From Psammoneis japonica (lineage: Eukaryota): a DNA stretch of 64,000 nt. Below the pieces are notes generated by a model that searched no databases, was not told the origin of the DNA, and was given only the letters and a program-made list of their open reading frames with translations. The DNA is taken from contig QPGO01000024.1 of the NCBI GenBank assembly GCA_008632985.1, positions 573,848 through 637,847 on the forward strand, written 5' to 3'. The position numbers were made by a program, and so were the translations under genes. Below are positions 1 through 64,000 of the stretch, piece after piece (positions within the stretch are counted from its first letter, which is position 1; each line of letters begins with the position of its first letter).

Positions 1-500
1 GGCTCCAACTGCCTCCAGTGCTGCTGGCACACAGGTGCCCACCGTCACCACTGCTGGCAGTTGTGCACAGGCTCCCACCACCACCACTGCCAGCAGCACA
101 CAGGCTCCCACTGCCACCACTGCTGGCAGCAAAACACCTCCAATCACCACCACTGCCAGCAGCATGCAGGGGCACCATCAACACCAGACAAAAAGAATCC
201 AACCACCTTGAATGCCAGCGGCACCCACCACCACCAGATGGAAAGGACAGTGGTGCACAGGCTCCAACCACCGCAAGTGCTGGCAGCTGTGCAGGGTGCA
301 GCCTCCCACTGCCACCAGTGCCAGCATCACACAGGGGCACCCACCACTGCCAGATAGAAAGGACAGCAGTGCACAGGCTCCAACCGCTGCCAGTGCTGGT
401 GGCCACACAGGATGCAGCCTCCCACTGCCACCAGTGCCAGCATCATGCGGGGGCACCAGCAAAAGGCTCCTGCCGCCGCCAGTGCTGCCACATTCAGCCC
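1..500. repeat. Degenerate tandem repeat, ~116-bp unit built on CCAC/TGCCAG-rich submotifs
   Basis: 243-337 and 359-453 are near-identical (aaggacagYRgtgcacaggctccaacc...gcagcctcccactgccaccagtgccagcatca); shorter related units lie at 1-240. Confidence 0.8.
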
Positions 501-844
501 TGCCACAATGTGCAGTCCAGCCCATAAATTTATGTTGAAAACAACACCGTCAGAGACGCCACCAATGTGACAGATCTCTTTCAAACTTTCCAACACATTG
601 TCACATCTAGAAGCATGCACTGTGGCATGGCCACGGGAACGCACTGAAGATGCCGCCACCGCATCATCATCGTGAAAGTGCCATTTGCGCTGGCCTCACG
701 CAAATTTGAATGAGGCCTGATTGGCGCAACTGCCATTTCAGTGTAGCCCCACGCAATGTCATGCACGTAGAATCCCACACAAGTTTTGTGAACGCATGGA
801 AGGACAGGCCAAGTGCAACCATTTTTTCAAATCTCCACAGTCCA

Positions 845-1658
845 TGCTTGCTGCTGCTGGCCAGAGCCAGCCAGCAGTGAGCAGCTGGCCAGAGTGGGTG
901 CATGAAGTGTGAGCAGCCAGCTGGAGTGGGTGCAGTGTGGGCCTCTGCTGGCACTCTCTGGAGTGGAAGTGACAGATCACTCTTCTTCATCTTTCAGGTG
1001 CTCCAGGTGATGAGGACAAACACTTGTCTGGGTTTGGTTGAAAAGTGTGTGATGACAAGTTCTGGCTCTCTTGCAGTGGGATCACCAGCTGTGCTTTTGT
1101 GTGTTTGTCATTGTGCTCACATGGTGGAGGCCACTTCACCATGCAAGGGACAAGTGCACAGCCAGCAGGGCCCTGCCTGCTTGCTTGCAATGCTTGCTGC
1201 TGCTGGCCAGAGCCAGCCAGCAGTGAGCAGCTGGCCAGAGTGGTGGGTGCATTGGCGTGAGCAGCCAGCTGGAGTGGGTGCAGTGTGGGCCTCTGCTGGC
1301 ACTCTCTAGAGTGGGAGTGACAGATCATTCTTCTTCATCTTTCAGGTGCTCCAGGTGATGAGGACAAACAATTCTCTGGGTTTAGTTAAAACGTGTGTGG
1401 TGACAAGTTTTGGCTCCAGCAGTGGGATCAACAGTTGGGCTTTTGTGTGTTTGTCATTGTGTTCATGGCGGAGGCCGCTTCACAGAGCAAGAGACAGACG
1501 TACAGCCAGCAGGGCCTAGCCTGCTTACTTACGATACTTGCTGCTGCTAGCCAGCCAGAGCTAGCTAGCTAGCTAGCCAGCAGTGAGCAGCAAGCTAGAG
1601 TGGGTGCACTGCGGGCCTCTACGGGCACTCTCTAGAGTGATAGATCGTTCTTCTTCAT
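845..1658. repeat. Tandem repeat, ~346-bp unit, ~2.3 copies, crossing the edge of a TpA/CpG-depleted block
   Basis: gcagtgagcag recurs at ~874, ~1220 and ~1580; tcttcttcatctttcaggtgctccaggtgatgaggacaaaca occurs at 981 and ~1329. Confidence 0.9.
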
Positions 1659-1742
1659 TCGGTCTACTAAGTCAACTACATGTTCCATAGACCTGGGAAA
1701 AAATAGACTGAGCAAATGAAAGAGTCTTAGAGTTGTCTCATT

Positions 1743-4700
1743 TTAGTCTACATGACGACGTTTCGCAGTGCCGCCACGCTGTAGTCGTCTTTCTTCTGCC
1801 TTCCGTTTACGCCTTTTCCGTTCACTTTGGTGCTTCTTCATTTTGCGAGCTGTGGCCACTTGTGGATCCTGAACGGCTTCCACTGCCAATTTCTGCTTGC
1901 GCGCTTCCTTCTTCTCTCGAGCTCGGACCTTCACAGATGCGTACGCCTCTAGGAATCCCTCCGTACCACAGTGCTCTTCCAGCACATGGAGTACGTTTTT
2001 GGCGATGTCGCCTTCCTTCGATGTCGGAGCATTTTTGCGAAACGTAATGGCGGTTTCAATTGCATTATCGGCCTCCACAATGCAACGATGCAGCGGTTCA
2101 AGCATTAGATCCAGGTACGGCGACACAATTTTTGGGTCCGCAAAAGTTGTAAACGCCGCGAATGACTTGAAAACAGCTACACGACGTTTCTCGCCCTTCG
2201 GCTTTGCCATGTTGGATAGACGCGTCATGAGCCATGCTAAAGGAGCTTTCTCTCCTCTTGGATCTTCACCATGTTGAGGCACTGCGAAGCACAAATGCGG
2301 GTATTTGTCCATGGCTTGAACGACCCATGTGAGAGACTTGATAGTAGTTGAAACATCCCGGTTTTGTTCGGATTCTGGGACGTTCAACTGGAGACAGAGA
2401 TTTTGTGCCACGTCGAAGAGTGATCCTGGACGGTTCAAAAACGTGCACTCATTCTTGTCTGCAAATGAAGTGGCGTGCAATGCTTGTAAGTGACCCGAAA
2501 GCAGGCGAGAGGCAACCTGCTGCACCCACGGATGAGGATTCACCAAACAATCGACAATCAAAGGCCATAAGTCTGTATGCTGGGATAGCATCGTAGGAAA
2601 ATGATTTAACACCTTGTCGAGGCATACCAGAGAAAAATAAGAGACCTCCCAATCATTCAAACCATCTGAGTTTTGGCTCTTGAGGTGTACATGGATTCGA
2701 GATATTAGTTCTCTCGCCACATTGCCTCGCTTCAAGAAATCCGGGCGCGCGTCAACAAAGACACCAAACATTTGCAGCGACGTTCTCTGCAAGGAACCTT
2801 TCCCTTGCGACGACCACTTGACAGCATAATCATAAAGCGTTTCTAGCACGTCCAAGGATACCCGACTAAGCAGCCGCATCAGAGATTTAGCAACAGCTTC
2901 CCGACACTCCTTTGAACCGTCGTTGACAAGCTGAAGAACAAGAGGCAAGAATAGAAGCTGCGCCTGCTCCTCGAGAAGAGGCAACGGGAACTTGTCGATT
3001 ACCGCAGAAACAAGACCGATGGCAGACAGCCTCCCTTCTTCGTGCTCGTACTGAATGTTGAGGACCATTTGTTTAAGATGCCCTTCTAAACGGATTTTTC
3101 TCATCGGGTATTCTAGCAGATAATACAAAAATATCTGTGAACTAAGCTGCTTAGTCGAAGCATCAGAGGGGTAAAATATGTTGAGTAACGAAAACATAAA
3201 AGAGTTTTCGACAGTTGATTGAGGGGGGGGAAACGTACCTGCCGAATTGTAACCTTTTGACTGCGGACGGACAACTCAAGCATTGTCTCCATCAAGTCAT
3301 AAAATTCCACAGAGATGAATTTACGGGATGATATCGCTTTGATCAAGCTGAAAGTAGCGTGGTGGTGGTCCATGTCAACCACAGAAGCTTTCAGAAGTGA
3401 CAACAGCACCTTCATTTGCTCCGTGTCAAGAGGCATACCGGTACTTGAAGAGTAAGGCTGAGTCAGGTCTCCCTCGTTAGTGAAGTCGATGCTACTTCCA
3501 ATCTCGCTCTGCTTGTCCATGGTCAGGAGAAGCGTCAGCGTCTTAAAACACCCTTGTGTCAGTTCATGGTGCAAATTTGAAAGGGCTCCTGACGATGTAA
3601 GAAGATCCAGTGTCTTTGTGCCGAGCGTTGTTGAACATGTAGGAACTGACGGTAGATCAAACCGGAGAAGTGACGCAAGACACTTCAATGCGAGTAAGAT
3701 CACATCCTTATCTCTGCAGATGCTGACACATATCGTCAAAATCGATATGAAGCCATCCATCATTGAAAGTAACTGATCATCATGTGAGTCCTTTTTGGTT
3801 CTCCTCAAAGCGGACGAAAGCAAGCTGAGACAAAATGTGACTGAACTTATTGCAGCAGGGTCATTCAAACTTCCCGCAGACAACTTCGCCACCCAAGAAA
3901 ATCGCGAGTTTCCCGTTAATCTGGGCGCGCTTGCACCATCCTGAACCTTACCCAATGCTTTCCTCTCTTTGAGTTTCATCGCATGCGCGTCATTTTCGGA
4001 AGATACCGAATGAACAGTAGATGGATGCCATACTACAACTGCATTCGTCCGGCGAGTTCTAGGTTTCGTCAATTGAGATGATCGAGCGTAAGGAACACCG
4101 CTTTCTCCTGTTCGACTGACGCTCATGGGCTTCAGTCCATTTTCATCATCACTGCTTTCGTAGGCTTCAGCAGAAGATCTTTCTCCCGGTTCAGTCGCTA
4201 CAGAATGATACTCCCTAACGAATGGTTCAATGGTCGCATAGACGAAAGGAAAAAGCTCTTTCTCAACTGCACTCGGGTTACGTGACAAGCCAACAACAAC
4301 GCGATTCAAGCATTCTGTGACTTTTCCGATCGTCTTGGCACTAACATTGCTCTCGCGTAAGCGATTCAACAATGGTGTCACAACAACATGAATAGACGAG
4401 AGGTTCGTGCTTTTCGCTCCTGGGCTGGTGCGAATGGAGGGCTTGAAGAGAAGCATTCTACACATGAGCTCTATCGAGTCAACGCTTTTCGACCCCGACG
4501 CTTCTTTCACGACACGTTTCTGAACACCCTCGGCTTCTTTCCTCTCCGCCGCCTCGCCAAACAAATCCTGTTGTATCACATCAATCAGAGCCGGCAAACA
4601 GCGGTCAAACGGGAGCGGTAACATTTCTTGGATAACCTCACCACTAGGAGGCTTGTATGTTTTGGAAATTTCGAGAAGAATCGAATGAATGGTGGCGGAT

Positions 4701-7700
4701 CGCACGTGTAGCTGATAACCCTCGGTAAGAGCTACGACAACTTCACGAATAATGTCCAAGAGATACTTCCTGTCAACCTCAACTGCCATCTTCGCGAGTG
4801 TCGATCGAGCTGCATCTCTTGCATCTGACTCTCGATTCTTGAGAGCGTCGCATGTCACAGCTAGTAATCTGGGAAGTCTTGATTCGAAATATTGCTCTGG
4901 GAACTTATACAACAACTTTAGGAGCGTTAGGACCACTGGGGATCGAAGGATCTTTACTTTCGACCCACTTCGATCAACTTTCTCCTTTGACAAGAAACTT
5001 TCGATTTTGGGGATAAGTCGCCTCTCTAGCGTTCTCCAAACTGTACTGCCATTCTTTGAAGACAGAGATCGAGTTTCTTCTGATCTTTCGCATTCGTTCT
5101 CCTGGCTGTTACTTTCAGATTCCACTATGTCGAAGTGAAAGCCATCTATAAGTGAACATATCATCCCAACTAGGAACCTCTCTTGCTCTGGGTGACGAGG
5201 AAACTGCATTAGAGCAGTCCACAACGTGTTGTTGTACTTGTTCCAAGAAAGACGTTTCGCGAGAGTCCCTACAGTTGCAATTGCTTCCAATACGTATGGT
5301 TCTTCGGCTTTGCTTTGGCACTCGTATATTGGATGCATCGCGAGAGGGAGTAACACATTCGACATCGAATGCATTGTAAACGATGAGCCAGATGCATCGT
5401 TTGAGTTCGAACAAAGCGTTTTACGTAATCGCTGAAGAGCCCTGCATCGGCGATGGATTTGTACGTGAGTGAGATTCTTGAAGAAGTCCAAATCTGGGTC
5501 GTCGGTGCGTACGAGGCAACCTAAATCACCATACAGATTCGGCGAGGGGTATCCCTCAAAGCAACGCGACACTTCGGCCAACAGAAGAATAAAAAGCCTG
5601 CGAACTTGTAGACTACTGGCACCCAGTCCCAGTCGTATGAACGGAACAATTGATTTCTCCATCAATTGCAACCAAGAATCCCGATGCAATTCCTCTTTAT
5701 CTGCTTTCGGCGTCACCTCTGAAGCCAAAAGGATGAGCGTTTTCAACGCCTTGAAAGCACCCCGACTCACTACGCCATCGTCGTCGTAAAGAAAATGAAA
5801 GCACGTTTGTATAAGTGGCAGCAAGTGAATGAGGTCTGGTGGGAGATTAGAATCGGAGCTCTGGCCTGCGAGATGTAGCCAATTAAAAGACGTAGCATTC
5901 GCGTCACTCAGGCCATTCAGTGCTGGGATGAGCTGGTCGTAATCTGCTTCATCGACTCTCTTTGCATTCAAGGAGCAGAGTTGACCCAGAACTATTGAGC
6001 CGTGCTTGAGATTCTCGTCAGCATTGCTGCCATCGGCTATTGTCGCAATAACCGTTGCCGTCCTTTGTCGAACACGTAGGGACGTGATACCTTTCCCCGA
6101 TTTATGCGGACCAAGCACTCGCGACAACGCCGCCAAATGAGAAAGCGCTTCTGAAGCTTCTACCCGTGGCAGAATACTGCTCAAAATATTCAACACGTTG
6201 AGCTGGCCATCTTCGTTAGCTCTCAGATCGTGCCCAAGGAACGGGATAAGGAGCCCACAAAGACTGGCAAAGACTCCAGCGCCCTCTGCACCTCTGCTTC
6301 CCTTTGCATCGTCGTGAACGATAATTTCACTGACGCGACAAAGGATAGCAAGCTGTCGCCAAGTAATCTGGTTCACCGGATGTTTCCGTTTCGTTTTTGC
6401 GGCCGATTCAGTCAAGCCGAGGTTTTCTATCTCAATCCGATCGGCGAACTGCTTGATCAGAACGGGAATGTGCTTTCGAACTAATTCGACCCCGCCAGAG
6501 TCATATGAAAGTTCATAGGCAGCTGTGGAATTATCGCTGTCAGTCATGCCATCACTCAAAAGGTTATCGATAAACTTGAGGGAGGCATCGACAACCTCGT
6601 GCCTGCTTGTGGGTGCGATGCACCTTAATACAGCTTCGACAGCTGCTGGCTGGTCAACAAGCGTCGGTATCAGACGATGATGCGCCGATAGTGTCACAAG
6701 GAGCCGCAAAAGAGCCGGGGCCTTTTCCGAGTTTACAACTGTACCGGGAAGCAATCTGACGGAAGTAGCGACAGCTCTCCACATCCTCTGGGAGTATTTA
6801 GAAAAATCGTGCGAGAAAGCATACTGTGCCATAACCTCCTCCATTCGTTGGAAACACAAAGTCCTTATGGTACCATCACGACAAACTTGAGCATTTCCAT
6901 TCCCTCCCGTTTCGTCTGGTCCAGCATGAATGCTGTGAAGTTTTCTTACTTTTGTGAGCTCACAAATCGATAGAATGATGGACATGAACGTCGGCACATA
7001 CTTCTCAACTCCGTAACCCAGCTGAGCAATCACATCTGACAATAGATTCAGGAACCCTTCCTGACGTTGTTGATGTAAGCCGATTGCCGGGAGGTCTTGC
7101 GCAGTCATAGATTCTATGGCTTCTAAAACTTTGTCCCTGTAATCATCCGACTGCTTCTCGATGGGCACTATTGGAAGAGCAACGGGGACGAAGATGCGAA
7201 TCATCAAAAAGATGAAAGGGTACAAGTCAGGTCCGTCTCCGAGTACAGAAAGAAACGATAGAACTGCAGCCCGTCTTGCAGAAGGGCTGTCCTTTGATGA
7301 TTTCGCCCCAGAAACGCGTGCAGCAAGTCTTCCAAAAAGCATACGGCTCATAAGAGCAAATAGCGTAGCGCGATGATCTTCCTCTATAACCCCAGAGTCC
7401 CTCGAGATATCAAAGTTAACCAGTGCTTCACGTAGCTCTCCTTTCTTCAGCATGTTGTTCAAATGATCGGCATATGGCATCAGCTGAGGGAGCTTAAATT
7501 TGAGCACGCACGAAAGTGCCAGCTGGGCAATCTCTACGTCTTGGTGAGACAAAAATGCCCAATAAATCGATTGAAGAACAGCATGTTTGTACAGCTGCTG
7601 CGGACCATTCACCACAGCAAACATTTGAAGAAAAGACGACAATTTTCGCTTCAGTTCTCGTCTTGTGAGATCCTCCCGTGTCCACCTGCACACAAAAAGT

Positions 7701-10700
7701 AGCAGTAACAACAAAAAGGAAAACCATCATATTGAGATTACGCATCTGGTCAGACACGACATGGACGTTTCCAAGCTTACTCGGCTACTTCTTCTACTTG
7801 ATCTTCGAGTCTGAGCTCCGCTGCTTCTGGGTCATTGCGATGAAATAAAAAGTATTGCAAGTGAAGAAATCGAAGGAAAATGGGAACTACAACTTTTGAT
7901 TTTTTCGTTGTCAAGTGTGGTGCTCCCTCCATTACGCTCCAAACAAGCTCAAATATTGTAGCCGTGTCTGTACTTTGGTGGCGAGACACCCTGCCAAATT
8001 CACCGGCAGTGATTACTTGACAGGAAAAGAGCCTTGCATCCGAGCCATTACTCTTCTCCCAAGCAACACATTTACGATGATACGCTGTATAAAATGATTC
8101 CTTCGAGAAAGCTCCATCGGACACTTTACGCGGACTACTCAAGTCCTCGTGACACGGAACCGTGACTTTCTCTAGCATGGCTTCGATAGACGGCCAAGTA
8201 GAATCCTCGTGAGACGTCGCCAAGGCTACAAGTGCCCGCACTGCGAAGGGCCACATCGACGAGAACTTTGTGTGTAAGATACCAAACATATGATTCGATG
8301 CAGCTTCGGCATACGCCACGGGCAGCCTCCCAGTCCTTCCCAACACCTCGACTCTTGATATAAGCGACGTAAGATGACGCTCATTGTCAAGGTTCACCGG
8401 AGATGATTCTAAGCTCAAAAGAGTAGCTAAAATGTCACAAGGACCAGACAAGGTCTGCGAAGTCTCCCATGTTTCGCCAATTTTGTTCCTAGTCATACCA
8501 ACTGGTTCTTCGTCGAGTTCGTCTGTCAGGTCAAGATCCGCGTAGTTAGTAACAAACGGTTTAGGTGGAAAGCTGCAAAGGATCTCGAGGGTATGAAGAC
8601 GAAGGAAGTGAGATTTATGTCTCAGATTCGGTATCAAAATGTCAATTACATCATTCGGTGAATCACTGAGCTCAAGCCCAAAATCTGCCAAAGCCGCGAC
8701 TAAGGACGAAACACTCTTTACTGCCCAAACGGAGGAAGGATGCGTCACGAGAAGGCCCAAGGCCGATGCCCGTGACCGAGAAACTGATTTCTTTAGGAAT
8801 AGTGGTGCGTCCTCTGGTCCTTTGCTGCACACCTTTTTCGATATGGTCGCCAACGTCTCAAGCACCAACGCCTTTGTAATCAATAAATCACAGTCAGTGA
8901 TCTCTTTATCCGCATCTTTCGAAGAATTCGAGCCACAAAAATTAGTATCCAAATGTACCATAGTAGCATCAAACCACTGGGTTATCCTCTTGAGGACTTT
9001 GTCGTCGACAACCTTAGATCTTTCTCCAATGAGAGCCAAGAACGGAATGCATCGACATGCACAACCAAGTCTCGCAAGGTCCTCCCGAGTAGAAATATTG
9101 CGAATAAGGCAAACGTCAAGGAGAGCAAATTGATGATTCGGCAGGGGTTTGCATTCAACAGCGTTGTCAACAAAGAAGATACTATCGTCGTCATCTTCTC
9201 CCTTTTCGGTTGACAATAAACGACACGTGGCGACAGAATGAATTAATGCCAAAGATAGATTCGGATTGTCTTGGTTGAACTGGGCAGCTGCTTTCAACAC
9301 TGCGGTTCCCACATACTGCAATGCCACATCACGTGGCACCGACGGCAAAAGCTCGGTTGCCAGGTATTCGGCAGCTTCTTGCACTTGTCGGTCTGATGAT
9401 GTCTTTCCGGTCCGCGATAGAAGCTTCGGCAAGAACCGACAGAGTCGCGAAGAGTTTTCGTGGTCTGGAGCCGCTCTCCAAACAGAACAGAGCAATCCCC
9501 AAGTCACTGTTTGGACGTCGGGTGTCAACATTTCGTATAGGTCGCAAGTCCTGTTCAAAAAGACACGTTCCAATAAAGCGAGAAATTGGTTTATCATCGC
9601 TTGATCGATACTGTGGATAGCAGCATTGTTAAATGATACCGACTGGTCCAGCAGTTTCAACATGTGGGAAAAAGCTTGCATTGCGTGGACATCAAGAATC
9701 TTAGGAGCTGACTGCTCTAGGGTTGATAGTACCCCGTCGGTCGCTTTGAATAGTTCCTTCCACACCCGCTCCATGCTGCCCACATAAGTACTGAGCTTTT
9801 CTAGAAATGCTCTTGCAATATTATAGACAATATCTTTGCTTTCTTGATCGTCTTTGTCATTTGACCCGACGCAGTCAAGCGCACACTTGATCGCGACGTG
9901 GCCTTTGGAATGCAACTGTCCCTGAACTCCCCGTGCCGTGCAGCACAGCAATAGGGATACACCATCAATAGCATCGCTGACAACCCTCTGCCGTGACTGC
10001 CGTGAAAGAACTTTTGCTAGTGCACGAATGACCCGTTTTAAGTGTCGCTTCCGTGCCGAGTCACTGGGCAGCTTGCGAATGAGCGGCGAGAAAGTTTCAG
10101 CAGCTAATCGACGGACGTAGTCTCGCTTATGTGCAAGTGTGGCCCCATAATACTGCCTCATGGGTTCCAGGCACGGTGCTTCATCTCTATTTGCAGTTTC
10201 TTCAAAGACGTTCGTGTCATAGCGAAAAATATACGACAATGTCCGAAACGCAGCCTCGACAACTGTAACATCCAAAGGGACTGGCTGCTTCCCTGATATC
10301 GGCGGCGGATTCAATAAATCATAAATAATCCTTGGTATGATCACTGGGTGAAGATATTTATGAATCTCATGCCGTAGCTCTTTGGCCAGAACGGAGAGCA
10401 AGTGCAATATATCGGTTGTGGCGAGGTTAACGACGTAGCTCTGCCTGTTTCGATTACTGGTTCCGTTCTTGTCGTCCTCTCTCGGAACCCACGGTCCAGG
10501 CGAGGGTTCGGATCTCTCAGAAGCAGGCGAAAGCAAGTAAGCCATGCAGAGTTCGATAATGGCTGGCGCATGATGAAGGACTTCGGGGAGGGATCGCACC
10601 AAAGGCCAAACAGTCCGGTAGAACCTGCCGAAAAGCTCAGACGCGTTCCGTTCGTGTGCCAAATCAACTTCTTCCGCAAAGGTAGATGCTTCTTCTAGCG

Positions 10701-11010
10701 TGTCATCTCCAACAAAATTCTTTGAATCGAACTCGGCTTCTGCTGCTGCAGTGGAAACGATAGCTACCCGAGACGAATCGTCACCAGCAACCCTTGACGT
10801 CCTCTTTGACCTCTTGCGAAGCGACTCTTCCGAATGGTGATGAACACGCTCTTCTCTAGTTGCAGCGCTGGTCACACCAATACGCCGTTTGTACGATCTA
10901 TAAATGTCAGCGGACGCCCTCTCGGAACGCTGCCGCGCCGAAGCAAAACGAATCCGGTTCTTGCCACGCGCATCAGTGTTGAGCGATTTAATGTGTTGAG
11001 TGTTCTCCAT
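1743..11010 (-). CDS. UTP20: U3 snoRNP/SSU processome HEAT-repeat protein UTP20; exons 11010-7781, 7685-3239, 3146-1743
   Basis: Three long ORFs are joined in frame by GT-AG introns 7686-7780 and 3147-3238. Motifs include SLPEVLHH, YVRRLAAE, LTHVQIHRR..AL, LTEGYQLHV and QIFLYYLLEYP, plus a basic C-terminal tail. Confidence 0.92.
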
Positions 11011-11653
11011 CTCTGAAACGCACCCCTTGAAAGTACCAACCGCTCTCGATGAGACGTTTTGGCTGGATGGAAAATTGACGACGACTCCTGCTGCCAATCC
11101 GAGTGCCTTCCAGCACTGTCATGATCGCTGATGGTCGCTTGGGTGCGGGTTTGTGTTGAGTGGTGGTTGGCTGAGGTTTTGAGCTCACAATGTCACCTCG
11201 GGCCAATCAGCACGTTGCAATTCATGACGCGCCGTTCAAAGAGCGACCTAAAATCAGTGCAGTATCAGAGAAATGATGCTTTTCAGTCTTGTTTTAAATA
11301 GTCGACACGTATGCAGAAAAAGACATAAGACTCAAGTACGTAGAGATACAGTAGGACAAACACGTGTAACTGACAGCGCATAAGCTTGAAGTGCGTATCA
11401 AATCCTAAAGACAACCCGGATGTTTATTTGACTCGTAGAAATTTACGATGTTTCCCAGTACAAAACTGTCGTCAGCGCGATCCATCAAGTTGGAAGAGGT
11501 GGCTGAAGTTGCTGTTGTGGCCACTGCATGCATTTCAATCACACAAACTTCTGTTCCGTCTCTGTGCCAACCATACCCATCACAGCGACTTTAAAGCGCA
11601 CTGCCGTAATCAGTATTTCTTTGTGGCGCTCGATCAACAAGCCTTCTGCTAAA

Positions 11654-12734
11654 ATGTTGTCCCTTCGTTGTGTCGTTGTTGCTGTTTCGATGGCTTCTGT
11701 TGCGGAAGTCAGTTCCTTTACCACACCGATGTTTCAAGAGGTCACGAATAGACAAAGAACTGCGCCCTCCAAGACAGAGGGAGTTGAGATTGAGCTACCC
11801 AACTTCGATGAGCTTTTTGGGAGAATTCAACAGGTATCGCCACTCGCTCGTCAAGCGATCCAGGGTGATACGAACGACTCTGGCGAAAAGGGATTTGATG
11901 CTGTCGATGACACTTGTAAGTACTTAATAATTCTCCTGTTGAACAAACAACATATCGCCGTTGTAGCGCCTTAACCTTGATGCTTTTAATTACGCCTGAT
12001 TCGATAATGTGACAGGGCCTTCCAATTTGAACTGGAAAGTAATCGATTCAAACAAGCGAAAAACTGTACATTTGATTGACAAGATTGACAACTTTCAGAA
12101 TCTTGGGTCTCCTATTGTGCGCTTTCGTGCGTCCCTCAAGGGACCGTGCGTTGGCGAACGATTCGCCACTTTCATCATGGACAAAGATCAGCGTGCGAAA
12201 TGGGACCCCCAGATCGAGCAGGTATACGAAGCATACCCAATTTACGATCTTGACACGGCCAACATTGCTATGGGCTTCGGAAAGTATGGGGACTGCTCAC
12301 GGCTTGGGGTGGGATACTGCCAGACAAAGGGAACAATGGGAATAACATCGCGAGAGCAGCTTACCTTGTGTGGGATCCAAGATTTTGCTGACGGCTCAAC
12401 TGTGATTTGGGGAACCGAGATGGAAGACTGGCACAACCATTTACTTCCCCCAGGAGAGCGTCACACACGAGCAAAGTCTCACCTTTTCTGCACGACATTG
12501 ATGCCTACTGGTCCGGATAGCTTTGACGTGGAATACGTTCTACAATTGGAAATTGGCGGCAAGATACCGACGTGGCTCACCACACCAATCGTCACCGAAA
12601 CAGTGAAGAATCTCTTCAAGTACTCGAAAAAGTATTTCGAAGGCGGAAAAGGAAGCGAGCTAGAAAAGTACATGATGCAGATGGAGGATCATGATTCCTT
12701 GGCCGAGCGCCACAGGTTGTTGATGACACCATAG
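11654..12734 (+). CDS. START/SRPBCC-like lipid-binding domain protein, probably plastid-targeted; intron 11916-12015
   Basis: Signal peptide followed by VSS-FTT (ASAF-like); RAKWDP, VEYVLQLEIGGKIPTWL; in-frame GT-AG intron. Confidence 0.75.
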
Positions 12735-13510
12735 ACTAGAGCTAGCTAGAGGAAGTACAGCGCAGAGTACAGACGCAGGAACTTTTTCGGATTAGACGGG
12801 ATGATCAGTCACCGGTATAATTCCAAAACTTAAACAAGTTATGTAAGAAATATTACGGAATCCTTCTACCGTACCTACTGTAAAGTGCCCGTTTCCACAC
12901 AACCAAGGCGAATAAAGAGTGTATCAGGAGAGAGTGCCGAAACAAAATGTGTTGTAGTGAAGAAGAAGGGGCTTAGTGTGAAGTTGTTATTCAGAATGCG
13001 TTGACGTGATGTGATGTGATCGCTTCCAACATGCGATGTCTGACGGAAGGATCCATAGTCAGAGAATATATATACAGGAGTTGGTAATTTGGAAATTACG
13101 AGTGGCGAATACCAAGAAATCTAGCTAGAGTTACTTTCATACTAGCTAGCTGGTATTAGACTGTTCTGATCTGTAGGCTCCTGCCTCTATTACTCTCTCT
13201 ACTCGTAGATAGAGTACAGCAGTGCTGCTCTACTACTCTCCAGAGTAGAGAATACAAGCAGCTAACCAACCTGTCGGTTGTGAGTCAGTCGTGGCGGGGT
13301 GGCGTTACCGTTTGTCGTCCGCACGCGCAAAGGAGCCGCAAAAAGAAGAAAGAAGAGGCACATAAAAGGACCTCCTGCTGGCTGCTGGACGCGTCAGCTT
13401 GGTGAGGTTTCTGGTTGTCTGCTTCGAACGTTCGCTCCCAGCTCTCGCGCTATCTACTGTACTTCTATTTTCACATCCTGAATGTCTTGGTTGAAGGCGT
13501 GAAAAGGCAC

Positions 13511-14125
13511 ATGATGGTTCTCGCAACCTATGGACTTTTCCTGTCGACGACTGCGCAGCGAATCGCTATGCGATCTCTTGGGCGCATTCCTCCTTCCGCA
13601 ATCCAGTCCCAGTCCCATGGCGCTCTTTCCTTTCATTTCTCTGCAGCTGTGAAAAGTGATAGGCCATCAGGAGTTCGACTTCAGAGAAGACGGCGGGGCG
13701 GCTCTTTGTCACCGCCGGTGCAATCCTCTCCGTCTACAGAAGAAAATCAGGACAATAAGCGGGCCAAGATCGGGCGGTCGTCTCTCGTCAAAGAGACCGA
13801 CTCCATGATATTTTCGGAAGCTGCGAGAAAGTTGCTTTCAAAGGTGAAGGAAGGCCTGGTTCCTATGGAACGTGCAAACGACGTCTTTGTGGTCACCTCC
13901 ACGCCAAATAGTTTAAAAATTGAGCTCCGCCCAGGAGATGGAATATACACAATGGAAGTGGACGACGACGCCAAGTGTCTATATCTGCAGTCGTTCAGTG
14001 GTAGATTCACGTATGTGTTCAACTCACGCACGAGTGAATGGGTGAGTGCAGATGACGGACACATATTCGAGGGGATGTTGGTGCGAGACTTGATTAGCCA
14101 ATGCAAAGGCGTGCCAGACTTGTGA
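13511..14125 (+). CDS. Frataxin/CyaY-like protein (divergent), likely mitochondrial
   Basis: R/S-rich N-terminus; C-terminal LQSFSGRFTYVF..EWVSADDGHIFEGMLVRDL resembles the frataxin fold; start could be 13568. Confidence 0.6.
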   Translation: MMVLATYGLFLSTTAQRIAMRSLGRIPPSAIQSQSHGALSFHFSAAVKSDRPSGVRLQRRRRGGSLSPPVQSSPSTEENQDNKRAKIGRSSLVKETDSMIFSEAARKLLSKVKEGLVPMERANDVFVVTSTPNSLKIELRPGDGIYTMEVDDDAKCLYLQSFSGRFTYVFNSRTSEWVSADDGHIFEGMLVRDLISQCKGVPDL

Positions 14126-15133
14126 GTTTGGGTTGCACAGAGGAATTCAGAACGCCCTTTCCAGTGCCTATTTCTGTACCGAGTTATATATGATGTTGCG
14201 GCGACGGTACAATCAATCGTTTAGAGCTCTGAATTCCAGATCCTTTTTTAAGATTTATCCTCGCATTTTCCGTGCGCCCTTTGCATTAGCTTTGATGGCG
14301 TTTGCCGAGAGTTTAGTTTCGTTCCTCGCACATGTTTCTGGTTGCAGCTTAAGGTGTTTTTTCCTTGGCCGACGCCAGATGCAATGAATAGGAAACTGTG
14401 ATGGATCCAGTTACGGCACTTTGAACTAGACGTCAAATGAGCTTGAATCCAAGTACTTCTCATCTGTGACACTCCGATTCTTTGCGGAAAGAGCTCCTCT
14501 GTATGAGCAGTGTCACTCTCGGTTTCGCACGACATTTGACTAAACGGAAAATTTGACTACGCGTAAACAGTAGACACACTGTATCGTTATCCCAAAGCGC
14601 AAATGACACCAATGCTACTTTTGGTAGCAGTGCCCATCCAACCTCGCTCTTGTGAGGCACAGTCTACGGTACGGTAGCCTGCTGGTACTTGCATGCAGGG
14701 CCCCATGTAGAGTTTGTGTGAGGTGCCTCCACGAACCCGGTTACAGACACCAGAGACCGACCAGAGACCCACCGTAGCATTCGGTTGGCAAAGTTCCGTT
14801 TGAAATAGGGCCCTCTCTACCTCCAGTACGGTAGAGTAGAGGGCCCTCTCTTGAGAGACCCAGCTAGCTACAGTCTAGCTCGCTCTACAGTAGCGCCCTA
14901 TAACCTCTTACCTCCAGAGCGAGAGCGGAGGTTGGAGGCTCTTGGCGTACGATAGACAGACGCAACTTTTTAATTTTGACATATTTTTTTAATTTTGACA
15001 CCCTGACGTACTCGGCCCATCAACAACAGCGACAGCCATCGGCCATGGCTGTACTACAGTAGTTGCTTTGGGTACTTGATACCGGTACGCTACTCCTCTC
15101 CCGTCGTTGATTGAAAAAGTGCAATCGTATCGT

Positions 15134-16531
15134 ATGATGAGGATAGCGGTGGTTCTGAGCATCTTTCTAATATGTTCTTCAACGTTCACCCAAGGAAGTT
15201 GCTCAACGAGCAGTAGATTCTTTCTTCTTCCCAAGTCCTCGCAGATAACGTCCCTAAATCTGCACAATGAGAAAATTCTGGCCAGAAAAGCCTCAGCCGC
15301 CTTTCGAGTACCTCGAGGAGGAAGTAGTATGGTAGTTGAAGCGGCGAGTGGTCTCAAAGACTATATGCGTGGACCAAAAGCTGATACACTCCTTTTGCTC
15401 ACGACGACGGCGTTGAATACTCCAATATGCAAACGTCTTGGAATCTCGCCGATTCTCGGCTTTCTTGCTGCCGGATTACTCTGTGGACCTAACGGCATGA
15501 ACTGGGTAAAGGACGTTCATACCACCGAAATGCTTGCTGACATTGGAATTGTGTTTTTCCTTTTTGAGATGGGAATACATCTTAGTTTCGACACTTTACT
15601 GAAGATGAAACGAGATGTATTTGGTCTCGGGGGCTGCCAGTTTACAATTACTGCACTGGCGGTTGCGTTTATTGCTTCACTATCTGGTATGTCCTCTGCC
15701 GCAGCGATTGTACTCGGTGGAGGACTTGCGCTTTCGAGTTCAGCGTTCGTTTTGCAGCTTCTCAAAGATAAGGACCAAATGGGGACTCAATACGGCAAGT
15801 CTTCCTTTGCCGTGCTCCTGCTCCAGGATCTAATGGTGGTACCGCTACTCGTTACAATACCAATTTTGGGTGGAGACGGAGAAGGGCTAGCGAGCGCCAT
15901 CAGCTCAGCTCTCGTTAGCATCTCTATGGCGTTGGGCATCATTGCTCTCGCTGGAAAATTCTTACTGGCTCCCTTATTCGATCGCGTTGCAGCAGCCGAC
16001 TCTCAGGAGGCTTTTATTGGTGTGAGCGTCCTCACTGTCTTGGCAATGTCCTTTCTAACAGAGGGTCTTGGGTTGTCGAACACGCTTGGTGCATTCTGCG
16101 CCGGGGTTCTGCTTTCTGAATCAAACCAGCGTCACAAGATCGAGACTGAAGCTTCCCCTATTCGTGGAATTCTGGTTGGTTTGTTCTTCTTTACAGTCGG
16201 GTTTGAGATCGACATAAGTCTGATCGCGTCCAAGTTTGGATTGGTTTCGCTCATTGTGGTTGGACTTGTAGCTCTCAAGGCAGCAATTGCCACTGCTGCC
16301 TGTCTGTTGTTTGACCTTGAAATGCCTGTAGCACAACGAGTTGGACTAATTCTCAGCCAAGGGGGAGAATTTGCCTTCGTTGCATTTCGAATGGCTCGGT
16401 CGTTTGGTATTCTTGATGACGATACAACAAGGCTCATGTTGACCTGCGTGAGCCTCACTATGTGTGTAACACCTTTCCTTGAAGAGTTTGGAGGGAGAAT
16501 GGCAGAGAAGCTGGAATCGAAACAACATTGA
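15134..16531 (+). CDS. CPA2-family K+/H+ antiporter (KefB/KEA-like), transmembrane domain only
   Basis: ISPILGFLAAGLLCGP, GIVFFLFEMG, LALSSSAFVLQLL, VLLLQDL, LGAFCAGVLLSE, LSQGGEFAFV; N-terminal signal peptide. Confidence 0.92.
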   Translation: MMRIAVVLSIFLICSSTFTQGSCSTSSRFFLLPKSSQITSLNLHNEKILARKASAAFRVPRGGSSMVVEAASGLKDYMRGPKADTLLLLTTTALNTPICKRLGISPILGFLAAGLLCGPNGMNWVKDVHTTEMLADIGIVFFLFEMGIHLSFDTLLKMKRDVFGLGGCQFTITALAVAFIASLSGMSSAAAIVLGGGLALSSSAFVLQLLKDKDQMGTQYGKSSFAVLLLQDLMVVPLLVTIPILGGDGEGLASAISSALVSISMALGIIALAGKFLLAPLFDRVAAADSQEAFIGVSVLTVLAMSFLTEGLGLSNTLGAFCAGVLLSESNQRHKIETEASPIRGILVGLFFFTVGFEIDISLIASKFGLVSLIVVGLVALKAAIATAACLLFDLEMPVAQRVGLILSQGGEFAFVAFRMARSFGILDDDTTRLMLTCVSLTMCVTPFLEEFGGRMAEKLESKQH

Positions 16532-17278
16532 CCAAAGGCGCACTACATAGCTACACTAATATATGATAGAGAGACTTCGAGATAGTAAATTATCCTTCTA
16601 CTGTAAAGCACTGTCTCTGGTCTACAGTACGCTGGTCTCCACGACGTTGAACATGTTGACAAAAAGTTTCACCTCTATCGCTAGAGAGTGATAGCTCTAT
16701 CTACTAGAGAGTAAGCCCCTAGCTAGTAGAGAGAGTCTCCCTCTACTACTACTAGCTAGCTTAGAGAGTAAAGTAAGTAGAGAGAGGTAAAGACGACGGA
16801 CCATAGTCTACACGCAGAAGAGGAACTTTTGAGTGCGGAACTGCGAGCACCGTCGTGCGCTAGGCCTAGCGATAGAGCGGACAGCGGACAGCGGACAGCC
16901 TGGAGATGCTTGCATGCTTGCTTCGCTTGGCATGGCAATTATGGCCGCTCTTACGATTGAAGAGTCGCTGTCAAACGTGATCACGCTTTCTTAATTGGCT
17001 GTGTCATGTCTCCGCCACTGATAATTGCATCTGCTGTTGCCGCTTTGGGAACGATATTCCCCGCCAAAGGCAACAAGAATGTTTCATCATCAGGAAAAGA
17101 AGTTGGTGGCGGTGACATCATCTTTTTCTGTTCCGGAGTTGGTGAGAGAGAGAGAATTCGTTGCTTGATATTCTTTCCTGACACATTTTTTTTTATAATC
17201 CGATGGTTCTTTCGATTATTTTTTGTTTAAAATGTTAAAGTGGTCGGTGTCGGCGTGAGTTGGTTGATCTCAGTGGAG

Positions 17279-17991
17279 ATGCAACGAACTCGCATTCACC
17301 AGCGCGTTCGACTGTGGCTGGCTTCGTTTACTGATTCTTCCTCCGAGAACAACGGATCTTTGTCTGACTTGGCCAAAAGAGCCCTTTATATTTCAGAGCT
17401 ACCGGTTTTATCAATGGGAGAGGAGGACGACTCGTCAAAGCTTTGTACGATCGTTTCGCCCAAGTCTTCTCTTTCGTCCAGCTTGCATGTTTCTGTGTTA
17501 ACTCTCAAGCCTGGCATTCAAATGGTGCACCGGAAAGCAGAAGGAGAAGAGCTTTACTACGTAATATCAGGAGCAGGCACATTATGTTTAGTCGATAAAG
17601 ATGTCCAAGAGGGCGAAAAAGCTGTCGCCATATCCAAAGGACAGGTCATGGTGGTCATGCCGTCACGGTATGTGTCTGTGTTGGTAGTGACCTGGACCCC
17701 TGGTTCTTTCTTGCTTATTCAGTTTCTCACTCCTATCTCCATTGATTCTTTTTCGTGTATCTTAAATGGATCAGTATAAGACGGATGGCTAACCGAGGGC
17801 TACAAGAGTTGGTGTTTATGAGAATCACAGACGGAGGTTGGAGGTACCTGAGAAATGATTATGACCTCGTTGGCGTGGATGACGAGTTATCAAGTGCAAC
17901 GCTTAGACTATTTCAAGCTGGCGCGCACTATCTTAGTCATACAATTCGGGGCAGTTTCGCGGCAGAGTCTCCTTCTGGTGGCGTCCCTTGA
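17279..17991 (+). CDS. Cupin-domain protein; intron 17668-17774
   Basis: HRKAEGEELYYVISGAG ... GQVMVVMPSR|IRRMANRGLQELVF is restored in frame by a GT-AG intron. Confidence 0.7.
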
Positions 17992-19119
17992 CGGAGTGGA
18001 GAAGGTATCGTTTATGCTCCTTGCGAGGAAAGTCATTCTGCTACCCAGTGAGGAAAGAATACCCGGTTGCGCTCTGCTGTACCATGCGGCATTTGTCACT
18101 TTTATTTGTGTTTTTATGGGACATTACATACATTGTTGCTGCCCATTACTTCTTCGGGAAGACTACGGTGACGACAGGTGTAGAGTGCCTCCACAGTATA
18201 TGCATTCGTATACAGACTACAGCTTGTACAAATGCTAGTACGCTCAACATGCTCCCCATCCTGTACCCATCCTCTAGTAGAAAAGCAGAAAGTAGTCGGA
18301 AGTTTCTTTCGTCCGCTGAGGAGGCCGATGGTTTCCTGTCATTGGTGGAACCATCAATCGCATCCAGAGCAAGCTCCATTCATGTCCGTGCATGCCCAAG
18401 TTTCACCACTCTTTCTTCCGTTCTTTCCTTTGACGAGCACCATCTTCTTTTTCAGCCTGTGCTGTCCTTTTCTTCCACAATACAAGCCGGGAGACCCGCA
18501 GCTGTGCATTTCCGCCTGTGTGCTGCTTGCGAGAGAAACGCTGGCAAACATGTCTTGAAGGCTGAAGAGAACGACAGCACCAAGAACTCAGCACAGAGGG
18601 AAAGTCACTACATCGACGCTTTCTTCAGAGCGTCTACCAGGATACAAACATGTGTTAGTGCCTGAACTTGTCTTCAGCTTCGTTCGGCAATCCTTGAGCA
18701 AACGTTTGTTTATACTATATGTCCTCTACGAGAGTTTCTCCGACTACCATGAACCATGATTACGCTGCACGTGTTTGTTTTTTCAAGCTATTCGTTTATG
18801 GGTTACTTACACTTTCAAGTTGAGCAACAACATGAAATACCCTATCAGCGTGCCCACTCTTTGTGCTGGCTAACCAGCAATTCAAGTGACGCGCAAAATA
18901 TATGCGTCAGGATTGCGATGAAGTGTTTTCAACTTTTCCCGACCTTTCGTGAACTTCGACGTGTCCTCTTGCTGCAGCAATAAGTCCGTTCTTCAAATGG
19001 TGGCTTAGCATATATCGTTGAGATATCGTTGCGATAAAACATGAAAGGATGTGCTTTTCGAATTTAATGCTCTCTAGGAAATGTACGAATGCGAGACCAA
19101 TCTCACCCTTTTAGGCTAG

Positions 19120-22100
19120 AGCATTGGCCAAGGCGCGACAAAATGACTCGAAAACTCATCCAGGTGTCGCTCCTGCTCGAATTCTGTCTTGCATTCAAGA
19201 CGGCACGCAAAAGAGAGCCCAGGCTGTGACCAATTCTGAGCTTCTGGCGATGCTTTGCACAATCCTGCCCTCAAGGGCAGGTGATGCAAAGCTTCCCACA
19301 GAACTTGGAGTTGCACCATGATGGCCATTGAAAACTGACCTTTTTTGCAATGAAACAGACTTTTCAAACCTGGCCCATGTTTGAAATGTCTCATGCATGC
19401 TGACAAAAGCAAAATGATCATTTGGAAGCTTCAGAAGTGCTTTGGGCAGCAAAGCCAGGGAGTCCTCAGCTCTTTGTGGGACCTGGGGGGCATTTGCTGA
19501 CACCTCCAATTTAGGATCATCTGACAGGTGCTTGCCTTTGCATTTCATGATGATCTTGCCCCAATCAGCTCTGGACATGAAGCTGCCAATGGATGTGTGT
19601 TCACAATTCCAAGCACATGATTGGACACAAGGAGATGACAGCAAAGGGGCTTGTCTTGCACCACCTGGCTGTGGTCAGGCAACAAGTGAGGTGTGTGCTG
19701 GCACCACCTGTGTTGTGATGGCTCATCTCTCTGGATCAGTCAAGATGTTGACACTTCATGGCTCAGACTTTGGAATTTGCAGATGCTGGGTTGCAGCATC
19801 TGTGTCTGAAAGAAAACAACAACAACAAAAGCTGCTTGTGCTGGCTGATGGCTGCCCATCCAGTGCATCTGCAGCAGAAATGTGCCAGCACACTTGTGGT
19901 GTGCTGGGAGCAGCAATGGAGAACACACCTTCAGCAGCTCCATGTAAAAAATTCACATTTGTGTGCCCTTGATCAGCTTCTTGTGAGAACATCCAAAGAT
20001 CAAAACACCAACAAACGTGTTTTTCTGCAGTGGCCCAAGGGTGCAAAATTCCACATGGTTGAATGTGAGCGGTGCTCCAAAATCAAGACTGCTGTTTTTC
20101 CCATTTTCAACCTGTTGCAGAATTTTGATTGGGCCAAAGGTTTGTCATTCCTTCAACCCATTCTTTTTCAGCTTTTGGCTCCTTTTGCAATCTCTGTGAT
20201 CAAGAAAATGAAAGTCTTGCAGCAAAACCTCTCCAGGTGCAGATGCCATGAGTTGCCCACCCAGCTGCAAAGCTGGTGCTTTGCTGCATCTTTGCTTTGA
20301 TGTGTTTCAGGAGATGCCAGCCACACTGTTGAACATGTGCCAATGATGGATCCTGGCTGCTCACCATCATTGGTGGCATTTTCTCCCACCCTCTTGACTT
20401 GCTGCAATCAGCTCATGATGGCACTTCCTTTTCACCTCAAAATGTCTGAAAAACTTCTTGTTGTTTCTCACAAAATGCATGCTGTGTTTGCAGGCTGCAA
20501 CAATGAATGACTTGCACAGGAGAGCTCACTTTGCCACTGTCCAAAATGGTGGTTGCTGTGCTTTCTGCCAAAAATGCTGTTTCCTGGAACAAAGGGAGAA
20601 AGACAAAAGAAAGAAATGACCAACCCAACAACCTCACATGATTTGTGTGGACCATTGAGTGTTGCCTGGCTGGAAACAACCACAGCCAGAGCTTGCAAAT
20701 CTGGGCACTTGCAGCTCCCTCCATCTGAGCAGCAGCCATTTTGTCACAAACCAGCAGCAACCAATGCCACAAACCTGTCAACCAGATTGGCCTGCAGCGG
20801 CTTTTCTGCAGCTTTGAAATTTTGAAATGTCATGGCGGCTGGTCTCTCTGGCAACTCTCCTGTGAAAAATGCAGGCAGGTGCCTCCTGAGCAAAAAAAGC
20901 ATGGGTGCCTCCAGAAAAAGGAACTGCCTGGCTTGGCTCAGTTGATGCCACTGGCTGCCAACTGAGCCAGCTCTAAAAAATGACTGTTGCAAAGCAAAGC
21001 AAAGCTGGACCATGTCTTTGCCACACATGCTGGTCACCTGCCCAGCAATTCTTGAGATTTTTTCTGTTTCTGCACCCAGCTGCAGTGGCAAAGTAAGGTG
21101 CCCTTGTTCAAATGCCAAAGCATGGTCAAGATCAGAGGAAAGGAAGAAAATCTCTTTGCAAGTCATCAAAATTTCAACATCTTTGCAATTTTCACAGCTG
21201 CCTTTTTGTGCCACACAGATGGCAGTGTGGTTTGTCAATGGTTTTTGATGATGATGGGGTTTTGATGTCAATGGGGCCAGCAGCATTGTCAAATCAAATG
21301 TTGCAATGAAAAGGCAAGGGTGGGTTTCTGTGCATTGTTTTTTGAAGCAGCTGAAAAAATTGTGGTGCCAGCATGTCATCTTTTCAAACAAACAAAAAAC
21401 AATGACAAAAACAAATCCCCAAAAAATCCAAACATGGTGCTCACAACAACAAACAGTTGGGGTGGTCTGGACTGTCAAAAATGGTTTCACACTCATTGTT
21501 GGGGCTTCAAAACAAGGAGAGACCAAACAAGCTTGTTGTGCCAACAGCATGCAGTGCAAACAGCTGCATTGGATCAAACAGAAAGCACTCCATCAAAAGA
21601 GCTGCACTGAGGTTGCGAAAGGAGTGAGTCAACGCAATTGTGGCATGCTTGCAAGAAGTCAAGGTCAGTGCAGTTTGACAAGAAGTGGTGTGAGTTTGGT
21701 CAAGATGTGTGGTCATGACCAGCAGCTTGTGCTTGTCACCAGCACAGCAGGCTGCCCTCATGCAAAGTTTGCCGGAGCTGCCATTTGTTGCCAAGCAGGC
21801 AAGTGCACAAGCTCTGAGCCAGCAACAGGCAGCTTGAGACTGCCCTTCTTTCCAAATGTCAAGAAAACTCTGGAAGTGTTTTTCCTGTTCTCAAAAACAC
21901 CTGGAAATGCCCTTGCCTGCAGCAACAAAGCACCAAGTTTTTGCAGCCCCATTTGTAGAATGCACATGCACACACACCTGGGGCACAGATGTGTTGCAGA
22001 GTTGAACAGGAGCTGCAACAGGCCACCAAGCTGATGGAGTTTGTCCAACAGCTGCAATCAGAAACATGCCAGCCTCTCATTTTGGCTGTTGACCTCAGTG

Positions 22101-25100
22101 GCTGTCTCTCCTTTGCTGGCTTTGTGCCACAAAGGAGTTGGAAAAAGCACCTGCAGATGCTTGCACAAGCAGCGCCGGCACTTTTCTTCCACTCTTTTTG
22201 TTGTCAAGGGGGGGAGGGGGAAGCTGGTGGGATGCACACTGCACAACTGGTCAAACCTTGCTTGCGTCCAAGCTGCTGGGCAGTGCAATCATGAGCAGTT
22301 GCTGGCCATTCAGAGCTTGTTTGACAAGCACAAAGTGGCATCAGCAGCATTGGCAAACTTGTTTCTGCAGCATTGTCAACAGAGATTTGTTGGATGAGCA
22401 AGCTTCCATGAAACTGGAAATCTTGTGTGACAAGCCTTTTTGACAGAAGCTTTTGCTGCTGGGGCCCATCGTTTTCAACACACTGCTGGGAGACAAAGTC
22501 TGGACAGCTGTCTTGTGTGCATGCCAGCTCATTTGCAGGTGCTGGCTCAAAGCCCTGACACCCAGCTTGGATGTGGGAAACACAGGTGGCACATCTGCCA
22601 CAGTTCTGGCTGAGCCATCTCTGCTCTGGTGCTGACATTTGGGCAGCTCCCAATGACCAAGTGTGTGCAACAGTCTCCTCATGCCCTGGAAGCACACTCA
22701 ACTGTGCTCAGCAGCATGAAACATGAAAAGAGCATCAAAACACCAACAAATGCTGTCTTTTTTGAAAAGTCAGAGTGTTGCAGGAACAGATGGGTGCTGC
22801 CTGTTGATCCATGTGTGCTGGCTGAGCACACTGTTGGTTGTCAAAGGAACTGCTTGCCTTCTGTTTTTCCTTTGGCTGTTCTTCCAGAAAATGCAGCAAA
22901 AAGAAGAGATGGCATCAGTCTGTGGCTTTGGAGTTGCAGGTTGGATTTCAAGAGAAGGCATCTGCTGCACCAGCAGAGCCACCTCCACTCTGCAGCTCAT
23001 GCTCAGATTGTCCCCAACAACAAGCAATGGAGCACACATGGCAGCCTTGCCCCTTTGGTCCTTGCAGTGCTCTCAACTGCAGCCTGCATTTTGTTGTGTG
23101 TGCCCAAACAACTGCACACCCAAAAATGACAAACAAACTGGCAGGCTGGTGGCACACAAACTGTTGATCTTTGGCAGATGGACAGATCAACCTCTAGAGG
23201 TCCCCCCACATGGCCACACATTTGCAAGGGTCCAAAAGCCCAAGTTGAAGTGTGCACCAAAAGTGCCAGGCCCCTGCAGTGCACAGGCAGTTGCTTTGTT
23301 TTCAAGCTGCCACAAAGTGCCACAAAAACATTTTTCTCAGCTTTTGAAGCACCTCATCAGATGCCATTCACAGGGTCATGTGCAGCCCCTGCACAGCACA
23401 ATCTTTGGATGGAATGAAAGGGGAAAAAGCATGGCCAGCTCTGAAACAAAACACAAAGATTGTGGCCAGCCATGGCAACAAAGCAGGGCAGGGGAGATGG
23501 CTGCACCAGCTCCGAACATCAAGCACTGCTGCTGCAGGTTTTGCAGCCCATGCTGATGGCATCACATTTGCCAATGCCATTGAGCAACTCCCTGGAGAGG
23601 TCAAAGGCCAGCTTGTTTGGAAAGGAGTTTGCAAGCTGCAGCTTGTTATGGTCATTCTGGCTGACATGCAAAAAGTGGTGGCAGGACATCTCAGCTTCAC
23701 CGTTGTCAAAATTTAAAAAAAAAACCTTGAGTGCCAAGAACAAGCAAGGTGGTGTGCTGTTTGTTCAATCCATTGTTGCCAACATGATGCCATCTCAACA
23801 AAGATGGCAAGAGGTGGCTGGGATTTCCTTCAAGAATTCTTTCAGCTGTCCTGCTCTGGTCTGCCATGCTGTTAACTTGGGAGGGGGAGAAACTCAAAGA
23901 AATGCAAAACATGTTGGGAGCAAATTGAATTTGATGAAGCAAAAGGGGGTGGCAAGAGAGGCAGTGCTCACACTTTGCACCAAGCAAAAGTGTTTGGCTT
24001 GCAACTCACAGGAGCTCTAAAAACATTCACTGCTGGAGCAGCCACCTCTTTGAATGATTTTATCACACCCAGCTAAATGTTTTTGCTTGGTTGAGCACAA
24101 GAGCATGGCTCTCCCAGCAAATTACAATCAAAATGAATGAGGTGCCTTCCCTTTCATCAAATTTAATTTGCTGCTGACACACCTTGTGTTTCTCCAAGTT
24201 TCTGTCCAGAAGCCAACCACAGTGTTTGGACAGAAGCCAATGCATGAAATCCACAAAAAGCCCATGCCTTGAGACATTGTTTGTGTTGTTGGTGTGTGTT
24301 GGTGTGACCTTTTTGGTGGTGACAGTCAAATGAAACCTTGCTTGTTGGCAGAGAAGGCACATTTCATCTGAAATTTGACAATGCAAATTGAGGCCTCCTG
24401 CTGCCTGTTTTTCAAGCCATTTGTCAGGGCCACAATGAGCCTCATCTTGCTGAATTGCAGAATCCAAAAATGCCAAATGAGTTGGCCCTTGGCCTTTGAT
24501 TTGACCCATGTGTCAGTGTGACAAGGATTGAATGTGATGCCATCACTTCAGAATGTGAAATCCACAGTTGTGTTTGTTGTTTGGAGCTGGTGTTGCTGTT
24601 GTCTCCCATGTTTCATGGTGGTGATTCATTTGAAAACAAGTGCTGCACAGGTTGCCTTCATGTGGCAGAAGAAAAGGGGCTGTCAAAGCTTTGTGTGTGC
24701 ACTTGGCTCTTGCCCCAGAATTCTCCTTCTTCTGCTGTGCAATGATGTTTTTTGTTGAGGTTCTCAAATAAATTGGTGCAATGAAATGCTGAGAGAGGCA
24801 GTGGCACTCAACCACGTGACATCGGGGTGGGCACAGCATGCCGAGTCGACAGTGAGGCCAAAGATGGCAGAAATGCATTCTGTCCGTACATCCAAAATTA
24901 AGATTTTGTTGACTACTTCACTTTGATTGTGTTGCATGCCTTGGGTTAGAAAAGTTGCTGTGCATGAGAACGTGTCGGTCGTCAGTGCGCAGATTCGACT
25001 GCAAACGTTGGAGTGACAATGTGCTGCAACTCCACCGCGTCGTGTGGTGGACAACCAAGCACTGTTGGTGCGACTTGAGAGAATGCGAACGATTGACGAG

Positions 25101-25140
25101 GCATGCACCTGTGTCTACCATGCATGTTGATGTTGCAAAA
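19120..25140. mobile_element. TpA/CpG-depleted block; decayed repeat or transposon-derived DNA of unidentified family
   Basis: Same dinucleotide signature as the recognisable retroelement remnants; no intact ORF; family not recognised. Confidence 0.5.
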
Positions 25141-25258
25141 AAATAGTTTGTTTTACACATCATGCTGTTTGTGAGTGGGTAGTAGGTACAGTATTTATAT
25201 ATGATATGGAATAGTTGTTCTTTTGATAAAAAAAATAATGCCATCAGCCATCACCCCA

Positions 25259-27117
25259 TTAGCTGAAGCCTGTTTCGCTTCGCGGCGGATCTTCCTCAAA
25301 TACTGCTTCGAAAGATTTCAGCAATGACCTTCGAGACGTGTCCTTCTGCGAGTCTTCTTCGTCCTGTCGTGCGGCGGAACTCGAGGAGCTAGTGCCCGCG
25401 TCCCTCGGAACGGAGAAGCTATCCTCTTGGCGAGAAAAGTCATCATCATGCTCAGAAAGGAACACCCGATTAGGCACCACTGTGCGGTATTTGCGCCGGT
25501 CCTCGTGATTGTCACTAGTCTTGGTCGTGTTCTGGGAGCTGTCATTCGTTGTATCCGGAGGACGACTGCAACTGCTGCTGAAGTCCACAGTAACGTAATG
25601 CTCACTTATCGCGGATGGCGCTCTGGAGATAGGACTCGCATGCAGACTGTTGCTGGATTCTGTACTAGGGAACTGACTCACCGGGGTGCAGCTTCTCTTG
25701 ATTGGACTGGCATTGTGATGAAGACTGTTGTTGGAATCGGTGCGCGAAGATCGACTGAAGGGTGTTCCGAAGCGACACTCGTATTATGAAGACTATTGCT
25801 TGACCCTGTCCTGGGAAATCGATTATGAGGAGTACCGCACCGCTTGACGGGCGATGCTGACTCGAGAAAGGGTGTACCATCGTTCTGCTTGAGTATGCGT
25901 CCCGCCTCGCTTCCTGCTCTGGCTGCAATAGGAGAGAGCGCAAGCGAAGCGAGGTTTGGGAGATTGTTCTCCTTATCGGTCGACTTAGGAGGCTTAACGT
26001 GCCTTCCTGCATATGTCGGACTGCTTCCTTTAGGAGAGAAGAAGGGTCTACGCCCTGGAGTACTGCGTCGCGGTGTAGCTGAGGCATCGCGAAATCTCCG
26101 AGAAGGCGTTCGCACAATGGGCGGAATGAGGTCACGTATATCTGCGTTGCTGTCAACAGTTTCAGCCTCGCCTGATTCTTGTGAATTACGTTGAAAGGAG
26201 CTGTCGGGTGACGCAGATGGAGTGAAGTCGTCTTGGTCGAAAGAAGCAATCTGAGAGATGTCGCCAACAAAGGAAACAAAACTGGAGTCCTGTATTTGTG
26301 ATGTTTGTGCCGAGACGAACCCCATCGCGGCTCTGTATATATGCATCATTCCAGATTGTAGAGACGACTGCTCAGATACACCGGTATTACAGTCTGAGGA
26401 GTGTGAAACTTCTTCCAAATTGCAGGGAAACAACGGATGTCGTTCAGTGGTTCGTAGAGTGACGCCCGGCTTGCGTTGCCTGTTCTGCTCGGGAGTCGCA
26501 AGGTGTTGTACCCGACTTGAGTTGAAGTAATCGCTGGCGTTTAAGTCCGTCACAATTTCGATCGACTCGTTTCCATCAGCTTGAACTGTAAAGACTGGTG
26601 CCGCGTATGATATGCCCACACCGACGGAAGAAGCATCGTTGGACTGAGCTGTCGACCATGACGCCACAGACACATTCCCATCCATGAGACAATCCCATTC
26701 ATCATCCACTTCATGTCGAGATGACGGCGGCTTGGATTCGTTGTTTTCCCTTGTCCCGTCGATACCGTGACGTGCAATGTGCCTGAGGTGATCCGTAAGG
26801 GCAGCACGTGCTCCGATTGACATGTCGAGCGACGAACTGGGAAGAGACGACGACTGCGAGCAGACGGACCGATCGAGCATAATCTCAGAGACATCGCGTT
26901 CAGATGACGAAGACGATTTGTCGTGCCCGTTCTGCTGCGGTCGCGGCGGATACTTCTGGGAAGAGCAGCTTCCTATTCTCGGTGTTGCTTCGGAGTCACT
27001 GAAGAACGCTTCCAAACCAGGAAAGTTATCGTGGGCTCCGTCTGAGAACGGATCCGTTGCTCTTCGACGCAACGTGGGACGAGGCAGCCGCCTTGGTGTT
27101 TCCGGTGCCATTGTCAT
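25259..27117 (-). CDS. Ser/Pro-rich low-complexity protein, frameshifted near 25775
   Basis: The 479-aa ORF and a downstream frame share a repeated peptide SPxKR..TP...FP.T.S.NSLH; normal dinucleotide composition. Confidence 0.65.
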
Positions 27118-27609
27118 TACTGCTGTGTTTCATAAGCTGACAACAACATGCCAATCCTCTTACGAGCACTCCATACCACACGCAGATGATGATTCTTACA
27201 TCATGCTGTCGCAACACAACGCGCAACGCCCGCTTGGTGGTATGGTTTGGTCTCGATTTTCGCGGCGCGCCCTCGGATTTTTGAAATTGTATGCAATATA
27301 TAGTGTTTAAAATACTTTCAATACTATATATATCTTGAACATTATTCACCGATTGAATGTCACAAGAGTATGCAATATTCTTCATTTTTGAATAAATAAT
27401 ATAAGAAAAATGGAACTGCCATCCTCGTGGCATGGCCCCATCATTCATTCTTTGCCTCGCTTTACAGTACAGTACCGCCGCATTCCTACAGTACAGCACT
27501 GGCGCGCCCTTACATTTTGAATTTAAAAATAATGTTATTTAGACCGGAATATTTGGAATAAAGTATGCACCTGAACATCTCGTAACCTTACGATTATTAT
27601 ATTTTTAAG

Positions 27610-29090
27610 AACATGTGCGAAAAGTGCACTGCTTTTGTCCTCGCACACACGCGGCGCCTCCACCGGCACCTGCGCTGGAGACATCACCTTTTCTCGCTGC
27701 TGCGCCGAACATCCTGCTGTGCCTTTTTTTGTGTTTGCAATGGAGGGTCAAAACATCACAGAGATCAAATGGAAGTGAGGCTCTGGTTTGGTTGGTGAGA
27801 GCCAAGCCAAACAGCCAACTCTCCAAATCCAAGGACAAGCGATCACGCACCAGCAGCAGCGGCATTGAGCAGACACTCCTCAAATCACCCCCAGAGGCAG
27901 GGTGATCTCATGAGAGCATGCTGGGTCCACACTCAAACCCCCATTCTTGCACTGCAGCTTTTTCCAGGTGCATTGCCCTCATCAATTCAGGTGTTTTTCG
28001 TGCGTCAGACGTGATCTCTTCAAAGAACCTGTGAGAAACTCAGCTCCATGCCTGCTTGCACTAAAGATTTTGTCATCAGTGCTGCAGCTGCCAAGAGAAA
28101 GTCTTGTCATGTGACACTCATTGATCAGTTGCATGGAGTGTTTTGATTTTCTCTCTCATGCAGTCAGAGAGCACACTCCAGCATTCTGCGTGTTTCCACA
28201 CAACTTGTTGGGCTCACCTGCCAAAGCATTCTGCATTCCATCATTCTCCTGAGTCCATGGTTTGCTGACTTGCTGCACCCCCTTGGAAATTTGTCTGCAA
28301 GATGCACCACAAATGAGTCTAATTTCTTGCTTTTGCAGGTTTGGCACCTTTGCATCATTCAGGTGCTGGCCTTGATGATGGGCTCTCAGTCATCCTCTCT
28401 TTTGTTGTGCACCACCAGTGCACGACTTGTCACAGTCAAAACACTTGGCTTGTTGCAAAACACCACACATCTTTCTGCACTCACTGCCACAGACATGTCT
28501 CCCACTGACCCTCTGGAGGAGGCTGCACTGCAGTTGCATGGCAGATCCGTGCAATCTCTTGAGACCAAATGGTCCTCAAGTTTCTGACTCAAAAGTCACT
28601 TTGAAAGATCTCCAGCAGGTTTGAGAATTTGTTGCAGCACATTGAAAACTGAAGCCAAGACAGTCCATGTTTAATGCACAGCTGTTTCAGATGAACAGGG
28701 ATTGGTGTTTCCCAAAAATTGGTCATCCCCAAAAATGCACAGGATTTGCCTTTTGTTTTGGCCCTCATCGTCAGGTTTCCCAGTTTCCAAGTCCTTCATG
28801 GCCTCTGCAGCACCATCCAGAACCTCTCCAAGCATTGAAAATTCATCTGGTGTGATTTTAGCCTTGCACAGGGCTTTCACATGCTCTGGATGTGAATCGT
28901 CAATTGGCGTCTCCTCCGCTTCTGATGTCCTCATTGTCAACAGCCAGTCATTTCATCGCCCCAGACGCAATCGCTTTGAAACATGCCTCAGCACTCACGC
29001 TCCCTTTGTTGAGACATTTCAGTTGTTGACCCGCTTTCAAATGCACGCGAAAGAACAGATCGTCATCATCTGACCAATGCAACTCCACAT
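27610..29090. mobile_element. TpA/CpG-depleted block; decayed coding-like sequence on the minus strand, family unknown
   Basis: Dinucleotide signature; broken protein-like frames on the minus strand (e.g. 28671-28940). Confidence 0.45.
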
Positions 29091-29464
29091 CCAGGTAGGG
29101 GTGACTTAACTGTTATCGGTGCAGCACTCTACACACGCTTTAGGACCTCCCACGGCACTTCCTAACTTCAGTGAACAGAGATTCTTTGTTTTGCATCCAG
29201 GTTTTGCATCCAGCTAAAGGGATATCTAATTTTATACTGCAAAGGGACTAGAATATCCTTTGTGTGTTGTATTCTTGTGCACGAGGAGAGTGCGCTAGTG
29301 CTGCTCTTCCATTTTCTGTTCGTCCTTCCCTAGAAAGACCTTCTCGTTACTTTATGGACACTTCATTCTTTGCCAACGGACTCAATGAAGTCTCCGCTAG
29401 CGAATATGACGTAGGTACGCAGACGGAGAAAAGCTTCGAAAATTCCAAAACCGCTTGCTATAAT

Positions 29465-30715
29465 CTAGTAGCTCGAGGAGTCGAGCGAGCGAAACTCCCA
29501 CGCTTGCCGATTGAAGACTAGCTTCCACCTTAGGTCCGTTGTGCCATCAGGATTTCCGTTTAGCCAACCCTCAAATACTCCCACCCACACATTTGGTCTC
29601 GTGACGGTGGTTTCGCTAATGCTCTCTGTGTCACCGAGGTTTTTCTCTCGTTCTTCTTCGCTAGCACTTTCATCCACCTTATCCATTAGCGTGAAGGTCT
29701 GTTTGATATCGTACAGTACTTCAACTTGAGCAGCAACCTGCGGACCGTTCTCATCCTCTTTGTTCACCTTCGGGTTCTTCGCGTCTTCACCTGAATTCTC
29801 CTCAGTATCATCTACTACGTGAGCCCTGGCGCTCAGTAGCGCCACCTGTTGGAATCATTTTGTTGCAGGCCGTTCCAATAATCAATAAACAAATCTCTGA
29901 AATGCGAAAATGAACAAGAGAAAACAAAGACTGTCCTCAGTAATTCGCCAAGTCACACTTACATGTTCGATCTCGCTGCTCTCGTCTTGATAGATCCACT
30001 TGTCGCCTATTAACCACTTTGTTCTTGCAAAGTCTTGGATCATTTTGAAGTACTGAGGCGTCACCATTCTCAGTAACTGACCGGCGAGGGATTCAGGTTC
30101 TGTTTCTGCAAGCTTGTTCCAGTCCTTTTTTATAAGTTGTTTCATCTCCTTGGTCTTGTCTGTGACTTTGAGGATCGCAGCCAATTCGGCTTTGTTTGTG
30201 TGAGTTCCGAATGCTTCCAGTATCTGCATGATTTCACCGTCCCGAGTGGACGAGGGTGCTCCGTCGTTCTCTTTTTCCGCATCTACTTCCAGCTCCTTTT
30301 TATCATTGCCAGTTGTTGTGTGTTCTTCTAATGCTTCCTTCCTGACGCTGTAAACGTCTTCGTAAATCGTGTTTTCAAGTTTGCCTTGCACGTCGTGGAA
30401 CTGAATCAATGCGTCCTTCACACCCTCGCAAAATTCCCCGGGGTTGAATTTATTGTACCGCTTGAATACGGGAGAGTCCAAATCATGAAAAAGGGCTAAA
30501 GCCATGGCACTACCATGATCGGCTCGCGACAAAGTCTCCAGGCGAATGATTCCCTTGTTCAGTGTTTCGACAAACTCATCACGCTTCTCTTGAGACCAGA
30601 GAAGCTTCCAGGACGCATTGGCAGCCGACTTGAATATATCCCACGAAGTTCTGGGAGGGACCAAGAAACCCTTAGAAACAAACGGAGACGACAAGCGAAC
30701 CGTCGATGCCTGCAT
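29465..30715 (-). CDS. Hypothetical protein, possibly Tim44/Mba1-like at the C-terminus; intron 29846-29962; 5' end uncertain
   Basis: Two ORFs joined in frame by a GT-AG intron; C-terminal AQVEVLY...VWVGVFEGWL...RWKL. The domain call is weak. Confidence 0.6.
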
Positions 30716-33599
30716 GTCTTCAAACAACAAAGGGCTGCCGTAACAGAGTGAAGATGCGGTCGATGATCGATGCAGAATTCACAATGCCGATGCCTCATGC
30801 TGAATGCTCGCTCGCATCCGCCGATGCTCCAGCCAGATTAGACCGCGCGCTCCCTGCGCCAAAAAATGACTCCACTTCTGCGCCTACGTCATCAGCTGAC
30901 GTCAAGCTCTTTTGCGTGTGCGGGCGGCGGGCGTGCGTGCGTGTACACCACCATCGTTTCTACGTACAGCATTCTCTTCTTTTCTGACCCCAGGAAACAA
31001 AAAGTGCTCTCAAGAGAGTTGTTTGTCTTCTTGGTGGTCCACTGTTCAGTGCTTTGGCCAGGTCACAAAGGCAGATGTGCACTGCAACTGCAGGCACTGT
31101 GATGAGGCAGAAGCTGGCAGTCGGGTGCTGTGCCAAGCCACCAAGCACCAGCCCACGAGTGGCTCGGTTTGCGCTGCTCAGCCCAGGGCTGCAGCACCAT
31201 TCTTCATGTGGCTGGTGCACCCCTCGCAATGAGCAGCACTTGGTGTGTTCTCACTGCCATCAAAATCCACTCTGCTGTGTGGGTTTTCCAGAACAAGGAA
31301 CCCAAGTCCTTTTGCCTGGAGAGGCCTTCTTTTTGAGAATGTGCTCACCCAGCTTTGCTGCTGCATGGCACACAACAGGGTGCACTGTCCCCTCTGTGCA
31401 GCTTGTTCCATCAACTGGCTTGTGCACAGTGCTTCCTCCAAGTCCATGCCAAGTGCTGCAAATGGCGCCATGCCTTTTGCAGGTCAGCAGCTGGAGTGCA
31501 TGATGCCAGTGGAGCCTTGGCAAGCAGGCATTGCACACATCAGCTGCAAAGTCATTGTTGCCACACCATCCATGCACCCTTTCTGCATTGTTGTCCATGT
31601 CAGCCTCAGCTTTGACAATGCTGACAGTTGCACCACCATGTTTGCCCTGCTTTGCTTGTTGCAATCTGCTTTGCTTGGTGCCATGTCTGCGCTTTTGGCG
31701 ATGCATGCAGTGCAGTGCATTTTGAGGTGCCAGCACTCTCACTCTGCACTTGGCTTTAAAGGCTCTTTGTTCTCCATGGCACTTTTGCTGCAACCACCTC
31801 CCTGAGTCAAGATGGAGCAACTTTTGCCAAGGGATTGCTCTTCAGAGCATGTGTCACTCAGGAGGTGGAGCAGCATTTGTGCCATGCCGCAATTTTGTGA
31901 GCACAATGCAGCACCTCAACTGGCCTGCACAGAGCTTCACACATGCTCACAAAGGCAATTGGCAACAGCGCCAGTTCTCAATTGTTGCTTTTTCAGCAAT
32001 GGCCAATGACTCCTGGGGAGGGGGGGGGGGCAGGATGTCACCTCTGTTCTTGTTCAGCTTTGTTCTGCATCTTTGAGCCTCAGGAGAGTGTGGTTTGCTC
32101 ATGATTTAGCAATGATGCCCAGCTTGTGGGCAGAGTGCATTTTTCTGGTGCTCTGGCACTCTCTGTGAGCCACTCCAGCTTGTTTCTGGCTGAGTCCAGG
32201 CCTGTGGCATTGCTCTTGTTGCACAAGTCATCTCCAAACAGATTGGCAGAGCCCTTGCTGGAGCCATCTGCACTGACTCTGTGGGCACACTTGTGAGGTC
32301 TGCAGCATGTCTTCCAGAGCCGCACCTGGAGCAGCGCAGCTCACTGTTGTGTCATTTGCCTTGGTGCAGTGCTCCTTCCCAAGAGGTGTGCTAAAAAGAA
32401 AAAGCTTGTCAGCTCCTCAACTGCACTTGCTTCAGACCTTTTGACTTGGACAAGCTCTTGAGAAAGAATGAAAGGCATGAGGTGCTGCTGTCCTTCTTGT
32501 CTTTTTGGGGTCGTGCACTTTGTGCACTCTTGATGGCTCTCATGGGGCTGTGCTTCTCTCTCCTTTTTGAGTGTCTGCACAATGGCAAGTGGCCTTTTCT
32601 TTTCCATGTTGGTGCAAGGCTTGCCCACCCTTGTGTGCTCAACAGTGCACACAGCTCAGCCCACAGGGCACAGCTAGATCCAAAACAATTGCAGTGATTG
32701 TCTTTTCCCGAGGTGATCATCAGAGTCATTGATTTTTGTTTCTGATGTTCCTTTTTCAAGAAGAGCATTGAGAGGAAGCAAGAACACCAATTTTTTAAGA
32801 GGAGTCAACAACACTGGCTGATCTTTCTCTCTTGCTCTTTTTTGTTTGCCCATCATGACAACATCTTCTTTGTGGCCCACAGAGCTGACAGACATCCGAG
32901 ATGGGGAGTGCACTCCCTTGTGTCGGACAGACTGGCATAGACAGCATGAGAGATCGATGATCTCTCCTTTGCTCACTTTCTTTCTCATTGGCACACGATT
33001 GTCATCTGTCCAGACATCGTTAGATGTCCGATGCCTAGTCTGTAGAGCATCACATGGCAGGTGTCAAAAGCTGCAAGTGTGTTCAGTTGCAAGTGCAGCA
33101 TCCTGGGGAACCAGTGCATGAAGGGTGCAGAATCAAAAAAGAATTCCTTCTTGCACGCTCACATTGTGCTTGGTGCTGCTCTAAACAAGAAGGGAGAGAG
33201 AGAGAGAGCACAGCAAAAAAGTGTGAAACAAAAAGAGAGACAGAAAGTGGGCAGTGGGTGATGAGTGCCAACCTCTTTTTTTGTGCAAGAGAACACCACC
33301 AATGTGGCTGTTGCAAAAAGCCTGTTGGCACCATGCAGCTCCAGCTCCTCCACAAAAAAAGAAAGATGGGGCCAAATTTTCTCAGCAGAGGGCAGAGGCA
33401 GCAATGCCAAAGCCAGAACAAGTGCAAAAGCAAGAACTTTTCATCAGACAGGAGGGAAATCAAAGCAATTGGGTGTTGCATCACCAAGTTGCTCAGTTCA
33501 AAAGACTGCCACTGGCAGATGATTGTCTTTGACTGTTGCCATCACTGTGGATCCTTTTCAATGACATGAGTTGTCATCTCTCCAACGTGGGGTCATTGG

Positions 33600-36200
33600 T
33601 GTCTTTTCAGCACTGCTTGTGCTGCAATTGAAATTGGTCTGGCCAATGCTGTCAAAAAGTCTGGTGATCTTCTGCCAGGCCTCAATTTTTGTGTCAGCCA
33701 AGGTTTTGAGCCATGGTTGATTTCTGCTGACATCCTGAATGATGGACTCTCATTTTCCAGACACTTTTTCTGCACCAAACCAATGACTGAGACTTCTGGA
33801 GTTGAGCTTGGCTCCCAAGCTGCACACAAGTGCAAGCTGGCTTGGCAAACACTCTGTGCACAAGAGCAGCTCTTTGAAACCACACAGTGACACAGCCACA
33901 ACTTCAAGAAGCTGCTCTCTTGTCACTCACTTGCTGCCAGGCTGCAGCAGATGCCAAGCTGCCTTTTCATCAGGCACGGCACTCTCTTGGCACCCAAGTG
34001 CACCATGCTCCTTGTGGCAACTCAGCACTGGCTGCATGCATTGGGCAGCACCTTGAGCATCCAGTTTGTCACTCCACCCATGAACCTCAGCTGGCTGCTT
34101 CTGTGCACAGTTTGTTTTTGCAGATTCTTTCAGTGAGCACAAACCCAGGATGTTTTGGCCACTCTCTTGGCCAACCAAAAGCACTGCAAATGGCCAGCTT
34201 GCTGTGATGCCATGCACATGCTTCCATCAATTTTTTGGGCTGCACAGCAGCACAGTGCTTCTTCTGCAAATTGTTGTTTGCACATGGATTTTAATGCCAT
34301 GATGGAGCACCACACTGCCCTTCTTGAGCTCAACAAGGAACACACCCCAGAGATCCTCACCCAAGCTGACTTGAGCAGTTGCAGAGTTGTGACTCCCTTG
34401 CACCAATTTGCTGGCTCTGCTTTCTTGACAAAGCTGATGGATGGTTCCAGCCAGGTGTTGATGACATTTGCAAGTCTGCTGGCTTGAGTGCAGCATCATC
34501 CTGGGCCATGATGCAAGGAGAGCAAGCACTGTGGGGACTTTTGCTCACCGGCCCAAATGGTGCATGAGAAAGTTTGAGCAATCAGGACAACTCCATGAGC
34601 TCAGCACATTTGGCAAAGTCATCAAGCACTGCATGATGCCACAGCATTGCAGCCACACTGGCAGTGCAATCTCAAACAAGATGGCACCCATTGATCTTTG
34701 AAGTGCTGCAATGGCTCACCACACACCACACCTGTTCTGTGACACTTGTGTTTGACACACTCATTGTGTGGTGTCTGGCAACTCAATCTAGAGGATGTTT
34801 TGTGCCCTGGTGGCTGTGCTGGGCTGCTGCATTTTTGTGATGGGGGGGGTCCCCCAAATCTTCTCACGCCATTTTTCTGGTGGTTGATGATCCCATGCCA
34901 CATGGTGCAAAACCTCAATTTGGCATCAATCTGGGTTGTGCAGTTGTCTTGAAGGTGCAACATGCTCTCCAAGGGTGCCCCAAAGCTGGTGTTTTTTGGA
35001 AACAGGGTGTCAACAGCATCTTGCTGGATGCAACGACTCTTTTGTTCTATGATGATGCTCACAACAAGTGTGTGCTCATTCTGCTGCCTTTGATGGCAAG
35101 AAAATTCTCCTTCTGTGGAAGGTGGGTGATTTTTTCATCACATGTTTTGACAAATGTTGATTGCAATGGTGACATGTGATTGGGAGGAAAAAGCTCTCCA
35201 GCACCCTTCTGATGATTCTCCATCACCACTGAAGTGTCTTTGTCTGGAGATTTTCAACAATGGCCTCAATGTTCATCAGTGCAATGGCTTGATCAGTGCT
35301 GCATGCTGCAGCCACATTGACTGCATTTTTGTGTTGCATGGGTGGGAGAATCCAGCTGCAGGTGAGCCAACAATGGACTTCAAGGCAACTCCCACATTGG
35401 TCAAGTTCATTTCTGAATTGTGCACTGATGTTGCTTGGCCCCGCTGAAGATTGTGCATCACAATTGGAAAGTGATGAGTTGGCCCAGGCCCAGGCCCAGG
35501 CCCAGGCCCAAGGCTTTGTGGCTGTTGTGCCCTGCTTGGTGAGCTGTTGTGTGCTTGCATCATTTGTCATCTTGGTGCTGGACATGTTGCCACAACACTG
35601 TCCAATGTTTCCACTGCTCCAGCTCTTTCACATTGCAATGCTTTGCCCAGGCAGGTCCACCTCCTTGCCCCTTTGAATGCCCTGCAAAAAACTCAAATTC
35701 ACCAACTTCACCACAGCTGCACACACCCATCAGCTTCTGGCAATGACCTGCAGAGTTGTGTTGCTGCCCAGGACAGCATGGGCACACATCAGAAGGAGCA
35801 GTGACTTCATGCCAGTGCAAGATGCACAGTTCTTGGTCATGGTGACAAGTTCTGAGGAGATGGAATCTTGCGCACATCTGGTGTTGCAGCCAAGCACATC
35901 TTGTGTCTTTGTCATGTCCCTCACAAGTTGGGATTTTCTCTAGAGGGACATGCTCCCACACTCACCAACACCAAGTTGGTGGTCAAAACCATCAACCAGT
36001 CTGTGTCCCAGCTGGGCACTCCTTGTGCCACATTGATGCTCAACTCTTTGCAATTTAAGAGCAGAAAGAGGCTGGTGAGGTTGTCACTCAACATGTCTCT
36101 GTGGCATCATCAACTCAGCAATGACCTTTCCAATGCTTTGGGTTGGATGCTGCATGCCAGACATGTTTGGAGTGCTGTTGACAGCCCATTTTGTGGGTGC
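33600..36200 (+). mobile_element. Ty1/Copia (CoDi-like) pol remnant with RT and RNase H
   Basis: LKQDGT..CCNGS (~34671), VLKVQHALQGCPKAG..W (~34945), NGLNVHQ..HGW, GELLCACIICHL..GHVATTLS (~35538), DLSNALGWMLHARH (~36123); many stops and frameshifts; 5' limit approximate. Confidence 0.85.
35481..35510. repeat. (GGCCCA)5 microsatellite inside the Copia RT remnant
   Basis: Read directly from the sequence. Confidence 0.9.
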
Positions 36201-39200
36201 AGTGCTGCTGGCTGCACACTGCCCTTTGTTGTTTGTCATTTGTGCTGGGCCTGTTGTCATTGGAATTTTCACCCAGTCTGACTTTGTCATCACACTGTCT
36301 TTGGATGATCTGCATCATTCATGGTTGGGCATTCTTGCAGATCATGGTCAGATTAACCAGAAGCAATGGACAGACCACACCTTGGACAGAGATGAGTGCA
36401 GATTTCTTTTGAGCTGCTTCCTCTTCTCACTCTTTCTTGCTGTCACTCTTGATGCCACAGCCACCAGTTTGCAGAGAGCTTGCACACTTGTTGATCTTGC
36501 TGTCACTGCCATGTTGCTTGAGTTGCCAGCAGAGCTCCAGGAGAACACTTCCTGGGTGTGGGGGTTGTCTGAAAACTTGCTCTAATCACAACATGAGCAG
36601 CTCATGTCAGGGTCAAAGTGAGTGTGTGAGGCATCAACTGTGGCAACCACTTTTGTTTGATGTGCTTCAAGTGATCTGAGTCTTTCAGCTCATCATCTGC
36701 CAAGACAATGAAGTGAGCCATTGGCGCTGTTGTTGGAGCATGCACCCTGAAAAAAGCTTTCTGCACAATTGTTGCAATGCTTGCAACATGATCAATGGGG
36801 TCATGTGTCAATGGCAAGATGTGTTCCTTGATGAGGCACTTCCAAAGAAGGTGCACAACATTGTCCTTGCTTTGGGTGTGGCCAGTGTCATGAAAAAGTT
36901 GCAAGTTGAGAGTCTTGCCACTGCCATCAACTTGCAAGATGATGTGTCCATGGACTTGTGGGCCTCTGGATGACTGTTGTGCACATGAAACTTGATGTTG
37001 AGAGTGCAACAAGGGCATCAACAGCATCCTTTCCTCTGACAATTGGTGCCATGGTTGAGGTGTTCAAAAAAGTTTGATGTGCACACACAGAACAGCGTGC
37101 ACAATTCAACAACTTTTGCTTGCCCTGGCTCTGAGACTTTGGATTTTGATGGTCAGGCCTGGTGTCATCCTGGCTGCTTCTGGTTCTTTGCAACCACCCA
37201 GGAGCATGTGCTTGTTGGTGCTTGTGCAAGATGCCAACCAGAGATTGCAGGCCAATCTCAACAAATTTGAGCAACTGATTTCTCAAATGATGACAAGGCA
37301 AGTGTTTGGGAGAATCTCAGCAACACACACCACTGTTCTGTTTTCAAACCAATCATTTTGTTTCACCTGCATGTCAGCTTCAGTTGGGCAAAAATGGAAG
37401 CAAGTTCTGCAAGGCAAGAAAATGAGCAAGAGCCATCATGAAAGCTGCCAACCAAGACAAAGAAAGGGCACGCTGATTGTCTGTTCCATCTCTCATGGCA
37501 TCACTGCACATCTCCAGCAACAGAGCATTGTCCCCACTGCTCACATCAAACAGAATTAGCATGTCAAGCATGGGCAGGAAGCAATGAGTGATGAACCAAA
37601 ATCTGGATTGAGTGTCCACAAAACACCTCTAACTTGCAGGGGACCAATTGAAAGTTGTTGATCACAGAACATGCCAAGGATCAGTCTCCCAATTTGATGA
37701 CTTTGGAGCAGGTTGCAAACAAGGTGTGCTGGTCAGTGGAGCATGAGTTTTTGTGTGTCTTGACATCTTCTTTTTGTTCATGTCATCTCCAGCAGGTGGA
37801 AAGTCAGGAAGCAGATCCAAAATTTGTTGCACCAACTTCTTGCCTTGAGTCTTGTCTTCTGTTTGCTGCAAAATCTTTTCTGCACTGGCATCCCTCCCTT
37901 TGTTGTTTGACCATCCATGTTTTGTTTGCTGGAGCAGCAATCTTGTTGAGCATGTCATCCTTTGGAGTGTTTGGCTCTTGAGAACAGGGTGGACTTCTCA
38001 AAGGGATTTTTTGGACTGCTTCTTTTTTGCCATTGATTCTTCCTTTTGTGCCAAATGCACTTTCTCTTGACCTTCCCTCTTGGTCAAGTCACCATGACAC
38101 TGTGGCACAAGCCATGCAAAAATTCCTGCATCTGTTCCTTTTGCACCTTCTTCCCATTAAGAATTTTTCAATCCTTGTTCACTCCAATGTGCACAAAAGG
38201 AACAATTGAGTTGCATGCAGTGCGCACCTCCTGCTTGTTGTGACTGACAAAAAGGGACACAACATCTCTTGACTTTGTCGTGGAATGGTGCATCGGGAGT
38301 GACTTGTTTCAATGGGTGGCTGACACACTGAATCCAGTGATGTGATCATTTGACTGCAAGTTGTGTGCCCTAAATTGGCTCACAAGATGGCAAAGCAGTT
38401 GAATGCCACCATGAAAGCACAAAAATTTGCAAGCATGTCAACTCCATTGTTGTTGCAATTGATGAATTTAGATCATTTTTTGTTGCTTGCAGCACAAAAA
38501 GTTTCTTTGTCACTTGGTTTGGACAAGATGGACCGTGCACTGCTGCGTCACTTCAACACTGTTTTTGCATGTTGCATTTTGCTTGTTCAACAAACAGATG
38601 TGTGAGGAATTCTGTTAGACACCACTTTTCAGCATTGTTTCATTGGGTTGTTGGTGTGACATGAATCTTGTTGTGCATCATTGTGCCCCTGTTTTTCTTC
38701 ACAATGTTGCAATTTCATGAAAACAACAGGTGTGTTGATGGACGCAGCTGACCCAAGCACACAACAGCATGCAAAGCATTTGGTGCATTGTTTTTGTCCT
38801 CATCAATTTCACACAATGCACTGCATCATTGACCCTTTGCTTCTGTCACTTGGAACAAACAACCAAAAAACCAACAACACAAGGTGCACTGTCGTCAACA
38901 GCAAAAAAATCTACATTGACATGCTGCCACCATGTTGAATGCAGAGCATTGTGTTGCCACCCCACCATCACCCAGCAGGTGGTCCTCCACATTGTCATCC
39001 CATGCATGTTCTCTTTTTTGGGTTCTTTCCACAGCGATTCTGTCATTTGTTCATTTTGTTGCTTCTTTCCTTTGCCGTCAGCTGATTTTTTGTTTTGCTG
39101 TCAAACAACGGATCACACCTTTTCTCAAGCAGTTTTCTGCCAGTCAGGGCATCTTCAACAATGGCCATTGCAAGCAGCTTGCTCATCTTTTCATCACAAG

Positions 39201-41299
39201 TGAGTTGGCTTGGGGTGGAAAAACCTGTGCTCACTCTCAATCAGGGACAGTCATGCCATTGACCCGGACAACATCAATCAGCACAAAAGAATTTTTGGGC
39301 AATTCGGCCCAGCTCCTCTTCTTGTTTTTCAGGCATTTCACCAACTGTCACCATCATTTGCAGGACAAAGTGTGCTTCTGTCATGTGCATGATGTTTGAA
39401 ACCATCATGCCAAATGCACCACAAGGTGACCACCCAGCATGTCAACTGCAAAATGTGCATTGTCAAAAACACACTGACCAAATGCTTGCACCTCTGAGCA
39501 TTTTGGCATGTGTTTTCATTTGTCATGTGAGAGCAGAAGAAAGATTGGTTTCTGCCTTTTTTTGCTGTCACTGTCTGGTGTTTTCCATTGCTTTGCACAT
39601 TGACACCAGCGGCTGTTGTCTTCATCAGGGTCTAGACCCACAATGCAGAGAGAGAGAGCAACTTGATGAAAGCATGATTGACAAACTCACAAGCACAAAG
39701 AGGATCATCCAGCAGGCATGAAAGGACTGGGCAGTTTTGCAAAATGGCATTTCCATCTTGCTTTGGCTCACAACTCACAACTCTGCCACAAATCCTTTCT
39801 TGATGAAGAATGTCACCCAAAAGGAAACTGCAATGTGTTGTGGCTCTCACAAACCCATGATCATTTCCAATTGTTGCACAAGCAATGGGTGGATTGGATT
39901 GGCAGTGAAGCAGTCTGCAAAGTGCAGTCTTTACAATGCAGCAATGATTGGCAATGACAATGCAGCCAGTCTTGTTTGTCTGCATTTGGAATGAAACCAA
40001 ATGGGTGCCAATGACAACAACAGCAGCAGCAAGCACCTTCTCAAATTCTGGCAAGTGAGTGCATGAGTGGCTGCTCCATCTCAAGCAGATTGACAGCATT
40101 GACACTGGTCTTGTCAGAATGATCAACAAGGAGGGCATGAAAATTGGGTGCCATTGCCTGAGCATTGGAGCCACTCTCTCCATCCCCCATGTTTTGACTT
40201 TGAGGCAAGAATTGCCAGCCACCTTGCATTCTTGCTTGGAAGCGAATGTCACACCACTGCCAATGGGAGCATCAGAATGTCCCTGGGAGGAGGCACATGT
40301 GGAAACCACATGTCATCTGGATTTGCCAGCTGCTTTGAAAGATCACAAAAGACTGGCTCTGTGAAAAGATCCCACAGAGTTTCAGCAAAGCCACAGACTG
40401 GGAATGGTGTGGGAAACAACAGTGTTTGGGTCCATTCTTCTGTTGGTTGATGGAGTTGCTGTGCTCCATCACAGCAGTCACAGTGCAGGGAAGAGGGACA
40501 TTGCAAAAAGCTCAAGAAGCTGCTTTGTGGCCATGGCAGCAGCAGCGGAATGCTTTGTCAAATCCAATTGCTTCTTGGCATGCTTTTGGCAAACTGTTCT
40601 TGCTGCTTTGTCTGTGAAGTTGTTGTCACAACAGGCCAATGACAAAGATGCAAAAGGCAAGCCACAGACATGATGCTGGGTGAACACACAGGGGGGACAT
40701 CAAAGTGCTCATTAGAGGCAAGATTGCGTGCCAGCCCCAGTGGGTTCTTGGGATCAAAGGAGGTGTTGGCAACCAAGTCATTGTTGGGAGAAGGAGGAGA
40801 TGTTGCAGCTGCCCAACAAGAAATTGCAGCAGGGCCCCAGGCACTGTCAAGAGAGGCAGCAGCACTGAGCTCAGGAACACCAAGAACAGCACTTTTGTTG
40901 CCAAGGGCAGAAATGCCATTGTCCACAAACAACACAAATTGACAAGCATTCACAGTGGCTGCCTTGGCAGTGGCAGAAAAATGTCCAGAGCATCAGACAG
41001 ATGAAGGGCATGCACTGTTTGCAACTGCAGTGTTGCTGTCAGCAGTGTCATTGTCCAAATGTGGTGGAAGGAGGTGGAGATCTGGATTTGAGATTTGAGT
41101 GGACCTTGGGAGGGAAGGTTTGGGTGCGTTGTTGCCAAAACCAAGCACAGATGGCTCAGCATCAAATTTGCAAATGGCAACATCTTCAGAAGAGGAAAAG
41201 AAACAGCAGCTGGTGTTGTAAAGAAGCACCCTCCTTCTCACTGCAGGGTGCACACTTCCAGAGATGCTGGGCAATGTTGGAAAGGAAGTCAACTCACCG

Positions 41300-44200
41300 C
41301 CAGTGGGGACATCAGGGTCAATCAGAAAAAGACCCAACAGATGAGACAGAGACAGCATGATGGGGAAGAAAAAAAGCAACCAAAATCCAACCAGACAAAG
41401 ATGCTGCATCTGTTCTTGAAGATGTCTGTGTTCCAAGAGAAGGCAGGGAAGCAGAAGTGGTGCAGCAACACAAAAGGTGGTGCTCCATGTGATTTTCCAA
41501 GTCAAAACCAAGTTGTCCAACTGGTCAGACCAAGTCCAACATCACAGTTGGTGGCAAGATGACAAGGACAAAGACCATGTTTGGAACCAAACCCAGAACA
41601 TTTGTGCTGGGAACACACAAGACCTTCCAACTGCACAATTGCCTGTGTGGCCTGACAGAGAAAGTTGCACACACTGATCAGGTGACAAAACAGCACAATG
41701 CAAATGTGAATCACACCACAGGGCACAAAATGGATGGTGCAGGGCCAGAGCTGGAGAATGCCGGCCAACTGTCAAACACGTTGGAAGAAACTTGTGACTT
41801 GAGCAGGCACCTGACCTTTGCAGAAAAGGCATTTTCTGACAGAGAACAAGCTGCCTGGGAGGGCATGGACACTTGGAACTCTTGCAGATCCAAATGCATG
41901 TGAGCCAGAGGGCTTGGATCTAAGAATGAGTCCATGGTTGCAGGGTGTCCACTGAAGCTGGCAACAGCTGAAAGGCACGCACAATTGCAGTTGGAAGGAT
42001 CACCACCACATGATGTTCCATTGTGATGGTTCCACCAAGGGCCGTGTTCGCTGTTGTTGCTGATTGCCATGACCAATCTGACAAGTGCTTGACCAATTGA
42101 GATGTGTGTGCTCAAAAGGATTGAACAAAGAAGACAAGACAAAGAAAGCAGCTGCCAAGAGATGGGCAAAGAGGAGAGGATCTTGATGAAAGATGACATT
42201 TTCTTGCACCATGCCCACGCATCAGCATCTGCCATCTGCAATGTTGGTGCTTCGTGCTTGCTGGGAAGACTGCAACAAACAATCTGTGGCTTGTGCAGAT
42301 GAGGCTGAGTGCAAGATGCTGTCAAAGAGCTGGTCCTGATCAGTCAGTCTCAATTCAGGCAAGCTTTCAATGACACTTCTGGGTCAATCATGATTGGATT
42401 GGCTGCATCCAAGAATGCGCTGAAAAAGCTTCAGGAGCCGGGGCAGTGCAGGGATCAACATGCACAACAGAACAGGATCCACATGCTGCTTGGGTTGTGA
42501 GGGAAGCAAGTGCAGAGCAAGTGGGACCCACCCTTGCAATTGGAGGCAAACAAGGGAAGGTGTGGGACTTTGCTGCAAAGTGCACAGCTGTTGACCTTGA
42601 GAGTGCTGACCAGACTGTTGGTTGGAACTGATTTTGCCCCATTGAGGTGGCAGTGCTGTGACAAGACAACAAGCCACATTCCATCATCATTTTGTCTGGG
42701 CAATGTTCCACTGCAAACACAAACAGCAGCAGCTCCATCCACCAATGCTGAAGAAAATGAGATGGGACATCGTCAAAATCAAACAATTCATGAATGCCAT
42801 TGCAGTCAGCAAGCCAAGTGAACTCTCAACCAAACAATGACTTCTTCTGCTTGGGGAACACCCAGCGGCCAACTGATGTCTTGCCTGCACAAGAGTGGCA
42901 TGATTTTTCTGATGCAGTGGTGGCACGCACAACAAGAAGACTGTTGGTCTCAGAGGAATGCCCCCGGCCATTGCAGATCAAAAAAACATGGACCACCTTG
43001 AATTTCAGCAAGCTCAGCTGCTTCAGCCAAGCAAACATTGGGATTGGCCTGGAGCAGGGGGCTGCTCCCACTGCATCTTTGCTCCAATTGGTCTTGACAT
43101 GGAATTGCCAGCTGCAATCTGGTCAAGCTAAAACCAGACCCAACAAAACATCCTGCCAGAATCCAGCAAAGAATGCTCATTTGACATCTGGTTCCATGGC
43201 ACCAGGTCCTGGTTGTTTTGCTTGAAGCTGTCTAAAAGGAGTCAATCTCACTTCAAATCATTCTTTCCAGTTTTGGCAAAAACTGAATGCAGCAATCAAC
43301 ATGCAAAGGCTGCCCCTTGTTTTGGGCAGAGGCAAGGATTGGAGTGCATCAAGCTTGGTGTGAGCTGGAGAGCTCCCATCCTCACAGATGTCAAGCCCTG
43401 CAAATTCCACTGTTGGAGACAACCACTTGCATTTCTTGAGCTTGGTGGTGATGAAGTGGTGCTGGAGCACCTTGAGAACAACCTCAAAGTGTGGGAATGG
43501 CCATTTTGTCAAGGGCACAAAATGTGTGCAGTCATCATGATGACTTTGGAGCTGCAAGGTTGAATGACAAAGCAGACACCAATGCCATCACAATCAAGAT
43601 CTGGGTGCTTGTCAAAGAATTGAGCTTCTTGTTCTTTTTGCAATGCGGCCATCATGGCAACAAAAATTGCACGTGCATTGACAAAGCCCATTGGCATCAC
43701 ATTCCAGCAGCTTTTGCCTTTGGGAGCAAAAAACGCCATCTTTGCTCTTGGTGCCTTCTCAAGCAACACTTGCCAATGACCACAGTCAAGATCAAAACTG
43801 AGAAAAACTTGGCTTGTGGCAGGATGTCTTGCACCACATTGTCAAACCAAGGTGTGTGGAAGTTGAAAGGATGAGTGACCTGATTCAACCTGTGGCAAGA
43901 GACACAAAGGCACCAAATGCATTGGTGCCATGGCATGTTTTCTTGATGTGGTTTTGCAGCCAGAATGACAAGGGCTCCCCAAGGGCTCTCGGCATCACAA
44001 AAAATCAAATCATTGTTTTCAAGATGATCCAAGAGCTTTGCCATGGTGCAAGACTTGTGGGGGGCACATTGAGGCAGCTTGCAACACACTGGAACTACAT
44101 CCCTGGTGTCAATCTGACACAAGAAACCTGGATGTGTTTTCTCAGCCCTTCTTCATGAAATGCAGCCACAATCTTTGAACATGACTTCCATGCCAACTGG

Positions 44201-47200
44201 CAGGTCCAGGCAATCACCCAGCTCCATGTGATGTGATGGCAACTTTGGGCACCAGATCTTCTCAGTGGTGCGATCAGCACCTTGTAAATTTGGTGATGGC
44301 TTGGATGGAAACAAAGGTTTGAGCACATCAGTTGCTGGACTGGTTTGATCAGCAACAAGGACAGATGAAGATGCAGATGTGACAAACTTGCAATGTGATC
44401 TTGTGGAATCAATGAGAAATGCAGACGGCATGGCCCACTGCCACAGCAGGCCTTGGAATGTCAGCATTGCACTTGCACATGGATTTGACAAGCAAAACAA
44501 AGATTCCAAGGTCAGACCAGAGAACAACTCTCATTCATGCAGCTCAATCCCAGGGACAAAGTTGTGCTCTGGATTTGGTGCAAGCAGGTCCTCACGTTGA
44601 GCCAGCATGAAGAACTCCAACAAATTGTCAAAGACAGCACATGCTTGGTTGACCAAAAGTTGCCATTCAGCTGCCAGTGCCACAGAGACCTTGACTTCAA
44701 CCTGAGCTTGTTCAATGGCTTCAGATGCAGGTTTCTACCATGTCAAGTCAAGCAGGCAGGGAAGAAGCATGAGCACCTTGTGAGCCTGCACCTCCCATCA
44801 AAGGCACTTGGTCTGCTTGATGCAGGATTTGACAACAAACAGGGAATGCATGACCAAGGCATTGGCACAACAGCATGTCTTCTGACTCACTGTGCATGAA
44901 GAGAATGCTGTTGGTGGCTTGCACGAGTGGCAAACTTAAAATTGTGTTGGCAGATGCTGATTTAACTGACAAACCAAATGAAGCCATCACATTCTGGGCA
45001 CTCACCTTGAAAGGGGTTTTGTGGGCAATGACTGTGACAACTCAGGTCACATCACCATTTTCATTGACACCTCCAACAGAAAACTCAAGGTTGTCCATGT
45101 CCTTGATGTGCTTGAAGGTTTCTACAATGTCAGGATTTGCCTTGCAAATGCTCTTGTGGTGCACTGGACATCCCAGGCTGAGTCCAGTGCAAGTGTCAAC
45201 CATGGCGGTGTTCAGGGTGGCTTGGTGCTTGGTGCCAACTGGGAAACAAATGTGAGCACAACTCAGCTTGCTCTCCTGATCAAATCCTGGGCACTTTTGC
45301 TGATGCTTCCACAACTTGAAAATCAATCAGCAATGGGAAACAAATGAAATCAGCGCTGCCTGCACCTTGTCACAACGTGTCACCTGGTGGTTGTGGGGGA
45401 CAAACCAGAGCAGTGTGACCCCATTTGTCATGCAACAGCAACAAGCAGCACACCGTTTGAGTTGCATTTGAAGTTGATGGGTTGGCAATGGACACAACAA
45501 GATCTGCCATCTGTTTGGAGGGGTGTCCATCTTTCTCCCATGAGGAATGAAAAAACATGCAGTGCTGCTGGAAGCTTGTGCAGCATTGTCTAAAGATCCA
45601 TCTTGTGACAGAGCGCTGAGAGGAGGAATGCCCCACGGATGTTTGGCTGGAGTCAGAGAGGAAGCATTTGCTTGTGCTGCCAAATTGCCATGATGAGGAC
45701 AACTGTGCCAACAATGAAAACACTCCTTGTGGAATGACTTGTGACCTGTGCATCCCCAGCACTCAACAAGAGGAAATGATGTGATGGGGCAGCTCATTGC
45801 ATGGCATCCTCTGCTGCACTGAGGAGCACAGACGTGAGCATGGAAATTTGACACAGATCATCTGCATTGTCAATGTTGTCCATGCCCTTGCTTTGAACTT
45901 GTGTTTGGCCACTCTGCACTTGACATGTGACAGGGTCCTTGGGATGACAATCATGTTCTGAGTTTGGGACAGTGGCAAAGGCTTGGGCACCTGCATCAAT
46001 CAGATGGGAGCAAGAGCCTTGTGCACTGGAACGCAATGCAATGCCCCAAGCTCTGTTCACCTCTCAGCGCACTTGCAAAATCTGGCACTCTTGAGTGTTG
46101 GTCTTGTTGGGTGGTCTTGCAGGATCACTGAACAGAGGATCAGCCACTTCTCCTTGATCCATTGAGTTCTGATCCAAAGCAGAGTGGAAAACTTGTGGCA
46201 GGTCAAGAGTGAGCTGGCAATCTGGCACAACATGCTGACCCGCTTTCAGAAAACAAGGCAGAAATCTTCTGTGTTGCAGTGGTGTGGCTGTCCATCCACC
46301 ATTGCAGTTTGTTCTAAGTGCAAAACAGTGTCCACAATCTGAGCATCCATGACAGTGGCTCCACTGAGGAACTCCACTTTAGTGCGCTCTCACAAGAGAC
46401 GCAGTTTGCAGTCAAAGAATTGCTCACTTGAAACAAAGCTTGGCCAGCAGGATGGTTCAGAATGCCCAGTGTCGGAAAGATGCTGCCAAGATGGGCCACA
46501 CAAGCATTCAATGTGGCTTGAGGATCACACAAAACTGCTGCTGTCAATGCTGGAAGCAGCAGCTCTGATCCATCATCTAGATGAGTGGGGTCGTTTATGA
46601 CAGGCCAGGTGTTGGGAGCTGAGCGGCCACTGGGAATGTTTTGGCACTCAAGCAAGCAGTGCTGAGGACATCAGGGGCCCAATTGAAAGCCAGAGCGGCA
46701 TCAATTGTGAGGTCAAAAGTGCAGAACTTTGCATTGTGGCAAACATTCTGGACAAATGGGGGAGGAGGTCCCTGCCGGATTGGGGGTTGCTGGGAAGTTG
46801 AGTGCGCCACCCCTTTCTGTGCAGATCATTGGGCTGCTGAACAGAAGCATCCCAGCTGGGGCTCCTGGCACAGTGACAGGAACATCCAGCCCAGCTGCAT
46901 TGTCACAAAGGCATCATCTGAGTGCGCTGTTGCCTCACCAGACAAGTGATTGATGGAAAGCATGAACTCAGAACATTGTGTTTGGTGGTGAGTGCAGGTG
47001 TGCATGGAGTTGCATTGATGCTGCTGACCATCAAACAACAGGAGTGCTATCTCCACAGAGTTCTCTGGCACTGCAGTGCAAAGATTCGCAAGTTTCTGTG
47101 GCAGGTTGAAGGTGCACAAGCCCCGCTGCACCTGTTCTTGGGTGATGACGGCGAGGGGGTCATTGCGACAACGGCCACCTCCCCTCCCTGCACAAAGTTG

Positions 47201-47341
47201 AGCCGACATCACAACAAGGCAAACAAGCAGAAAAGGTCGGGGTTCGACTTGCAGGGTGGGATGTAAAGACAACTGCAACACAGGAAGTCCTGTCTCTCGC
47301 ACGTCATAATGGATGACTGACTGACGGACGCTGTCGTTACA
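41300..47341 (-). mobile_element. Ty3/gypsy LTR retrotransposon remnant (gag knuckle, protease, RT, RNase H, probable integrase)
   Basis: Domain order on the minus strand: CWGC..H..CP (~45700), MVDTCTG protease (~45190), SPWGALVILAAKP..CLCVSCHRLN, AFFAPKG..VMPMGFVNA, KLKKCKW..VEFAG (43300-44100), EFTWLADC..QHWWMELL (~42750); candidate LTR start TGTAAC at 47341; 3' limit approximate. Confidence 0.88.
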
Positions 47342-47661
47342 GACGCCATTGTGGGAATAATCCAGAATTTTGGGCACTCGAGTAGCTTACAATCACGCCC
47401 TATCGTGTATCGTAATTTTAGTGTACAGCATGCATGGGAGCAACAACTCACACAAGGCCATTGAGCCTCTAGAGAGTAAATTAGAAAATTATGAATATTC
47501 GATATGACAAGGCAAATAAATACGAAAGAGGCAGGAATACAGTTGTTTTCGAAGCTGGGTCCAGCCGAGGGACATGGAGCTACCCAAAGATGAGAGGCGA
47601 TAGATGGATATAAGACCATCAATGTCGCATCGGAAGTTGCAACATCCATGCTCAGCTTCTG

Positions 47662-49042
47662 TTAGGCGAAGATTTCGTCATCTTCCTGTTCTTCTTCTGG
47701 GATGCTATCTAAACTAGGACAACCATCCGTGCTCGGCGACGTCTTTCTTCTTCTATCATCTCGTCGTTTCTTTTTTCTCTGACGATTAGAGCTTCTGCTG
47801 CCTCCGTCTTCTCGAAATGTCATTGATGCAGGTCCAGCTACAAATTAGCCGACAACGAACCCTCTCCGTTAGACAGGTTGTGAGCATTGATTCCATTTTC
47901 TTGTTTCTGTAAGGCAAGAAAGTCCGTAGTAGCCAAGGATCCAGGAATATCTGCACCCTCCATTGATTCCGCTTCTGTAAAACCCTCGGACCTTCTGTGG
48001 AGCGATGGACCATCCCCGTCGAGGTCGGCGGCTAGAACACCCTGCGCATTCATCGATGCGTCCTTTTCATTTACATTTCGTCTCCTCCGGTACACAAACG
48101 CCAAAATAGCAAAGGAAAACACGGCAATGATCCCGATGCATAGCAAAGTGATACCCAAAGAGTCTAAGCCACCGCTTCCAGAGTTGTTGCCAGCGCCCCT
48201 GGTCCCGTTGTCGCCCTCAATACCCGCTGTTCCCTCGCCCGGTTCGTCAGTCCTGTCACCGATAAAAGAAGCCTTTCGGAGATCTCCAGCTACATAGATA
48301 TCATTCTGCATACCTTCACGAATAAATCGCTTGAGCGCGCTTCGAACGAAGGCTTCCTGACTGGGATCCGCTATCACCCCGTCCTTCATGTACGCTGTCA
48401 AGAAACCAGTCATGGCTTGACATGTTGAACCGCTAGAGACGGAAGGGGGCACAAAAACCATGCACTCAGCTTAATGCGACAGATTTTTTTTTGAAAAAAA
48501 GAATAGGTTGAGAAGATAGATACAAAAGCATCATTGTGTATCAAACACGATTGACTTACGATGTTCCAAGTCCTTTTCATCAATAGGATCTGAACTTAGT
48601 GAATCGAGAAGGTCAGGAAAGTCTTGTAGGCTTCTGCTGCCGACAACCTCGACACTCGCAGTAATTGGACAATCAACAAGACCTGTAGCAGTAGCAAGTT
48701 GTTCGAGGATGGATCCTTCTAGAGCTGCTAGAGTGCTGTTGAAATCGGCCCCTGTGTGAAATGCATCTCATAGTCAAACTCCACCACTATTCTTGAAGGA
48801 TCACTTGCGATCGCGGTATCATTGCTGGCAGCCACCCTCCCATTACAGTCGTATAGCGTAATATTGCATGGGTTAGGGTCGTCCGCTTCGATTGATTCAA
48901 AAGGATCGTTCGAAACGGCAATGCGACACGGGCTAATGTAATCGACAAACACCTGGAAAATGTCATCTTCGAGCTCGGTTAGCTCGCGAAATGGCACGAG
49001 AGGAGGAAGCTCTCCACGGCGACGGAGCACACTATTTCTCAT
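47662..49042 (-). CDS. Single-pass membrane protein; intron 48470-48559; two apparent 1-bp frameshifts (~48750, ~47843)
   Basis: TM segment LGITLLCIGIIAVFSFAILAFVY followed by RRRR; the reading frame is continuous if one base is added in a G4 run and one in a T3 run; 5' end uncertain. Confidence 0.65.
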
Positions 49043-49497
49043 AACGAGGTGTGACGACTATAGCGAATGGTGGTTTTTCAACGTTTTGAGGAATGTGTTG
49101 ATGTCAAAGAAATAAAATGAACACCACAGCGTTTGTGGCGGTCCGGGTCGCGATGAGGAGGTCGAAGGGTGAAAAAACAATCCTCAATCGCGCGGGAATA
49201 TTTTCATTTAATTATGAAAATATTCAAATTTGAATAAGTACTTCGAACACTCTTCCTATGACATTGTACTTTATAAATGATATCAAAATATTTTATATTA
49301 GATTTATTGGAAACCCAACGGAATGAGCCATAAATAAGCTATACAGACTTGATTAGTATGACGATCGAAATTGGAACGACTGATGATTCTGGAGGGAAAT
49401 TAAAAATGGCGCTGCTTGTTGGAGGGGCTAAAATCAGTCCCAAGCGTCCCCGCGGGGGACTGTAGATATATGTGACTTGGTAACGAGAACAAGAAAC

Positions 49498-49543
49498 NNN
49501 NNNNNNNNNNNNNNNNNNNNNNNNNNNNNNNNNNNNNNNNNNN
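49498..49543. other. Assembly gap (46 N)
   Basis: Run of N. Confidence 1.
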
Positions 49544-50014
49544 GATTGATGCAATTATTCCCACAGGATCAAAAGCGACAGCGCATTGTCAAGGATCAAT
49601 CGTAACATTTCCCGCGCAATTCAACGCGTCTGAGAAATTTGGAATTGCTGGTTGGCAGTGGACAATACAAACACCGTTCCCATGCTCTGGCGGATTCTCA
49701 CTCCGCTCTATATGTAGGCCATCATCTATCTGCAGCACCTTCAAATAAATGCGCGCTACTTGTTCATTCTCTGATGAACCTGGCACCGACGCGACTCTGG
49801 CCGTGCGTCGGTGTCCGACCCGGAACGCACATCATGACACAGGACACCACAGCGCAGACCAATCCTTCCCGCAGACGCACCTACCGCACCGAAACCAGCA
49901 TTGGCATTCCGCTGAGTAACACAATACACAACCGTGAGGCATAAGAGTGCTACAGTATTGAATTTGATACTCTATCCCAGTAGAGGCAAACGAGCAGAAG
50001 AGCACATCGCGGCA

Positions 50015-50827
50015 ATGAGCATGATGAGTATGACAGCGGCAGGTTTGATACGTCAGAGCTCGTGTTTCAACCACTCTTGGAGTTCCCGTAAAATTGGCAG
50101 TCAAACAAGAGGATGCCTACAAAATTTCTGCAGTACAAGCACTCGCCAGTCAGAACGTGAGACAGAGTTAAAAGCAAAACGTGCAAGACGAAAATCAATG
50201 GAGGAAAAACGAGCTCAAATGGACGCCTTTCTGAAAGCGCAGCAAGAAAAACAACGAGAAGAGCAGCTCACCCAAAATAACAACAACAACAAGGACCAAT
50301 CAGATCAAGATGACAGAATCGCAACCGTAGAGCAGCGCCAACTTTATAACCGTGAGCACGCTGAGTTACTAGAGGAGGCTTCTGCTCTGACAAGGTCGCT
50401 GTATCGCACGTGTCTTCGATGTGTCAAGGTGTTGCGTCCAGGAAACGACAATGATGAACAAGAATTTCGAGAACGCGAAGCCAAACAAATCGAGTCAATG
50501 GAACAGGCGCTCCGCCAATCCAATGAAGGCGAAGCTTTCTTTAGCATGTCACCTCCGGTGGATCGCGAGAATGAATTGTCGTCTCGCGCTGCATACTATT
50601 ATGCGTGGACCCGAGAAGGCTTTGAGCAAGAGTCGGATTGTCTCAATCACAATCCTTGGAGAGAATCGCATGTGGAACGTTATCTTTATTTTCTGAAAAT
50701 GGGAGAACATCGACGAAAGTGGGTTTTAAAAGATTACAAATTCGATGATCCGTACCCGGATGTGTTTGACAAGGAACGAATCGGAAAATTCAAGAGCCGA
50801 GCATTTAAGTTATTGCGTGATTCCTAA
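50015..50827 (+). CDS. Hypothetical protein, probable mitochondrial presequence, LYR-like motif
   Basis: Long ORF with a coiled-coil segment; SLYRTCLRCVKVL. Confidence 0.6.
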   Translation: MSMMSMTAAGLIRQSSCFNHSWSSRKIGSQTRGCLQNFCSTSTRQSERETELKAKRARRKSMEEKRAQMDAFLKAQQEKQREEQLTQNNNNNKDQSDQDDRIATVEQRQLYNREHAELLEEASALTRSLYRTCLRCVKVLRPGNDNDEQEFREREAKQIESMEQALRQSNEGEAFFSMSPPVDRENELSSRAAYYYAWTREGFEQESDCLNHNPWRESHVERYLYFLKMGEHRRKWVLKDYKFDDPYPDVFDKERIGKFKSRAFKLLRDS

Positions 50828-50848
50828 TGTTACAATAGTGTCGTTTAT

Positions 50849-52126
50849 CTATGGCAACAACCAAAGACAGTGTCGTGCTCGTATAGTTTGTTGCTGTTGT
50901 TGCACAAGATCCACTGCCTGTTTTCTCAAATCGTTCAAATCGCCATTGTTGTTGGAGTGGATATTTCGAGTCGGAGGCGTCAAGCCACGCCTACGCTGCT
51001 TGAGAGGCGGTGGAAAGGCACTCTCTAGTAGCTTGTCTAATGCTGCTTGGTGTTGCTGGTGCTGCTCTTGCAAGCCCAACGTGTCGTTTCGTACCTGTCT
51101 AGCTTCTGACAAGTCTTGCGCAATCGCCGTCATGAGTGGACCTAGAGCATCATGGATCGAATCACCCTTGTTCAGCAATGTTGCTATAGGTTCAGCTGGT
51201 GTTTTCAAGAGCGAATTAATTCCGTCCCAGCTACTCTGGAGCGACGAGTGTCGTCGCTTGAGTTGATTCATCATTACATCAGAATGATGCTGATTCTGTT
51301 CGTCACTGGACGACGACTCGACGTTTGCAAGAGAATCAAACGGTGAGTCTCGTTGTCCTGGTTCCAAAAACGACGACGAAGTGGCACTGCTTTCCGTAGG
51401 AGTGGTGCATGTTGATCCTTCTGTTTGAATCATCATTGTCGAGGGATCCTTACGTCGGTTCAACAGTGACTGCAACTCGGTACCTGCCTTCTCCAAAAGC
51501 TCGTAAGCGTCGGTCGCATCCTTGTCGAGACACGTTGCCATGCTGAAAATCCTCAGACAGCATATATCAAAGAAGAGCATAAGACACGGGGGAAGATGTT
51601 TCTTGGGGTCGTGCTTGGTGACTCCAGGTATGATTTGAATGTGTTTGAGTTGCTTGGTGTCGACACGAAACACATGTTGCTCGCCCACATAAAAGTAAAG
51701 ATCCACTCGTTCGTCGAGAGTGTCCTTACGTACAACTGTATCAGTATTAGGAGTTTTTGGTGATTGAGAAGAAGTAATGCTACCACCACCTAATGTTGTG
51801 GAGGAGCCAGAAGACGCCGCTGGCGAACCTGCCGTTTTCAATGAGCTCGTTGTCGCTGTAGATGATGATCTGCGGACAATCGCAACTTCCATGTGCGTCA
51901 CTGACGGATCAAACGACTTTTTATTTTGCTTGATGCTCTGATCTGTGAGCGGCGGTGCAAACGAGGCAGGGCCAATCAAGGATTCATTCGAGCTTTCGAT
52001 CGAGGTGGGCTCGAAAGATACCACGTGCTCGTGTAGCATCACTTGAGCTTCCGCGGGTGGCCATGACAGAGCTGGATCCTGCTTTTCAAGAAAGGTCAAG
52101 GCACGGAGAAACACCTCTCGGTCCAT
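50849..52126 (-). CDS. Hypothetical protein (425 aa)
   Basis: Uninterrupted ATG-to-stop ORF with normal composition; no family recognised. Confidence 0.7.
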   Translation of the reverse strand: MDREVFLRALTFLEKQDPALSWPPAEAQVMLHEHVVSFEPTSIESSNESLIGPASFAPPLTDQSIKQNKKSFDPSVTHMEVAIVRRSSSTATTSSLKTAGSPAASSGSSTTLGGGSITSSQSPKTPNTDTVVRKDTLDERVDLYFYVGEQHVFRVDTKQLKHIQIIPGVTKHDPKKHLPPCLMLFFDICCLRIFSMATCLDKDATDAYELLEKAGTELQSLLNRRKDPSTMMIQTEGSTCTTPTESSATSSSFLEPGQRDSPFDSLANVESSSSDEQNQHHSDVMMNQLKRRHSSLQSSWDGINSLLKTPAEPIATLLNKGDSIHDALGPLMTAIAQDLSEARQVRNDTLGLQEQHQQHQAALDKLLESAFPPPLKQRRRGLTPPTRNIHSNNNGDLNDLRKQAVDLVQQQQQTIRARHCLWLLP

Positions 52127-52573
52127 ACTAATTTTATAACAGTACTGTTGTTATGTAGAGTTGCAAGAAGTGCTTGCTTCTCACCTCATCCGTTGCCAAA
52201 AAAGCAGATAAGAAAAGCTGCAAAATCGAAATGGCGCACTCACGAGCTCGCAGAGTTCTAAGAAGAACGGAATCTCCTGAGGTGAGTTGAAGAGAAATCG
52301 GTTGGTAGGTCTCCATCGTAGCAAGTACTGATACACTACGTGGAATCTACGGACAACGCAACACAGCGCATTGCGGCGTGACCACTTTGGAGATTCCTAT
52401 TTCAGTGACAAGTTGTTACGGTGACGAGGAATCTTCCGCAACCATTTTAGAAAAAGAGCAGGTTGGAGGGAGTCGTCGTCGGGGAGAAAAAAAAGACACT
52501 GCAATACGTAACACAGAAGCAGTGCAATTTGATTGATTGAAGCTCCATAGGCAGCACAGAAACAGAAAGAATA

Positions 52574-55440
52574 ATGGATGATGTAAGCGAAAAGGGTGTC
52601 GTCGTATTATGTGAAAGAAACGGAGTGTTTTTCGACTTTTGACTCGGCAATAACCGCCGCTTAGAACGTTCAACTCCGCCCAGCAGGCGTCTGACGTTCA
52701 GCGCGGTACTGTTTCTACGCTGGAAAACGATGTCGCATTGCGCTCGTGTGATGTTCATCTCACCGTTGCTTCTCTCTCTTTACTTATAGAACGACGTTTG
52801 TCCCCTCTGTTGCGAAGAACTTGATATTTCCGATCGTCAGTTTTTCCCGTGCAAATGCGGCTATCAGGTGTGTATGTGGTGCTGGCACAAGATTCGTGAG
52901 CAAGAATCGGGGTTGTGCCCCGCTTGTCGCAATCCTTATGGAGACGACCCGCACGAGTTTAGCGCTGTGGATATGGAGGAAGTGCTCAAGGAAAACAAGA
53001 AGAAGGCTGCCGCAGAGAAACGAGAGCGAGAGAGACTTCGGGCGGAAGAAGGAGACGGGGGCGATGGAGCTATGGGAGCTGGGCCCATGGCGCTTCCAAA
53101 GGATCGAAACCAACTTGCAAACATGAGAGTCATTCGCAGGAACTTGGTGTACGCGGTGGGAATGCCTCCGGCTATTGCGACGGAAGAAATTTTGAGGAGG
53201 CCGGAGTATATTGGTCAGTATGGAAAGATTTCAAAGATCGTGATCAATCGGAGCAACGTTACCGCCACGGATCCGAGGAGGGCGAGTGCTTCGGCATATA
53301 TTACGTTTGTTCACAAGGTGAGTAGAGTGGAACCTGAGAAAGACGTTCGATTAGAATCGATTTCCCTCAACTGTGCTATTCGTTACACACTATCCAATAG
53401 GAGGATACGCTGGCTTGCATTCTTGCTCTGGATGGCTTTTATATTGACGGGCGGAACATTCGTGCTTCGTACGGGACGTCGAAATACTGCTCTGCATTTA
53501 TCAAAAATGTTCGTTGTAACAACCCGGAATGTACCTATTTGCATTGCATGGGAGAAGCGGAAGACACCTTTACCAAGCAGGAGATACAGGCGGGTTATGT
53601 CACGAGTGGTAGGGATGTATTGGCTCGGCAGCAGCAAATTGTGGCACAGGCTCTCAGCGCAGCTGCGGGAGGAAGTGGATCGGCTGGAGAAACCAGGCGC
53701 AAGGTGGGTGGTGGTGGACCGTCAGGAACTGGTAAGCCGTGTTCCAACCCGCAGTTCCCACCTCCATCCTATGACGAAGCAATCAAACCGGCTCACACAA
53801 GAAATAGCTCTGCTGGAAGCTTTGCGGCTGTGCCTCCACCCACACTCACCGGCACATCAAAGATTGGAAGATCCGTATCCTTGGGTGCTGGAACGACGTT
53901 GATTGGTGGAACGACGACGTCTGTACCAAAGGGCACAATTAGCGGGGCGAGTGCTGCTATGGCGACTAGAAGTAAAAGTGTCGTGGCCGGGGCGAGCGGC
54001 GTGGAGCCACCCTTGGTTGGTCCTGCCGGAGCTAGTAACACCGCTACAGCCGCAGCTGTGGTAGCTGCTGGACGCAGCTCTGTCACTGCAGCATCAGAAG
54101 GAACGGGTTCGCGTTCTACACTTACGGCTTTGACTCCTCTGAAGCGATCGTCTACCCTCCCATCCAAGAGCGCGGCGATTGGATTGAAAGCATCGGCAAG
54201 TGGCGAGCTTGATAGCGAGGCTTTGCAGATTCATGCAAACATGCCTTTGCCAAAGGGTCTGTCGGCCGAACAGCGTGCCGCTCTGATGGAGCAACGCCGT
54301 GATACCACTACGAACTTGCCAAGGCAGCAACGTGACACGTCGCTCAAGCTTTCTGCGCTCCGTAGCAACGGAAGCAATGGGCAGAAACAAAATGGTGGTG
54401 TACTGGGAACAGCTCCTACCTCACCCTCGTCTTCTATTTCTTCTTCTGGGGCCGTCAGCAACAAGATTCCTCCCACTAGTCACGATGTTGGCACTATTGG
54501 TGGAACTGCGATTGGTGCGCCCCCTGGTCCCACCGGGACGTTTGGTGACACGCTCAGTGGGCTCAGTGGTATTGGGGGGCAACCTATTGGCGGAGATGTT
54601 GGTACAGCTAGAAGTAGTAGTCTCGGAGGTGAAATTTATACTGGGCGTTTGCCAACGACTGCACCAGGCAACGGCGGTATGTTTGGTAGCAGCAGCACTC
54701 GTTCGGATGGACTATGGGGCGGAGAGCCGCCGGTTGAGAGTGGCTTATCGTCCTCTGGATTGGGTGGTCGCAGCTCCACGCCTGGTGTGATTGGTGGTGG
54801 CACTAAAGGTGTGGGTGCGATTGGATCACACGGAGTTATTGGAGGAGGCACTGTAATTGGCGGTTCTCGCTACAGCTCGGGTAGTTCGGCGCTCGCTTCA
54901 ATGCTTGGCATTAGTTTGCCCACTGGAGCGGACTCTCTTCGAGAATCAAGCTCACTCTGGGAATCCTCAACGCCCGCCCCAACTCCAATTATCGGGAACA
55001 GCGGACCTGGTGTTATTGGTGGATCCAGTGTGATTGGGTCATCAAAGAGCAGTGGTAACCCCATTGGCGGATATGCGATTGGAGGAGGACTGAGCTCCGG
55101 CGGACGCCCACCCTCAAAACCTGTTGGTGGCGGTGGAAGCAGCAACAGTAGCGACATTGCTCTTTTGCAGAGCATTCTACCTGGGGTTCACATTACAAGC
55201 GGCAACGCCCAGCAGCCTGCGGCTCCCACCAATACGAGTGGCTTTGGAGCCGTTGGCGGTTCTAGCTGGGATGGCGGAGCGAACAGCAGCTTTGCTCAAG
55301 GAAGCAACAACAATACTTGGGGAGCTCAAGGCAGTTTGCAGCAACAAGCTATGCAGCAACAAGCTCCTCCGGTTGGAGCTCCAGGCCTTGGGAGCTCCCA
55401 ACAAAAACAGAAACAGAATTCGAGCAACAATATTTGGTAA
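52574..55440 (+). CDS. NOT4: CCR4-NOT E3 ligase NOT4/CNOT4; exons 52574-52582, 52790-53317, 53401-55440
   Basis: C4C4 RING CPLCCEELD..FFPCKCGYQVCMWCW..CPACR; RRM RVIRRNLVY..GQYGKISKIVIN; RASYGTSKYC..C.N.EC.YLH; GT-AG introns in frame. Confidence 0.95.
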
Positions 55441-56531
55441 ACATTGTGTGATGGAAGGAATGGAATGGATTTATGGCAATGGATAGTGCAATGGAAAGGT
55501 TTGAGGAAGAAACTGGTCGGAGATAATGGTAATGGAATGGTTTGCGGCGATACACATTTTACATATGATTGCTCGGATATACAAGATTGGAGGAATGAAT
55601 GACTTGCGGCGTGGAAGAGTGAGCTTGCCGATGCTTGCTTGGCTCTTTTGGTGTACGTAGGCCCGCATTGTAGTGCTACTGGTAGATTGATGGAAGTCGG
55701 AGAAGGCAGTATAGCAATAAGGCAGCTAACAGTGATCATTCTAAAACTCTCGCGTTTTTCCATCCGGCGTTTGTTGCCTCTGTTGATCACCATTGGAGTG
55801 AACGTCCCACTCAATCTTGCGCGCAATCGGTACTGCATTTAAGAGGTAGCTGAGGCGGCATATCGGACAGTACGGCTGTAGTTCAAAGCAACTTTTCCGT
55901 CCTTCAAGATGAAACAGGGAGCAGCAATTTGGCAGTCGGGTGACCAGTAAGGTGTCACCGTCATGAAGACCTTGCCTGCAATCCACTTTGGCGGTGGATG
56001 CAGCGACATTCTTGGTTCCTGATGGCTGAGATAAATTTCGTGCGACACCATTCAAATCTTGAGGTGGGACGATGCTGGACACTTAGCGACAGAGTCGAAA
56101 ATCGACTTCTTTGTTCAGAGAAAGGAAGAGATGCAAAGTTATTTCCTACCCTAATTAACGTTGAGTATTCATGCACCATATGAGTGCCTTTGACAGCGAC
56201 ACTGGAACAGTGGGCTATATCGCTAGGCGGCAAAGATAACGGAGGTACGACTAAGACAGAAGCGCATAGCCTGTAAGCTTGATAAGAAGAAGGCGCGAGA
56301 CCGAACACTCATCTGACCTGCACAGTCTACCTGAGGAGTTTCGTCAACCAATCACGAGAGTCCAACCAAAGGTGCCTTCAGAAAATGACATGGAAACGTC
56401 ACTTCCAGATTTGACCAAAACAGAGCTTAAAATTACGGCAATTTCGAAGACAGGTCGGTGGAGATAGTATTGTCAAATAACGACTCTTCCCGCTTTGGCA
56501 AGGACAGCAGATAGCGCGGCTTTACCTGTGG

Positions 56532-57206
56532 TCACGACGGCGGTTTTTTGTCGTTTGGAATTTTCATGACAAGGTTAAAATGAAGCCCGTGCTTTGGTAC
56601 AGACACACGTTGTAACGGACGAAGTAAAAAGGCGTCCTGGTCGTTGGCCTGTTCAAATTCGGCGTTGTTGTAATGCCACTTTCCCTCTGATACAGCCTCG
56701 GACACTTCCGCGCAACGCGTGCTGTCAGCTGCGTTGTCCTTGTCAATGACCATAATTCCCAGTTTGAAAAACACATCATGTCCCCGCAGGATACCTAAAT
56801 CGCGTGATCCGAGACTATGAATTTGTAATACCAAGTCTCGCATTGCATGCTTTAACTCGTTCAGTTGCTCATCTGTGTCGACCTCATTGATAACGGGAGA
56901 TGCAATGACTTGCAGAACGAATTGTTCCAACACACGTTCTTTGTCAAGTATTTTCAGAACGACTTGGTTCGACACGTTTGACACAATGGAGGGTTTAATC
57001 ACTTGAAGTGACTTGGAAACATACTTGCAAACCTGAACGTTCCGATTTTTGTGGCAATGAATCCCTAGAAATGGGAAGCTCACAAATGACTCTTCCGGGT
57101 ATACTTGTCGCACAAATAGCAATTGATGAATGAATGCTTCTAACGTAGCACCCAACAATGTGGACCATTGACGTTGCCCTCGTGTTTCCGCCGCAGACAT
57201 GGCCAT
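56532..57206 (-). CDS. REV7: HORMA-domain protein, REV7/MAD2L2-like
   Basis: LEAFIHQLLFVRQVYPEESF, VLEQFVL; 224 aa. Confidence 0.7.
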   Translation of the reverse strand: MAMSAAETRGQRQWSTLLGATLEAFIHQLLFVRQVYPEESFVSFPFLGIHCHKNRNVQVCKYVSKSLQVIKPSIVSNVSNQVVLKILDKERVLEQFVLQVIASPVINEVDTDEQLNELKHAMRDLVLQIHSLGSRDLGILRGHDVFFKLGIMVIDKDNAADSTRCAEVSEAVSEGKWHYNNAEFEQANDQDAFLLRPLQRVSVPKHGLHFNLVMKIPNDKKPPS

Positions 57207-57487
57207 GATGCCATGATTGTGTTTTATTGTGTATGTGCGCGTGGGCAGTGAGCAACGCCAAAGTGCTGACCGTTGCTGGAGGGAAGTTTTGCTTTTTCAA
57301 TTTGTGCGGTTCGCGTCGCAGTTCGCGTGTTCGCAATTTATAAAATCACTACGGACATGAGCATTTCAAATCACATCATGTTTGATTTCTTTTCGATGCC
57401 CGCCCACTCTACTCTCCAGTAGAGAGAGCACTCGCTCTCGATCTATGTATCTCAACTACTGTAACTCGTTGCTTTTGATGGCCAATC

Positions 57488-58930
57488 ATGCAGCCCTTTC
57501 CTGCCTTATTGAAAGATCTTTTTCTTTTTGGACTGACGGCGGTAGCATCTGTGGTGTTGTCAACCAGAAGAGCAAGAAACGCCAATGATGACGCCCTTCT
57601 TCAAAAGTCGCTTCGAGAGGGGACATCCTTGAATGCTGCTGAACTTGTCTGCACCGTGGACGCCAACAATGTTCCTACTCCAAAGGGTCATCCGCGAGCG
57701 CAAGTCCGGTTGGAAAACTTGTGGCATCGTGCCACTTATATTGTCGTGCGGCACGAAGAGGAATCCATTCAAGAAGAAGACGAAGAGTATCTTTTAGTGC
57801 AGAAGCGATCGAAACTCAAGGATTACTGTCCACGCAAATTAGATCCAGCTCCAGGTGGTGTGGTGGGATTTGGCGAATCTTATCATGAAAATGCTGTACG
57901 GGAAATGCAAGAAGAAATGGATATTGATGTCGAGTCTTCAAACAATTCGCTACGGCGGCTCTTTGCATTCAAGTACACCGATGACCGTGTTCGCTGTTGG
58001 GGGGAGTTGTTCGAAGGTGTTTACCGCGGGCCGCTGAACCGAATCAGAATGCAAGAAGAAGAGGTTGAAGAGGTTATGCGTTTGTCTGTGAAGGAAGTCC
58101 AGGAGATGGTCAAGTCGAATCCCGATGCATGGATGCCAGATGGATTGCATGCATTGCGTCTATATCTACAATACCGCCAGGATGCTTCTTTAAAGAGACG
58201 GTTGCTCAAGGGTTACAGCAGTGGAAACTTGGACGCGTACTCCTTGCGCCCAAAACCCGAGGCAATATTCTTTGACTGCGACGATTGCCTTTACTTTGAT
58301 GGTTGGAAGGTTGCCAACCAGCTTACAGCAAAGATTGACGAGTGGTGCGTCAAGCGTGGCTTGCCCGAAGGAGAAGCATACGAATTGTATAAGAGACACG
58401 GAACTGCACTTCGAGGTCTTTTGGCAGAAGGACACATGGAACATTGTGACGAGGCAATCGATGCGTATCTTGAGGACGTGCACGATTTACCGATTTCCGA
58501 AATGTTATCTCGTGATGAGCAACTCCGACAGATTATTCAGAGGATTGATCCATCGATCCCAAAATACATCTTTACGGCGAGCGTGCACCATCACGCTGAA
58601 CGTTGTCTAGAAGCATTGGGTATTGCCGATTTATTTGATGGTATTATTGATGTGAAGGCATGTGATTTGCATACGAAACACTCGAGAGAGGCCTTTGATG
58701 CTGCGATGAAAGTTGCTGGTGTCAGCCATGCCGAATCTTGCATCTTTCTTGATGACTCAATACGAAACATTCAAGCGGCGAGGGATGTAGGGTGGCGGAG
58801 CATATTAGTGGGTCGTGTTGGACGTGACTGTGGAAAACCCGTTTCTACTCAACATGCCGAGCATGAGATCGAGCGAATTCATTCCATGCCTGACGTTCTA
58901 CCCGAGCTATTTGATCACGAATCCAGTTAG
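57488..58930 (+). CDS. Nudix hydrolase (YfcD/IDI-like) fused to a HAD pyrimidine 5'-nucleotidase (SDT1-like)
   Basis: Nudix box GGVVGFGESYHENAVREMQEEMDI; HAD motifs FFDCDDCLY, IFTAS, FLDDSIRNIQAARDVGW. Confidence 0.88.
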   Translation: MQPFPALLKDLFLFGLTAVASVVLSTRRARNANDDALLQKSLREGTSLNAAELVCTVDANNVPTPKGHPRAQVRLENLWHRATYIVVRHEEESIQEEDEEYLLVQKRSKLKDYCPRKLDPAPGGVVGFGESYHENAVREMQEEMDIDVESSNNSLRRLFAFKYTDDRVRCWGELFEGVYRGPLNRIRMQEEEVEEVMRLSVKEVQEMVKSNPDAWMPDGLHALRLYLQYRQDASLKRRLLKGYSSGNLDAYSLRPKPEAIFFDCDDCLYFDGWKVANQLTAKIDEWCVKRGLPEGEAYELYKRHGTALRGLLAEGHMEHCDEAIDAYLEDVHDLPISEMLSRDEQLRQIIQRIDPSIPKYIFTASVHHHAERCLEALGIADLFDGIIDVKACDLHTKHSREAFDAAMKVAGVSHAESCIFLDDSIRNIQAARDVGWRSILVGRVGRDCGKPVSTQHAEHEIERIHSMPDVLPELFDHESS

Positions 58931-59419
58931 AAACAGTGGAAGACGCATCCAAAACACAATACTACAGTTTTGGGATTGGCAGCTGGTAATTTCTCCACTT
59001 GAAACCCTCTGCAAATTTGCATCGACTCGGAAGCTTGGTTTCTTGGTCTGAGTGAGCGAGCAGGACCATCGTCTAAAAGTAGTTCAGGCTACATTCTAGA
59101 ATTCAGAATGCTTTACCTTACTGTACGGAGCTGTGTTGGTTCGCAACTTCTGCTGGCTACAGACAGTAGCCATCTATTGAATGGTGCATCGGTGCTCGTA
59201 GCCGTCCTCTTTGTGCTAGACTCTGCGACAGTGCTGCAGGGCCTAGAGTGGACAAGCAAGCAGCGCAGCCGAACTCCACTCTCACCTGTGGTGCTACGTA
59301 GATGCTGTAAAGCACCTTTCGATTCTTTAAAAACTCCCTCTAACTCGCGATTCAATTGCATGCTAGCACAACTTGAAGAGGGAGCAGTGAGTCAGTCTAT
59401 TTTACATTGTTAGAGAATC

Positions 59420-61320
59420 TAGAAGGGGGGCTTGCAAACACATCTTGTGGACTTCACTCCTTGCTGGGCTGCAGCACATGGCAAAGCAACAACAGCTTGG
59501 CTGCAGAGGAGTTCTCTGGGGGCATGGCAATTTTGGTGGTGGCACACCCTTTTACTCTGTGTGCCTGGCAGGCAACAAAAAAATTGAGTGTGATGCAAAA
59601 ACGCTTCTGTGAAAATTGTGAGCCACCAGCTCATTCCAGAAAAAGTGGGGTCATGCAAATTGGGGGTCGTGCCAAGTTCCCATTTGCTTGAATTTTGCAT
59701 CACATCAAAACCACTGCTGCTCACATTGTGGATTGCACAAGTCAGGCCACAATGCCGCATCTTCCACAAGCAATGTCATCATGTCGTGCCACACTGCACC
59801 CAGCTGGAGGTCAGCCAACATGTGGATGTGCTGTGTGCACTGATGGTCTGGGTGTTCCTCTGAAAAGTGCCTTGGTCAAGAGCCACGTCCTCCTTGGATT
59901 GTGCTTCCCAGGTGCACCCAGGCAGTGCTGTGCTGCTGCACACAAGAGGGGGCCAGTGCGCTGCATTGCCACATTGCCAGCAGGCACATGCTGTGCTTGT
60001 GCACAGGAAACTGCGCACCCTCATCAGTCAGGAATCTCCCTCATTGTCAGTGTTGGAGTCACACACGTGCAGCTTGGGGCTTCCATTGCATGTGCACGCC
60101 ACTCTCTCCACCAGGAAATGTGGATGTTTGCAGCACACTTGCTGAAAACCAGCCAACAATTGGGTTGTGCTGACCTGGTTGCAAGTCTGGCCAAAGAATC
60201 TGAACAAGATTTTGCCCCTCTGCTGAGCTCACTTGGGTCCAGCCAGAACATCCAAAAGCAAAAGTGCTTTGTTTCACAAATGTGCACAACTCTCATTGCA
60301 GCTTGGGCAGGGTGCTCTTCTTTGAACTTGGGAGATGCCAAAGCTGCCATTCCACATGCTCTCACCAAACACTTGGGCCATTGTTCTGCAACTGCGTGCT
60401 TTCCACAGGCTTGCAGTCAACAGCAAACTTTCTCCATGTTTCCCAGGGGATCACATCTCCTCCAGGTTCTTTGTGTGCTTCAAAGCAGTGGGGTCTCTGC
60501 TCATGACAAGCTCTGGTGCAGACCGCAGCAGGCACAACTCTGGCACAGACCACAGCAGGCACAATGGAGGCAATTGTTGTGGTGAGAGAAGGGGAGAGAA
60601 TCATTGTGGTGAGAGAAGGGGAGGGGGGGGGGGGGGCTTGTGTTTCTCACCATCAGCACGCTGCTTGCTTGCAGACTTCTTTCTCCTCATCTGCTCTGCC
60701 ACAACATCTCTTTTCCTTCTCTTTGTGGTCTTTTCAAACTGCTGCTCCCTTGCTGGCCTTTTGCCACACTTCATGGCCCATTGCCACAATCTCATCTCAT
60801 TGTTGCACACCCTTGGCTGGAGAGTGAGCTTGAAGCTCAGCTCCTTGTCCTCCATGACAAACTTTCTTGTGCACAAAAGTGGATCTCTCGTGCTGGGCAC
60901 TTTGTGTCAGCTGCTGTTTGAGAACTTCTCTCTGGTCACACGGTGCCACATTCCAGCGCGTTTGTCACACAACAACACTTCCGTCATTTTTGGTGCTGGT
61001 TTCTCTGCTGGCTGTTGTGCCCGATGGCCAAGGCATGAGGGGCAGTGGCTGGAATGAAGGGGGGGGAGGGCAGCCCAGCTCTGAAGCTGTGCAGTCTTCC
61101 ACTGACCTGCCCCCCCCCCCCCCCACCTGAGACATCTTGATTGTGTGCACCCGCTGACCTCCTCTTCCTTTGCAGACAAGAATGGAAAATGAAGGCCTTG
61201 TCTGACAACAACCGCCCAACCTGTCACCTGTCATTCCCGTGTTGCTGTCGTTGTCAACAAGCACGAATTTTTTGTGTTTTTCATGTTCAATCTAGAAAGG
61301 CGGTTTTTCACAAAGTGTTG
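59420..61320. mobile_element. TpA/CpG-depleted block; decayed repeat of unidentified family with short internal duplications
   Basis: No TpA seen from 59555 to 61292; duplications gaccRcagcaggcacaa x2 (~60521, ~60548) and ttgtggtgagagaaggggag x2 (~60577, ~60604). Confidence 0.55.
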
Positions 61321-61672
61321 TCTTATCCCAATCACTGAAGCACCAGTAGAAAAGCACGCACGTACCGTACGTACCTACAGACAGCACCGTGCGTAGCCTC
61401 AGATACTGTAGTCTAGAAGCTACTAGGGCCCTATCAGTCTGTCCGCTACTTCGATGTTGAAGTTCAACATGCCGATCTCGCTCATCTCAGTTAGTCCACG
61501 GCATGAGTGCGTGCTGAGCGTTGTTTGTTGTTGCTCATTGATAGTTAGTCCATCTCTCATCGTTTGTCAGCCAACGCTTTTAAAATCGAAATCTACCAGC
61601 CGATCTACCCAGCGCCGAAGCAAATCCTACAAACGCGTAGCTATTGATTACGATTATCTCAAGAAGTGCGTA

Positions 61673-62947
61673 ATGAAAGTAATTGTTCCCCGCTTTCCGC
61701 GACCTGTTACCGCTTTCATGTCGGCGGTTGTATTCGTGAGCATGTGTCTCCTGGATTGTCAATTTGCTAGTGCTTGGGGTCCCCACGTAACGAGTCGTGT
61801 TCAGAGGCAAACGACAAGGAATTTTCAGAATCGGGTTAGCCAGGATGCTGTGAACACATCAGCAGACATGGTGGAGGCAGAAGGTGAGAATATCATCCTT
61901 CGAAAGGCCTTGTCCCTGTTGGGTGTTGACGATTCGAGAGCGACAGACTTGAACTGGTCTTTTGTGGATGCTGCATACCTTATTACTTGCCCGAATGCAG
62001 ACCCGGAGTCAGAACGGCTTAATCGTGCAAAACAGATGTTGGCAGGTGTGAATCTACTTGATAGAGTGCAGGTGAAGGAGTTTTGTACCGATGACGAGGA
62101 TCGCATCCGTGGTTGCTACACGTCGCACATTTCTGTCCTAAAAGATGCATTGGTCGACACCGATAGAAGAGCAAAAGGAAATCCTTTCAAACAGATGTTC
62201 AAAGTGTTCGAAGATCAGGAATCTACTACTAGAAGCGATGACGGCGACGAGGACGCAATTGTGCTTGTGTTGGAGGACAACTTTTCTTTGAGTGGAAGCC
62301 TAGACCAATCTCTACTTGCTTCAATTGCTAATTATGCCTCCAGTGGAACCCATTGGGATATGATTCATTTGAGTTACACCCCATACGTTCCTAACCTTGT
62401 TGTTACCAGAACCGAAAATAAGAAAGTGGTGAAACTGAGTTGTGGGTTGGGTTCTGCACTAGGAACCTCCGCATACCTTATCAACACGTCTGCAATTAAA
62501 GCCTTGCTGGAAGAGGACGCAGAACAGGGATACTACGCAGCAATTCCAGATGTCATGGCAGGCCTGTTCCCGGAGACTAGATACTCTGCATTCCCGACGC
62601 CCTTTGTTCGTGCCCATTCAACTAAGAGTTTGGTTAATCCTCAGCTTGACGATATCCGGACGCTTCTGTTCAGGCCAGCCGTGACATCCCAAGTGCAGAA
62701 AATTCTTGCGTTCTCTGGAGTAAGCACCAACAAGCTCCTCCCTATCGCTATTCTGCTGCTGTTGGCAGGAACGGTTCTTTCCGTTCAGAGCAGTTTGACA
62801 GCACTTTTGAGTCTACTGGCAACTGGATCCTACGATGGACCTCTCATATTTCCGGTGCTGAGCACGTTTTTCACTATGTGCTCGCTAGCAATCATAGCCC
62901 AAGGCATTCTTTTGGCACCCAAAGCGCAAGATAACGCTTCTCAATAA
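61673..62947 (+). CDS. Glycosyltransferase family 25-like protein, probably plastid-targeted, with C-terminal TM helices
   Basis: RGCYTSH, VLVLEDN, GTSAYLIN motifs; signal peptide followed by ASA-W; start may be 61718. Confidence 0.65.
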   Translation: MKVIVPRFPRPVTAFMSAVVFVSMCLLDCQFASAWGPHVTSRVQRQTTRNFQNRVSQDAVNTSADMVEAEGENIILRKALSLLGVDDSRATDLNWSFVDAAYLITCPNADPESERLNRAKQMLAGVNLLDRVQVKEFCTDDEDRIRGCYTSHISVLKDALVDTDRRAKGNPFKQMFKVFEDQESTTRSDDGDEDAIVLVLEDNFSLSGSLDQSLLASIANYASSGTHWDMIHLSYTPYVPNLVVTRTENKKVVKLSCGLGSALGTSAYLINTSAIKALLEEDAEQGYYAAIPDVMAGLFPETRYSAFPTPFVRAHSTKSLVNPQLDDIRTLLFRPAVTSQVQKILAFSGVSTNKLLPIAILLLLAGTVLSVQSSLTALLSLLATGSYDGPLIFPVLSTFFTMCSLAIIAQGILLAPKAQDNASQ

Positions 62948-64000
62948 ACGAAATGAGTCGTCACCCTTGTATGCCATTGGCTAAGTCTCTCTGGAGAGCC
63001 CAATGTTTAGGTACAAATTTTTCAATCACCTCCACAAAGCATCCAGTCACGACCTCGACGTCCACAGTATTCTTACTGCATTCATGAGTTCTTATTTCTC
63101 CTACCATACACTCACAATAGAGAGAGCTGCCACTACTGCGAGCGGTTGCATGAGCTAATGTAGCAAAAGTCTATTACTCGCAAAATTTTATAGTTTATTT
63201 CAAGGCTACATTATTTGTTTTAAGTATATTTAAAATACACAGCCTGTTCGACCAAAGAGTAAGGCAATTCTAAATTGAGGCTAGTAGACTTGAGAGGAGG
63301 TACTCTCTAGTAGCTAGCGACTACGAGAGAGACACGAGGAGATAGATAGAATAGAACGTGAGTGGATGGGAAGCGAAAATGCCATACCGGTAGGCAATAC
63401 TGACGTGTGCCATTTAACAATCACTTGAATCTTCAAATTGCAGAATTGATGCTTTAGGGTATATAATAATTTATATGGAAATAAGTATATATGACGTAGC
63501 TAAATGGTATTTTCCTTTGTAGTAAGATGTACTCAGTACATACGTGGCCTTCAGTAGTCGTACTACGTACCATAGGCAGTATGGATTTATCGACGCGACG
63601 GTGGGGGCGAGCGGCGGCGAAATCCCATTCACAAAATCGATCGACATCAGCCAAAAACAAACCCATGCCATGAGACCAAATTCATCTGGACGATGAGCAA
63701 AAGCAATGACAAAGGCAACGATAAGATCGTCGGTAGTAATCCACCTCTTCGAATTCACAAAGATGAGGAGTTATTGCCGGATGAACCGCCCATGAGGTAA
63801 GCAAATTGAAGCCAAAACTGTCCCTACCATAAGGAGAAGCAACCTGCTTTCGAGATTATTGAGTTCGTCGCATCACTCGACTATGGCAACGAATGAGTAT
63901 CATTGTAGGGCCTTGATCATGCAATGAAGATGCTGGGGGGGACGCCATTGCTGACGATCGGTCACGGGAAAGCCACCCAATTGCTTCGTCATGGCAAGCC

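Follow-up and report, generated by a model that had tools for sequence, protein, structure and literature searches.

The question raised by this locus is how a tandem repeat came to lie across the edge of a block that is nearly free of TA and CG, with TG or CA in its inner copies at sites where the outer copy has TA or CG. The answer that we consider likely is that such blocks, called domains below, arose by in-place, domain-limited hypermutation of chromosomal DNA, linked to enzyme-driven defence or silencing. The window analysed here is the whole 64-kb stretch, which contains 63,954 determined bases.

Genes and TA/CG-free domains of the window

The long open reading frames of normal composition in the window encode UTP20, a CPA2 cation/proton antiporter, a NUDIX-HAD protein and the products of further eukaryotic genes. 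The best relatives of the antiporter (57–73% identity) come from diatoms wherever their source is named (Nitzschia, Odontella, Fragilaria, Pseudo-nitzschia, Epithemia), and on the basis of these similarities the window is treated as nuclear diatom DNA. The sequencing run X1 originates from the same sample as the assembly and is not fully independent of it. The run X2 skips three introns of 92–107 bases with GT..AG joints and behaves like cDNA, though it is not recorded as RNA; its cover, which is missing over the domains, was left out of the evidence. The genes and introns referred to are as follows:

1743..11097, minus strand: UTP20, normal composition, with the stop codon about 280 bp beyond the edge of domain 1
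3147-3238, minus strand: intron of UTP20, skipped by run X2, GT..AG ends
11916-12015: intron, skipped by run X2, GT..AG ends
15107-16531: CPA2 cation/proton antiporter, long open frame of normal composition
17667-17773: intron, skipped by run X2, GT..AG ends

A run of 46 N is found at 49498-49543, with normal intergenic sequence around it; it is an assembly gap or a masked stretch.

Five domains are nearly free of TA and CG (limits approximate):

1..1460: domain 1, runs off the window start, multi-copy family
19185..24805: domain 2, left edge bridged by one 12.9-kb X1 contig at single-copy depth
27710..29095: domain 3
30980..47235: domain 4, 16 kb
59425..61345: domain 5

Together, these domains occupy 26,700 of the 63,954 bases (42% of the window), and their depletion is far beyond chance. 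The observed/expected ratio of TA is 0.62 outside the domains and 0.05 inside, and that of CG is 0.98 and 0.12, respectively. The ratios of CA (1.12 outside, 1.90 inside) and TG (1.15 and 1.82) move in the opposite direction, and the base composition is equal inside and outside. TA+CG accounts for 0.0988 of all dinucleotides outside the domains and for 0.0099 inside, and TG+CA for 0.1418 and 0.2321, so that the total of pyrimidine–purine steps is constant (0.2406 outside vs 0.2420 in the domains). An unchanged sum, with a gain of TG/CA that equals the loss of TA/CG, is what transitions from TA/CG to TG/CA predict, with little else. The decrease in TC/GA steps within the domains is arithmetically equal to the loss of TCG alone, which restricts the C-to-T change to CpG.

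One alternative is that the domains are old CG-methylated heterochromatin that decayed passively, by spontaneous deamination of 5-methylcytosine and a separate slow instability of TpA, with no machinery involved. We regard this as unlikely. Methylation decay in vertebrates leaves CG far above the 0.12 of expectation seen here, and no passive route is known to us by which A-to-G change would remove TpA, which is down to 0.05. Saturation is equal in the five domains, and none in this window is intermediate. On the other side, the loss of CG is less complete than that of TA and has a shoulder of about 200 bp at the domain edges, as spreading methylation might give, and a relic in domain 4 (see below) has had time to lose 110 of its 279 conserved residues. 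In addition, CG methylation in Phaeodactylum tricornutum is directed mainly at transposable elements (PMC9998398).

For in-place hypermutation linked to defence, the content of the domains is relevant. No repeats common to different domains were found, either in the plain sequence or after recoding as purine/pyrimidine, a form that is immune to the process; only local tandem arrays were present. Old inter-domain repeats could have diverged past detection. Judged by 31-mer depth, domain 2 is single-copy over its first 860 bp. Open reading frames of the domains were compared with Pfam. None of the 38 longest had a match above the cut-off, and one match (a reverse transcriptase) was obtained among 150 of the 163 frames of 75–139 aa, defined from stop to stop (table 11). 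Overall, 1 of 188 frames matched and 187 were left without a family, and no viral hallmark genes were recognised among these 188 frames. The domains are mostly anonymous. Since they are anonymous and share no repeats, and since domain 2 begins with single-copy DNA, defence against repeats or foreign DNA is put forward as a proposal only.

Direction of change in a polymerase relic and in tandem repeats

The reverse transcriptase match (43512-43841, minus strand) belongs to a longer relic. An HMMER search with this frame yielded 366 relatives, and their tblastn matches delimit the following feature:

42526..44134, minus strand: Ty3/gypsy-type polymerase relic (reverse transcriptase, RNase H), frameshifted, in domain 4

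The type was assigned from the best full-length relatives, which combine reverse transcriptase, RNase H and an integrase zinc finger. A site was considered conserved if at least half of at least eight relatives agreed, which gave 279 sites; the relic retains 169 of these residues and differs at 110. None of the 12 conserved tyrosines (TAY codons) is retained, with Cys at five of these sites and His at four. Arginine is retained at 4 of 21 sites and is otherwise replaced by Cys (4), His (3), Trp (3), Gln (2) or a stop (2), while retention is much higher for Lys (11/13), Pro (18/21) and Leu (19/24). Changes from TA/CG to TG/CA within a codon explain 31 of the 110 amino acid differences. The index (TA+CG)/(TA+CG+TG+CA) was also calculated for 80 related reverse transcriptase loci from metagenomes, among which no 1-kb window had an index below 0.1 (the lowest value was 0.21). 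The depletion is therefore not a property of the element family.

A second outgroup is provided by paralogues of domain 1. The summed 31-mer depth of this domain is 408–1043, compared with about 61 for single-copy DNA, which makes it a multi-copy family. At all nine differences listed between domain 1 and other genomic copies, the other copy has TA/CG and the window TG/CA. Loose ends of run X2, inspected by eye, likewise include copies that show CG and TA at sites read as CA and TG in the window, and at one identical site an X1 copy reads CA and the window TG. The family thus includes unconverted members, which may be expressed. Judged by aligned sequences, namely the relatives of the relic and the paralogues, the direction of change is fixed as TA/CG to TG/CA. 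This is the opposite of the alternative named in the first-pass annotation, in which TG/CA would be the ancestral state and the outer copy of the repeat would have gained TA and CG. Positions 1-530 of the window, which belong to this multi-copy family, consist of a repetitive array with units of 33–36 bp and 116 bp and contain an open frame at 3-527.

The repeat that crosses the edge of domain 1 was delimited by Tandem Repeats Finder at 847-1569 (period 348, 2.1 copies, 87% matches), with a partial third copy extending to ~1658:

847..1192: copy A, innermost, 0 TA and 0 CG
1193..1536: copy B, middle, 8 TA and 6 CG, mostly toward its outer end; change point at ~1460 within the copy
1537..1658: copy C, outer and incomplete, deletions present, TA/CG at normal level, index 0.41

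The first-pass annotation had quoted strings of the outer and inner copies at 1524-1554 and 1180-1210, and these are present. The same is true of the pairs that it had singled out, namely gatagatcgtt (1638-1648) and gacagatcatt (1318-1328), tttagttaaaa (1381-1391) and tttggttgaaa (1033-1043), and ctctctagag (1303-1312) and ctctctggag (955-964), the last in the innermost copy.

Copies A and B differ by 35 mismatches in 341 aligned columns. At 12 sites, A has TG/CA and B has TA/CG, and the reverse does not occur (sign test p = 2.4e-4); the remaining mismatches are 13 other transitions and 10 transversions. In the homologous part of B and C (C to 1658), B has TG/CA and C has TA/CG at 10 sites, with no reverse case; the alignment is uncertain at 4 of these 10 sites, which lie in an (AGCT)n-like stretch. 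Past 1658, B and C are non-homologous, and two sites of the same class and one reverse case found there were excluded. From the inside outward, the index rises from 0.00 in A through 0.06, 0.12 and 0.30 in the successive thirds of B to 0.41 in C, and the flank (1659-2000) has a value of 0.44. Many of the differences are thus indeed TA/CG to TG/CA changes that become more frequent with depth into the block. The further claim, that the effect depends on position and not on sequence family, agrees with a span of 0.00–0.41 within one family and with the loss of TA/CG over 100–300 bp at nine pooled edges (see below).

Part of this gradient has another origin. At 10 of 10 sites with TA/CG in C, the product in A and B is identical, while elsewhere the choice of product is approximately random; most of those changes had therefore probably already occurred in an ancestor from which A and B both descend. 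An effect of depth is independently supported by the 12:0 ratio of A versus B, and the rest of the copy pattern is partly inherited. The three TA retained inside copy B (1308, 1384 and 1388) are all of the form pyrimidine-TA-purine, which is the resistant flank class described below, so sequence context adds to position. An (AGCT)n microsatellite at 1559-1581 is exclusive to the outer unconverted copy. The inner copies have GCCAG/GCAG-type sequence there, as expected if the TA steps of the microsatellite were converted.

Domain 1 also contains a shorter tandem repeat:

216..447: 116-bp tandem repeat, copies at 216-331 and 332-447

Its copies differ at 18 bases, of which 12 form six discordant pairs with TG in one copy and CA in the other. 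Such pairs demonstrate that one ancestral TA or CG was converted independently in each copy after the duplication. With one further TG|TA and one CA|CG mismatch, the signature accounts for 14 of the 18 mismatched bases and other changes for 4, a ratio that also speaks against passive decay. A rough conversion rate per target site of ~90–130 times the background was obtained (~90% of targets converted, 4 other changes per 116 bp); this roughly 100-fold figure is an indirect estimate from a single 116-bp repeat and presumes that conversion post-dated the duplication.

Domain edges, strand symmetry and flanking bases

When nine edges were pooled, the values outside were 41–62 TA and 42–58 CG per 900 bp; moving inward in steps of 100 bp, the counts were 5, 3 and 1 for TA and 17, 19 and 5 for CG. 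The TA edge is sharp (within ~100 bp), while the CG edge has its shoulder of ~200 bp and fades over 200–300 bp. The edges are thus 100–300 bp wide and lie 110–590 bp from nearby coding sequence; for example, a start codon at 61454 is ~110 bp from the edge of domain 5.

Logan contigs of run X1 cross the gene-to-domain edges at a depth of ~61, and since they bridge them at single-copy depth, the edges are not assembly joins. X1 record 8 differs from the window by four letters over 14834-20000, and record 1 by none over 993-1191. It could still be supposed that TA and CG are truly there and that modified bases of silenced chromatin were misread in sequencing or polishing. The pattern does track probably methylated domains, and the reads come from one sample only. 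We nevertheless give this supposition hardly any weight. The independently assembled X1 contigs match the window through domains and edges at normal depth; symmetric misreading would produce conflicting strand reads and not one clean consensus; and the changes are accompanied by in-frame stops, frameshifts in the relic, ordinary transversions and discordant repeat products.

A side observation concerns the single-copy differences listed between X1 and the window over 1353-20000, which probably represent the other haplotype (n = 20, including 13 transitions). Eight of the 13 listed transitions are TA versus TG/CA, with ~3 expected (p ~0.003), and none is at CpG; the listed difference at 1536 (ATAC/ATGC) is located on the edge of domain 1. 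The differences listed give only a hint that TpA is unstable outside the domains too.

Both products are equally frequent in the domains (TG 3087 vs CA 3111). Their order is random, with a runs test z of -0.06 in the 16-kb domain and from -2.2 to +0.15 across the domains. Equal numbers in random order indicate that the strand was picked site by site.

The retention of target sites depends strongly on their flanks. For TA, 23% of pyrimidine-TA-purine sites and 3.3% of those with mixed flanks are retained, and none of the purine-TA-pyrimidine sites remains (0 vs ~311 expected; p = 5e-24). Grouped by the 3' neighbour, TA is retained in 12.8% of cases before A, 9.6% before G, 1.0% before T and 2.1% before C, and it survives best in CTAA and TTAA. 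For CG, retention is 13.6%, 6.2% and 0.7% when zero, one or both strands read TCG (both in TCGA; p = 3e-7); the best-preserved CpG sites lie between G/C flanks (GCGC, ~31%) and the least preserved in TCGA. Normalisation within each domain gives the identical ranking of flanks. The choice of product is biased to CA in purine/purine flanks (p = 4e-5) and weakly to TG in pyrimidine/pyrimidine flanks (p = 0.09); the polarised Tyr codons in pyrimidine/pyrimidine flanks (n = 6) gave three TG and three CA. A strict rule, according to which the mutated A needs a 3' pyrimidine on its own strand, was only partly borne out and describes a tendency only. These flank preferences, read from retained and lost sites, suggest an enzyme, and dependence of this strength is likewise at odds with passive decay.

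An enzyme could also have acted earlier, on RNA or cDNA. In such a case, the domains would be inserted mobile or viral elements edited before integration in an ADAR- or APOBEC-like manner, and the edges would be insertion boundaries. The neighbour preference of ADAR is 5' U and 3' G, and the 5' T of TpA fits this preference; one domain does contain the Ty3/gypsy polymerase relic, and the TA edges are sharp (~100 bp). We consider this origin quite improbable on several counts. The strands are equal, with no strand-coordinated tracts, and C-to-T change is found only at CpG. TA followed by a 3' purine is the most resistant, contrary to the 3' G preferred by ADAR. The depletion of CG fades across 200–300 bp, and one repeat family is graded across an edge, with 12:0 further change after a chromosomal tandem duplication. 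Hypermutation in place, on the chromosome, is therefore retained as the preferred explanation.

Proposed mechanism and known systems

The data establish the direction of change, its two target dinucleotides, the balance of losses and gains, the division into domains, mutation subsequent to duplication and the dependence on flanks. The process that we infer from them is enzyme-driven editing linked to defence or silencing and acting by chromatin-guided deamination. Its target would be chromosomal DNA in silenced intergenic domains, including the remains of retrotransposons. Both TpA, by A-to-G change, and CpG, by C-to-T change, on one strand or the other, have become TpG or CpA, in both cases nearly to exhaustion. 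Both strands are affected equally and site by site, with purine-TA-pyrimidine and T-CG-A as favoured flanks, and the process halts within 100–300 bp of the boundary, 110–590 bp short of coding sequence. In the 348-bp repeat, which straddles such a boundary, the deepest copy is converted fully, the middle one partly and the outer one not at all. The simplest chemistry would be a chromatin-guided deamination that affects adenine at TpA and cytosine or methylcytosine at CpG. Most likely, the process is RIP-like in logic with a different chemistry. A more specific proposal, which we make tentatively and hold to be less probable than in-place hypermutation as such, is that diatoms carry chromatin-guided base editing, unlike fungal RIP, in which one machinery takes TpA and CpG, the two self-complementary pyrimidine–purine steps, in silenced domains to TpG/CpA. 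Candidates for such machinery would be a pair of jointly recruited deaminases or, alternatively, an enzyme acting on 5-methylpyrimidines, as thymine and 5-methylcytosine both are.

The closest precedent is TpA hypermutation in Bigelowiella natans; new here are the joint loss of CpG, the saturation and the diatom host. According to a preprint dated April 2026, the mutation rate of two integrated viral regions of B. natans exceeds that of the remaining genome ~1000-fold in mutation-accumulation lines, with changes at TpA only and to TpG/CpA; its genome contains 124 TpA-poor clusters, and genome defence is proposed (bioRxiv 10.64898/2026.01.13.699255). Both systems share a regional change of TpA to TpG/CpA on both strands, with clusters that are poor in TpA, rich in TpG/CpA and enriched in reverse-transcriptase-type and unannotated sequence. 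The window differs in that CpG is lost too (0.12 of expectation; Arg 4/21 in the relic), while a search of the preprint lists no instance of 'CpG', and in that TA is at 0.05 of expectation, compared with 0.45 reported there for the giant-virus region of B. natans. The domains here occupy intergenic space (42% of the window) with no viral genes recognised. The hosts are a diatom (stramenopile) and a chlorarachniophyte (rhizarian), respectively. The rate was measured directly in B. natans and estimated indirectly, from one repeat, in the window.

The resemblance to fungal RIP includes transition-only, context-specific and near-saturating change in selected regions, with destroyed coding capacity, a dinucleotide signature and sharp bounds (PMC2621366, PMC7882544). 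However, RIP changes C to T at CpA and so makes TpA, whereas in the window TpA is destroyed and CpA doubled. RIP also requires duplicated sequence; here, domain 1 is multi-copy, but there are no inter-domain repeats and domain 2 starts with sequence that is single-copy in terms of 31-mers. RIP is described as specific to fungi.

The change of CpG to TpG/CpA in element-bearing, presumably silenced DNA is shared with methylation-driven decay. Such decay spares TpA and does not saturate, whereas in the window TpA is lost more completely than CpG. To our knowledge, methylation-driven decay of CpG has no strong T-CG-A flank preference. In diatoms, transposable elements are CG-methylated by DNMT5a (PMC9998398). 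Methylation of elements in Phaeodactylum makes the CpG part of the pattern plausible and leaves the TpA part unexplained.

In the window, change is site by site, on both strands and in chromosomal DNA, with a 3' preference opposite to that of ADAR. The likeness to ADAR and AID/APOBEC editing lies in the hypermutation of selfish elements by A-to-G or C-to-T changes of the deamination type; these enzymes work on RNA or on single-stranded intermediates, and the resulting clusters are strand-coordinated (bioRxiv 10.64898/2026.01.13.699255; PMC4866542). A limited literature search found no description of domains jointly free of TpA and CpG in diatoms.

Compared with the TpA-only case of B. natans, the window represents a stronger, two-target form, in which 90–95% of two dinucleotides are erased between genes and genes 110–590 bp away are untouched. 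Mutational genome defence in eukaryotes has so far been almost wholly fungal RIP, and diatoms combine major ecological weight with genetic tools. If chromatin-guided editing is true, these domains and those of Bigelowiella would together point to a widespread, overlooked mutational genome defence in SAR algae. The share of TA+CG among pyrimidine–purine steps offers a signature for genome scans, edge-crossing repeats and discordant TG/CA pairs are natural records of the process, and the flank preferences provide a fingerprint which every candidate enzyme has to reproduce. For annotation, the consequence is that homology searches overlook elements located in these domains, since all of their Tyr codons and most of their Arg codons are lost and TGA stops are added.

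Three matches of the HMMER search (P0123, P0167 and P0170) are reverse transcriptase fragments that lack Tyr altogether, and the position of the invariant Tyr in the G-Y-W-Q motif is taken by His or Cys. By their residues, they look as though other loci, or other organisms, had undergone this hypermutation as well.

Follow-up and report, generated by a model that had tools for sequence, protein, structure and literature searches.

Near-saturated loss of TpA, on top of CpG decay, in gene-free blocks of a diatom chromosome

TpA- and CpG-depleted blocks in the window

The window analysed here, a 64-kb stretch of the genome of the diatom Psammoneis japonica, contains five gene-free blocks in which TA and CG have been converted nearly completely to TG or CA (Table 1). 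Over the five blocks together (27,234 bp), TA occurs 80 times (observed/expected ratio, o/e, 0.04) and CG 218 times (o/e 0.13), with TG and CA, the products, at 3145 (o/e 1.82) and 3162 (o/e 1.89) and a GC content of 48.9%. The window outside the blocks (36,720 bp) holds 1571 TA (o/e 0.63) and 2081 CG (o/e 0.98), with o/e values of 1.14 for TG and 1.12 for CA and a GC content of 48.0%. From the flank frequencies (TA 4.18% and CG 5.69% of dinucleotides), the blocks would be expected to contain ~1,140 TA and ~1,550 CG; in the block cores, TpA makes up 0.24% of dinucleotides. A 500-bp scan yielded TA o/e values of 0.00–0.14 in core windows, several of which had no CG at all, and values of at least 0.34 in windows lying fully outside the blocks. 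The total of YpR steps is unchanged (24.0% in flanks versus 24.3% in cores), and the 2-, 3- and 4-mer spectra in purine/pyrimidine (R/Y) code are the same in core and flank, indicating that the block sequence was altered purely by transitions.

The original prediction had described five blocks poor in TpA and CpG and rich in TpG and CpA, and the edges fitted here as change points in TA (Table 1) lie within ~40 bp of its coordinates. These edges are sharp to ~100–300 bp. At six of nine edges the TA-free zone is 80–300 bp wider than the CG-depleted zone, at two the order is reversed and at one there is no offset. Along block 4, AT and GC skew both change over near 40 kb.

Table 1. Features located in the window (positions in bp from its first nucleotide).
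Feature	Position	Strand	Basis and remarks
Hypermutated block 1	1..1500	none	TA/CG depletion and change point; runs off window start; holds the 116-bp and 348-bp tandem repeats
116-bp tandem repeat, two copies	216..457	+	Self-alignment; ancestral YR steps resolved differently
348-bp tandem repeat, ~2.4 copies	844..1660	+	Self-alignment; straddles edge of block 1
Hypermutated block 2	19120..25115	none	TA/CG depletion; X1 contig across whole block, depth ~61
Hypermutated block 3	27610..29095	none	TA/CG depletion and change points
Heterozygous stretch, edge of block 3	27763..27894	none	Two 132-bp X1 contigs, depth 34.6 and 28.0
Hypermutated block 4 (16.3 kb), probably composite	30970..47260	none	TA/CG depletion and change points
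High-copy element, ~200 bp	32886..33086	none	X1 depth; 4 TA and 6 CG retained
Decayed Ty3/gypsy-type LTR-retrotransposon coding region (gag/pol remnant)	41729..45767	-	tblastn and tblastx
Reverse transcriptase (RT) C-terminus and RNase H frame (P0121)	42391..43593	-	phmmer; 5 TGA codons taken as X
Hypermutated block 5	59425..61290	none	TA/CG depletion and change points

Of the 27 kb of block DNA, ~4 kb could be given a transposon identity, and foreign origin was seen for the gypsy remnant of block 4 only. Intact polyproteins used as tblastn queries covered 41935–44128 of this remnant, and tblastx with 39 related loci covered its full extent. The P0121 frame within it matched, in phmmer, polyproteins carrying RVT_1, RT_RNaseH and Integrase_H2C2 domains (E 1e-52, 41% identity). 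A Pfam search of the RT/RNase H read-through at E up to 1 revealed nothing except a DnaJ motif at 0.82, and the mutated read-through found a single match in a word-index protein search. An R/Y-coded search for the LTRs of the remnant scored 180, below the shuffle maximum of 185, and so was not significant. Blocks 2 and 4 were also screened with Pfam through 35 stop-to-stop ORFs; nothing relevant came up, the sole match being MamL-1 (E 0.006). Self-BLAST of the window produced six HSPs, all within 1–1660, and no repeats between blocks; recoding to R/Y added nothing beyond short matches and, within block 2, two small inverted repeats.

The base calls were checked over 15000–34000 against Logan contigs (k=31) of DNA run X1, which may stem from the assembly's own sample rather than from an independent individual. 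Blocks and flanks did not differ in k-mer depth (56–67), except for one bin with a small high-copy element, and a single contig of 12,926 bp crossed a gene, block 2 and the next gene with 12 substitutions over 12.6 kb. The possibility, raised with the original prediction, that reads might not support these bases thus found no confirmation, and the X1 contigs support the view that the block bases are not an assembly artefact. The same depth indicates that the blocks are single-copy, so that within 15000–34000 the process does not depend on duplication. A further run, X2, contains a spliced GT..AG joint and is RNA-like; its contigs lie on the genic flanks only and have no bearing on block expression. 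The exceptional bin holds the high-copy element of block 4, with a bin depth of ~2,600, a per-site depth of up to ~12,700 and contigs ending at the element borders. We read it as a young insertion, and its retained TA and CG inside block 4 suggest that the process is either not instantaneous or not constitutive.

Direction, context and timing of the changes

The copies of the 116-bp repeat are 84.9% identical as DNA and 99.2% identical in R/Y code. Their 13 differences comprise six TG/CA double differences, three of CG against TG or CA, one of TA against TG or CA, one other transition and two transversions. Intra-window duplicates taken together show 20 TG/CA doubles per 654 aligned bases, indicating that mutation took place in situ and independently in each copy. 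The direction of change is revealed by the 348-bp repeat, the outer copy of which (1535–1660, beyond block 1) reads TA and CG where the inner copies read TG or CA; the change therefore ran from TA and CG towards TG/CA.

The codons of the gypsy remnant tell the same direction. At columns where eight or more of the 13 intact homologs agree, none of five conserved Tyr residues is kept (three are now CAY, His, and two TGY, Cys) and only 3 of 16 conserved Arg residues are, nine of the 16 now being TGY, TGG, TGA, CAA or CAT. Other conserved columns are mostly retained (Lys 6/7, Trp 6/8, His 4/4). Summed over five reference polyproteins (each query position may thus be counted as many as five times), Tyr is replaced by His or Cys at 31 of 43 alignment positions in the window remnant versus 448 of 5,669 in the other 145 hits pooled. 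Because Tyr is coded solely by TAY, a functional element free of TA is impossible. Whether young relatives of these elements might be equally free of TpA had been left as a test by the original prediction; for the gypsy element, all 39 related loci have normal ratios (TA o/e 0.45–0.76, CG 0.68–1.18), and none of their 1-kb windows has a TA value below 0.25. Judged from these relatives, the lack of TA and CG is not native to this gypsy family.

The few sites that survive do so in restricted contexts. Residual core TA sites fall into 0 RTAY, 19 mixed and 38 YTAR, compared with 435, 800 and 266 in the flanks (p 7e-20). Residual core CG sites, sorted by the number of strands (0, 1 or 2) with a 5′ T, number 104, 30 and 0, compared with 948, 903 and 191 in the flanks (p 6e-12). 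Among CG trinucleotides, TCG/CGA is lowest, at 0.03 of the flank level, with ACG, CCG and GCG at 0.11–0.15, and no TCGA site is left. AA, AT and TT are not depleted in the cores (AA/TT 8.04% versus 7.55% in flanks, AAA/TTT ratio 1.27), and the A:T-to-G:C change is confined to TpA. RTAY and TCG are thus the most sensitive contexts, YTAR is refractory and AA is spared. A modest outcome bias (GYRA p 3e-4, AYRA p 3e-3, with four other contexts, including CYRC and its mirror GYRG, not significant) was drawn, like the 3′-Y preference, from one 24-kb sample. The context-limited survival of TA and CG, together with the sparing of AA/TT, favours a sequence-specific enzyme.

Both DNA strands were mutated equally. 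The TG–CA skew ranges from –0.004 to +0.046 over three core segments without autocorrelation, no strand-coordinated runs of TG or CA were found, and bin by bin (1 kb) along the gypsy remnant TG is about as frequent as CA, with no consistent strand excess.

Allelic differences show that the process is recent or ongoing. At the edge of block 3, the two alleles of the heterozygous stretch differ by four YR-type events in 132 bp (TG/CA, CA/TA, CG/TG and CA/TG). Over 10.5 kb of block DNA we counted 24 allelic events, including six of TA against TG or CA, six of CG against TG or CA and four TG/CA doubles, versus five events per 8.5 kb of flank, with about equal densities of non-YR events in blocks and flanks. 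As an indirect gauge of the per-site rate, 5/117 (4.3%) of the residual TA and CG sites in the block parts covered by contigs differ between window and run, compared with ~0.06–0.08% of other sites (hand count).

The central claim of the original prediction, a second, domain-restricted A:T-to-G:C mutator acting at TpA over CpG decay, is upheld by the polarised comparisons, the relatives with normal TA, the read support and the allelic differences, and the polarised excess of TA-to-TG/CA changes that it anticipated is seen among repeat copies, at Tyr codons and between alleles. Its notion that repeats are the target was not borne out: the depth is that of single-copy DNA, one gypsy remnant was identified and the outer tandem-repeat copy stayed unmutated across the block edge. 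A silent or foreign-DNA domain fits the target better than a repeat.

Known systems and candidate mechanisms

The closest described system is found in mutation-accumulation lines of the rhizarian alga Bigelowiella natans, in which silent integrated viral DNA undergoes TpA-specific hypermutation (Mettrop et al., April 2026, bioRxiv 10.64898/2026.01.13.699255), so the earlier statement that no such system was known no longer holds. According to the available text of that preprint, 230 of the 231 de novo mutations in two viral regions (210/211 and 20/20) were A>G or T>C, all GC-biased mutations were at TpA, and the rate was ~1000-fold over background. Of the two targets, one derives from a giant virus and the other from a virophage, and TpA still makes up 3.3% and 9.2% of their dinucleotides; the larger of them is both silent and single-copy. 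ADAT2-like adenine deamination is the mechanism that the authors propose. As a long-term footprint they describe TpA-poor, CpA- and TpG-rich clusters enriched for reverse-transcriptase and DDE domains.

As far as that text goes, both cases share the change of TpA to TpG or CpA depending on the strand, with other A:T contexts unchanged, and its restriction to discrete single-copy domains with normal adjoining DNA, although the target DNA is non-host in B. natans and was shown to be so here for the gypsy remnant only. The B. natans process also seems regulated or intermittent, which the unmutated young insert inside a diatom block resembles. The process was measured directly in lines in B. natans, whereas the diatom case is deduced from sequence, alleles and homologs. 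The diatom (Stramenopila) blocks, moreover, are near saturation and combine TpA loss with CpG erasure; the preprint's available text reports no C>T component, does not mention CpG and gives no RTAY or T-A-Y flanking rules. The shared TpA rule by itself suggests a process of the same kind, and we read the diatom signature as a further case of B. natans-type TpA hypermutation, on top of CpG decay. Searches of an open-access library yielded no diatom paper that describes TpA loss or RIP-like mutation.

The CpG component resembles the decay of methylated cytosine, in that CpG has become TpG or CpA, with an excess of both products, in transposon-type DNA beside unmethylated-looking genes; the low CG ratio, the conversion of Arg CGN to TGN or CAN in 9/16 columns and the six CG-type allelic sites all carry this signature. 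Such decay leaves TpA untouched, unlike here, and the CG depletion with its T-C-G bias goes beyond the ordinary. Methylation of diatom transposable elements depends on DNMT5 (Hoguin et al. 2023, PMC9998398). Pucciniomycotina show a T-C-G preference of C>T in the RIP-like TpCpG hypermutation of their transposons (Horns et al. 2012, PMC3318451), echoed here in that none of the 134 surviving CG sites has a 5′ T on both strands. Since a diatom is not a fungus, the likeness extends to the signature alone; the fungal process is inferred to be repeat-dependent, and the diatom blocks differ from it in their A:T-to-G:C component.

Repeat-induced point mutation (RIP) of the Neurospora type (RIPCAL paper, PMC2621366) is a genome defence, and the diatom signature shares with it the ruin of mobile DNA through dense transitions bound to a dinucleotide. 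RIP, which depends on RID and acts on duplicated sequence, turns CpA into TpA and thereby creates TpA and lowers GC. The diatom blocks, by contrast, have lost their TpA, are enriched 1.89-fold in CpA and show no change in GC; by depth they are single-copy, and mutated repeat copies have an unmutated one beside them. Diatom DNMT4 enzymes are described as RID-related (PMC9998398).

We consider the following account probable, if by no means secure. The blocks would be inserts in the diatom chromosome that are silent and carry no genes, at least one of them being a dead Ty3/gypsy retrotransposon; after insertion they would have been altered, in place and on both strands, by two context-specific transition processes now nearly saturated. 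One would turn CpG into TpG/CpA, as methylated cytosine is expected to decay, and would strongly prefer T-C-G. The other would separately convert TpA to TpG/CpA by A:T>G:C change in the same domains, would still be active and, acting best at A within 5′-T-A-Y-3′, would have erased RTAY sites wholly. That TpA loss co-extends with CpG decay ties the process to silent chromatin, and the blocks are presumed to be silenced or methylated. Our best guess for the enzyme is an adenine deaminase, TadA/ADAT-like or of another CDA fold, which may convert adenine to hypoxanthine, read as G, in the DNA of silenced chromatin. No candidate enzyme gene lies within the 64-kb window.

Two rival explanations carry less weight. 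Thymine rather than adenine might be modified, a TET/JBP-type dioxygenase producing 5-hydroxymethyl- or 5-formyl-uracil at TpA of silent chromatin, where mispairing with G would lead to T>C; TpA would then be lost as the mutational price of epigenetic marking, just as CpG is lost through 5mC. TpA is self-complementary like CpG and could bear a symmetric, maintainable mark, and the strand symmetry and the common domain edges of TA and CG suit a chromatin mark. 5-hydroxymethyluracil (5hmU) in dinoflagellates prefers TpA, and 5-formyluracil mispairs. Dinoflagellates, which also belong to SAR, have abundant 5hmU, made by an enzyme reported to silence transposable elements (PMC11572971). The context can be read as R-T-A or T-A-Y alike and does not discriminate between thymine and adenine. 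The B. natans authors favour deamination of A (bioRxiv 10.64898/2026.01.13.699255), and we hold a thymine mark to be possible but unlikely. TpA loss could also be a by-product of repair, if T:G mismatches from 5mC deamination were processed by long-patch or non-canonical mismatch repair in which an error-prone, Pol eta-like polymerase inserts G opposite T where the repair patch contains TA steps. Phase 2 of immunoglobulin somatic hypermutation involves MSH2/6 and Pol eta and has WA hotspots. As in that system, cytosine deamination and A:T>G:C mutation share one domain in the diatom, TA and CG being lost from the same blocks, and the wider TA-free zone at 6/9 edges is patch-like; the edge offset is, however, reversed at 2/9 and nil at 1/9. 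The WA rule would predict loss of AA, which is untouched, accompanying transversions are absent, and TA is more fully erased than CG, its supposed trigger. These points weaken the original suggestion of Pol eta, and B. natans has a TpA process with virtually no C>T (bioRxiv 10.64898/2026.01.13.699255). We therefore regard a repair by-product as rather improbable.

The remaining alternatives carry very little weight. ADAR hyperediting of double-stranded RNA, by a metazoan enzyme family, yields A>G with a 5′ U/T preference. The preference for a 5′ U is also noted in the Discussion of the B. natans preprint (bioRxiv 10.64898/2026.01.13.699255) and, with one block holding a retrotransposon, would suit retroelement RNA or cDNA hyperedited by ADAR- or APOBEC-like enzymes before insertion. 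The diatom changes, unlike those of ADAR, lie in DNA, on both strands and after insertion: TG equals CA on the two strands in the gypsy remnant and elsewhere without strand coordination, repeat copies and alleles diverged by the same changes once in place, and a gradient runs through the tandem repeat at the block edge. Editing before integration is thus very unlikely. Methylated motifs are known to cause systematic miscalls in long reads, and modified bases or polishing errors might in principle imitate the signature; since the X1 contigs over 15000–34000 reproduce the blocks at the depth of the flanking genes, and the amino-acid pattern and the clean half-depth alleles are unlike miscalls, we consider such an artefact hardly plausible. 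Finally, the inserts might have been free of TA and CG from the outset, for instance through avoidance of nuclease sites, as dinucleotide avoidance is known in some viruses and phages. A functional RT needs Tyr codons, yet the remnant keeps none of the conserved ones, the related loci are normal in TA and CG without exception, and the outer repeat copy and the alleles keep TA and CG. A native composition was rejected for the gypsy remnant and block 1, and deserves almost no credence overall.

Significance

Until now, TpA-directed hypermutation was known from one preprint on one rhizarian alga. A saturated footprint in a diatom, together with allelic evidence of current activity, would raise this curiosity to a genome defence that may be widespread, in organisms responsible for a large share of ocean photosynthesis, and provides new testable rules: RTAY and T-A-Y sensitive, YTAR refractory, strands equal and AA spared. 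As hypermutated RT was invisible to Pfam but readily found by phmmer, standard annotation of diatom genomes may miss such elements.

A more speculative and, in our view, doubtful extension is a SAR-wide defence in which one 5′-T-directed deaminase (ADAT2/TadA-like) acts on A in T-A-Y and on (methyl)cytosine in T-C-G, on either strand. If true, diatoms and chlorarachniophytes would share an ancient chromatin-targeted editing of silenced foreign DNA, and the erasure of TpA and CpG would be the work of a single enzyme system and the source of much of the 'dark' repeat DNA in SAR algae.

Composition and integrity of the blocks

The five blocks that the original prediction had described as poor in TpA and CpG and rich in TpG and CpA proved both real and extreme. 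Pooled over 27,234 bp, they contain 80 TA (observed/expected ratio, o/e, 0.04) and 218 CG (0.13), with TG at 1.82 and CA at 1.89, whereas the remaining 36,720 bp of the window have o/e values of 0.63 for TA, 0.98 for CG, 1.14 for TG and 1.12 for CA. In 500-bp windows, TA o/e amounted to 0.00–0.14 in the block cores, and no window wholly outside the blocks fell below 0.34. GC content was the same (48.9% in the blocks and 48.0% in the remaining window), the summed frequency of the four YpR dinucleotides (TA, CG, TG and CA) was unchanged between flank (23.97%) and core (24.26%), and core and flank had identical 2-, 3- and 4-mer spectra in the purine/pyrimidine (R/Y) alphabet. The constant YpR sum and the shared R/Y spectra indicate that the blocks differ from ordinary DNA solely by transitions turning TA and CG into TG or CA. 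At six of the nine internal edges the TA-free zone reached 80–300 bp beyond the CG-depleted zone; compared with the CpG process, the one acting on TpA may cover more sequence or run faster. The single gap in the window (46 N at 49498–49543) lies within DNA of normal composition.

Features of the window (block limits are TA edges from a change-point fit; zone edges are pairs of one TA-free and one CG-depleted edge, in ascending order of position)
Feature	Position	Strand	Remark
Block 1	up to 1500		
Block 2	19120–25115		
Block 3	27610–29095		
Block 4	30970–47260		
Block 5	59425–61290		
Zone edges	19120/19250, 24815/25115, 27610/27710, 28895/29095, 47085/47260, 61210/61290		TA-free zone further out
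Zone edge	30965/30970		both zones coinciding
Zone edges	1500/1755, 59350/59425		order reversed
Longer inverted repeat	23490–23620 with 24473–24606		near right end of block 2
Shorter inverted repeat	23888–23946 with 24145–24203		near right end of block 2
~200-bp element	32886–33086		internal palindrome; inside block 4
Ty3/gypsy element	41.7–45.8 kb	minus	decayed; inside block 4

Long ORFs in the flanks encode UTP20, a START-domain protein, frataxin and a Na/H exchanger. The best relatives of the exchanger share 57–73% identity among the 120 matches listed, and every named one is from a diatom (Nitzschia, Odontella, Fragilaria, Pseudo-nitzschia, Epithemia and others), indicating that the window is diatom nuclear DNA. 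The blocks are intergenic, with no more than a few hundred bases between their ends and the adjacent ORFs. K-mer contigs of X1, a public DNA run that may be the assembly's own sample and is thus not an independent individual, cover 15000–34000 at a depth of 56–67 in blocks and flanks alike, except for one bin with a small high-copy element, and one 12,926-bp contig spans from gene through block 2 into gene with 12 substitutions relative to the window. This reproduction of the block bases at flank-like depth validates the base calls as well as the blocks' single-copy status; the latter leaves the proposed repeat targeting undemonstrated. Contigs of X2, a second run recorded as 'DNA?', were confined to genic parts and showed a 107-bp GT..AG joint in a flanking gene (17666–17774), so that X2 behaves like an RNA library.

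Direction of change and target context

The frame of the gypsy element at 42391–43593 (minus strand), read through five TGA codons each entered as X, matched intact polyproteins of 1,785–1,933 aa with RVT_1, RT_RNaseH and Integrase_H2C2 domains (phmmer, E 1e-52, 41% identity). Conservation was scored in columns with the same residue in at least 8 of 13 homologs: none of five conserved Tyr was kept (His, encoded CAY, replaces three and Cys, TGY, the other two), while only 3 of 16 conserved Arg were kept and nine now read TGY, TGG, TGA, CAA or CAT; Lys was kept at 6/7, Trp at 6/8 and His at 4/4 positions. Summed over five reference polyproteins, so that each query position counts up to five times, the window had His or Cys in place of Tyr at 31 of 43 alignment positions, the other 145 matches together at 448 of 5,669. 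Because Tyr has only TAY codons, no working gypsy element could be TA-free. Among 39 metagenome loci encoding gypsy relatives, picked by a peptide pattern that favours intact copies and may pass over hypermutated ones elsewhere, TA o/e was 0.45–0.76 and CG 0.68–1.18, and no 1-kb window had TA below 0.25. Intact relatives are thus not equally TpA-free and, judged from these loci, the family shows itself not to be natively TA-poor.

The same RT/RNase H remnant gave no Pfam match even at E up to 1, and hypermutated elements of its type may escape standard domain annotation. The 150 gypsy pol relatives include fragments without Tyr that carry His or Cys at Tyr positions and keep Arg (P0169, P0258), others with both Tyr and Arg lost (P0250, P0239), and others with Arg lost to Cys, His, Gln or Trp and Tyr kept (P0173, P0194). 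Other genomes may accordingly harbour all three forms of decay: at TpA alone, at CpG alone and at both.

A 348-bp tandem repeat straddles the edge of block 1. Its outer partial copy (1535–1660) has TA and CG at sites where both inner copies have TG or CA, and at sites differing between the two inner copies it is the copy nearer the edge that keeps TA or CG. Two 116-bp repeat units at 216–457 are 84.9% identical in DNA versus 99.2% in R/Y code. Over 654 aligned bases, intra-window duplicates differed by 20 adjacent TG<>CA doubles, 8 TA<>TG/CA and 8 CG<>TG/CA changes, next to 37 other transitions and 31 transversions, mostly in one poorly aligned inverted repeat. The two inverted pairs of block 2 (region 23490–24808) together showed 14 TG<>CA doubles between their arms, the shorter pair being 96.6% alike in R/Y code. 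Once-identical copies thus resolved the same ancestral step differently, and four independent lines (edge repeat, gypsy codons, gypsy relatives and diverged duplicates) give the change a polarity from TA and CG to TG or CA. Five TA survive at 24018–24164, between the arms of the shorter inverted pair.

Both strands were hit equally and independently: in three core segments TG–CA skew ranged from –0.004 to +0.046, every 1-kb bin across the gypsy remnant had nearly as many TG as CA, and TG/CA outcomes revealed no autocorrelation at any lag tested. The 57 surviving TA sites were distributed as 0 RTAY, 19 mixed and 38 YTAR, versus 435/800/266 in the flank (p 7e-20), and the 134 surviving CG sites split into 104 without a 5′ T, 30 with one on a single strand and 0 with one on both, versus 948/903/191 in the flank (p 6e-12). 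ATA/TAT stood at 0.01 of its flank level, GTA/TAC at 0.02, CTA/TAG at 0.09 and TAA/TTA at 0.12, and TCG/CGA at 0.03 versus 0.11–0.15 for other CG trinucleotides. On a simple reading, the preferred targets would be the A in 5′-T-A-Y and the C in 5′-T-C-G, a rule that predicts the outcome bias observed in GYRA (p 3e-4) and AYRA (p 3e-3); no significant bias was found in the other four contexts tested, including CYRC and the mirror GYRG. AA/TT was not depleted (core 8.04%, flank 7.55%), and non-CpG TC was unchanged after allowing for TCG loss.

Recent or ongoing activity

With seven rows inside the high-copy element (32925–32956) dropped and one further row left out, X1 and the window showed 24 differences in 10.5 kb of blocks (6 TA<>TG/CA, 6 CG<>TG/CA, 4 adjacent TG<>CA pairs, 3 other transitions and 5 transversions) and only 5 in 8.5 kb of flank. 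Since non-YR events were about equally dense in both, YR-type events account for the whole block excess. At 27763–27894, two 132-bp contigs with depths of 34.6 and 28.0, summing to single-copy depth, differ by four YR-type events, with some ancestral states surviving on one allele and some on the other, which indicates that both haplotypes are decaying in parallel. By hand count, 5 of the 117 remaining TA or CG sites in the compared block parts differ in X1, ~60 times the rate at other sites. The conversion of TA and CG to TG or CA is recent or ongoing. Two of the five flank differences (17056 and 27497) are also TA<>TG or CA<>TA, one of them 113 bp outside block 3, which may be chance given the few events.

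The ~200-bp element inside block 4 retains 4 TA and 6 CG, the surrounding 16 kb being almost free of both, and reaches an X1 depth of ~2,600 for its bin and up to ~12,700 per site. X1 contigs break at both of its ends, and one joint skips 201 bp (32885 to 33087), suggesting that the insertion may be absent from one haplotype. We take the element to have inserted recently, its surviving TA and CG suggesting that the process needs time to act.

Mechanism and precedent

TA is converted to TG or CA alongside the same fate of CG, in a process that is domain-restricted, two-stranded, in situ, context-specific and still active. The second, domain-restricted A:T-to-G:C mutator at TpA that had been postulated is thereby supported by the four lines on polarity together with the run differences. 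Several results contradict editing of RNA or cDNA before integration; the same holds for a sequencing artefact (among others, X1 contigs have the same depth in blocks and flanks) and for native composition (among others, TA is normal in the 39 gypsy-relative loci).

tRNA adenosine deaminases require a 5′-T context. This shared requirement, the strict confinement to one dinucleotide, the undiminished AA and the precedent in Bigelowiella natans lead us to prefer a chemistry in which the adenine in T-A-Y would be enzymatically deaminated. A competing reading to be taken seriously, and one compatible with the sequence, is a mark on thymine (5hmU or 5fU) at TpA. Less likely is error-prone repair synthesis following T:G mismatches, given that AA is spared, that CG has been erased less thoroughly than TA, and that the B. 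natans process proceeds without C>T changes (bioRxiv 10.64898/2026.01.13.699255).

That very recent preprint (April 2026) has overtaken the claim that no such system had been described. It reports for this chlorarachniophyte that 231 of 302 nuclear point mutations in 15 mutation-accumulation lines fell in two integrated viral regions, with some lines only being affected; 230 of the 231 were A>G or T>C, and all these GC-biased mutations are stated to lie on TpA. Rates in the viral regions were ~6e-7 per site per generation, ~1000-fold over background, and the larger one, present in a single copy, is transcriptionally silent. The genome holds 124 clusters of TpA-poor, CpA+TpG-rich windows, a separate analysis found reverse-transcriptase and DDE domains enriched in TpA-depleted coding sequences, and the authors propose an ADAT2-like adenine deaminase acting on DNA (bioRxiv 10.64898/2026.01.13.699255). 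We infer that the process in P. japonica is of the same kind and would act on silenced foreign DNA. The preprint mentions neither diatoms nor CpG, whereas the blocks here combine TpA loss with CpG decay. This CpG half comes closest, among described signatures, to the ordinary decay of methylated transposons, diatom TEs being subject to DNMT5-dependent methylation (PMC9998398), and to the TpCpG hypermutation of Pucciniomycotina fungi (PMC3318451); diatom DNMT4 enzymes, related to the RIP enzyme RID, are described as having no known function (PMC9998398).

A full-text literature search turned up no account of diatoms losing TpA or undergoing RIP-like mutation and, as far as that search reaches, this is the first case of TpA hypermutation in a diatom, drawn from one 64-kb window and one sample; of the ~27 kb of blocks, ~4 kb could be identified, as the gypsy remnant. 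Here TpA hypermutation is at saturation and joined to CpG decay, and the diatom case adds new rules on flanking bases and, from its alleles, evidence that the process is currently active.

Follow-up and report, generated by a model that had tools for sequence, protein, structure and literature searches.

Long stretches of the diatom DNA analyzed here, a window of 64 kb, are nearly devoid of TA dinucleotides, and those TA that remain sit in a few contexts, above all TCTAGA. Were these sites shielded, or do they record the preference of the agent that removed the others? We propose that silent nuclear DNA of this diatom, at least partly transposon-derived, has probably been hypermutated in place and on both strands alike, with TpA and CpG each undergoing transition to TpG or CpA. 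The few remaining TpA would then be the slow tail of the process rather than protected landmarks.

Six blocks, covering 26.1 kb of the 64-kb window, are depleted of both TA and CG. They are long gene-free stretches, one of which carries a decayed transposon. Their coordinates are approximate; neither the blocks nor the short insert listed with them is assigned a strand:

1..450, TA/CG-depleted block of low complexity, GC 62%, with 1 TA and 5 CG per 450 bp
701..1450, TA/CG-depleted block, right edge inside a tandem repeat of ~346 bp
19151..24850, TA/CG-depleted block with no recognizable coding remnant, both edges spanned by a contig of a second read set (run X1)
27701..28950, TA/CG-depleted block, sharp left edge at ~27706
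31001..47150, largest TA/CG-depleted block, 16 kb, sharp left edge at ~30965
32886..33086, short unmutated insert in the 16-kb block, TA/CG density normal, repeated elsewhere in run X1
59401..61200, TA/CG-depleted block, sharp left edge at ~59420, 1 TA and 18 CG per 1.7 kb

The depletion is real and far from chance. TA occurs 72 times in the blocks (rho 0.04, against 0.62 in normal DNA) and CG 159 times (rho 0.10, against 0.98). CA and TG are nearly doubled, with rho values of 1.91 and 1.82 compared to 1.13 and 1.16 in normal DNA, and AA and AT frequencies are about normal. The deficit of TA and CG (90.5 per kb) equals the surplus of TG and CA (91.9 per kb), and TG roughly matches CA in every 500-bp bin of the blocks, as expected of strand symmetry. 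The original prediction had missed this accompanying loss of CG and the mutation of the blocks in place. No similarity or shared repeats were found between different blocks within the window. Many X1 contigs pile up at the insert with loose ends on both sides, and one X1 contig connects 32885 with 33087, with or without sequence in between.

The direction of change can be read from two features, one inside a block and one crossing a block edge:

836..1660, forward strand, tandem repeat of copies A, B and C, unit ~346 bp, used to compare ancestral and derived states
41717..44164, reverse strand, decayed Ty3/gypsy-type pol (reverse transcriptase, RNase H) with frameshifts and TGA stops, extent determined by tblastn

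In the tandem repeat, copies A and B are mutated except for the 3' part of copy B (from ~1383), which is unmutated like copy C. Each TA or CG in copy C, or in the unmutated end of copy B, is matched by TG or CA in the mutated copies A and B. TCTAGA persists at 1305 in copy B and at 1631 in copy C, but copy A has TCTGGA in its place. The edge of the mutated state, at ~1383, thus falls within a repeat unit. The pol remnant was recognized by an RVT_1 match (E 1.7e-7) and by a read-through piece, 42391-43587, that matches Ty3/gypsy pol proteins (E 1e-52); the homologues carry RVT_1, RNase H and integrase domains. When columns with the same residue in at least 8 of 13 homologues were taken as conserved, none of the five Tyr columns was kept, three having become His (CAY) and two Cys (TGY). 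Only 3 of 16 Arg columns were kept, and nine of the 13 losses are the exact CGN products TGY, TGG, CAA, CAT and TGA. Overall, 85 of 163 conserved columns are retained. Transposon origin is demonstrated for ~2.4 kb only, since six-frame read-throughs of other block sequence (19151-24850 and 33090-39002) yielded zero Pfam families.

Editing of the elements as RNA or cDNA prior to integration, by an ADAR- or APOBEC-type enzyme, would suit the sharp edges of several blocks and the retroelement pol in one of them. Like those systems, the process described here would be a deaminase-based hypermutation of selfish elements, with a putative deaminase in our case. ADAR and APOBEC act on one strand of RNA or cDNA, and ADAR favors a 5' U and the word UAG. 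A single edited strand would leave a large excess of TG over CA, or of CA over TG, and this explanation is contradicted by the near-equality of the two in all bins and by the change of Tyr to both His and Cys. TAG is, moreover, among the better survivors here, the edge at ~1383 cuts a repeat unit, and the same locus carries different conversions in two haplotypes or strains (see below). We regard pre-integration editing as a remote prospect.

The contexts of the surviving TA are far from those of normal DNA. Among the 72 in blocks, 7 lie in TCTAGA, 25 in other TCTA/TAGA, 36 in TTA/TAA only and 4 in neither, which bears out the original prediction that the remainder would be mostly TTA/TAA with few exceptions. 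Its twelve TCTA/TAGA half-sites and the GCTATC at 47046 lie no more than 1-2 bases from where it had placed them, and TCTAGA stands at all nine positions that it gave. Seven of these nine are in depleted blocks; those at 606 and 61291 are in normal DNA, as are seven more that it did not list (1631, 9800, 47468, 48718, 58606, 59095 and 61412). TCTA/TAGA or TTA/TAA contexts account for 68 of the 72 block TA and for 761 of 1515 (50%) in normal DNA (p 5e-16). Sorted as YTAR, mixed and RTAY, TA number 44, 19 and 0 in the core blocks and 262, 811 and 442 in normal DNA, so that a match to background, as counted within the window, is rejected (chi2 110.8, p 9e-25). With no loss, 182, 564 and 308 would be expected in the core blocks, on a baseline from the same window that is mostly coding DNA and may differ in composition from the ancestral blocks. 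The same picture emerged from a second null, based on the flanks of those T's in the blocks that lie outside TA, with Y at -1 in 107 of 126 cases (expected 0.577, p 8e-11) and T at -2 given C at -1 in 33 of 47 (expected 0.266, p 6e-10).

Independent hits on each strand fit these contexts. A two-parameter per-strand model predicts 45.1, 16.8 and 1.1 for YTAR, mixed and RTAY, and a 16-class multiplicative half-site model returns survival factors of 1.04 for TCTA, 1.03 for TTTA and at most 0.09 for every R-TA. The half-sites TCTA and TTTA are thus essentially immune, although TTTAAA survives below the prediction of the half-site model (2 seen, 6.6 predicted). We suggest that each strand of a TA would be attacked independently, at a rate that depends on the dinucleotide just 5' of the T or, equivalently, on the dinucleotide just 3' of the A in the opposite strand. 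With a purine at -1 (RTA, which is TAY) a hit would be almost certain; with a pyrimidine at -1 it would be slower, and with T-Y at -2,-1 (TYTA, which is TARA) negligible.

TCTAGA, as two such immune half-sites, would keep its neutral frequency. The copies within blocks, none assigned a strand, are:

1305..1310, spared TCTAGA in repeat copy B
23193..23198, spared TCTAGA at the center of a perfect 12-bp palindrome
34787..34792, spared TCTAGA in the 16-kb block
35939..35944, spared TCTAGA in the 16-kb block
39631..39636, spared TCTAGA at the center of a perfect 12-bp palindrome
46576..46581, spared TCTAGA at the center of a perfect 12-bp palindrome
59418..59423, spared TCTAGA at a block edge

The core blocks hold six, compared to 4.2 expected with no loss and 0.25 at the mean survival of 0.06 (P 2.7e-7), so that the word is conspicuously spared, as had been predicted. 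Since the half-site product model by itself gives 4.5, two immune half-sites back to back account for the sparing and no site-specific protector is needed. Shielding of TCTAGA and related sites by a bound dimeric protein or by palindrome structure, rather than by the preference of the mutator, would draw on the three of seven block TCTAGA that center perfect 12-bp palindromes. Palindrome arms of at least 5 are found at 3 of 72 block TA and at 3 of 1579 in normal DNA (p 0.0014, in a post hoc test on three sites). Were susceptibility to depend on extended flanks, palindromes would also be expected among the survivors, since they give the two strands one and the same slow context. The three palindromes differ outside TCTAGA, so that there is no single binding site, and the non-palindromic TCTAAA/TTTAGA are spared equally well (6 seen, 6.3 with no loss). 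We therefore consider shielding very unlikely. The selectivity claimed by the original prediction is real, and of its two explanations the half-site result favors a per-strand sequence preference of the agent over a bound protein. Spared sites have just two bases in common on each side, and repeat copy A has lost its TCTAGA.

The same depleted sequence recurs in run X1, a second read set that may not be independent of the reads behind the assembly. Its contigs (up to 12.9 kb) are >99.8% identical to the window across block and flanks, and a single contig of 12.9 kb runs from normal DNA through the block at 19151-24850 into normal DNA with 12 letters differing. X1 departs from the window chiefly by having TA/CG in one and TG/CA in the other. 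Among the 40 differences listed of 51, the blocks hold 30 events, including 6 of TA versus TG/CA, 8 of CG versus TG/CA and 4 adjacent TG-versus-CA doublets. Changes among the differences listed run both ways, with 4 CG and 4 TA gained and 4 CG and 2 TA lost. On the same listed differences, 6 of 37 TA sites in blocks and 2 of 286 in normal DNA differ (p 3.6e-5), as do 8 of 69 and 1 of 411 CG sites, respectively (p 1e-6). Polymorphism at the remaining block TA and CG is thus high, and block TA is 27-fold more polymorphic than TA in normal DNA. An artefact of base calling or assembly at modified bases might be entertained, as the records name no sequencing platform for either the assembly or X1, but the >99.8% agreement and the two-way differences make it barely credible.

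The X1 comparison also bears on the alternative that most residual TA arose anew, from TG/CA or through transversion, and that their context reflects this origin. At 4 sites among the differences listed X1 has TA where the window has TG/CA, one of them GTAT, so that some turnover occurs. However, the precursors NTGN/NCAN in blocks are 24% Y__R and 24% R__Y (hand-summed), against 44:0 for TA, and the flanks of T's in the blocks offer no source for the excess of T at -2. Rapid re-conversion of new TA in fast contexts would also leave a standing set that reports the preference of the mutator. An origin as new mutations is highly improbable.

A further alternative holds that no targeted defense was involved and that two unrelated slow decays acted in old methylated heterochromatin, 5-methylcytosine deamination at CpG and a non-enzymatic or polymerase/repair bias at TpA. 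Decay of CpG in methylated repeats is commonplace, and different blocks have no repeats in common. The pol is frameshifted with 85 of 163 columns kept, which suggests that the blocks may be old; a slow long-term bias and bursts are both compatible with this. Yet TA loss in the core blocks (94%) matches or exceeds CG loss in five of seven core sub-blocks, CG survival being slightly below TA survival in 701-1450 and 19201-24500. We know of no general bias that removes 94% of TpA with AA and AT near normal. Edges sharp to within 10-40 bp, found at several blocks, and the 27-fold polymorphism likewise speak against slow decay. The same signature is reported to arise as a switchable 1000-fold hypermutation in Bigelowiella natans (bioRxiv 10.64898/2026.01.13.699255). 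Slow decay is therefore unlikely.

Hypermutation in place leaves the target base to be considered. The T of TpA could undergo modification in silenced DNA, such as oxidation by a JBP/TET-like enzyme to 5-hydroxymethyl- or 5-formyl-uracil, and then mispair with G, giving T>C with a preference for R-T-A. The flank rule can equally be expressed as R-T-A hit and T-Y-T-A immune, and at 12 informative sites in the tandem repeat and pol, scored by eye, control by the 5' flank of the T on its own strand is favored by 8 and opposed by 4. In dinoflagellates 5hmU is enriched at TpA; 5hmU:A pairs, however, are not strongly mutagenic. Dinoflagellates are reported to silence transposons with 5hmU (PMC11572971), but a literature search on such a base in diatoms returned only irrelevant matches. 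Adenine deamination fits the sequence data equally, and we judge a thymine target unlikely.

The sequences themselves establish the direction of change, its symmetry between strands, a boundary formed in place, the flank rule and the high polymorphism of residual TA and CG. As for the agent, we infer an enzyme that edits DNA and is directed against silenced sequence, and the flank rule looks like the sequence preference of a DNA-editing defense process. The most likely candidate would be a TadA/ADAT2-type adenine deaminase that acts on T-A, which has also been proposed for B. natans. The natural tRNA target of this family, A34, always follows U33, which would fit a requirement for T-A. Loss of CpG may reflect 5-methylcytosine deamination in the same domains or a TCG activity of the same enzyme. 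The former converts CpG to TpG/CpA in silenced repeats and would account for the CG half, not for TpA. As for the latter, amphioxus BjADAT2 can deaminate A as well as C in DNA, with 5'TCG3' as its preferred context for C (PMC10354150); similarly, among the flanks of surviving CG in our blocks, T at -1 shows the strongest depletion (12% versus 31%, p 6e-11). Its preference for adenine is GAA in the same source, whereas TA is targeted here. Trypanosoma ADAT2/3 is another family deaminase acting on DNA, as cited in the B. natans report (bioRxiv 10.64898/2026.01.13.699255). The natural substrates of ADAT2/3 and the amphioxus GAA preference both mismatch the TAY rule.

Other known systems share parts of this pattern. 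RIP, a genome defense of ascomycete fungi, likewise introduces transitions into both strands of transposons where they lie, favors a certain dinucleotide and has sharp borders, but it converts CpA to TpA, raising TpA, and requires duplicated sequence. Here TpA falls, the blocks lack mutual similarity and a border cuts through a tandem repeat. Enterobacterial very-short-patch repair is also a biased process converting TA-containing words, in that case to CCAG/CTGG-type words; it specifically depletes CTAG, whereas TCTAGA is the best-spared word here.

Among known precedents, the TpA-only hypermutation that affects integrated viruses of B. natans comes closest. Mutation-accumulation lines showed TpA-only A:T>G:C hypermutation of ~1000-fold in integrated viral DNA, and the genome has clustered TpA-poor, CpA- and TpG-rich windows enriched in RT and DDE domains (Mettrop et al., bioRxiv 10.64898/2026.01.13.699255). 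Both cases show change of TpA to TpG/CpA on either strand in discrete regions (foreign DNA in B. natans) and raised polymorphism. The words CpG, flanking, context and diatom do not occur in the main text of that report. What is new relative to B. natans, a chlorarachniophyte, is a diatom (stramenopile) host, a near-saturated depletion (rho 0.04, compared to 0.45 in its NCLDV region), a linked loss of CpG in the same blocks, for which its main text gives no counterpart, and a flank rule by which TAY is hit and TYTA/TARA is immune.

The window comes from a eukaryotic nuclear genome, and its genes are long and poor in introns. The closest relatives of its Na/H exchanger are 60-73% identical, and those with a name among the best 120 are all from diatoms or from protists that carry a diatom, so the host is described here as diatom-like. 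When counted in 1-kb bins, TA and CG drop jointly in discrete blocks while G+C stays near 48%. Segmentation placed six such blocks, which cover 26.1 of the 64 kb (41%) and are confined, leaving the neighboring genes untouched. Block edges are 10-150 bp wide, being sharp at 27706, 30965 and 59420 and spread over ~150 bp elsewhere.

Genes and depleted blocks of the window
~1-450: depleted block
701-1450: depleted block
1743-11097, minus strand: UTP20 homologue
15107-16531: Na/H exchanger
19151-24850: depleted block
27701-28950: depleted block
31001-47150: depleted block
57488-58930: NUDIX-HAD protein
59401-61200: depleted block

The blocks hold 72 TA (rho 0.04) and 159 CG (rho 0.10), with rho values of 1.91 for CA and 1.82 for TG; in normal DNA, the remainder of the window, rho is 0.62 for TA, 0.98 for CG, 1.13 for CA and 1.16 for TG. 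Self-BLAST of the window returned no block-to-block similarity and no LTR pairs, its sole match being a tandem repeat at 836-1660. Since the blocks share no similarity with one another, duplication was not the trigger. The block at 1-450 is a GC-rich (62%), low-complexity repeat with many CCACCA and CTGCCAGCAG words and several open frames, from which TA and CG are missing too. A run of 46 N at 49498-49543, either an assembly gap or a masked stretch, lies amid normal DNA. X2, a sequencing run filed as 'DNA?' that behaves like RNA, was aligned to genic DNA only. One of its contigs leaves out a 107-base stretch at 17667-17773 bounded by GT..AG, apparently a spliced intron of the gene at ~17240-18665.

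According to the original prediction, the few TA left in the blocks sit in TCTA/TAGA or TTA/TAA contexts, with TCTAGA conspicuously spared. Its coordinates all hold and its nine TCTAGA are all present, although two of these (606 and 61291) sit in normal DNA rather than in blocks, and normal DNA contains seven further TCTAGA that it did not list. The flank selectivity itself is confirmed, as 68 of the 72 block TA are in TCTA/TAGA or TTA/TAA compared with 761 of 1515 in normal DNA (p = 5e-16). By context, the 72 comprise 7 TCTAGA, 25 other TCTA/TAGA, 36 TTA/TAA only and 4 that are neither. Contexts were compared here between trimmed core blocks (25,191 bp, 63 TA) and 36,196 bp of clearly normal DNA, a baseline that is largely coding DNA of the same single 64-kb window. 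Sites of the types YTAR, mixed and RTAY (Y, pyrimidine; R, purine) numbered 44, 19 and 0 in the core versus 262, 811 and 442 in normal DNA (chi2 110.8, p = 9e-25), corresponding to survival of 0.24, 0.034 and 0 relative to no loss. Among the half-sites of all 72 TA (n = 144; the two bases 5' of TA on each strand), Y occupied position -1 in 83% versus 44%, and T occupied position -2 in 61% versus 28%. A second null that is free of coding DNA was drawn from the flanks of block T's outside TA (core blocks, 126 half-sites). Against it, Y at -1 was found in 107 of 126 half-sites with 0.577 expected (p = 8e-11), and T at -2 in 33 of 47 with 0.266 expected after C (p = 6e-10) and in 35 of 60 with 0.344 expected after T (p = 2e-4). 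Individual hexamer counts are small: in the core blocks six TCTAGA were seen, with 4.2 expected under no loss and 0.25 at mean survival (P = 2.7e-7), and TCTAAA/TTTAGA was seen six times versus 6.3.

A per-strand model with two parameters, in which survival is 0.50 if a pyrimidine precedes the T and 0.06 if a purine does, predicts 45.1, 16.8 and 1.1 YTAR, mixed and RTAY sites, close to the 44, 19 and 0 observed. In a finer model, survival factors of 16 half-site classes were multiplied across strands.

Survival factors in the 16-class half-site model, as tabulated
TCTA: 1.04
TTTA: 1.03
GTTA: 0.46
ATTA: 0.35
CTTA: 0.30
TGTA: 0.23
GCTA: 0.22
ACTA: 0.15
every R-TA: at most 0.09
AATA, TATA: 0

The product of these factors predicts 4.5 TCTAGA where 6 were seen, and over-predicts TTTAAA (6.6 versus 2 seen). 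TCTAGA is thus spared because the immune flank is present on both strands. Read from the adenine side, the rule is that TAY is heavily attacked and TARA is immune. Either the T or the A may be the chemical target, although a thymine-modification route is improbable in our estimation. In a site-by-site reading of the tandem repeat and a pol remnant, eight sites fit a T that is governed by the bases 5' of it and four oppose this. Gains of RCAR exceed those of RTGR (16.7 versus 7.5 per kb), but this comparison is confounded by CG conversions.

Three of the seven block TCTAGA are centers of perfect 12-bp palindromes whose arms are all different.

TCTAGA-centered 12-bp palindromes
23189-23200
39627-39638
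46572-46583

Palindrome arms of at least 5 accompany 3 of the 72 block TA versus 3 of 1579 elsewhere (p = 0.0014, for a pattern that was spotted before testing). This enrichment could be read as a structural or protein shield at palindromes, which we consider very unlikely. If susceptibility is set by extended flanks, palindromes are expected among survivors, as both strands then lie in one slow context.

Four kinds of evidence concur that the missing TA and CG became TG and CA. Per kb, the blocks lack 90.5 TA+CG and have 91.9 TG+CA in surplus when set against normal DNA. Among 149 block ORFs (stop-to-stop, at least 90 aa), the single Pfam match was RVT_1 at 43512-43841 on the minus strand. 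When read through TGA stops, 42391-43587 matches Ty3/gypsy-type pol proteins (E = 1e-52), and these homologues carry RVT_1, RNase H and integrase domains. At pol columns defined as conserved by agreement in at least 8 of 13 homologues, none of five Tyr was kept, three having become His (CAY) and two Cys (TGY). Of 16 conserved Arg, three were kept and nine others are TGY, TGG, CAA, CAT or TGA, the exact products of CGN. The remnant is frameshifted and keeps 85 of 163 conserved columns, and a tblastn search of the window with seven intact pol homologues found it alone, at 41717-44164. A word-indexed protein search with the mutated pol yielded 2592 candidates, none of which scored, and six-frame read-through of 19151-24850 and 33090-39002 yielded no Pfam families.

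Copy-versus-copy polarization in the window is limited to the tandem repeat at 836-1660, the only match in self-BLAST. It consists of two and a half units of ~346 bp, here called copies A, B and C, and adjoins the 3' end of the UTP20 homologue. Copies A and B are depleted, while the 3' end of copy B from ~1383 and copy C have normal TA and CG. The word CTTACGATAC in the normal copy corresponds to CTTGCAATGC in the depleted copy, and there are many further such pairs. Because the border falls inside a repeat unit (~1383), the change was made in place and was bounded by position, not by homology. The unmutated unit includes a (GCTA)n run at 1557-1577. TCTAGA is retained in copies B and C and reads TCTGGA in copy A. 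That block TA in general are newly arisen rather than survivors is, in our assessment, most improbable.

In every 500-bp bin TG and CA occur at about the same frequency, and Tyr codons turned into His as well as Cys codons. This strand symmetry excludes editing of a single RNA or cDNA strand, and ADAR or APOBEC editing, which is strand-asymmetric and limited to the element, was rejected accordingly. Editing of the elements before integration, as RNA or cDNA, is made highly improbable by the same symmetry.

CG survival in the TA-depleted blocks is 0.099, and survivors are also selected by flank: the base at -1 is T in 12% versus 31% and G in 36% versus 23% (p = 6e-11). TCGA is absent from the core blocks and occurs three times in the wider blocks, or 0.21 times the baseline share. 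The blocks carry the CpG to TpG/CpA signature, as in CpG decay of methylated repeats, and the CpG component may be a second process superimposed on the TpA change. That two unrelated slow biases account for the loss of both dinucleotides seems doubtful.

Contigs of X1, a second sequencing run that is possibly not independent of the assembly's reads, hold the same depleted sequence; one of 12.9 kb runs from gene through block to gene and differs from the window by 12 letters and 10 gaps. Among the 40 of 51 window-versus-X1 differences that were listed, 30 events fall inside blocks, including six TA versus TG/CA, eight CG versus TG/CA and four adjacent TG-versus-CA doublets. Each doublet implies one ancestral TA or CG that was resolved oppositely in two haplotypes or strains. 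TA differ at 6 of 37 block sites and 2 of 286 normal sites (odds ratio 27, p = 3.6e-5), and CG at 8 of 69 and 1 of 411 (odds ratio 54, p = 1e-6). An artefact is scarcely credible as the source of the depletion, and the X1 differences, which run in both directions, argue against a one-way calling error. These two-way differences, together with the excess polymorphism, speak for a process that ran recently or continues today.

At 33087-34514, X1 and the window diverge far more than elsewhere, by 17 other letters and 44 gapped letters over 1.4 kb. Three of the doublets lie there, and the fourth, at 34313/34314, belongs to this stretch as well. Deeper divergence of the haplotypes, or more recent mutation of the element, may be the reason. 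In the normal parts of 17001-31000, three of the five X1 differences, a small number, are TA or CG versus TG/CA (17056, 27497 and 29747). The largest block also contains a ~200-bp insert (32886-33086) of normal TA/CG density, with an internal palindrome at ~32940-32960. It is matched by many X1 contigs whose ends hang loose on either side, and in one X1 contig 32885 is followed directly by 33087. Probably the insert is a young, not-yet-mutated copy of an abundant short mobile element, with a polymorphism between X1 and the window.

Several known sources of mutation were considered and rejected. UV damage at dipyrimidines does not fit, since YTA, which holds a dipyrimidine, survives best; polymerase-eta errors at WA do not fit, since AA is undepleted (rho 1.23); and VSP-like repair does not fit, since TCTAGA is spared. 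Fungal RIP, which makes C>T changes at CpA and raises TpA, runs in the wrong direction, as in the blocks TpA is down to rho 0.04 and CpA up to 1.91. RIP also acts on the whole shared length of duplications, whereas copy C is unmutated and the border lies inside the repeat.

The closest parallel is Bigelowiella natans, as described in the main text of a 2026 preprint (bioRxiv 10.64898/2026.01.13.699255), the sole report of TpA hypermutation that our literature search found. Mutation-accumulation lines of B. natans gained 302 new mutations, 231 of them in two viral regions integrated in the genome, where the rate was ~6e-7 per site per generation; with one exception, these 231 were A>G or T>C changes, each of them on TpA. 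The genome has 124 clusters of windows poor in TpA and rich in CpA+TpG, coding sequences with low TpA are enriched in RT and DDE domains, and an ADAT2-like DNA adenine deaminase was proposed by the preprint's authors. Likewise, changes in the window fall on TpA, give TpG or CpA and occupy discrete regions beside untouched genes, and TA are in excess among the differences in its blocks, here as polymorphism only. The two cases differ in that nearly all B. natans changes are A:T>G:C and a CpG component is not reported there, whereas the window's blocks lose CG too. On the viral or transposon origin of targets in the B. natans type, the window offers one Ty3/gypsy pol remnant and no Pfam families from the read-through of 19151-24850 and 33090-39002. 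The words CpG, flanking, context and diatom do not appear in the preprint's main text, and our literature searches turned up no account of diatom repeats losing TpA and CpG together. Amphioxus ADAT2 deaminates both A and C in DNA, with preferences for 5'TCG3' and 5'GAA3', respectively, according to the available text (PMC10354150); the former fits the window's CG flank and the latter does not fit TA. Diatom DNMT4 is of unknown function according to Hoguin et al. 2023, the available text of which mentions neither deamination nor TpA (PMC9998398).

Behind the observed direction, strand symmetry, in-place border, flank rule and excess polymorphism, we infer an agent that is likely a targeted editing process of the B. 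natans kind, acting in silenced DNA with a preference for T-A-Y. The loss of CpG would stem from deamination of 5-methylcytosine in those domains, or else from the editing enzyme itself. A bolder reading, rather unlikely on present evidence, joins both losses in a chromatin-guided 'dual base editor' carried by diatoms as an ancient SAR-wide defence. One TadA/ADAT2-like DNA deaminase would then be aimed at silenced foreign DNA and, on both strands, would deaminate the adenine of T-A, rapidly in TAY but not in TARA, where it is blocked, as well as C or 5mC in (T)CG. The invader would lose every Tyr codon, TAA/TAG and every CGN Arg codon. The same system would operate in Rhizaria (Bigelowiella), acting like fungal RIP while being unrelated to it.

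What is new here is the different lineage, the near-saturation, the coupling to CpG loss and the quantitative flank rule. Three additions are open to immediate testing, namely a second, distant lineage with the signature, the coupling with CpG loss and the flank rule. The rule, with R-TA/TAY attacked and TYTA/TARA immune, is a fingerprint for assaying candidate deaminases or base-modifying enzymes, and a natural T-A-specific enzyme acting on double-stranded chromatin would interest the base-editing field. Depleted blocks will mislead gene finders, because their frames are all open except at TGA, and repeat annotators as well. As far as our searches found, TpA-specific hypermutation of foreign DNA had been described in one chlorarachniophyte, in the preprint, as modest depletion together with new mutations in culture lines. 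In the window, from a diatom-like genome, such a process has reached its end state: with TA and CG cleared, whatever the blocks encoded has lost all its Tyr codons along with two of the three stop codons.

Follow-up and report, generated by a model that had tools for sequence, protein, structure and literature searches.

The analysed window is a 64,000-nt stretch of the Psammoneis japonica contig QPGO01000024.1 (573,848 to 637,847, forward strand). It contains several TA/CG-poor blocks located between genes, one of which, 16 kb long, carries the relics of two LTR retrotransposons. Window positions of these features are as follows.

19171..24841, no strand: second block free of TA and CG (TA 15, CG 19, TG 674, CA 636)
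31131..47141, no strand: block almost without TA and CG (TA 43, CG 90, TG 1881, CA 1874)
34632..36167, + strand: diatom-type Ty1/Copia pol relic traced by colinear profile matches; RT-RNase H part, decayed and apparently 5'-truncated
34632..34769, + strand: Copia profile 863-908, RT start (domain E 1.4e-10)
34847..35074, + strand: Copia profile 939-1013, RT in a different frame (domain E 5.2e-11)
35187..35648, + strand: Copia profile 1050-1190, RT end and linker, with the motif inside (domain E 6.7e-11)
35481..35510, + strand: (GGCCCA)5 microsatellite, apparently inserted with respect to the Copia profile
35538..35603, + strand: 22-residue motif GELLCACIICHLGAGHVATTLS, where the intact relative P0003 has GELLYAYIVCRPDIGYAVTTLS
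35886..36167, + strand: Copia profile 1296-1387, RNase H and C-terminus (domain E 0.0051), also matched by P0002
41953..44146, - strand: Ty3/Gypsy pol relic found with a custom profile; RVT_1 and RNase H in three frames
43799-44146, - strand: Gypsy segment (E 4.4e-38)
43602-43817, - strand: Gypsy segment (E 4.6e-27)
42643-43491, - strand: Gypsy segment (E 5.6e-68)
41953-42150, - strand: Gypsy segment (E 0.0032)

The 16-kb block at 31131-47141 holds 2.7 TA, 5.6 CG, 117.5 TG and 117.0 CA per kb, compared with 41.8, 56.3, 70.0 and 68.0, respectively, in genic DNA at 2001-18000. Relative to the latter, ~90 TA plus CG per kb were lost and ~96 TG plus CA per kb gained, amounts that balance; the dinucleotide ratios in the block are 0.04 for TA, 1.82 for TG and 1.94 for CA. 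Erasure of CG is as thorough as that of TA. The depletion is unbroken over the 16 kb, extending far past both relics, and its borders are abrupt, falling within 100-300 bases next to genic DNA with 38-42 TA per kb. On the left, the last flanking TA lies at 30965 and CG thins out after 30963; on the right, TA is back at 47264 and CG at about 47087-47149.

Since DNA free of TA lacks TAA and TAG stops, it yields many long spurious reading frames; the 16.5 kb at 31000-47500 gave 138 stop-free pieces with a minimum length of 70 residues. A Pfam search of these pieces gave a significant mobile-element match for a single one (RVT_1, 43512-43841, - strand), while matches to Cys_box and MamL-1 fell below threshold and were taken as chance. 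Pfam found no protein family at 19171-24841, and none in the 52 pieces from the TA/CG-poor blocks other than the 16-kb one. The Copia and Gypsy relics are the only two mobile relics identified in the 16-kb block, most of which is without recognisable mobile-element protein. Apart from short chance matches, self-comparison of the window, with blastn and in purine/pyrimidine space, returned only a tandem array at 1-1660.

The Copia relic was identified by two protein-level searches. A 267-residue read-through of 35478-36278 (translation table 4) was used as query in an exhaustive phmmer search of 1,835,955,588 representative proteins and produced two matches at E<=0.001, namely P0002 (E 8.7e-6 among 1.84e9 proteins; query residues 124-231) and P0003 (E 7.1e-4; query 18-57, which is the motif region). 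Longer relatives of P0003 are Copia polyproteins with PF13976, PF07727 and PF25597, and the named relatives belong to Nitzschia, Cylindrotheca and Fragilaria, and two are labelled as bacterial MAG. A profile built from 23 diatom-type polyproteins carrying PF07727 matched 34632-36167 colinearly on the + strand, the best domain E-values lying between 5e-11 and 1e-10; the best E-value of the reversed-translation control was 1.2. An RVT_2-type reverse transcriptase is present (34632-35648, profile 863-1190); RVT_2 corresponds to profile positions 868-1101. The C-terminal tail reads LGWMLHARH in the relic and LGWVLHARH in P0003. When the three + frames of 34000-36500 were read through with X and searched with Pfam, no family was found at E<=10, RVT_2 included; the intact relative P0004 itself reaches just 43 bits against Pfam RVT_2.

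Judged from these matches, a dead diatom-type Ty1/Copia retrotransposon, apparently 5'-truncated, has left its RT-RNase H part at 34632-36167 (+), with at least four frame changes plus in-frame TGA stops. Profile positions 1-862 (GAG, protease and integrase) had no match at E<=10 in the whole window, so that the 5' half would be either truncated or decayed past recognition. Neither blastn nor a comparison in purine/pyrimidine space detected a direct repeat pair flanking the relic that could represent LTRs, as one would anticipate for an element lacking its 5' half. Within 34660-36200, TA and CG occur four times each, against 207 TG and 174 CA.

The sequence-only reading had claimed an altered Copia motif in this relic, which was located at 35538-35603 (+) with the codons it had given; its Copia identity follows from the phmmer and profile results. 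The motif of P0003 reads LLGELLYAYIVCRPDIGYAVTTLS. Compared with it, GELLCACIICHLGAGHVATTLS shows two Y->C changes, one Y->H and one R->H, the two Cys being encoded by TGT and TGC and both His by CAT. Y->C and Y->H are TA changes, as that reading had proposed; R->H, in contrast, is a CpG change, which had been overlooked, as had the erasure of CG. V->I in the motif is compatible with a C|G->C|A step, whereas P->L, D->G, I->A, A->V and V->A, the five remaining differences, are outside the TA/CG type.

The Gypsy relic belongs to a different LTR superfamily and lies on the opposite strand of the same 16-kb block. Both relics were compared at family alignment columns with at least 60% Tyr or at least 60% Arg. 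As no unmutated copy of either relic exists within the 64-kb window, the "ancestral" residues are the family consensus rather than the true ancestor. In the 13 Tyr columns of the Copia relic (+), seven residues are Cys, three His, three other and none Tyr; in the ten of the Gypsy relic (-), four are Cys, five His and one Phe. Cys or His thus occupies 10/13 Copia Tyr columns, compared with 12/234 in the background (Fisher 8e-10), and 9/10 Gypsy Tyr columns, compared with 3/222 (Fisher 5e-13). Pooled over both relics, Tyr is retained in 0/23 columns and Cys or His found in 19/23. The Arg columns contain TGN 5, CAN 6, Arg 1 and other 6 in the Copia relic (n=18), and TGN 6, CAN 5, Arg 4 and other 5 in the Gypsy relic (n=20). 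A single TA or CG step accounts for 44/154 differences from conserved family residues in the Copia relic and for 41/99 in the Gypsy relic, against means of 12.3 and 11.2 and maxima of 25 and 22, respectively, in 500 shuffles; 110 of the 154 Copia differences are without such an explanation.

Both directions of change, TA->TG and TA->CA, are observed within each element, as had been claimed from the motif, and the Tyr to Cys/His pattern is common to two unrelated elements in opposite orientation. Y->C and Y->H stand at 7:3 in the Copia (+) relic and at 4:5 in the Gypsy (-) relic (Fisher p 0.37); pooled, Y->C accounts for 11 of 19 Tyr events and Y->H for 8 (binomial p 0.65), and Arg events divide into 11 TGN and 11 CAN. 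A strong asymmetry tied to orientation, which the sequence-only reading had named as the outcome that would speak against it, was looked for and did not emerge in these small numbers. Both DNA strands are affected, without detected asymmetry linked to orientation, although 19 Tyr events are compatible with a moderate strand bias of up to about 3:1-4:1, for which the 7:3 found in Copia also allows. At the 22 consensus-Tyr positions that are now Cys or His, Cys follows R in eight cases and Y in six, and His follows Y in five and R in three; neither a TAY nor an RTA target rule forecasts the direction, although of 63 surviving TAs, 43 are in YTAR and none in RTAY. Ordering of the Tyr- and Arg-derived TG/CA outcomes by eye revealed no obvious clustering into strand tracts.

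The locus was also compared with a public run, X1, from which independent contigs were assembled from exact 31-letter words at a depth of about 57. These contigs carry the same TA/CG-poor block as the window. At the locus, 51/136 contigs are at least 99% alike, and the long pieces have 4-18 differing letters each. Altogether, 135 substitutions, 111 of them transitions, were counted in 18,001 bases, together with 58 small insertions or deletions. Among the 40 listed of these 135 places, one lies in the left flank (30000-31130), and 34 events include nine CG<->TG/CA changes, four adjacent TG<->CA doubles and one CA<->TA change. The doubles are compatible with change after insertion. X1 may be the sample behind the window assembly, and the differences could be assembly errors or strain differences. 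Two further runs, X2 and X3, contain next to nothing of the stretch, X2 touching only its flanks, and no RNA run is listed as containing it.

Sequencing or base-calling artefacts at modified bases, for example 5mC at CG and a further modification at TA, could in principle mimic such a block. No platform is on record for the assembly or for X1, and the number of substitutions and of small insertions or deletions separating the two over 18 kb would fit such an origin. Against this, the X1 contigs reproduce the block, at the protein level the changes from Tyr to Cys/His and from Arg to TGN/CAN match real substitutions, and the same losses occur in relatives from public protein collections (P0124). 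We therefore regard an artefact as highly improbable.

The strand balance bears on a further explanation, that the elements were mutated before integration, through editing of the transcript RNA or of the cDNA or through the error spectrum of their own reverse transcriptase. Editing of the APOBEC and ADAR types is known to affect retroelements, and the present case resembles APOBEC3 and ADAR activity in that host deaminases mutate retroelement sequences. These enzymes act on cDNA or RNA, however, and leave strong asymmetry relative to the element strand, whereas the outcomes here are near balance (Tyr 11:8, Arg 11:11), without strong coding-strand asymmetry. Each element contains Y->C along with Y->H and TGN along with CAN, with no tie to orientation; the same pattern is seen in two unrelated superfamilies; the depletion is continuous over 16 kb with sharp edges unrelated to the relic positions; and TG<->CA doubles separate the window and X1 at the same locus. 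Mutagenesis before integration has, in our view, next to no likelihood, and the earlier proposal of a host mechanism rather than errors of one element's reverse transcriptase is supported by the same observations.

We consider it probable that a host-level DNA process rewrote TpA and CpG after the elements had become resident in the chromosome, and that the TpA and CpG parts were separate processes. The Copia and Gypsy remnants, on opposite strands, share a putatively silent 16-kb block. Nearly every TpA would then have become TpG or CpA by A:T to G:C transitions on either strand at the DNA level, and nearly every CpG would have become TpG or CpA by C:G to T:A transitions, likewise on either strand. 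In a coding frame, Tyr would thereby be replaced by Cys or His, and CGN Arg either by Cys, Trp or stop or by His or Gln. By analogy with Bigelowiella natans, the TpA part may reflect an enzyme directed against silenced mobile DNA, in which it deaminates adenine; the CpG part may stem from methylated repeats whose 5-methylcytosine was deaminated. Both parts would have a common target.

The TpA hypermutation of B. natans is the closest published case. There, integrated foreign DNA, namely giant-virus and virophage DNA, undergoes TpA->TpG/CpA hypermutation, as measured with mutation-accumulation lines (Mettrop et al., bioRxiv 10.64898/2026.01.13.699255, 2026 preprint). The two cases are alike in several respects: TpA changes to TpG and CpA, A:T to G:C, on either strand; TpA is depleted and CpA plus TpG enriched; an adenine deaminase is the proposed enzyme; and the changes are limited to foreign or mobile DNA amid normal DNA, which here takes the form of a block with sharp edges and two identified relics. 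[quoted passage not shown] For the CpG part, a study of diatom methylation describes it as occurring mainly at CpG and as clustering on repeat blocks up to 30 kb long (PMC5124317). Decay of 5-methylcytosine would account for the CG->TG/CA half of the pattern, on both strands and in presumably methylated repeat blocks of up to tens of kb beside unmethylated gene-rich DNA (PMC5124317), but it leaves TpA untouched.

TA and CG losses coincide in the 16-kb block, so that the block alone is no proof of a TA-specific system. One promiscuous system, in which a single deaminase or complex acted on C in CpG and on A in TpA, would explain why both dinucleotides are gone from the same blocks with similar completeness and why, for both steps, the outcomes are divided about equally between the strands. 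Amphioxus ADAT2, which edits A and C in DNA, is cited in 10.64898/2026.01.13.699255 and offers a precedent, although CpG is mentioned nowhere in the text of that preprint. TA-free zones, however, outreach CG-free zones by 130-250 bases at several edges, and a block at 59.4-61.3 kb has 16 scattered CG in 59421-60981 but only one TA between 59421 and 61292. The relatives also dissociate the two losses, in small numbers: P0124 has lost Tyr in 4/4 columns and kept Arg in 4/5, whereas P0002 has kept Tyr in 3/3 and lost Arg in 4/7. We thus find a single system improbable.

The pattern might instead be a by-product rather than a defence, if silent, methylated and untranscribed chromatin gathered TpA and CpG transitions, such as might result from lesions left unrepaired or from error-prone repair where transcription-coupled repair is lacking, and no dedicated deaminase aimed at mobile DNA was involved. 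TA and CG are lost in the same intergenic blocks, most of the 16-kb block is devoid of recognisable mobile-element protein, and both relics are old, with several frameshifts, which would have given a slow process time enough. The sharp block edges argue against this explanation, and to our knowledge no spontaneous process depletes TpA through A->G changes down to a ratio of 0.04. Furthermore, the B. natans signature arose within a mutation-accumulation experiment and in some lines only, which suggests regulated activity (10.64898/2026.01.13.699255). A by-product is, on this evidence, unlikely, though less so than a single promiscuous system.

Diatom-type algae could possess a dedicated, chromatin-directed DNA adenine-deaminating defence that rewrites TpA to saturation on both strands of silenced mobile DNA, beside CpG methylation decay, common to the rhizarian Bigelowiella and possibly ancient in SAR; we advance this only tentatively, giving it somewhat less than an even chance. 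With such a defence, the YTAR bias of the surviving TAs and the random choice of strand would imply recognition of a duplex RTAY-like site. It would be a counterpart, with opposite chemistry, of repeat-induced point mutation (RIP), which in Neurospora and other Pezizomycotina changes C to T mainly at CpA, thereby creating TpA. Both leave mobile DNA full of both-strand transitions, with a dinucleotide signature and destroyed reading frames, but here TpA is destroyed, with about 15-fold depletion, and CpA/TpG are created, and the TpA excess of RIP is absent. RIP is also triggered by duplication and tied to a sexual phase; the window contains no second copy of either relic. No description of TpA erasure in diatoms was found in the literature searched.

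The two oppositely oriented relics provide a clean internal control against a reverse-transcriptase or RNA-editing origin. With its spurious reading frames, TA-free DNA also escapes Pfam-based transposon annotation, and the catalogues of genes and repeats for such genomes may suffer distortion. Should TpA in mobile DNA be erased by a host activity, this would constitute a second, chemically opposite mutational genome defence besides RIP, and a TpA-erasing defence would then be seen outside the single alga in which it has been measured.

The DNA of the window is eukaryotic, and its long reading frames encode UTP20, frataxin, a Na/H exchanger, a Not4-type RING protein and a NUDIX-HAD protein. 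The UTP20 homologue (1746-11118, minus strand) comprises three long open frames of 510, 1537 and 1113 residues, the third of which had no Pfam match. Over the whole window, observed/expected ratios were low for TA (0.39) and CG (0.62) and high for TG (1.43) and CA (1.45), a deviation that was concentrated in blocks rather than evenly spread:

TA/CG-poor blocks of the window
1-441 and 751-1391
19171-24841
27861-28901
31131-47141, the largest (main block)
59421-60981

The main block held 43 TA, 90 CG, 1881 TG and 1874 CA (2.7, 5.6, 117.5 and 117.0 per kb, respectively), compared with 41.8, 56.3, 70.0 and 68.0 per kb in the genic DNA at 2001-18000. Because this per-kb comparison balances, the missing TA and CG (~90/kb) reappear as TG and CA (~96/kb). 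Block edges were sharp, to within 100-300 bases. With TAA and TAG gone, long open stretches filled all six frames of 31000-47500; stop-free pieces 70 residues or longer numbered 138, and false gene models are likely to arise from them. A tandem array at 1-1660, with offsets of ~116 and ~346 bases, was likewise TA- and CG-poor; positions 1-441 showed a strong TG/CA imbalance (36 vs 83), and an assembly gap of 46 N lies at 49498-49543.

A Copia motif had been proposed from the sequence alone within 34660-36200, where the counts were TA 4, CG 4, TG 207 and CA 174. The motif string was found with the codons named, as GELLCACIICHLGAGHVATTLS encoded at 35538-35603 (+). Pfam returned RVT_1 at 43512-43841 (-) as the sole family from the 138 stop-free pieces, and no family even at E<=10 from the plus frames of 34000-36500 translated with X at stops. 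A 267-residue read-through of 35478-36278, in which two TGA were taken as W, was searched exhaustively with HMMER against 1.84 billion representatives and gave two matches at E<=0.001. The Copia-type relative P0003 (E 7.1e-4) aligned to the motif stretch with the sequence LLGELLYAYIVCRPDIGYAVTTLS...LGWVLHARH and had 349 longer relatives at E<=1e-20. The 120 of these that were listed were polyproteins with gag_pre-integrase, RVT_2 and retroviral SH3-like domains; those with a named source came from diatoms (Nitzschia, Cylindrotheca and Fragilaria), apart from two close relatives, P0026 and P0054, which carry the label of a bacterial (Flammeovirgaceae) MAG and are probably mis-binned eukaryotic contigs. 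A Copia profile, built from 23 of the 120 listed relatives (full-length, 1358-1466 residues, with all three families; the other 97 were excluded) and with RVT_2 mapping to positions 868-1101, matched the plus strand colinearly, with the frame shifting from segment to segment:

Copia profile matches (plus strand)
34632-34769 (+), profile 863-908, domain E 1.4e-10
34847-35074 (+), profile 939-1013, domain E 5.2e-11
35065-35154 (+), profile 1010-1039, domain E 0.052
35187-35648 (+), profile 1050-1190, domain E 6.7e-11
35886-36167 (+), profile 1296-1387, domain E 0.0051

In the window, profile positions 1-862 had no match and no LTR was found around the relic; reversed translations, run against the profiles as a control, scored no lower than E 1.2. 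By its profile matches, the stretch is the decayed and apparently 5'-truncated remnant of the RT-RNase H part of a diatom-type Copia, lying very close to the coordinates proposed.

Successive searches led from the RVT_1 piece to its relative P0124 and from there to Ty3/Gypsy polyproteins, 10 of 15 of which were used for a Gypsy profile:

Gypsy profile matches (minus strand)
43799-44146 (-), E 4.4e-38
43602-43817 (-), E 4.6e-27
42643-43491 (-), E 5.6e-68
41953-42150 (-), E 0.0032

With the Copia profile on the plus strand and the Gypsy profile on the minus strand, the main block therefore carries two LTR elements that are unrelated and oppositely oriented.

The strand of the changes was read out at columns with a family conservation of at least 60%. 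A Tyr codon (TAY) turns into a Cys codon by TA->TG and into a His codon by TA->CA; in the same way, an Arg codon of the CGN type turns into TGN (Cys/Trp/stop) or CAN (His/Gln). Since codon position biases which events show at the protein level, a fair test of strand is confined to the counts at Tyr and Arg.

Outcomes at conserved columns
Copia (+), 13 Tyr columns: Cys 7, His 3, Met/Ala/Leu 3, Tyr 0
Copia (+), 18 Arg columns: TGN 5, CAN 6, Arg kept 1, other 6
Gypsy (-), 10 Tyr columns: Cys 4, His 5, Phe 1, Tyr 0
Gypsy (-), 20 Arg columns: TGN 6, CAN 5, Arg kept 4, other 5

Both directions, TA->TG and TA->CA, were thus present, as the sequence-only reading had claimed, and Tyr had given way to Cys or His in both unrelated relics. 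Against a Cys plus His background of 12/234 (Copia) and 3/222 (Gypsy), the enrichment at Tyr columns had Fisher p values of 8e-10 and 5e-13, respectively. A looser consensus-letter count for Copia gave C 8, H 4 and other 4 for 16 Y, and TGN 7, CAN 7, R 1 and other 5 for 20 R. Counted against element strand, no strong asymmetry tied to orientation appeared: the C:H ratio showed no detectable effect (7:3 vs 4:5, Fisher p 0.37) and the pooled ratio was 11:8 (binomial p 0.65). A single TA/CG step explained 44/154 departures from conserved residues in Copia and 41/99 in Gypsy, versus shuffled-control means of 12.3 and 11.2 (maxima 25 and 22). Within the motif, the Y->C (two) and Y->H (one) changes stand as TA changes; R->H (one), previously counted with them, is a CpG change. 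V->I (one) is C|G to C|A, and five changes are explained by neither process.

Across all TA-poor blocks of the window, 43/63 surviving TAs were YTAR (CTAA 15, TTAA 12, TTAG 9, CTAG 7) and 0/63 RTAY, compared with 17% and 29% of TAs in genic DNA; surviving CGs leaned the opposite way (RCGY 54/133). The YTAR bias may reflect either a duplex site that is recognised symmetrically or a bias in how new TAs arise. At Tyr codons, Cys followed R eight times and Y six times, and His followed Y five times and R three times; direction did not track the preceding base, and neither a TAY nor an RTA rule was supported.

The two losses did not coincide fully. TA-free zones overshot CG-free zones by 130-250 bases at several edges, and at 27606-29096 and 59421-61293 they were broader than the CG-free zones within. 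The 59.4-61.3 kb block kept scattered CG (16 in 59421-60981) and a single TA in 59421-61292. The Gypsy relative P0124, with zero Tyr in 219 residues and most Arg retained, had lost Tyr at 4/4 columns and kept Arg at 4/5, and the Copia relative P0002 had kept Tyr at 3/3 and lost Arg, replaced by Cys or His, at 4/7 (small numbers); they look like copies caught with just one of the two losses. Since edge offsets, the 59.4-61.3 kb block and these relatives all differ for TA and CG, two processes with a common target are favoured. The CpG decay in the blocks fits known diatom biology: according to PMC5124317, methylation in diatoms falls mainly at CpG and is concentrated in repeat blocks that reach 30 kb.

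The public sequencing run X1, kept as contigs, covers the main block with a word depth of ~57 in flank and block alike. On the locus, 51/136 placed contigs were at least 99% alike to the window; they reproduce the TA/CG-poor sequence, which is therefore not peculiar to the window's assembly. Over 18,001 bases, X1 and the window differed at 135 places, with 111 transitions (A>G 28, C>T 29, G>A 28, T>C 26) and 24 transversions. Forty of the 135 places, equivalent to 34 events, comprised nine CG<->TG/CA changes in either direction, four adjacent TG<->CA doubles (33788, 33888, 34151, 34313), one CA<->TA, a further 12 transitions of which one was an adjacent AT->GC pair, seven transversions and one complex event; only 1/40 lay in the left flank (1131 bases). 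The doubles are the expected trace of one ancestral TA/CG resolved independently on opposite strands in two lineages, which implies that the change came after insertion. X1 may, however, be the sample from which the window was assembled, and assembly errors may account for some of the differences. At 32404-33004, an X1 word depth of 2538 vs ~57 around it marks a high-copy repeat, and depth was about double in the bin 39015-39615.

The signature, opposite to that left by fungal RIP, lacks the strand asymmetry typical of APOBEC or ADAR editing. Its TpA component matches the TpA->TpG/CpA hypermutation that was measured on integrated viral DNA in Bigelowiella natans with mutation-accumulation lines (10.64898/2026.01.13.699255), a preprint whose text mentions neither CpG nor diatoms. 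Our literature searches found no description of a TpA-erasing process in diatoms. The earlier account needs one correction, namely that CpG is erased too. Its proposal of a host mechanism rather than the RT errors of one element is supported by two unrelated LTR elements on which orientation had no detectable effect. These results support a process acting at the host level, on DNA and on both strands, independently of element and orientation, for which we infer, as the mechanism, adenine deamination directed against mobile DNA that has been silenced.

Follow-up and report, generated by a model that had tools for sequence, protein, structure and literature searches.

The window analysed here is a 64,000-nucleotide stretch of the Psammoneis japonica genome in which ordinary eukaryotic genes, encoding UTP20, a Na/H exchanger, a frataxin-like protein, a RING protein and a NUDIX-HAD protein, lie between five blocks of very different composition. 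These blocks are nearly without TA and CG, with TG and CA doubled and with sharp TA borders (Table 1). The genes between them have observed/expected (o/e) ratios of 0.5-0.8 for TA and near 1 for CG, and the host ORFs of the window contain 1.0-2.4% Tyr, with CGN making up 13/18 to 27/34 of their Arg codons. For the exchanger, the nearest cluster in a protein atlas consists mostly of Bacillariophyta sequences (score 0.98). In the depleted blocks, ~4% of TA and ~10% of CG are left, and GC is maintained at ~48%. TG (1908) and CA (1904) are not only doubled but also equal in the largest block, and at most block borders the TA-free zone extends 100-400 bp past the CG-free zone.

Self-BLASTN of the window found no nucleotide repeats joining the blocks. 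Six-frame Pfam scans returned no family for 19117-25116 and 59553-61293, and for 30900-47300 the sole match was to RVT_1 (E=3e-6, 27.5 bits), under the cut-off of 29.6. Because no nucleotide repeats join the blocks, the case for mobile DNA in the window comes from the one identified element, which lies in the largest block. Neighbouring genes are spared, as in TpA hypermutation of the Bigelowiella natans type, with an identified mobile element in one block only.

A decayed Ty3/gypsy-type element

The element lies on the minus strand, and its reverse transcriptase (RT) is spread over three reading frames. Two minus-strand ORF pieces, 43512-43841 and 43261-43587, matched the solved Ty3 RT (4ol8; E=5.1e-8 and 4.2e-5, respectively), and the solved CaMV RT (8r0s) was also matched (E=4.7e-8); the first RT piece alone had no PDB match. 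With CaMV and Ty3 RT as its best solved-structure matches, the RT is of the Ty3/gypsy-caulimovirus type, and 43300-44120 is the RT of a decayed Ty3/gypsy-type element, with RNase H next to it. The first-pass annotation had reported the motif CLCVSCHRLN within a gypsy RT here; the minus strand does encode this peptide, at 43883-43912, and the assignment is confirmed by these matches.

Table 1. Parts of the element and depleted blocks in the window
Feature	Coordinates	Strand	Basis or counts
RT first part, frame A (ORF 43700-44152), with SPWGALVILAAK and the motif	43804..44152	-	Alignment to relatives
Motif CLCVSCHRLN	43883..43912	-	Inside RT first part
RT middle, frame B (FDLDCGHWQV ... NVMPMGFVNA ... 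SSKVIM)	43538..43801	-	RVT_1 match
RT catalytic box and thumb, frame C (DDCTHF ... KLKKCKW ... VEFAGLDI)	43261..43536	-	Clade box V-I-V-D-D
RNase H-like region	42544..43260	-	Aligned to RT_RNaseH parts of relatives
Weak match to N-terminal part of P0040 (residues 15-95)	44165..44407	-	E=0.005
Weak match to P0019 residues 806-925 (between RNase H and integrase)	41717..42084	-	E=1e-4
Largest block, carries the element	30965..47264 (16.3 kb)	.	TA 44 vs 1089 expected; CG 98 vs 950 expected
Second block	19117..25116	.	TA 20 vs 410 expected; CG 39 vs 341 expected
Third block	27606..29096	.	TA 5 vs 97 expected; CG 31 vs 87 expected
Fourth block	59553..61293	.	TA 1 vs 99 expected; CG 23 vs 118 expected
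Left-end block, continues into tandem repeat	1..1307	.	TA 6 vs 59 expected; CG 21 vs 106 expected

Nine relatives of long or medium size all carry RVT_1 and RT_RNaseH_2, followed by Integrase_H2C2 only in the three that exceed 1700 aa. The longest relatives have the Ty3/gypsy order of RT, RNase H and integrase zinc-binding domain, of which the window aligns to RT and RNase H. No integrase was found by the six-frame Pfam scan or by alignment to relatives, with nothing beyond the weak match to P0019. The weak match to P0040, on the other side of the RT, may be a protease remnant. There were also no long terminal repeats (LTRs) flanking the element; the three matches returned by self-BLASTN of the window all fell inside 216-1658. 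Truncation of the copy may explain this, as may decay of its LTRs past the point of detection.

The RT also lacks a Y-x-D-D catalytic box. In its true frame, the box reads SKVIM-DD, and intact relatives of the clade, including the close ones, read V-I-V-D-D; the missing Y-x-D-D is a clade feature and not damage. We had considered HHDD at 43542 as a ninth conserved Tyr column, and dropped it as an out-of-frame alignment to the YxDD of a few distant relatives. Four TGA stops interrupt the RNase H-like region, at 43260, 43179, 43125 and 42828, and the one at 43125 occupies a conserved Arg column. A word-indexed homologue search with the RT ORF yielded 51 candidates, none of them at E<=1e-3. With the middle RT piece (110 aa) as query, a full HMMER scan recovered 366 relatives at E<=1e-3.

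Fate of conserved tyrosine and arginine codons

We placed relatives on the window with tblastn and compared each window codon with the residues aligned to it. The main count used 99 of 150 relatives, all predicted proteins with long ORFs, that had at least 150 aa and at least 2% Tyr; this excluded 37 for their length and 14, the repetitive P0001 among them, for a Tyr content <2%. The resulting pile-up covered 517 aligned codons, 197 of which were conserved columns, defined by a consensus of at least 60% in no fewer than 8 relatives.

None of the eight conserved Tyr columns is retained in the window, where five are TGY (Cys) and three CAY (His). Of 13 conserved Arg columns, one is retained (CGT at 42927), and the others now read Cys (4), His (3), Trp (2), Gln (2) or a TGA stop (1). 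The remaining conserved columns are largely intact (130/176 retained), with Trp kept in 9/9, Lys in 8/8 and Met in 5/5. Taking Tyr and Arg columns together, 1/22 is retained versus 130/176 of the others (Fisher p=1.9e-10). Cys and His account for 10.2% of aligned window codons, so that finding either in all eight Tyr columns by chance has a probability of ~1e-8. Recounting without the Tyr filter (149 relatives) gave the same picture, with transition products in 7/7 Tyr columns and 11/11 Arg columns.

The relatives themselves hold Tyr at these positions. Across the eight Tyr columns in the 99 protein relatives (274 cells), Y was found in 235, F in 25, H in 1 and C in 0. The first-pass annotation had proposed that conserved Tyr and Arg codons of the RT were converted to Cys and His, a claim that relatives carrying Cys or His at these positions would undermine; the counts bear it out, with 8/8 Tyr columns changed to Cys or His, 12/13 Arg columns changed, and, at the Tyr columns of Tyr-normal relatives, no Cys and a single His.

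The same can be seen within the motif. The clade consensus is R-L-C-V-S-Y-R-x-L-N, and the window differs from it by R>C (TGC at 43912), Y>C (TGC at 43897) and R>H (CAC at 43894). Among relatives with normal Tyr content, the first of these columns is R in 38/39, the second Y in 37/43 (F 5, L 1) and the third R in 41/43 (H 1, C 1). One detail of the earlier reading did not hold: it had given Asp as the canonical fifth residue, while Ser is ancestral in this clade (S 32/43, D 7/43).

We then considered all 66 mismatched conserved columns. Thirty-eight lie one step away from the consensus by TA>TG/CA (14) or CG>TG/CA (24). When the pairings were shuffled, such columns averaged 8.7 and did not exceed 20, and 0 of 2000 shuffles reached 38. 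The other 28 columns comprise 12 transversions, 8 other transitions and 8 multi-step changes, which indicates ordinary divergence as well. On the coding strand, the 38 steps are distributed as 9 TA>TG, 5 TA>CA, 11 CG>TG and 13 CG>CA. These columns show directly which way the changes ran, that they were limited to TA and CG steps, and that both strands were affected.

As Tyr is encoded by TAY alone, each conserved Tyr marks an obligatory ancestral TA. To look at the codons of relatives, we fetched 34 environmental loci encoding them, and counted codons on 31, leaving out L032-L034 (21-22% identity). At the eight Tyr columns, these 31 loci carry TAY in 143/161 cells, with a single CAY and no TGY; their 13 Arg columns (247 cells) hold CGN in 194, AGR in 31 and other codons in 22. 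The matched parts of all 34 loci have ordinary composition (TA o/e 0.37-0.94, CG o/e 0.72-1.28). The 31 close loci contain 33.2 TA and 68.7 CG per kb, versus 1.9 and 5.0 per kb in the window at 42544-44152, where the 1609 bases of RT-RNase H hold 3 TA and 8 CG. That relatives carry TAY and CGN codons with normal TA and CG content indicates that both dinucleotides were present in the ancestor and disappeared through transitions.

Cys or His also occupies Tyr columns in four Tyr-free library proteins (P0002, P0046, P0049 and P0082), in some cases as the alternative product in the same column: P0002 has H at 43897, where the window has C, and P0046, P0049 and P0082 all have C at 43778, where the window has H. 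Tyr-free copies that take different single-step exits at one codon point to Tyr (TAY) as the ancestral state.

These observations bear on the idea that the lineage never had TA or CG, because an active element was selected to avoid both dinucleotides. RNA viruses are known to suppress CpG and UpA jointly, which counts in its favor. However, Tyr cannot be encoded without TA, and the relatives' DNA has TAY at the very columns in question, with ordinary TA and CG content at 34/34 loci. Moreover, the window shows two single-transition products at these columns and no conservative replacement such as Phe, and the conserved Arg column at 43125 has become a stop. We regard ancestral avoidance as barely credible. 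The TA/CG-poor state of the 16.3-kb block is, on comparative sequence evidence, derived by mutation and not inherited, and the first-pass annotation was right that TA had been lost and not ancestrally absent.

The composition could also reflect an assembly or base-calling artefact, such as misread modified bases. We compared the window with contigs of a public sequencing run, X1 (word depth ~60), which is possibly the assembly's own sample and so not independent. Over 2001 bases, 12 substitutions and 5 indels separate the X1 contigs from the window, and the contigs reproduce the TA-free sequence. Five of the substitutions are CG versus TG/CA, and one, the only one to add a TA, is an ambiguous site adjoining an indel. 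X1 has a single-base indel precisely at each of the two RT frame changes (43801 and 43535), and its RT is in a single frame there. This makes the frameshifts allelic differences or assembly errors rather than old damage; the TGA stops, including that at 43125, persist in the window. Small errors or variants therefore do exist in the assembly or in one allele, which counts for an artefact, but the genes in the window have normal TA and CG, the amino acid outcomes match real transitions in coding sequence exactly, and Tyr-free relatives are present in an independent protein library. Together with the X1 contigs, this makes an artefact extremely improbable.

Strand, flanking context and proposed mechanism

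Both strands were affected, Tyr having become Cys in five columns and His in three. For TA, the changes are restricted to TpA>TpG/CpA (14 steps in the conserved columns, with TG and CA doubled in the blocks). We asked which TA sites survive. The 72 TA left in the blocks are strongly biased in their flanking bases (YTAR 46, mixed 25, RTAY 1) compared with 1424 TA in host DNA (YTAR 244, mixed 772, RTAY 408; p=1.3e-22). This bias fits a two-strand additive model in which A before a pyrimidine is altered ~3x faster, taking ancestral contexts as similar to those of host DNA. Surviving CG has a different and weaker flanking bias, with RCGY enriched (p=1.4e-5).

The three Tyr codons that became His are preceded by a pyrimidine, a context in which the TAY rule makes this change the slower one. 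This is compatible with 3:1 odds and adds no support to them.

One possibility is that the element was edited before it integrated, by ADAR-like A-to-I conversion of its genomic RNA or by a deaminase acting on its cDNA. ADAR-type enzymes prefer U before the edited A, according to the discussion of a recent preprint on TpA hypermutation (10.64898/2026.01.13.699255), and a retroelement is all that was identified in the block. Editing of sense RNA, however, predicts A>G on the coding strand only, and hence Tyr>Cys, whereas 3/8 Tyr columns are His and 5/14 TA changes are T>C; action on both strands thus argues against it. The equal numbers of TG and CA in the block point the same way. The block also far exceeds one pol in length, at 16.3 kb versus 1933 aa for the longest pol of the family, its TA and CG borders are offset, and four other blocks are in the same state with no retroelement detected in them. 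Editing before integration is accordingly very unlikely. Instead, these features (a block exceeding one pol, four further blocks alike and offset TA and CG borders) suggest that the change occurred in place on DNA. From the both-strand changes, the size of the block relative to any pol of the family and the border offset, we infer that the loss came after insertion, the part of the first-pass claim for which the evidence is indirect.

Another possibility is that a single enzyme system removed both dinucleotides, for example an ADAT2-like deaminase acting on A and C of DNA. TA and CG were lost in the same blocks with near-equal completeness, and both losses are amino-to-keto deaminations ending in TG or CA; ADAT2 enzymes that deaminate A and C are cited in the Results of the same preprint (10.64898/2026.01.13.699255). 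Yet at most edges the limits of TA loss are offset from those of CG loss by 100-400 bp, and the flanking rules differ, YTAR being spared for TA and RCGY enriched among CG survivors. In addition, Tyr-free P0002 keeps Arg at 3/4 of the Arg columns that it covers, and CpG methylation of diatom transposons by DNMT5, as described in PMC9998398, would explain the CpG decay alone. We consider a single system quite improbable, and two co-located processes are favored because the survivor bias of CG differs and P0002 has kept its Arg residues.

Our preferred reading, to which we assign a probability of roughly 0.85, is that the locus holds a dead Ty3/gypsy RT-RNase H whose TAY and CGN codons were erased in place by two co-located processes acting on chromosomal DNA. 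Ancestral TAY, CGN and other TA or CG steps became TG or CA by single transitions. The first process would be a TpA-specific A:T>G:C hypermutation, running ~3x faster with a pyrimidine after the A, for which enzymatic adenine deamination would be the simplest chemistry on chemical reasoning. The second would be methyl-CpG decay of the ordinary kind. Silenced repeat DNA would be the target of both, and the adjoining genes would be spared.

The primary lesion might instead be on the thymine of TpA, for example if an enzyme modified the thymine so that it mispaired with G, giving T>C. Sequence cannot separate A>G from T>C on the opposite strand, and the TAY rule is equally an RTA rule. Nothing here speaks positively for a thymine lesion, however, and the preprint on Bigelowiella natans discussed below proposes adenine deamination, likewise unproven as it is presented there. 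We think a thymine lesion unlikely, and retain adenine as the probable target.

Relation to known systems and significance

Among known processes, the nearest is the TpA>TpG/CpA hypermutation that was reported for integrated viral DNA in mutation-accumulation lines of the chlorarachniophyte Bigelowiella natans (Mettrop et al., bioRxiv 10.64898/2026.01.13.699255, 2026), and the present case is a new example of a kind described once. A full-text literature search returned no report of TpA loss in diatoms; it did find this preprint, the main text of which does not deal with diatoms. As the preprint describes it, both systems have TpA>TpG and TpA>CpA changes on both strands, and both have TpA-poor stretches rich in CpA and TpG. 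In B. natans, the changes are said to be TpA>TpG/CpA only and to be confined, with sharp limits, to foreign DNA of giant-virus and virophage origin. RT and DDE domains are reported there as enriched among TpA-poor genes, a trait shared with the retroelement target found here.

The two cases also differ. The host here is a diatom, and the identified target is a retrotransposon. Erasure of TA is near saturation in our blocks (o/e 0.0-0.07), versus the 0.45 given for the NCLDV region of B. natans. CG is lost as well in the window, while CpG goes unmentioned in the main text of the preprint. Similarly, we found a flanking rule (TAY altered, YTAR spared), whereas that main text makes no mention of flanking context, although its supplements may differ. 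Finally, the B. natans process was measured as de novo mutation, and ours is read from sequence alone.

Fungal RIP, found in Neurospora and other ascomycetes, is likewise a transition hypermutation that kills mobile elements in place and leaves genes untouched. RIP converts CpA to TpA and raises AT content. Its direction is thus opposite to the one seen here, where TA is destroyed with GC kept at ~48% and where C>T changes at CpA, which would create TpA, do not describe the pattern. We also found no duplicates inside the window. Many diatoms do carry a DNMT4 related to RID, as reported in PMC9998398.

Decay of 5-methylcytosine at CpG, for which the DNMT5-dependent methylation of diatom transposons described in the same article (PMC9998398) provides a setting, accounts for 24/66 changed columns and for Arg>Cys/His/Trp/Gln/stop. 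It cannot remove TA, however, so it explains half of the pattern only. ADAR hyper-editing and APOBEC activity resemble our case in that deaminase transitions inactivate retroelements. They act on one RNA or cDNA strand and leave a strand bias, whereas here the strands are affected about equally, T>C changes are found beside A>G on the sense strand, and the blocks extend beyond the element.

These findings have practical consequences for how such sequences are read. As Tyr has no TA-free codon, a conserved Tyr is a built-in marker of ancestral TA, through which an odd composition can be read as a mutational event of known direction, with no sister copy required. TA-free copies evade both Pfam and word-based searches, and repeat annotation in genomes of this sort would therefore miss them.

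Our preferred reading places TpA-specific A:T>G:C hypermutation, first measured in 2026 in one unrelated alga, in a diatom, where it has reached saturation on a retrotransposon and follows a flanking-base rule. It is possible, if doubtful, that diatoms and chlorarachniophytes, both members of SAR, share a DNA adenine deaminase defence that reads 5'-T-A-Y-3' on silenced mobile DNA. If so, TA would be erased until Tyr codons and the TAA and TAG stops were all gone, in a mirror image of fungal RIP carried out by a natural A-to-G DNA editor. If the process is enzymatic, nature would have a DNA mutator that makes A-to-G changes with sequence specificity, and a major group of phytoplankton would possess a transposon defence of a new class.

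Flanking bases of surviving TA and CG

We pooled the contexts of the remaining TA and CG over the five stretches nearly devoid of these dinucleotides (depleted blocks 1-1307, 19117-25116, 27606-29096, 30965-47264 and 59553-61293). YTAR accounted for 46 of the 72 TA left in these blocks, with 244/1424 in host DNA, while RTAY accounted for a single one of the 72, with 408/1424 in host DNA. That surviving TA is mostly YTAR and almost never RTAY points to T-A-Y as the context that the TA mutator prefers. The remaining CG had a context bias unlike that of the remaining TA, with RCGY at 77/212 in the depleted blocks versus 440/1963 in host DNA.

Block borders

At most borders, the CG-free zone stopped 100-400 bp short of the outer limit of the TA-free zone; at the 30963/30965 border, the two limits were at the same place.

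Borders and other features of the window
Feature	Position	Detail
Border compared for TA/CG limits	19117-19248	
Border compared for TA/CG limits	24815-25116	
Border compared for TA/CG limits	27606-27706	
Border compared for TA/CG limits	28898-29096	
Border compared for TA/CG limits	47087-47264	
Tandem duplication	844-1658	About 346 bases, 83.9% identity; spans right border of depleted block 1-1307
Assembly gap	49498-49543	46 N in a row

The gypsy reverse transcriptase and its relatives

Contigs from X1, a public sequencing run that is possibly the assembly's own source sample, differed from the window by single-base indels at 43801, 43535, 44129, 42961 and 42928. The first two are the exact positions of both RT frame changes, and the X1 copy therefore has one RT frame there. 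Opposite window positions 43536-43544, the catalytic box of this gypsy clade (relatives P0005, P0007, P0019 and others) is V-I-V-D-D rather than the usual Y-x-D-D, and the clade also has MPMG where MPFG is usual.

Among the environmental loci encoding relatives (L001-L034), none of the 34 was TA-poor, in a search whose pattern was biased toward intact copies. In a small number of these loci, the codon at one of the window's conserved Arg columns (43912 and 43894) was TGA (2) or CAT (3), which resembles CpG decay. In public protein sets, the predicted gypsy-family proteins P0002, P0046, P0049 and P0082 are Tyr-free and rich in Cys and His; these are gene calls made on hypermutated copies.

Follow-up and report, generated by a model that had tools for sequence, protein, structure and literature searches.

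The window analysed here (64,000 bp of contig QPGO01000024.1 from the diatom Psammoneis japonica) contains five sharp-edged blocks poor in TA and CG, termed B0 to B4, which together span 26,586 bp (41.5% of the window). In the five blocks, observed/expected ratios (o/e) were 0.01-0.12 for TA and 0.07-0.36 for CG; CA and TG were approximately doubled, and GC content (0.48-0.56) was unchanged. B0 (1..1500) is a tandem-repeat block truncated by the window start (TA o/e 0.12, CG o/e 0.21). B1 (19118..24768) and the 16-kb B3 (30966..47047) are poor in both dinucleotides, with TA o/e of 0.036 and 0.039 and CG o/e of 0.066 and 0.095, respectively. B2 (27607..29095) has a TA o/e of 0.041, and its CG loss is partial (o/e 0.36). 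B4 (59425..61288, unstranded; 1,864 bp) is the inserted element that had originally been flagged. When 500-bp windows were scored across the whole stretch, 198 of 636 had TA ≤2 and CG ≤6. Host genes beside and between the blocks (25.0-27.6 kb and elsewhere) showed normal TA and CG composition. One of them, on the minus strand at 25678..27129, is spared between B1 and B2; it has 17 low-copy homologues, the best of which are 33-37% identical.

Ordinary self-BLAST of the window revealed that B0-B4 are not repeats of one another. A self-comparison recoded to purines and pyrimidines, and so insensitive to transitions, highlighted no repeats beyond the tandem ones already known; the many ~75% alignments that it returned were set aside as noise of a two-letter alphabet. 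TA and CG edges lay 75-200 bp apart. Within the TA-free zone, stretches of 100-200 bp had ordinary CG density (19118-19248, 27607-27706, and 61152-61264); at the right end of B3, CG was normal from 47087 and TA was sparse until ~47307; and to the left of B4, CG was absent for 76 bp outside the element. A search for target duplications at the edges of B1-B3 revealed shared words no longer than 6-mers, and a clear duplication was found at B4 only.

Element B4 and the longest TA gap

B4 contains one TA (59553) and 23 CG (o/e 0.18), with o/e of 1.93 for CA and 1.73 for TG. It is flanked by a 9-bp direct repeat, AATCTAGAA, a putative target-site duplication. The left copy (59416..59424) keeps its own TA (59420) intact, and the TA of the right copy (61289..61297), at 61293, is the first one past B4. 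At either end of the element, the TA edge lies only a few bases from the direct repeat. Short 27-bp tandem duplications are present at 60506..60624, and the members of one pair differ by CG vs CA (GACCGCAG / GACCACAG). Pfam scans of stop-free ORFs revealed no recognisable protein family in B4, and Rfam gave no match across the window, B4 included. A 297-aa open frame (59692-60585) had no homologue among 882 candidates and was rejected as a gene; long open frames are expected in B4 because TGA is the sole remaining stop. From its sequence, B4 appears to be a dead mobile element, the one indication of its transposon origin being the flanking 9-bp direct repeat.

The original prediction was that TA is absent between 59555 and 61292, with ~100 expected, that scattered CG persists there, that TpA has been lost more completely than CpG, and that this TpA loss is no minor by-product of methylation decay. 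An exact count gave no TA in these 1,738 bp, and 98.0 were expected from base composition. The consecutive TA at 59553 and 61293 delimit a gap of 1,740 bp, the longest in the window; given the 42.3 TA per kb found in normal parts of the window, the probability of finding no TA in 1,738 bp is ~1.2e-32. CG did persist (23 vs 118.3 expected), and its loss was the less complete one (o/e 0.19, vs 0.00 for TpA). The block-by-block o/e counts, which had been suggested as a check, gave the same order in the five blocks (TpA 0.01-0.12 vs CpG 0.07-0.36). CA numbered 193 (o/e 1.89) and TG 200 (o/e 1.76). Loss of TA requires A-to-G or T-to-C change. Because cytosine deamination is unable to remove TA, and at CpA makes TA, the TpA loss is not a methylation by-product, as had been claimed; the differing TA and CG edges agree with this. 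The 2-kb flanks of the stretch were ordinary (TA o/e 0.57 and 0.75, CG o/e 0.95 and 0.85). The TA-poor feature extends beyond the limits first reported, since leftwards a single TA (59553) occurs back to 59420. The recurrence of the lost TA and CG as CA and TG, the discrete insertion, and the similar state of 41.5% of the window were absent from the original prediction.

Coding content of the blocks

We scanned 269 stop-free ORFs of the blocks against Pfam (119 of ≥100 aa, and 150 of the 155 of 62-99 aa). A single family, RVT_1, exceeded its score cut-off (E 1.7e-7, 31.6 bits vs a cut-off of 29.6). The match is a Ty3/gypsy-type reverse-transcriptase (RT) relic inside B3 (43512..43841, minus strand), which also aligned with the Ty3 RT 4ol8 (E 5.1e-8). 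In this relic, the conserved G-Y/F-x-Q motif is now GHWQ (codon CAT) and KTAF is now KMAF (codon ATG); i.e., a conserved aromatic residue (Y in Ty3, F in the other best match) has become His and a conserved Thr has become Met. Four matches below cut-off, PHD_2, MamL-1, and Cys_box among them, were treated as chance. Integrase, protease, and RNase H were not found above cut-off in the 269 ORFs, and the window has no long direct repeats that could be LTRs of B3; the B3 element is too degraded for further Ty3/gypsy parts. With a single Pfam family above cut-off, B3 is the one block for which transposon origin is shown.

Conversion of TA and CG to TG and CA

From normal DNA to the blocks, TA fell from 42.3 to 2.7 per kb and CG from 56.7 to 5.8 per kb; CA rose from 67.9 to 116.9 and TG from 73.2 to 116.4. 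The loss of 90.5 per kb (TA 39.6 + CG 50.9) was balanced by a gain of 92.2 in CA and TG. A simulation in which every TA and CG of the window's normal DNA was randomly converted gave 117 CA and 123 TG per kb. Block composition departed from the simulation at GC (+18 per kb), GA/TC, and AT, which the conversion model does not explain.

Tandem repeats provided a more direct record. B0 contains two 116-bp copies (216..447; copies 216-331 and 332-447) from which essentially all TA and CG are gone. Twelve of their 18 mismatches form six aligned TG-versus-CA dinucleotides, and only 3 of 116 positions differ otherwise. Such TG-versus-CA pairs indicate that ancestral TA or CG was resolved independently after duplication, far faster than background; judged from these copies, the ratio of conversion to background rate would be in the hundreds. 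Two 346-bp copies (844..1535) lie across the B0 edge and are followed by a third, partial copy (1536-1640) that keeps TA and CG. Between copies 1 and 2, 9 of 34 mismatches are unconverted TA/CG vs converted TG/CA; at sites that read TG/CA in copy 1, TA/CG is retained in the outer part of copy 2. TG and CA followed each other in random order (runs test z between -0.07 and -2.2, a range shared by normal DNA); being unclustered, they give no sign of processive single-strand events. Conversion hit the DNA itself, after duplication of the internal repeats. It proceeded site by site on either strand at random, was much faster than background substitution, and stopped at element or block edges, the host genes between blocks being spared.

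Survival depended on flanking bases. With host-gene DNA as a stand-in for the ancestral block sequence, block counts of TA over normal-DNA counts were 0/442 for R-TA-Y, 23/814 for mixed contexts, and 45/265 for Y-TA-R (chi-square p 3e-23). The TA now present in the blocks may have arisen anew instead of having escaped conversion. For CG, the corresponding counts were 40/1093 in TCG-containing contexts and 109/947 in others (Fisher p 2.6e-10). Non-TCG CpG was also strongly depleted (survival 0.11-0.28). Because of this depletion, and because CG and TA edges differ, CG loss is probably in part a separate process of methylation type.

Read-level support and generality

We compared the window with Logan contigs of a public DNA run, X1 (word depth ~58), which is probably from the window's own sample; its library type is not recorded. 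X1 contigs covered 57521-60621, i.e., 3.1 kb of flank and block, with 6 differing letters, and 61110-64000 with 1. That read-derived contigs contain the TA-free sequence speaks against a base-calling artefact. The window and X1 differed by ~0.9% in B3 and by ~0.1% in genes; among the 27 differences listed, 16 were CG versus TG/CA and only 2 were TA changes. X1 depth was twofold over 59342-60008, and loose contig ends point to at least one related copy elsewhere. A second run, X2, showed GT..AG joints and patchy cover, had none on the blocks, and looks transcript-derived; a third run, X3, gave no cover.

We scored 79 metagenome loci surrounding NUDIX/HAD gene homologues, 747 kb in total with 344 kb diatom-like; no 500-bp window there had TA ≤2 and CG ≤6. 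The TA/CG-erased state is thus not shown to be general in diatoms; this null result says little on generality because metagenome contigs under-sample repeats. Our literature search found no paper describing joint conversion of TA and CG to TG/CA in diatoms.

Proposed explanation

TA and CG are the two self-complementary pyrimidine-purine steps. We consider it probable that B4 belongs to a class of transposon-derived DNA, comprising 41.5% of the window, in which a targeted mutational process converted TA and CG to TG and CA, with a TA part of the type known from Bigelowiella natans, here saturated, and with a deaminase of ADAT2/TadA type at work. Transitions would turn TA and CG of mobile DNA into TG or CA, and the net result would be its irreversible inactivation. 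The TA part would be TpA-specific A-to-G/T-to-C hypermutation as in B. natans, carried to saturation; the candidate actor, an ADAT2/TadA-type DNA adenine deaminase, would act on A after T, best in T-A-pyrimidine. The natural tRNA target of ADAT2 is an A preceded by U. The CG part would be C-to-T change favouring T-C-G, and behind it would be that deaminase, with dual A/C activity, 5-methylcytosine (5mC) deamination in silenced regions, or both. The choice of enzyme is our best guess; to our knowledge ADAT2 is universal, and the presence of its gene would prove nothing.

The blocks resemble the completed trace that a targeted DNA-editing defence would leave. A broader proposal, which we put forward as speculation, is that diatoms, perhaps the whole SAR supergroup, possess a genome immune system mirroring fungal repeat-induced point mutation (RIP). 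Both steps would be erased to completion in silenced mobile DNA, either by one 5′-T-directed ADAT2/TadA-like deaminase acting on T-A and T-C-G or through a heritable mark on the palindromic TpA that is kept like CpG methylation. If this is true, algae have a natural double-stranded-DNA adenine editor; an enzyme that edits A in duplex genomic DNA would be of interest to the base-editing field. Converted DNA evades transposon annotation, as the single Pfam family in 269 ORFs illustrates, and the usual RIP indices are inverted in it. It can be detected simply, by scanning for long TA gaps with doubled CA and TG.

Two other routes to the same sequences are both unlikely. The first is thymine oxidation, in which a TET/JBP-type dioxygenase would mark the T of TpA in silenced DNA as 5-hydroxymethyluracil (hmU) or 5-formyluracil (fU), mispairing with G or faulty repair would give T-to-C, and CpG would be lost separately via 5mC. 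TA-to-CA by T-to-C and TA-to-TG by A-to-G on the other strand are indistinguishable in sequence; R-T-A equals T-A-Y, so the context data suit deamination and thymine oxidation alike; and TA and CG zones with different edges are expected of two marks. Both hmU in dinoflagellates and base J in trypanosome telomeres occur at TpA. However, hmU pairs normally with A, so that near-complete conversion would need an extra step, and our literature search found no documented thymine-modifying enzyme or modified base in diatoms. TET2 mutants that oxidise T are reported to make hmU and fU, to raise the mutation load, and to act better on methylated DNA, but the report as cited gives no T-to-C spectrum (PMC11804724).

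The second is editing before integration: retroelement RNA or cDNA would be hyper-edited, at UA by an ADAR/ADAT-like and at (T)CG by an APOBEC-like enzyme, and elements would integrate already TA-free. The coincidence of the TA edge with the insertion ends of B4, the TA retained in the target duplication, and the retroelement RT in B3 would suit this route. However, TG and CA are equal in frequency and randomly interleaved, which would require both strands of every element to have been edited. The B0 edge falls inside a tandem repeat whose outer copy is unconverted, and CG depletion continues for 76 bp beyond the left end of B4, so that part at least arose in place. The same spectrum is reported to arise in situ in integrated single-copy DNA of B. 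natans.

Passive decay, in which late-replicating methylated heterochromatin would have accumulated changes for a long time under a strong local mutation bias and no dedicated machinery would be involved, is improbable. The blocks do look old and degraded, and the excess of window/X1 differences in B3 over genes, with 16 of the 27 listed being CG versus TG/CA, would suit such decay. However, the 116-bp copies have lost TA and CG and differ at six discordant sites yet at only three other positions, and we know of no spontaneous process that makes TpA more mutable than methylated CpG. The B. natans process is described as ~1000-fold above background and as active in some lines only.

Selective avoidance or foreign origin is more improbable still. 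Viral or transposon DNA shaped by selection to lack TA and CG, in the manner of restriction-site avoidance in phages, or DNA with the dinucleotide signature of another organism would explain why block composition is sharply unlike host DNA and why the edges are sharp. It would not explain why neighbouring tandem copies carry TG versus CA at otherwise identical sites, a two-step divergence from TA/CG, nor why a conserved RT aromatic (Tyr in Ty3) has been replaced, a TA-free gene being unable to encode Tyr, nor why no intact gene is left (one Pfam family above cut-off in 269 ORFs). Least probable of all is systematic misreading of modified heterochromatin bases (5mC at CpG, modified T or A at TpA) during sequencing or assembly: nanopore base-callers do misread methylated motifs, and X1, possibly the same sample as the assembly, is not independent, but X1 contigs match the window at converted sites, short-read chemistry reads 5mC, 6mA, and hmU as C, A, and T, and per-strand misreading predicts all-TG and all-CA versions rather than one fixed random mixture.

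Comparison with known systems

Fungal RIP, found in ascomycetes and dependent on RID (a DNMT4 relative), targets duplicated sequence and produces C-to-T mainly at CpA, so that TpA rises and CpA/TpG and GC fall. The process proposed here resembles RIP as an irreversible transition hypermutation that inactivates repeated or mobile DNA within sharp limits. The dinucleotide outcome is opposite: in the diatom blocks TpA is near-absent, CpA and TpG are doubled, and GC is unchanged. Decay of methylated CpG, as in methylated transposons of vertebrates and plants, likewise turns CG into TG/CA in silenced repeats, and surviving CG are the main polymorphic sites here. It cannot remove TpA, and a block CG o/e of 0.07-0.2 at little background divergence goes beyond its usual outcome. 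On the sequence evidence, 5mC-driven decay could account for the CG-to-TG/CA part and not for the whole, given the TA loss and the separation of TA and CG edges. Diatoms are reported to carry RID-related DNMT4 enzymes of unknown function and to have CpG-methylated transposable elements (PMC9998398).

In basidiomycetes such as Microbotryum, TCG-targeted hypermutation of transposons has been reported (PMC3318451, PMC5381629). It resembles the CG component here in that C-to-T occurs in transposon DNA with a 5′-T and 3′-G context; in the cited portions of these reports, no A:T-to-G:C component or TpA loss is described. Amphioxus BjADAT2 is reported to deaminate both A and C in DNA, and its cytidine motif, 5′-TCG-3′, is the CpG context most completely lost in the blocks; its adenine motif in E. 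coli is GAA rather than TA, its activity is weak and favours hairpin loops, and the cited account shows no link to transposon silencing (PMC10354150). The ADAT2 of Trypanosoma is cited as a DNA-acting deaminase in the B. natans preprint (bioRxiv 10.64898/2026.01.13.699255).

The closest likeness is to B. natans, a chlorarachniophyte. As given in that preprint (Mettrop et al., bioRxiv 10.64898/2026.01.13.699255, April 2026), the single report so far of TpA-directed hypermutation of invading DNA, the process was measured in mutation-accumulation lines on integrated giant-virus and virophage DNA. Of the 231 mutations found in two integrated viral regions, 230 were A-to-G or T-to-C, all on TpA according to the authors, and the genome contains 124 clusters depleted of TpA and enriched in CpA+TpG. 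These clusters, enriched in reverse-transcriptase and DDE domains, are the long-term footprint there, and the diatom blocks have a similar one. In both algae, which belong to the SAR clade, TpA changes to TpG/CpA and the change is confined within regional limits to foreign or mobile DNA. TpA is not the only target in the diatom blocks (CpG o/e 0.07-0.36); here CpG is co-depleted with a TCG bias, and TA loss shows a 3′ pyrimidine preference, whereas the main text of the preprint mentions neither CpG, diatoms, nor flanking context. The targets are transposon relics in a stramenopile rather than viruses. The window thereby adds the coupling of TA loss with CpG loss, and a 5′-T rule for both targets (T-A-Y, T-C-G) that fits one dual A/C deaminase. 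It also adds that TA loss follows the element ends at one delimitable insertion (B4) and that CG loss follows a slightly shifted domain. If the same process acts in a diatom, it either dates far back in the SAR clade or has more than one origin. In the rhizarian the rate was measured directly and the reported footprint is mild, TpA in the active region being ~1.8-fold depleted; in the diatom blocks the depletion is 10- to 100-fold and essentially saturated, and the window shows the end state.

Two kinds of DNA

In a 500-bp profile the window was two-state, with five TA/CG-poor blocks set in ordinary DNA: B0 (1-1500), B1 (19118-24768), B2 (27607-29095), B3 (30966-47047, 16 kb) and B4 (59425-61288, the flagged element). 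The blocks sum to 26,586 bp (41.5% of the window) and showed observed/expected ratios (o/e) of 0.01-0.12 for TA, 0.07-0.36 for CG and 1.6-2.0 for CA/TG. Non-block DNA was ordinary (TA o/e ~0.6, CG o/e ~1.0) and carried host genes, among them those for UTP20, a Na/H exchanger and a NUDIX-HAD protein. Between two blocks lies a 483-codon gene, untouched in composition, whose homologues are low-copy.

The NUDIX-HAD protein (57479-58930, plus strand) had its closest relatives among diatom proteins (~66% identity), which identifies the host as a diatom. This fusion is strongly conserved across diatoms, with >100 homologues of 55-66% identity and the same two-domain layout, annotated as pyrimidine 5'-nucleotidase or HAD hydrolase. 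The gene for UTP20, of the small-subunit processome (1743-11118, minus strand), had three long open frames (7777-11118, 3113-7726 and 1743-3275); the latter two share 163 bp, reflecting either short introns or assembly frameshifts. A second run, X2, looks transcript-derived because its joins span two GT..AG intervals (52582-52790 and 53315-53399), which look like introns beside and within a RING (zf-RING_4) gene region (52790-53902). A tract of 46 N (49498-49543) in ordinary surroundings may be an assembly gap or a withheld stretch.

Because B3 holds a Ty3/gypsy reverse-transcriptase relic (43512-43841, minus strand), the blocks are, at least in part, dead transposons. In the relic, a conserved aromatic residue (Ty3 has Y, the other best match F) is replaced by His (CAT) and a conserved Thr by Met (ATG). 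A Pfam scan of 269 block ORFs revealed no other family above the score cut-off.

The flagged element

The original prediction was that 59555-61292 has no TA where ~100 would be expected, while scattered CG persist. Exact counts gave 0 TA versus 98 expected from base composition, 23 CG (o/e 0.19), 193 CA (o/e 1.89) and 200 TG (o/e 1.76). The 1,740-bp gap between the TA at 59553 and the next at 61293 is the longest of the window; its probability by chance is ~1e-32 at 42.3 TA per kb, the density in the window's ordinary DNA. The 2-kb flanks were ordinary (TA o/e 0.57 and 0.75; CG o/e 0.95 and 0.85). The feature is real and striking. TpA loss was also correctly described as fuller than CpG loss: o/e was counted for each block, TA did not reach CG in this stretch, and B2 behaved likewise (TA 0.04, CG 0.36). 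The original prediction also argued that TpA loss is not a minor by-product of methylation decay; this is supported, since cytosine deamination makes TA from CA and cannot remove it.

The TA-free run begins at 59421, with a sole TA (59553) before the main gap, and a 9-bp direct repeat, AATCTAGAA, flanks it on both sides (59416-59424 and 61289-61297). The TA within each copy is the last or first outside B4. We read 59425-61288 as a probable 1,864-bp insertion flanked by a putative target-site duplication. Pfam, Rfam and sequence homologue searches found no relatives of B4. In X1, a public DNA run whose Logan contigs were compared with the window, depth doubled across the left part of B4 and several contigs continued into unlike sequence, indicating at least one related copy elsewhere. 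B4 also contains a G14 run (60623-60636) and a C15 run (61110-61124), opposite in sense and 474 bp apart; B3 has a G11 run (32020-32030).

Read support

X1, whose library type is not on record, contains 96% of sampled words from 56000-63000 and is probably the assembly's own sample. Its contigs (word depth ~58) crossed the flank and B4 with 6 differing letters in 3.1 kb (57521-60621), and covered 61110-64000 (2.9 kb) with one. Misreading or assembly error is an unlikely source of the pattern: misread modified bases would vary by strand, and misreading could not yield one fixed random TG/CA mixture at this depth. X1 differed from the window by ~0.9% in B3 and ~0.1% in genes. Among the 40 of 170 differences listed, 27 were in B3; 16 of these were CG versus TG/CA, in both directions, and 2 involved TA. 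CG sites that survive thus far continue to turn over. At 46089/46090 in B3, an X1 contig has 45 additional letters.

Conversion of TA and CG to TG or CA

From ordinary DNA to blocks, TA fell by 39.6 and CG by 50.9 per kb, while CA rose by 49.0 and TG by 43.2. Simulated random conversion of all TA/CG in the window's ordinary DNA gave 117 CA and 123 TG per kb, reproducing the 117 and 116 observed. All four changes (TA or CG to TG or CA) are transitions, and GC content was unchanged. TG and CA are randomly interleaved within blocks; thus, both strands were targeted, site by site. Relative to the simulation, GC dinucleotides were ~18 per kb commoner and GA/TC and AT rarer, reflecting either ancestral composition or a further bias.

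In B0, two 116-bp tandem copies had 18 mismatches, 12 of which form six aligned TG-versus-CA pairs; of the other six, three were TA/CG versus TG/CA and only three were unrelated. Such a pair is two adjacent changes unless one ancestral TA or CG gave both. About half of ancestral TA/CG sites should be discordant between copies, and six per 116 bp fits. Duplication therefore came first, and each site was resolved independently later. Barely 2.6% of other positions changed meanwhile; judged from these copies, conversion appears to outpace background change by a factor of hundreds. Where B0 ends, a 346-bp repeat copy (in its outer part) and a further, partial third copy still have TA/CG at sites that read TG or CA in the inner copies. 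Positions 500-800 of B0 were richer in CG (13 in 501-1000) and TA (5) than the rest, and may be a partly converted patch displaying intermediate stages.

Separate TA and CG components

TA edges were sharp, and CG edges were offset from them by 75-200 bp. Inside the TA-free zone, CG density was normal over 19118-19248, 27607-27706 and 61152-61264, and at the right-hand end of B3 it was normal from 47087 onwards; at the left end of B4, CG was absent for 76 bp beyond the element. These offsets, together with B2, where CG was lost only in part, indicate that the TA component tracks the element and the CG component a slightly different domain.

With the caveats that host-gene DNA stands in for ancestral sequence and that some survivors may be new, TA counts in blocks/ordinary DNA were 0/442 for R-TA-Y, 23/814 for mixed and 45/265 for Y-TA-R contexts (p 3e-23; R, purine; Y, pyrimidine). 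CG counts were 40/1093 for TCG-containing and 109/947 for other contexts (p 2.6e-10), and TCGA was almost extinct (1 versus 192). A 5' T is therefore preferred at both targets (T-A-Y, T-C-G).

Proposed mechanism and known systems

The process was mutational, targeted, and random from site to site, with duplication preceding conversion. We moderately favor a model in which a silencing-directed candidate deaminase would act on A after T, and on C in (T)CG, of resident mobile DNA, while decay of 5-methylcytosine would contribute further CG loss. We infer the deaminase, the signal aiming it and the role of methylation. Less likely rival explanations are thymine oxidation at TpA, elements edited as RNA or cDNA prior to integration, passive mutational bias, selective avoidance of TA/CG, and artefact.

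A literature search turned up no account of TA and CG being converted together in diatoms. Fungal RIP has a similar purpose and mirror-image chemistry; it creates TpA and destroys CpA/TpG, the opposite of the blocks, and was therefore ruled out. Diatoms have RID-related DNMT4 enzymes without known function (PMC9998398). Amphioxus ADAT2 deaminates A and C in DNA, and its cytidine motif, 5'-TCG-3', matches the CpG contexts most fully lost here; however, its adenine motif in E. coli is GAA, not TA (PMC10354150).

The closest precedent is a 2026 preprint on Bigelowiella natans (bioRxiv 10.64898/2026.01.13.699255). Of 231 mutations that its mutation-accumulation lines carried in two integrated viral regions, 230 were A-to-G or T-to-C, all of these on TpA according to the authors, at ~6e-7 per site per generation (thousand-fold over background) in some lines only. 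The genome has 124 TpA-depleted, CpA+TpG-enriched clusters, enriched for reverse-transcriptase and DDE domains, and an ADAT2-like adenine deaminase was proposed. TA-to-TG/CA change and restriction to mobile DNA are common to both. However, our host is a stramenopile, the targets are transposon relics rather than integrated viral regions, TA is 10- to 100-fold depleted (saturated) versus 1.8-fold, and TA loss is coupled to CpG loss; the preprint text, as far as available, says nothing about CpG, diatoms or flanking context. The feature bears on genome-defence and mutation biology, where the B. natans precedent already exists, and is best filed as a new form of this genome defence, itself described only very recently.
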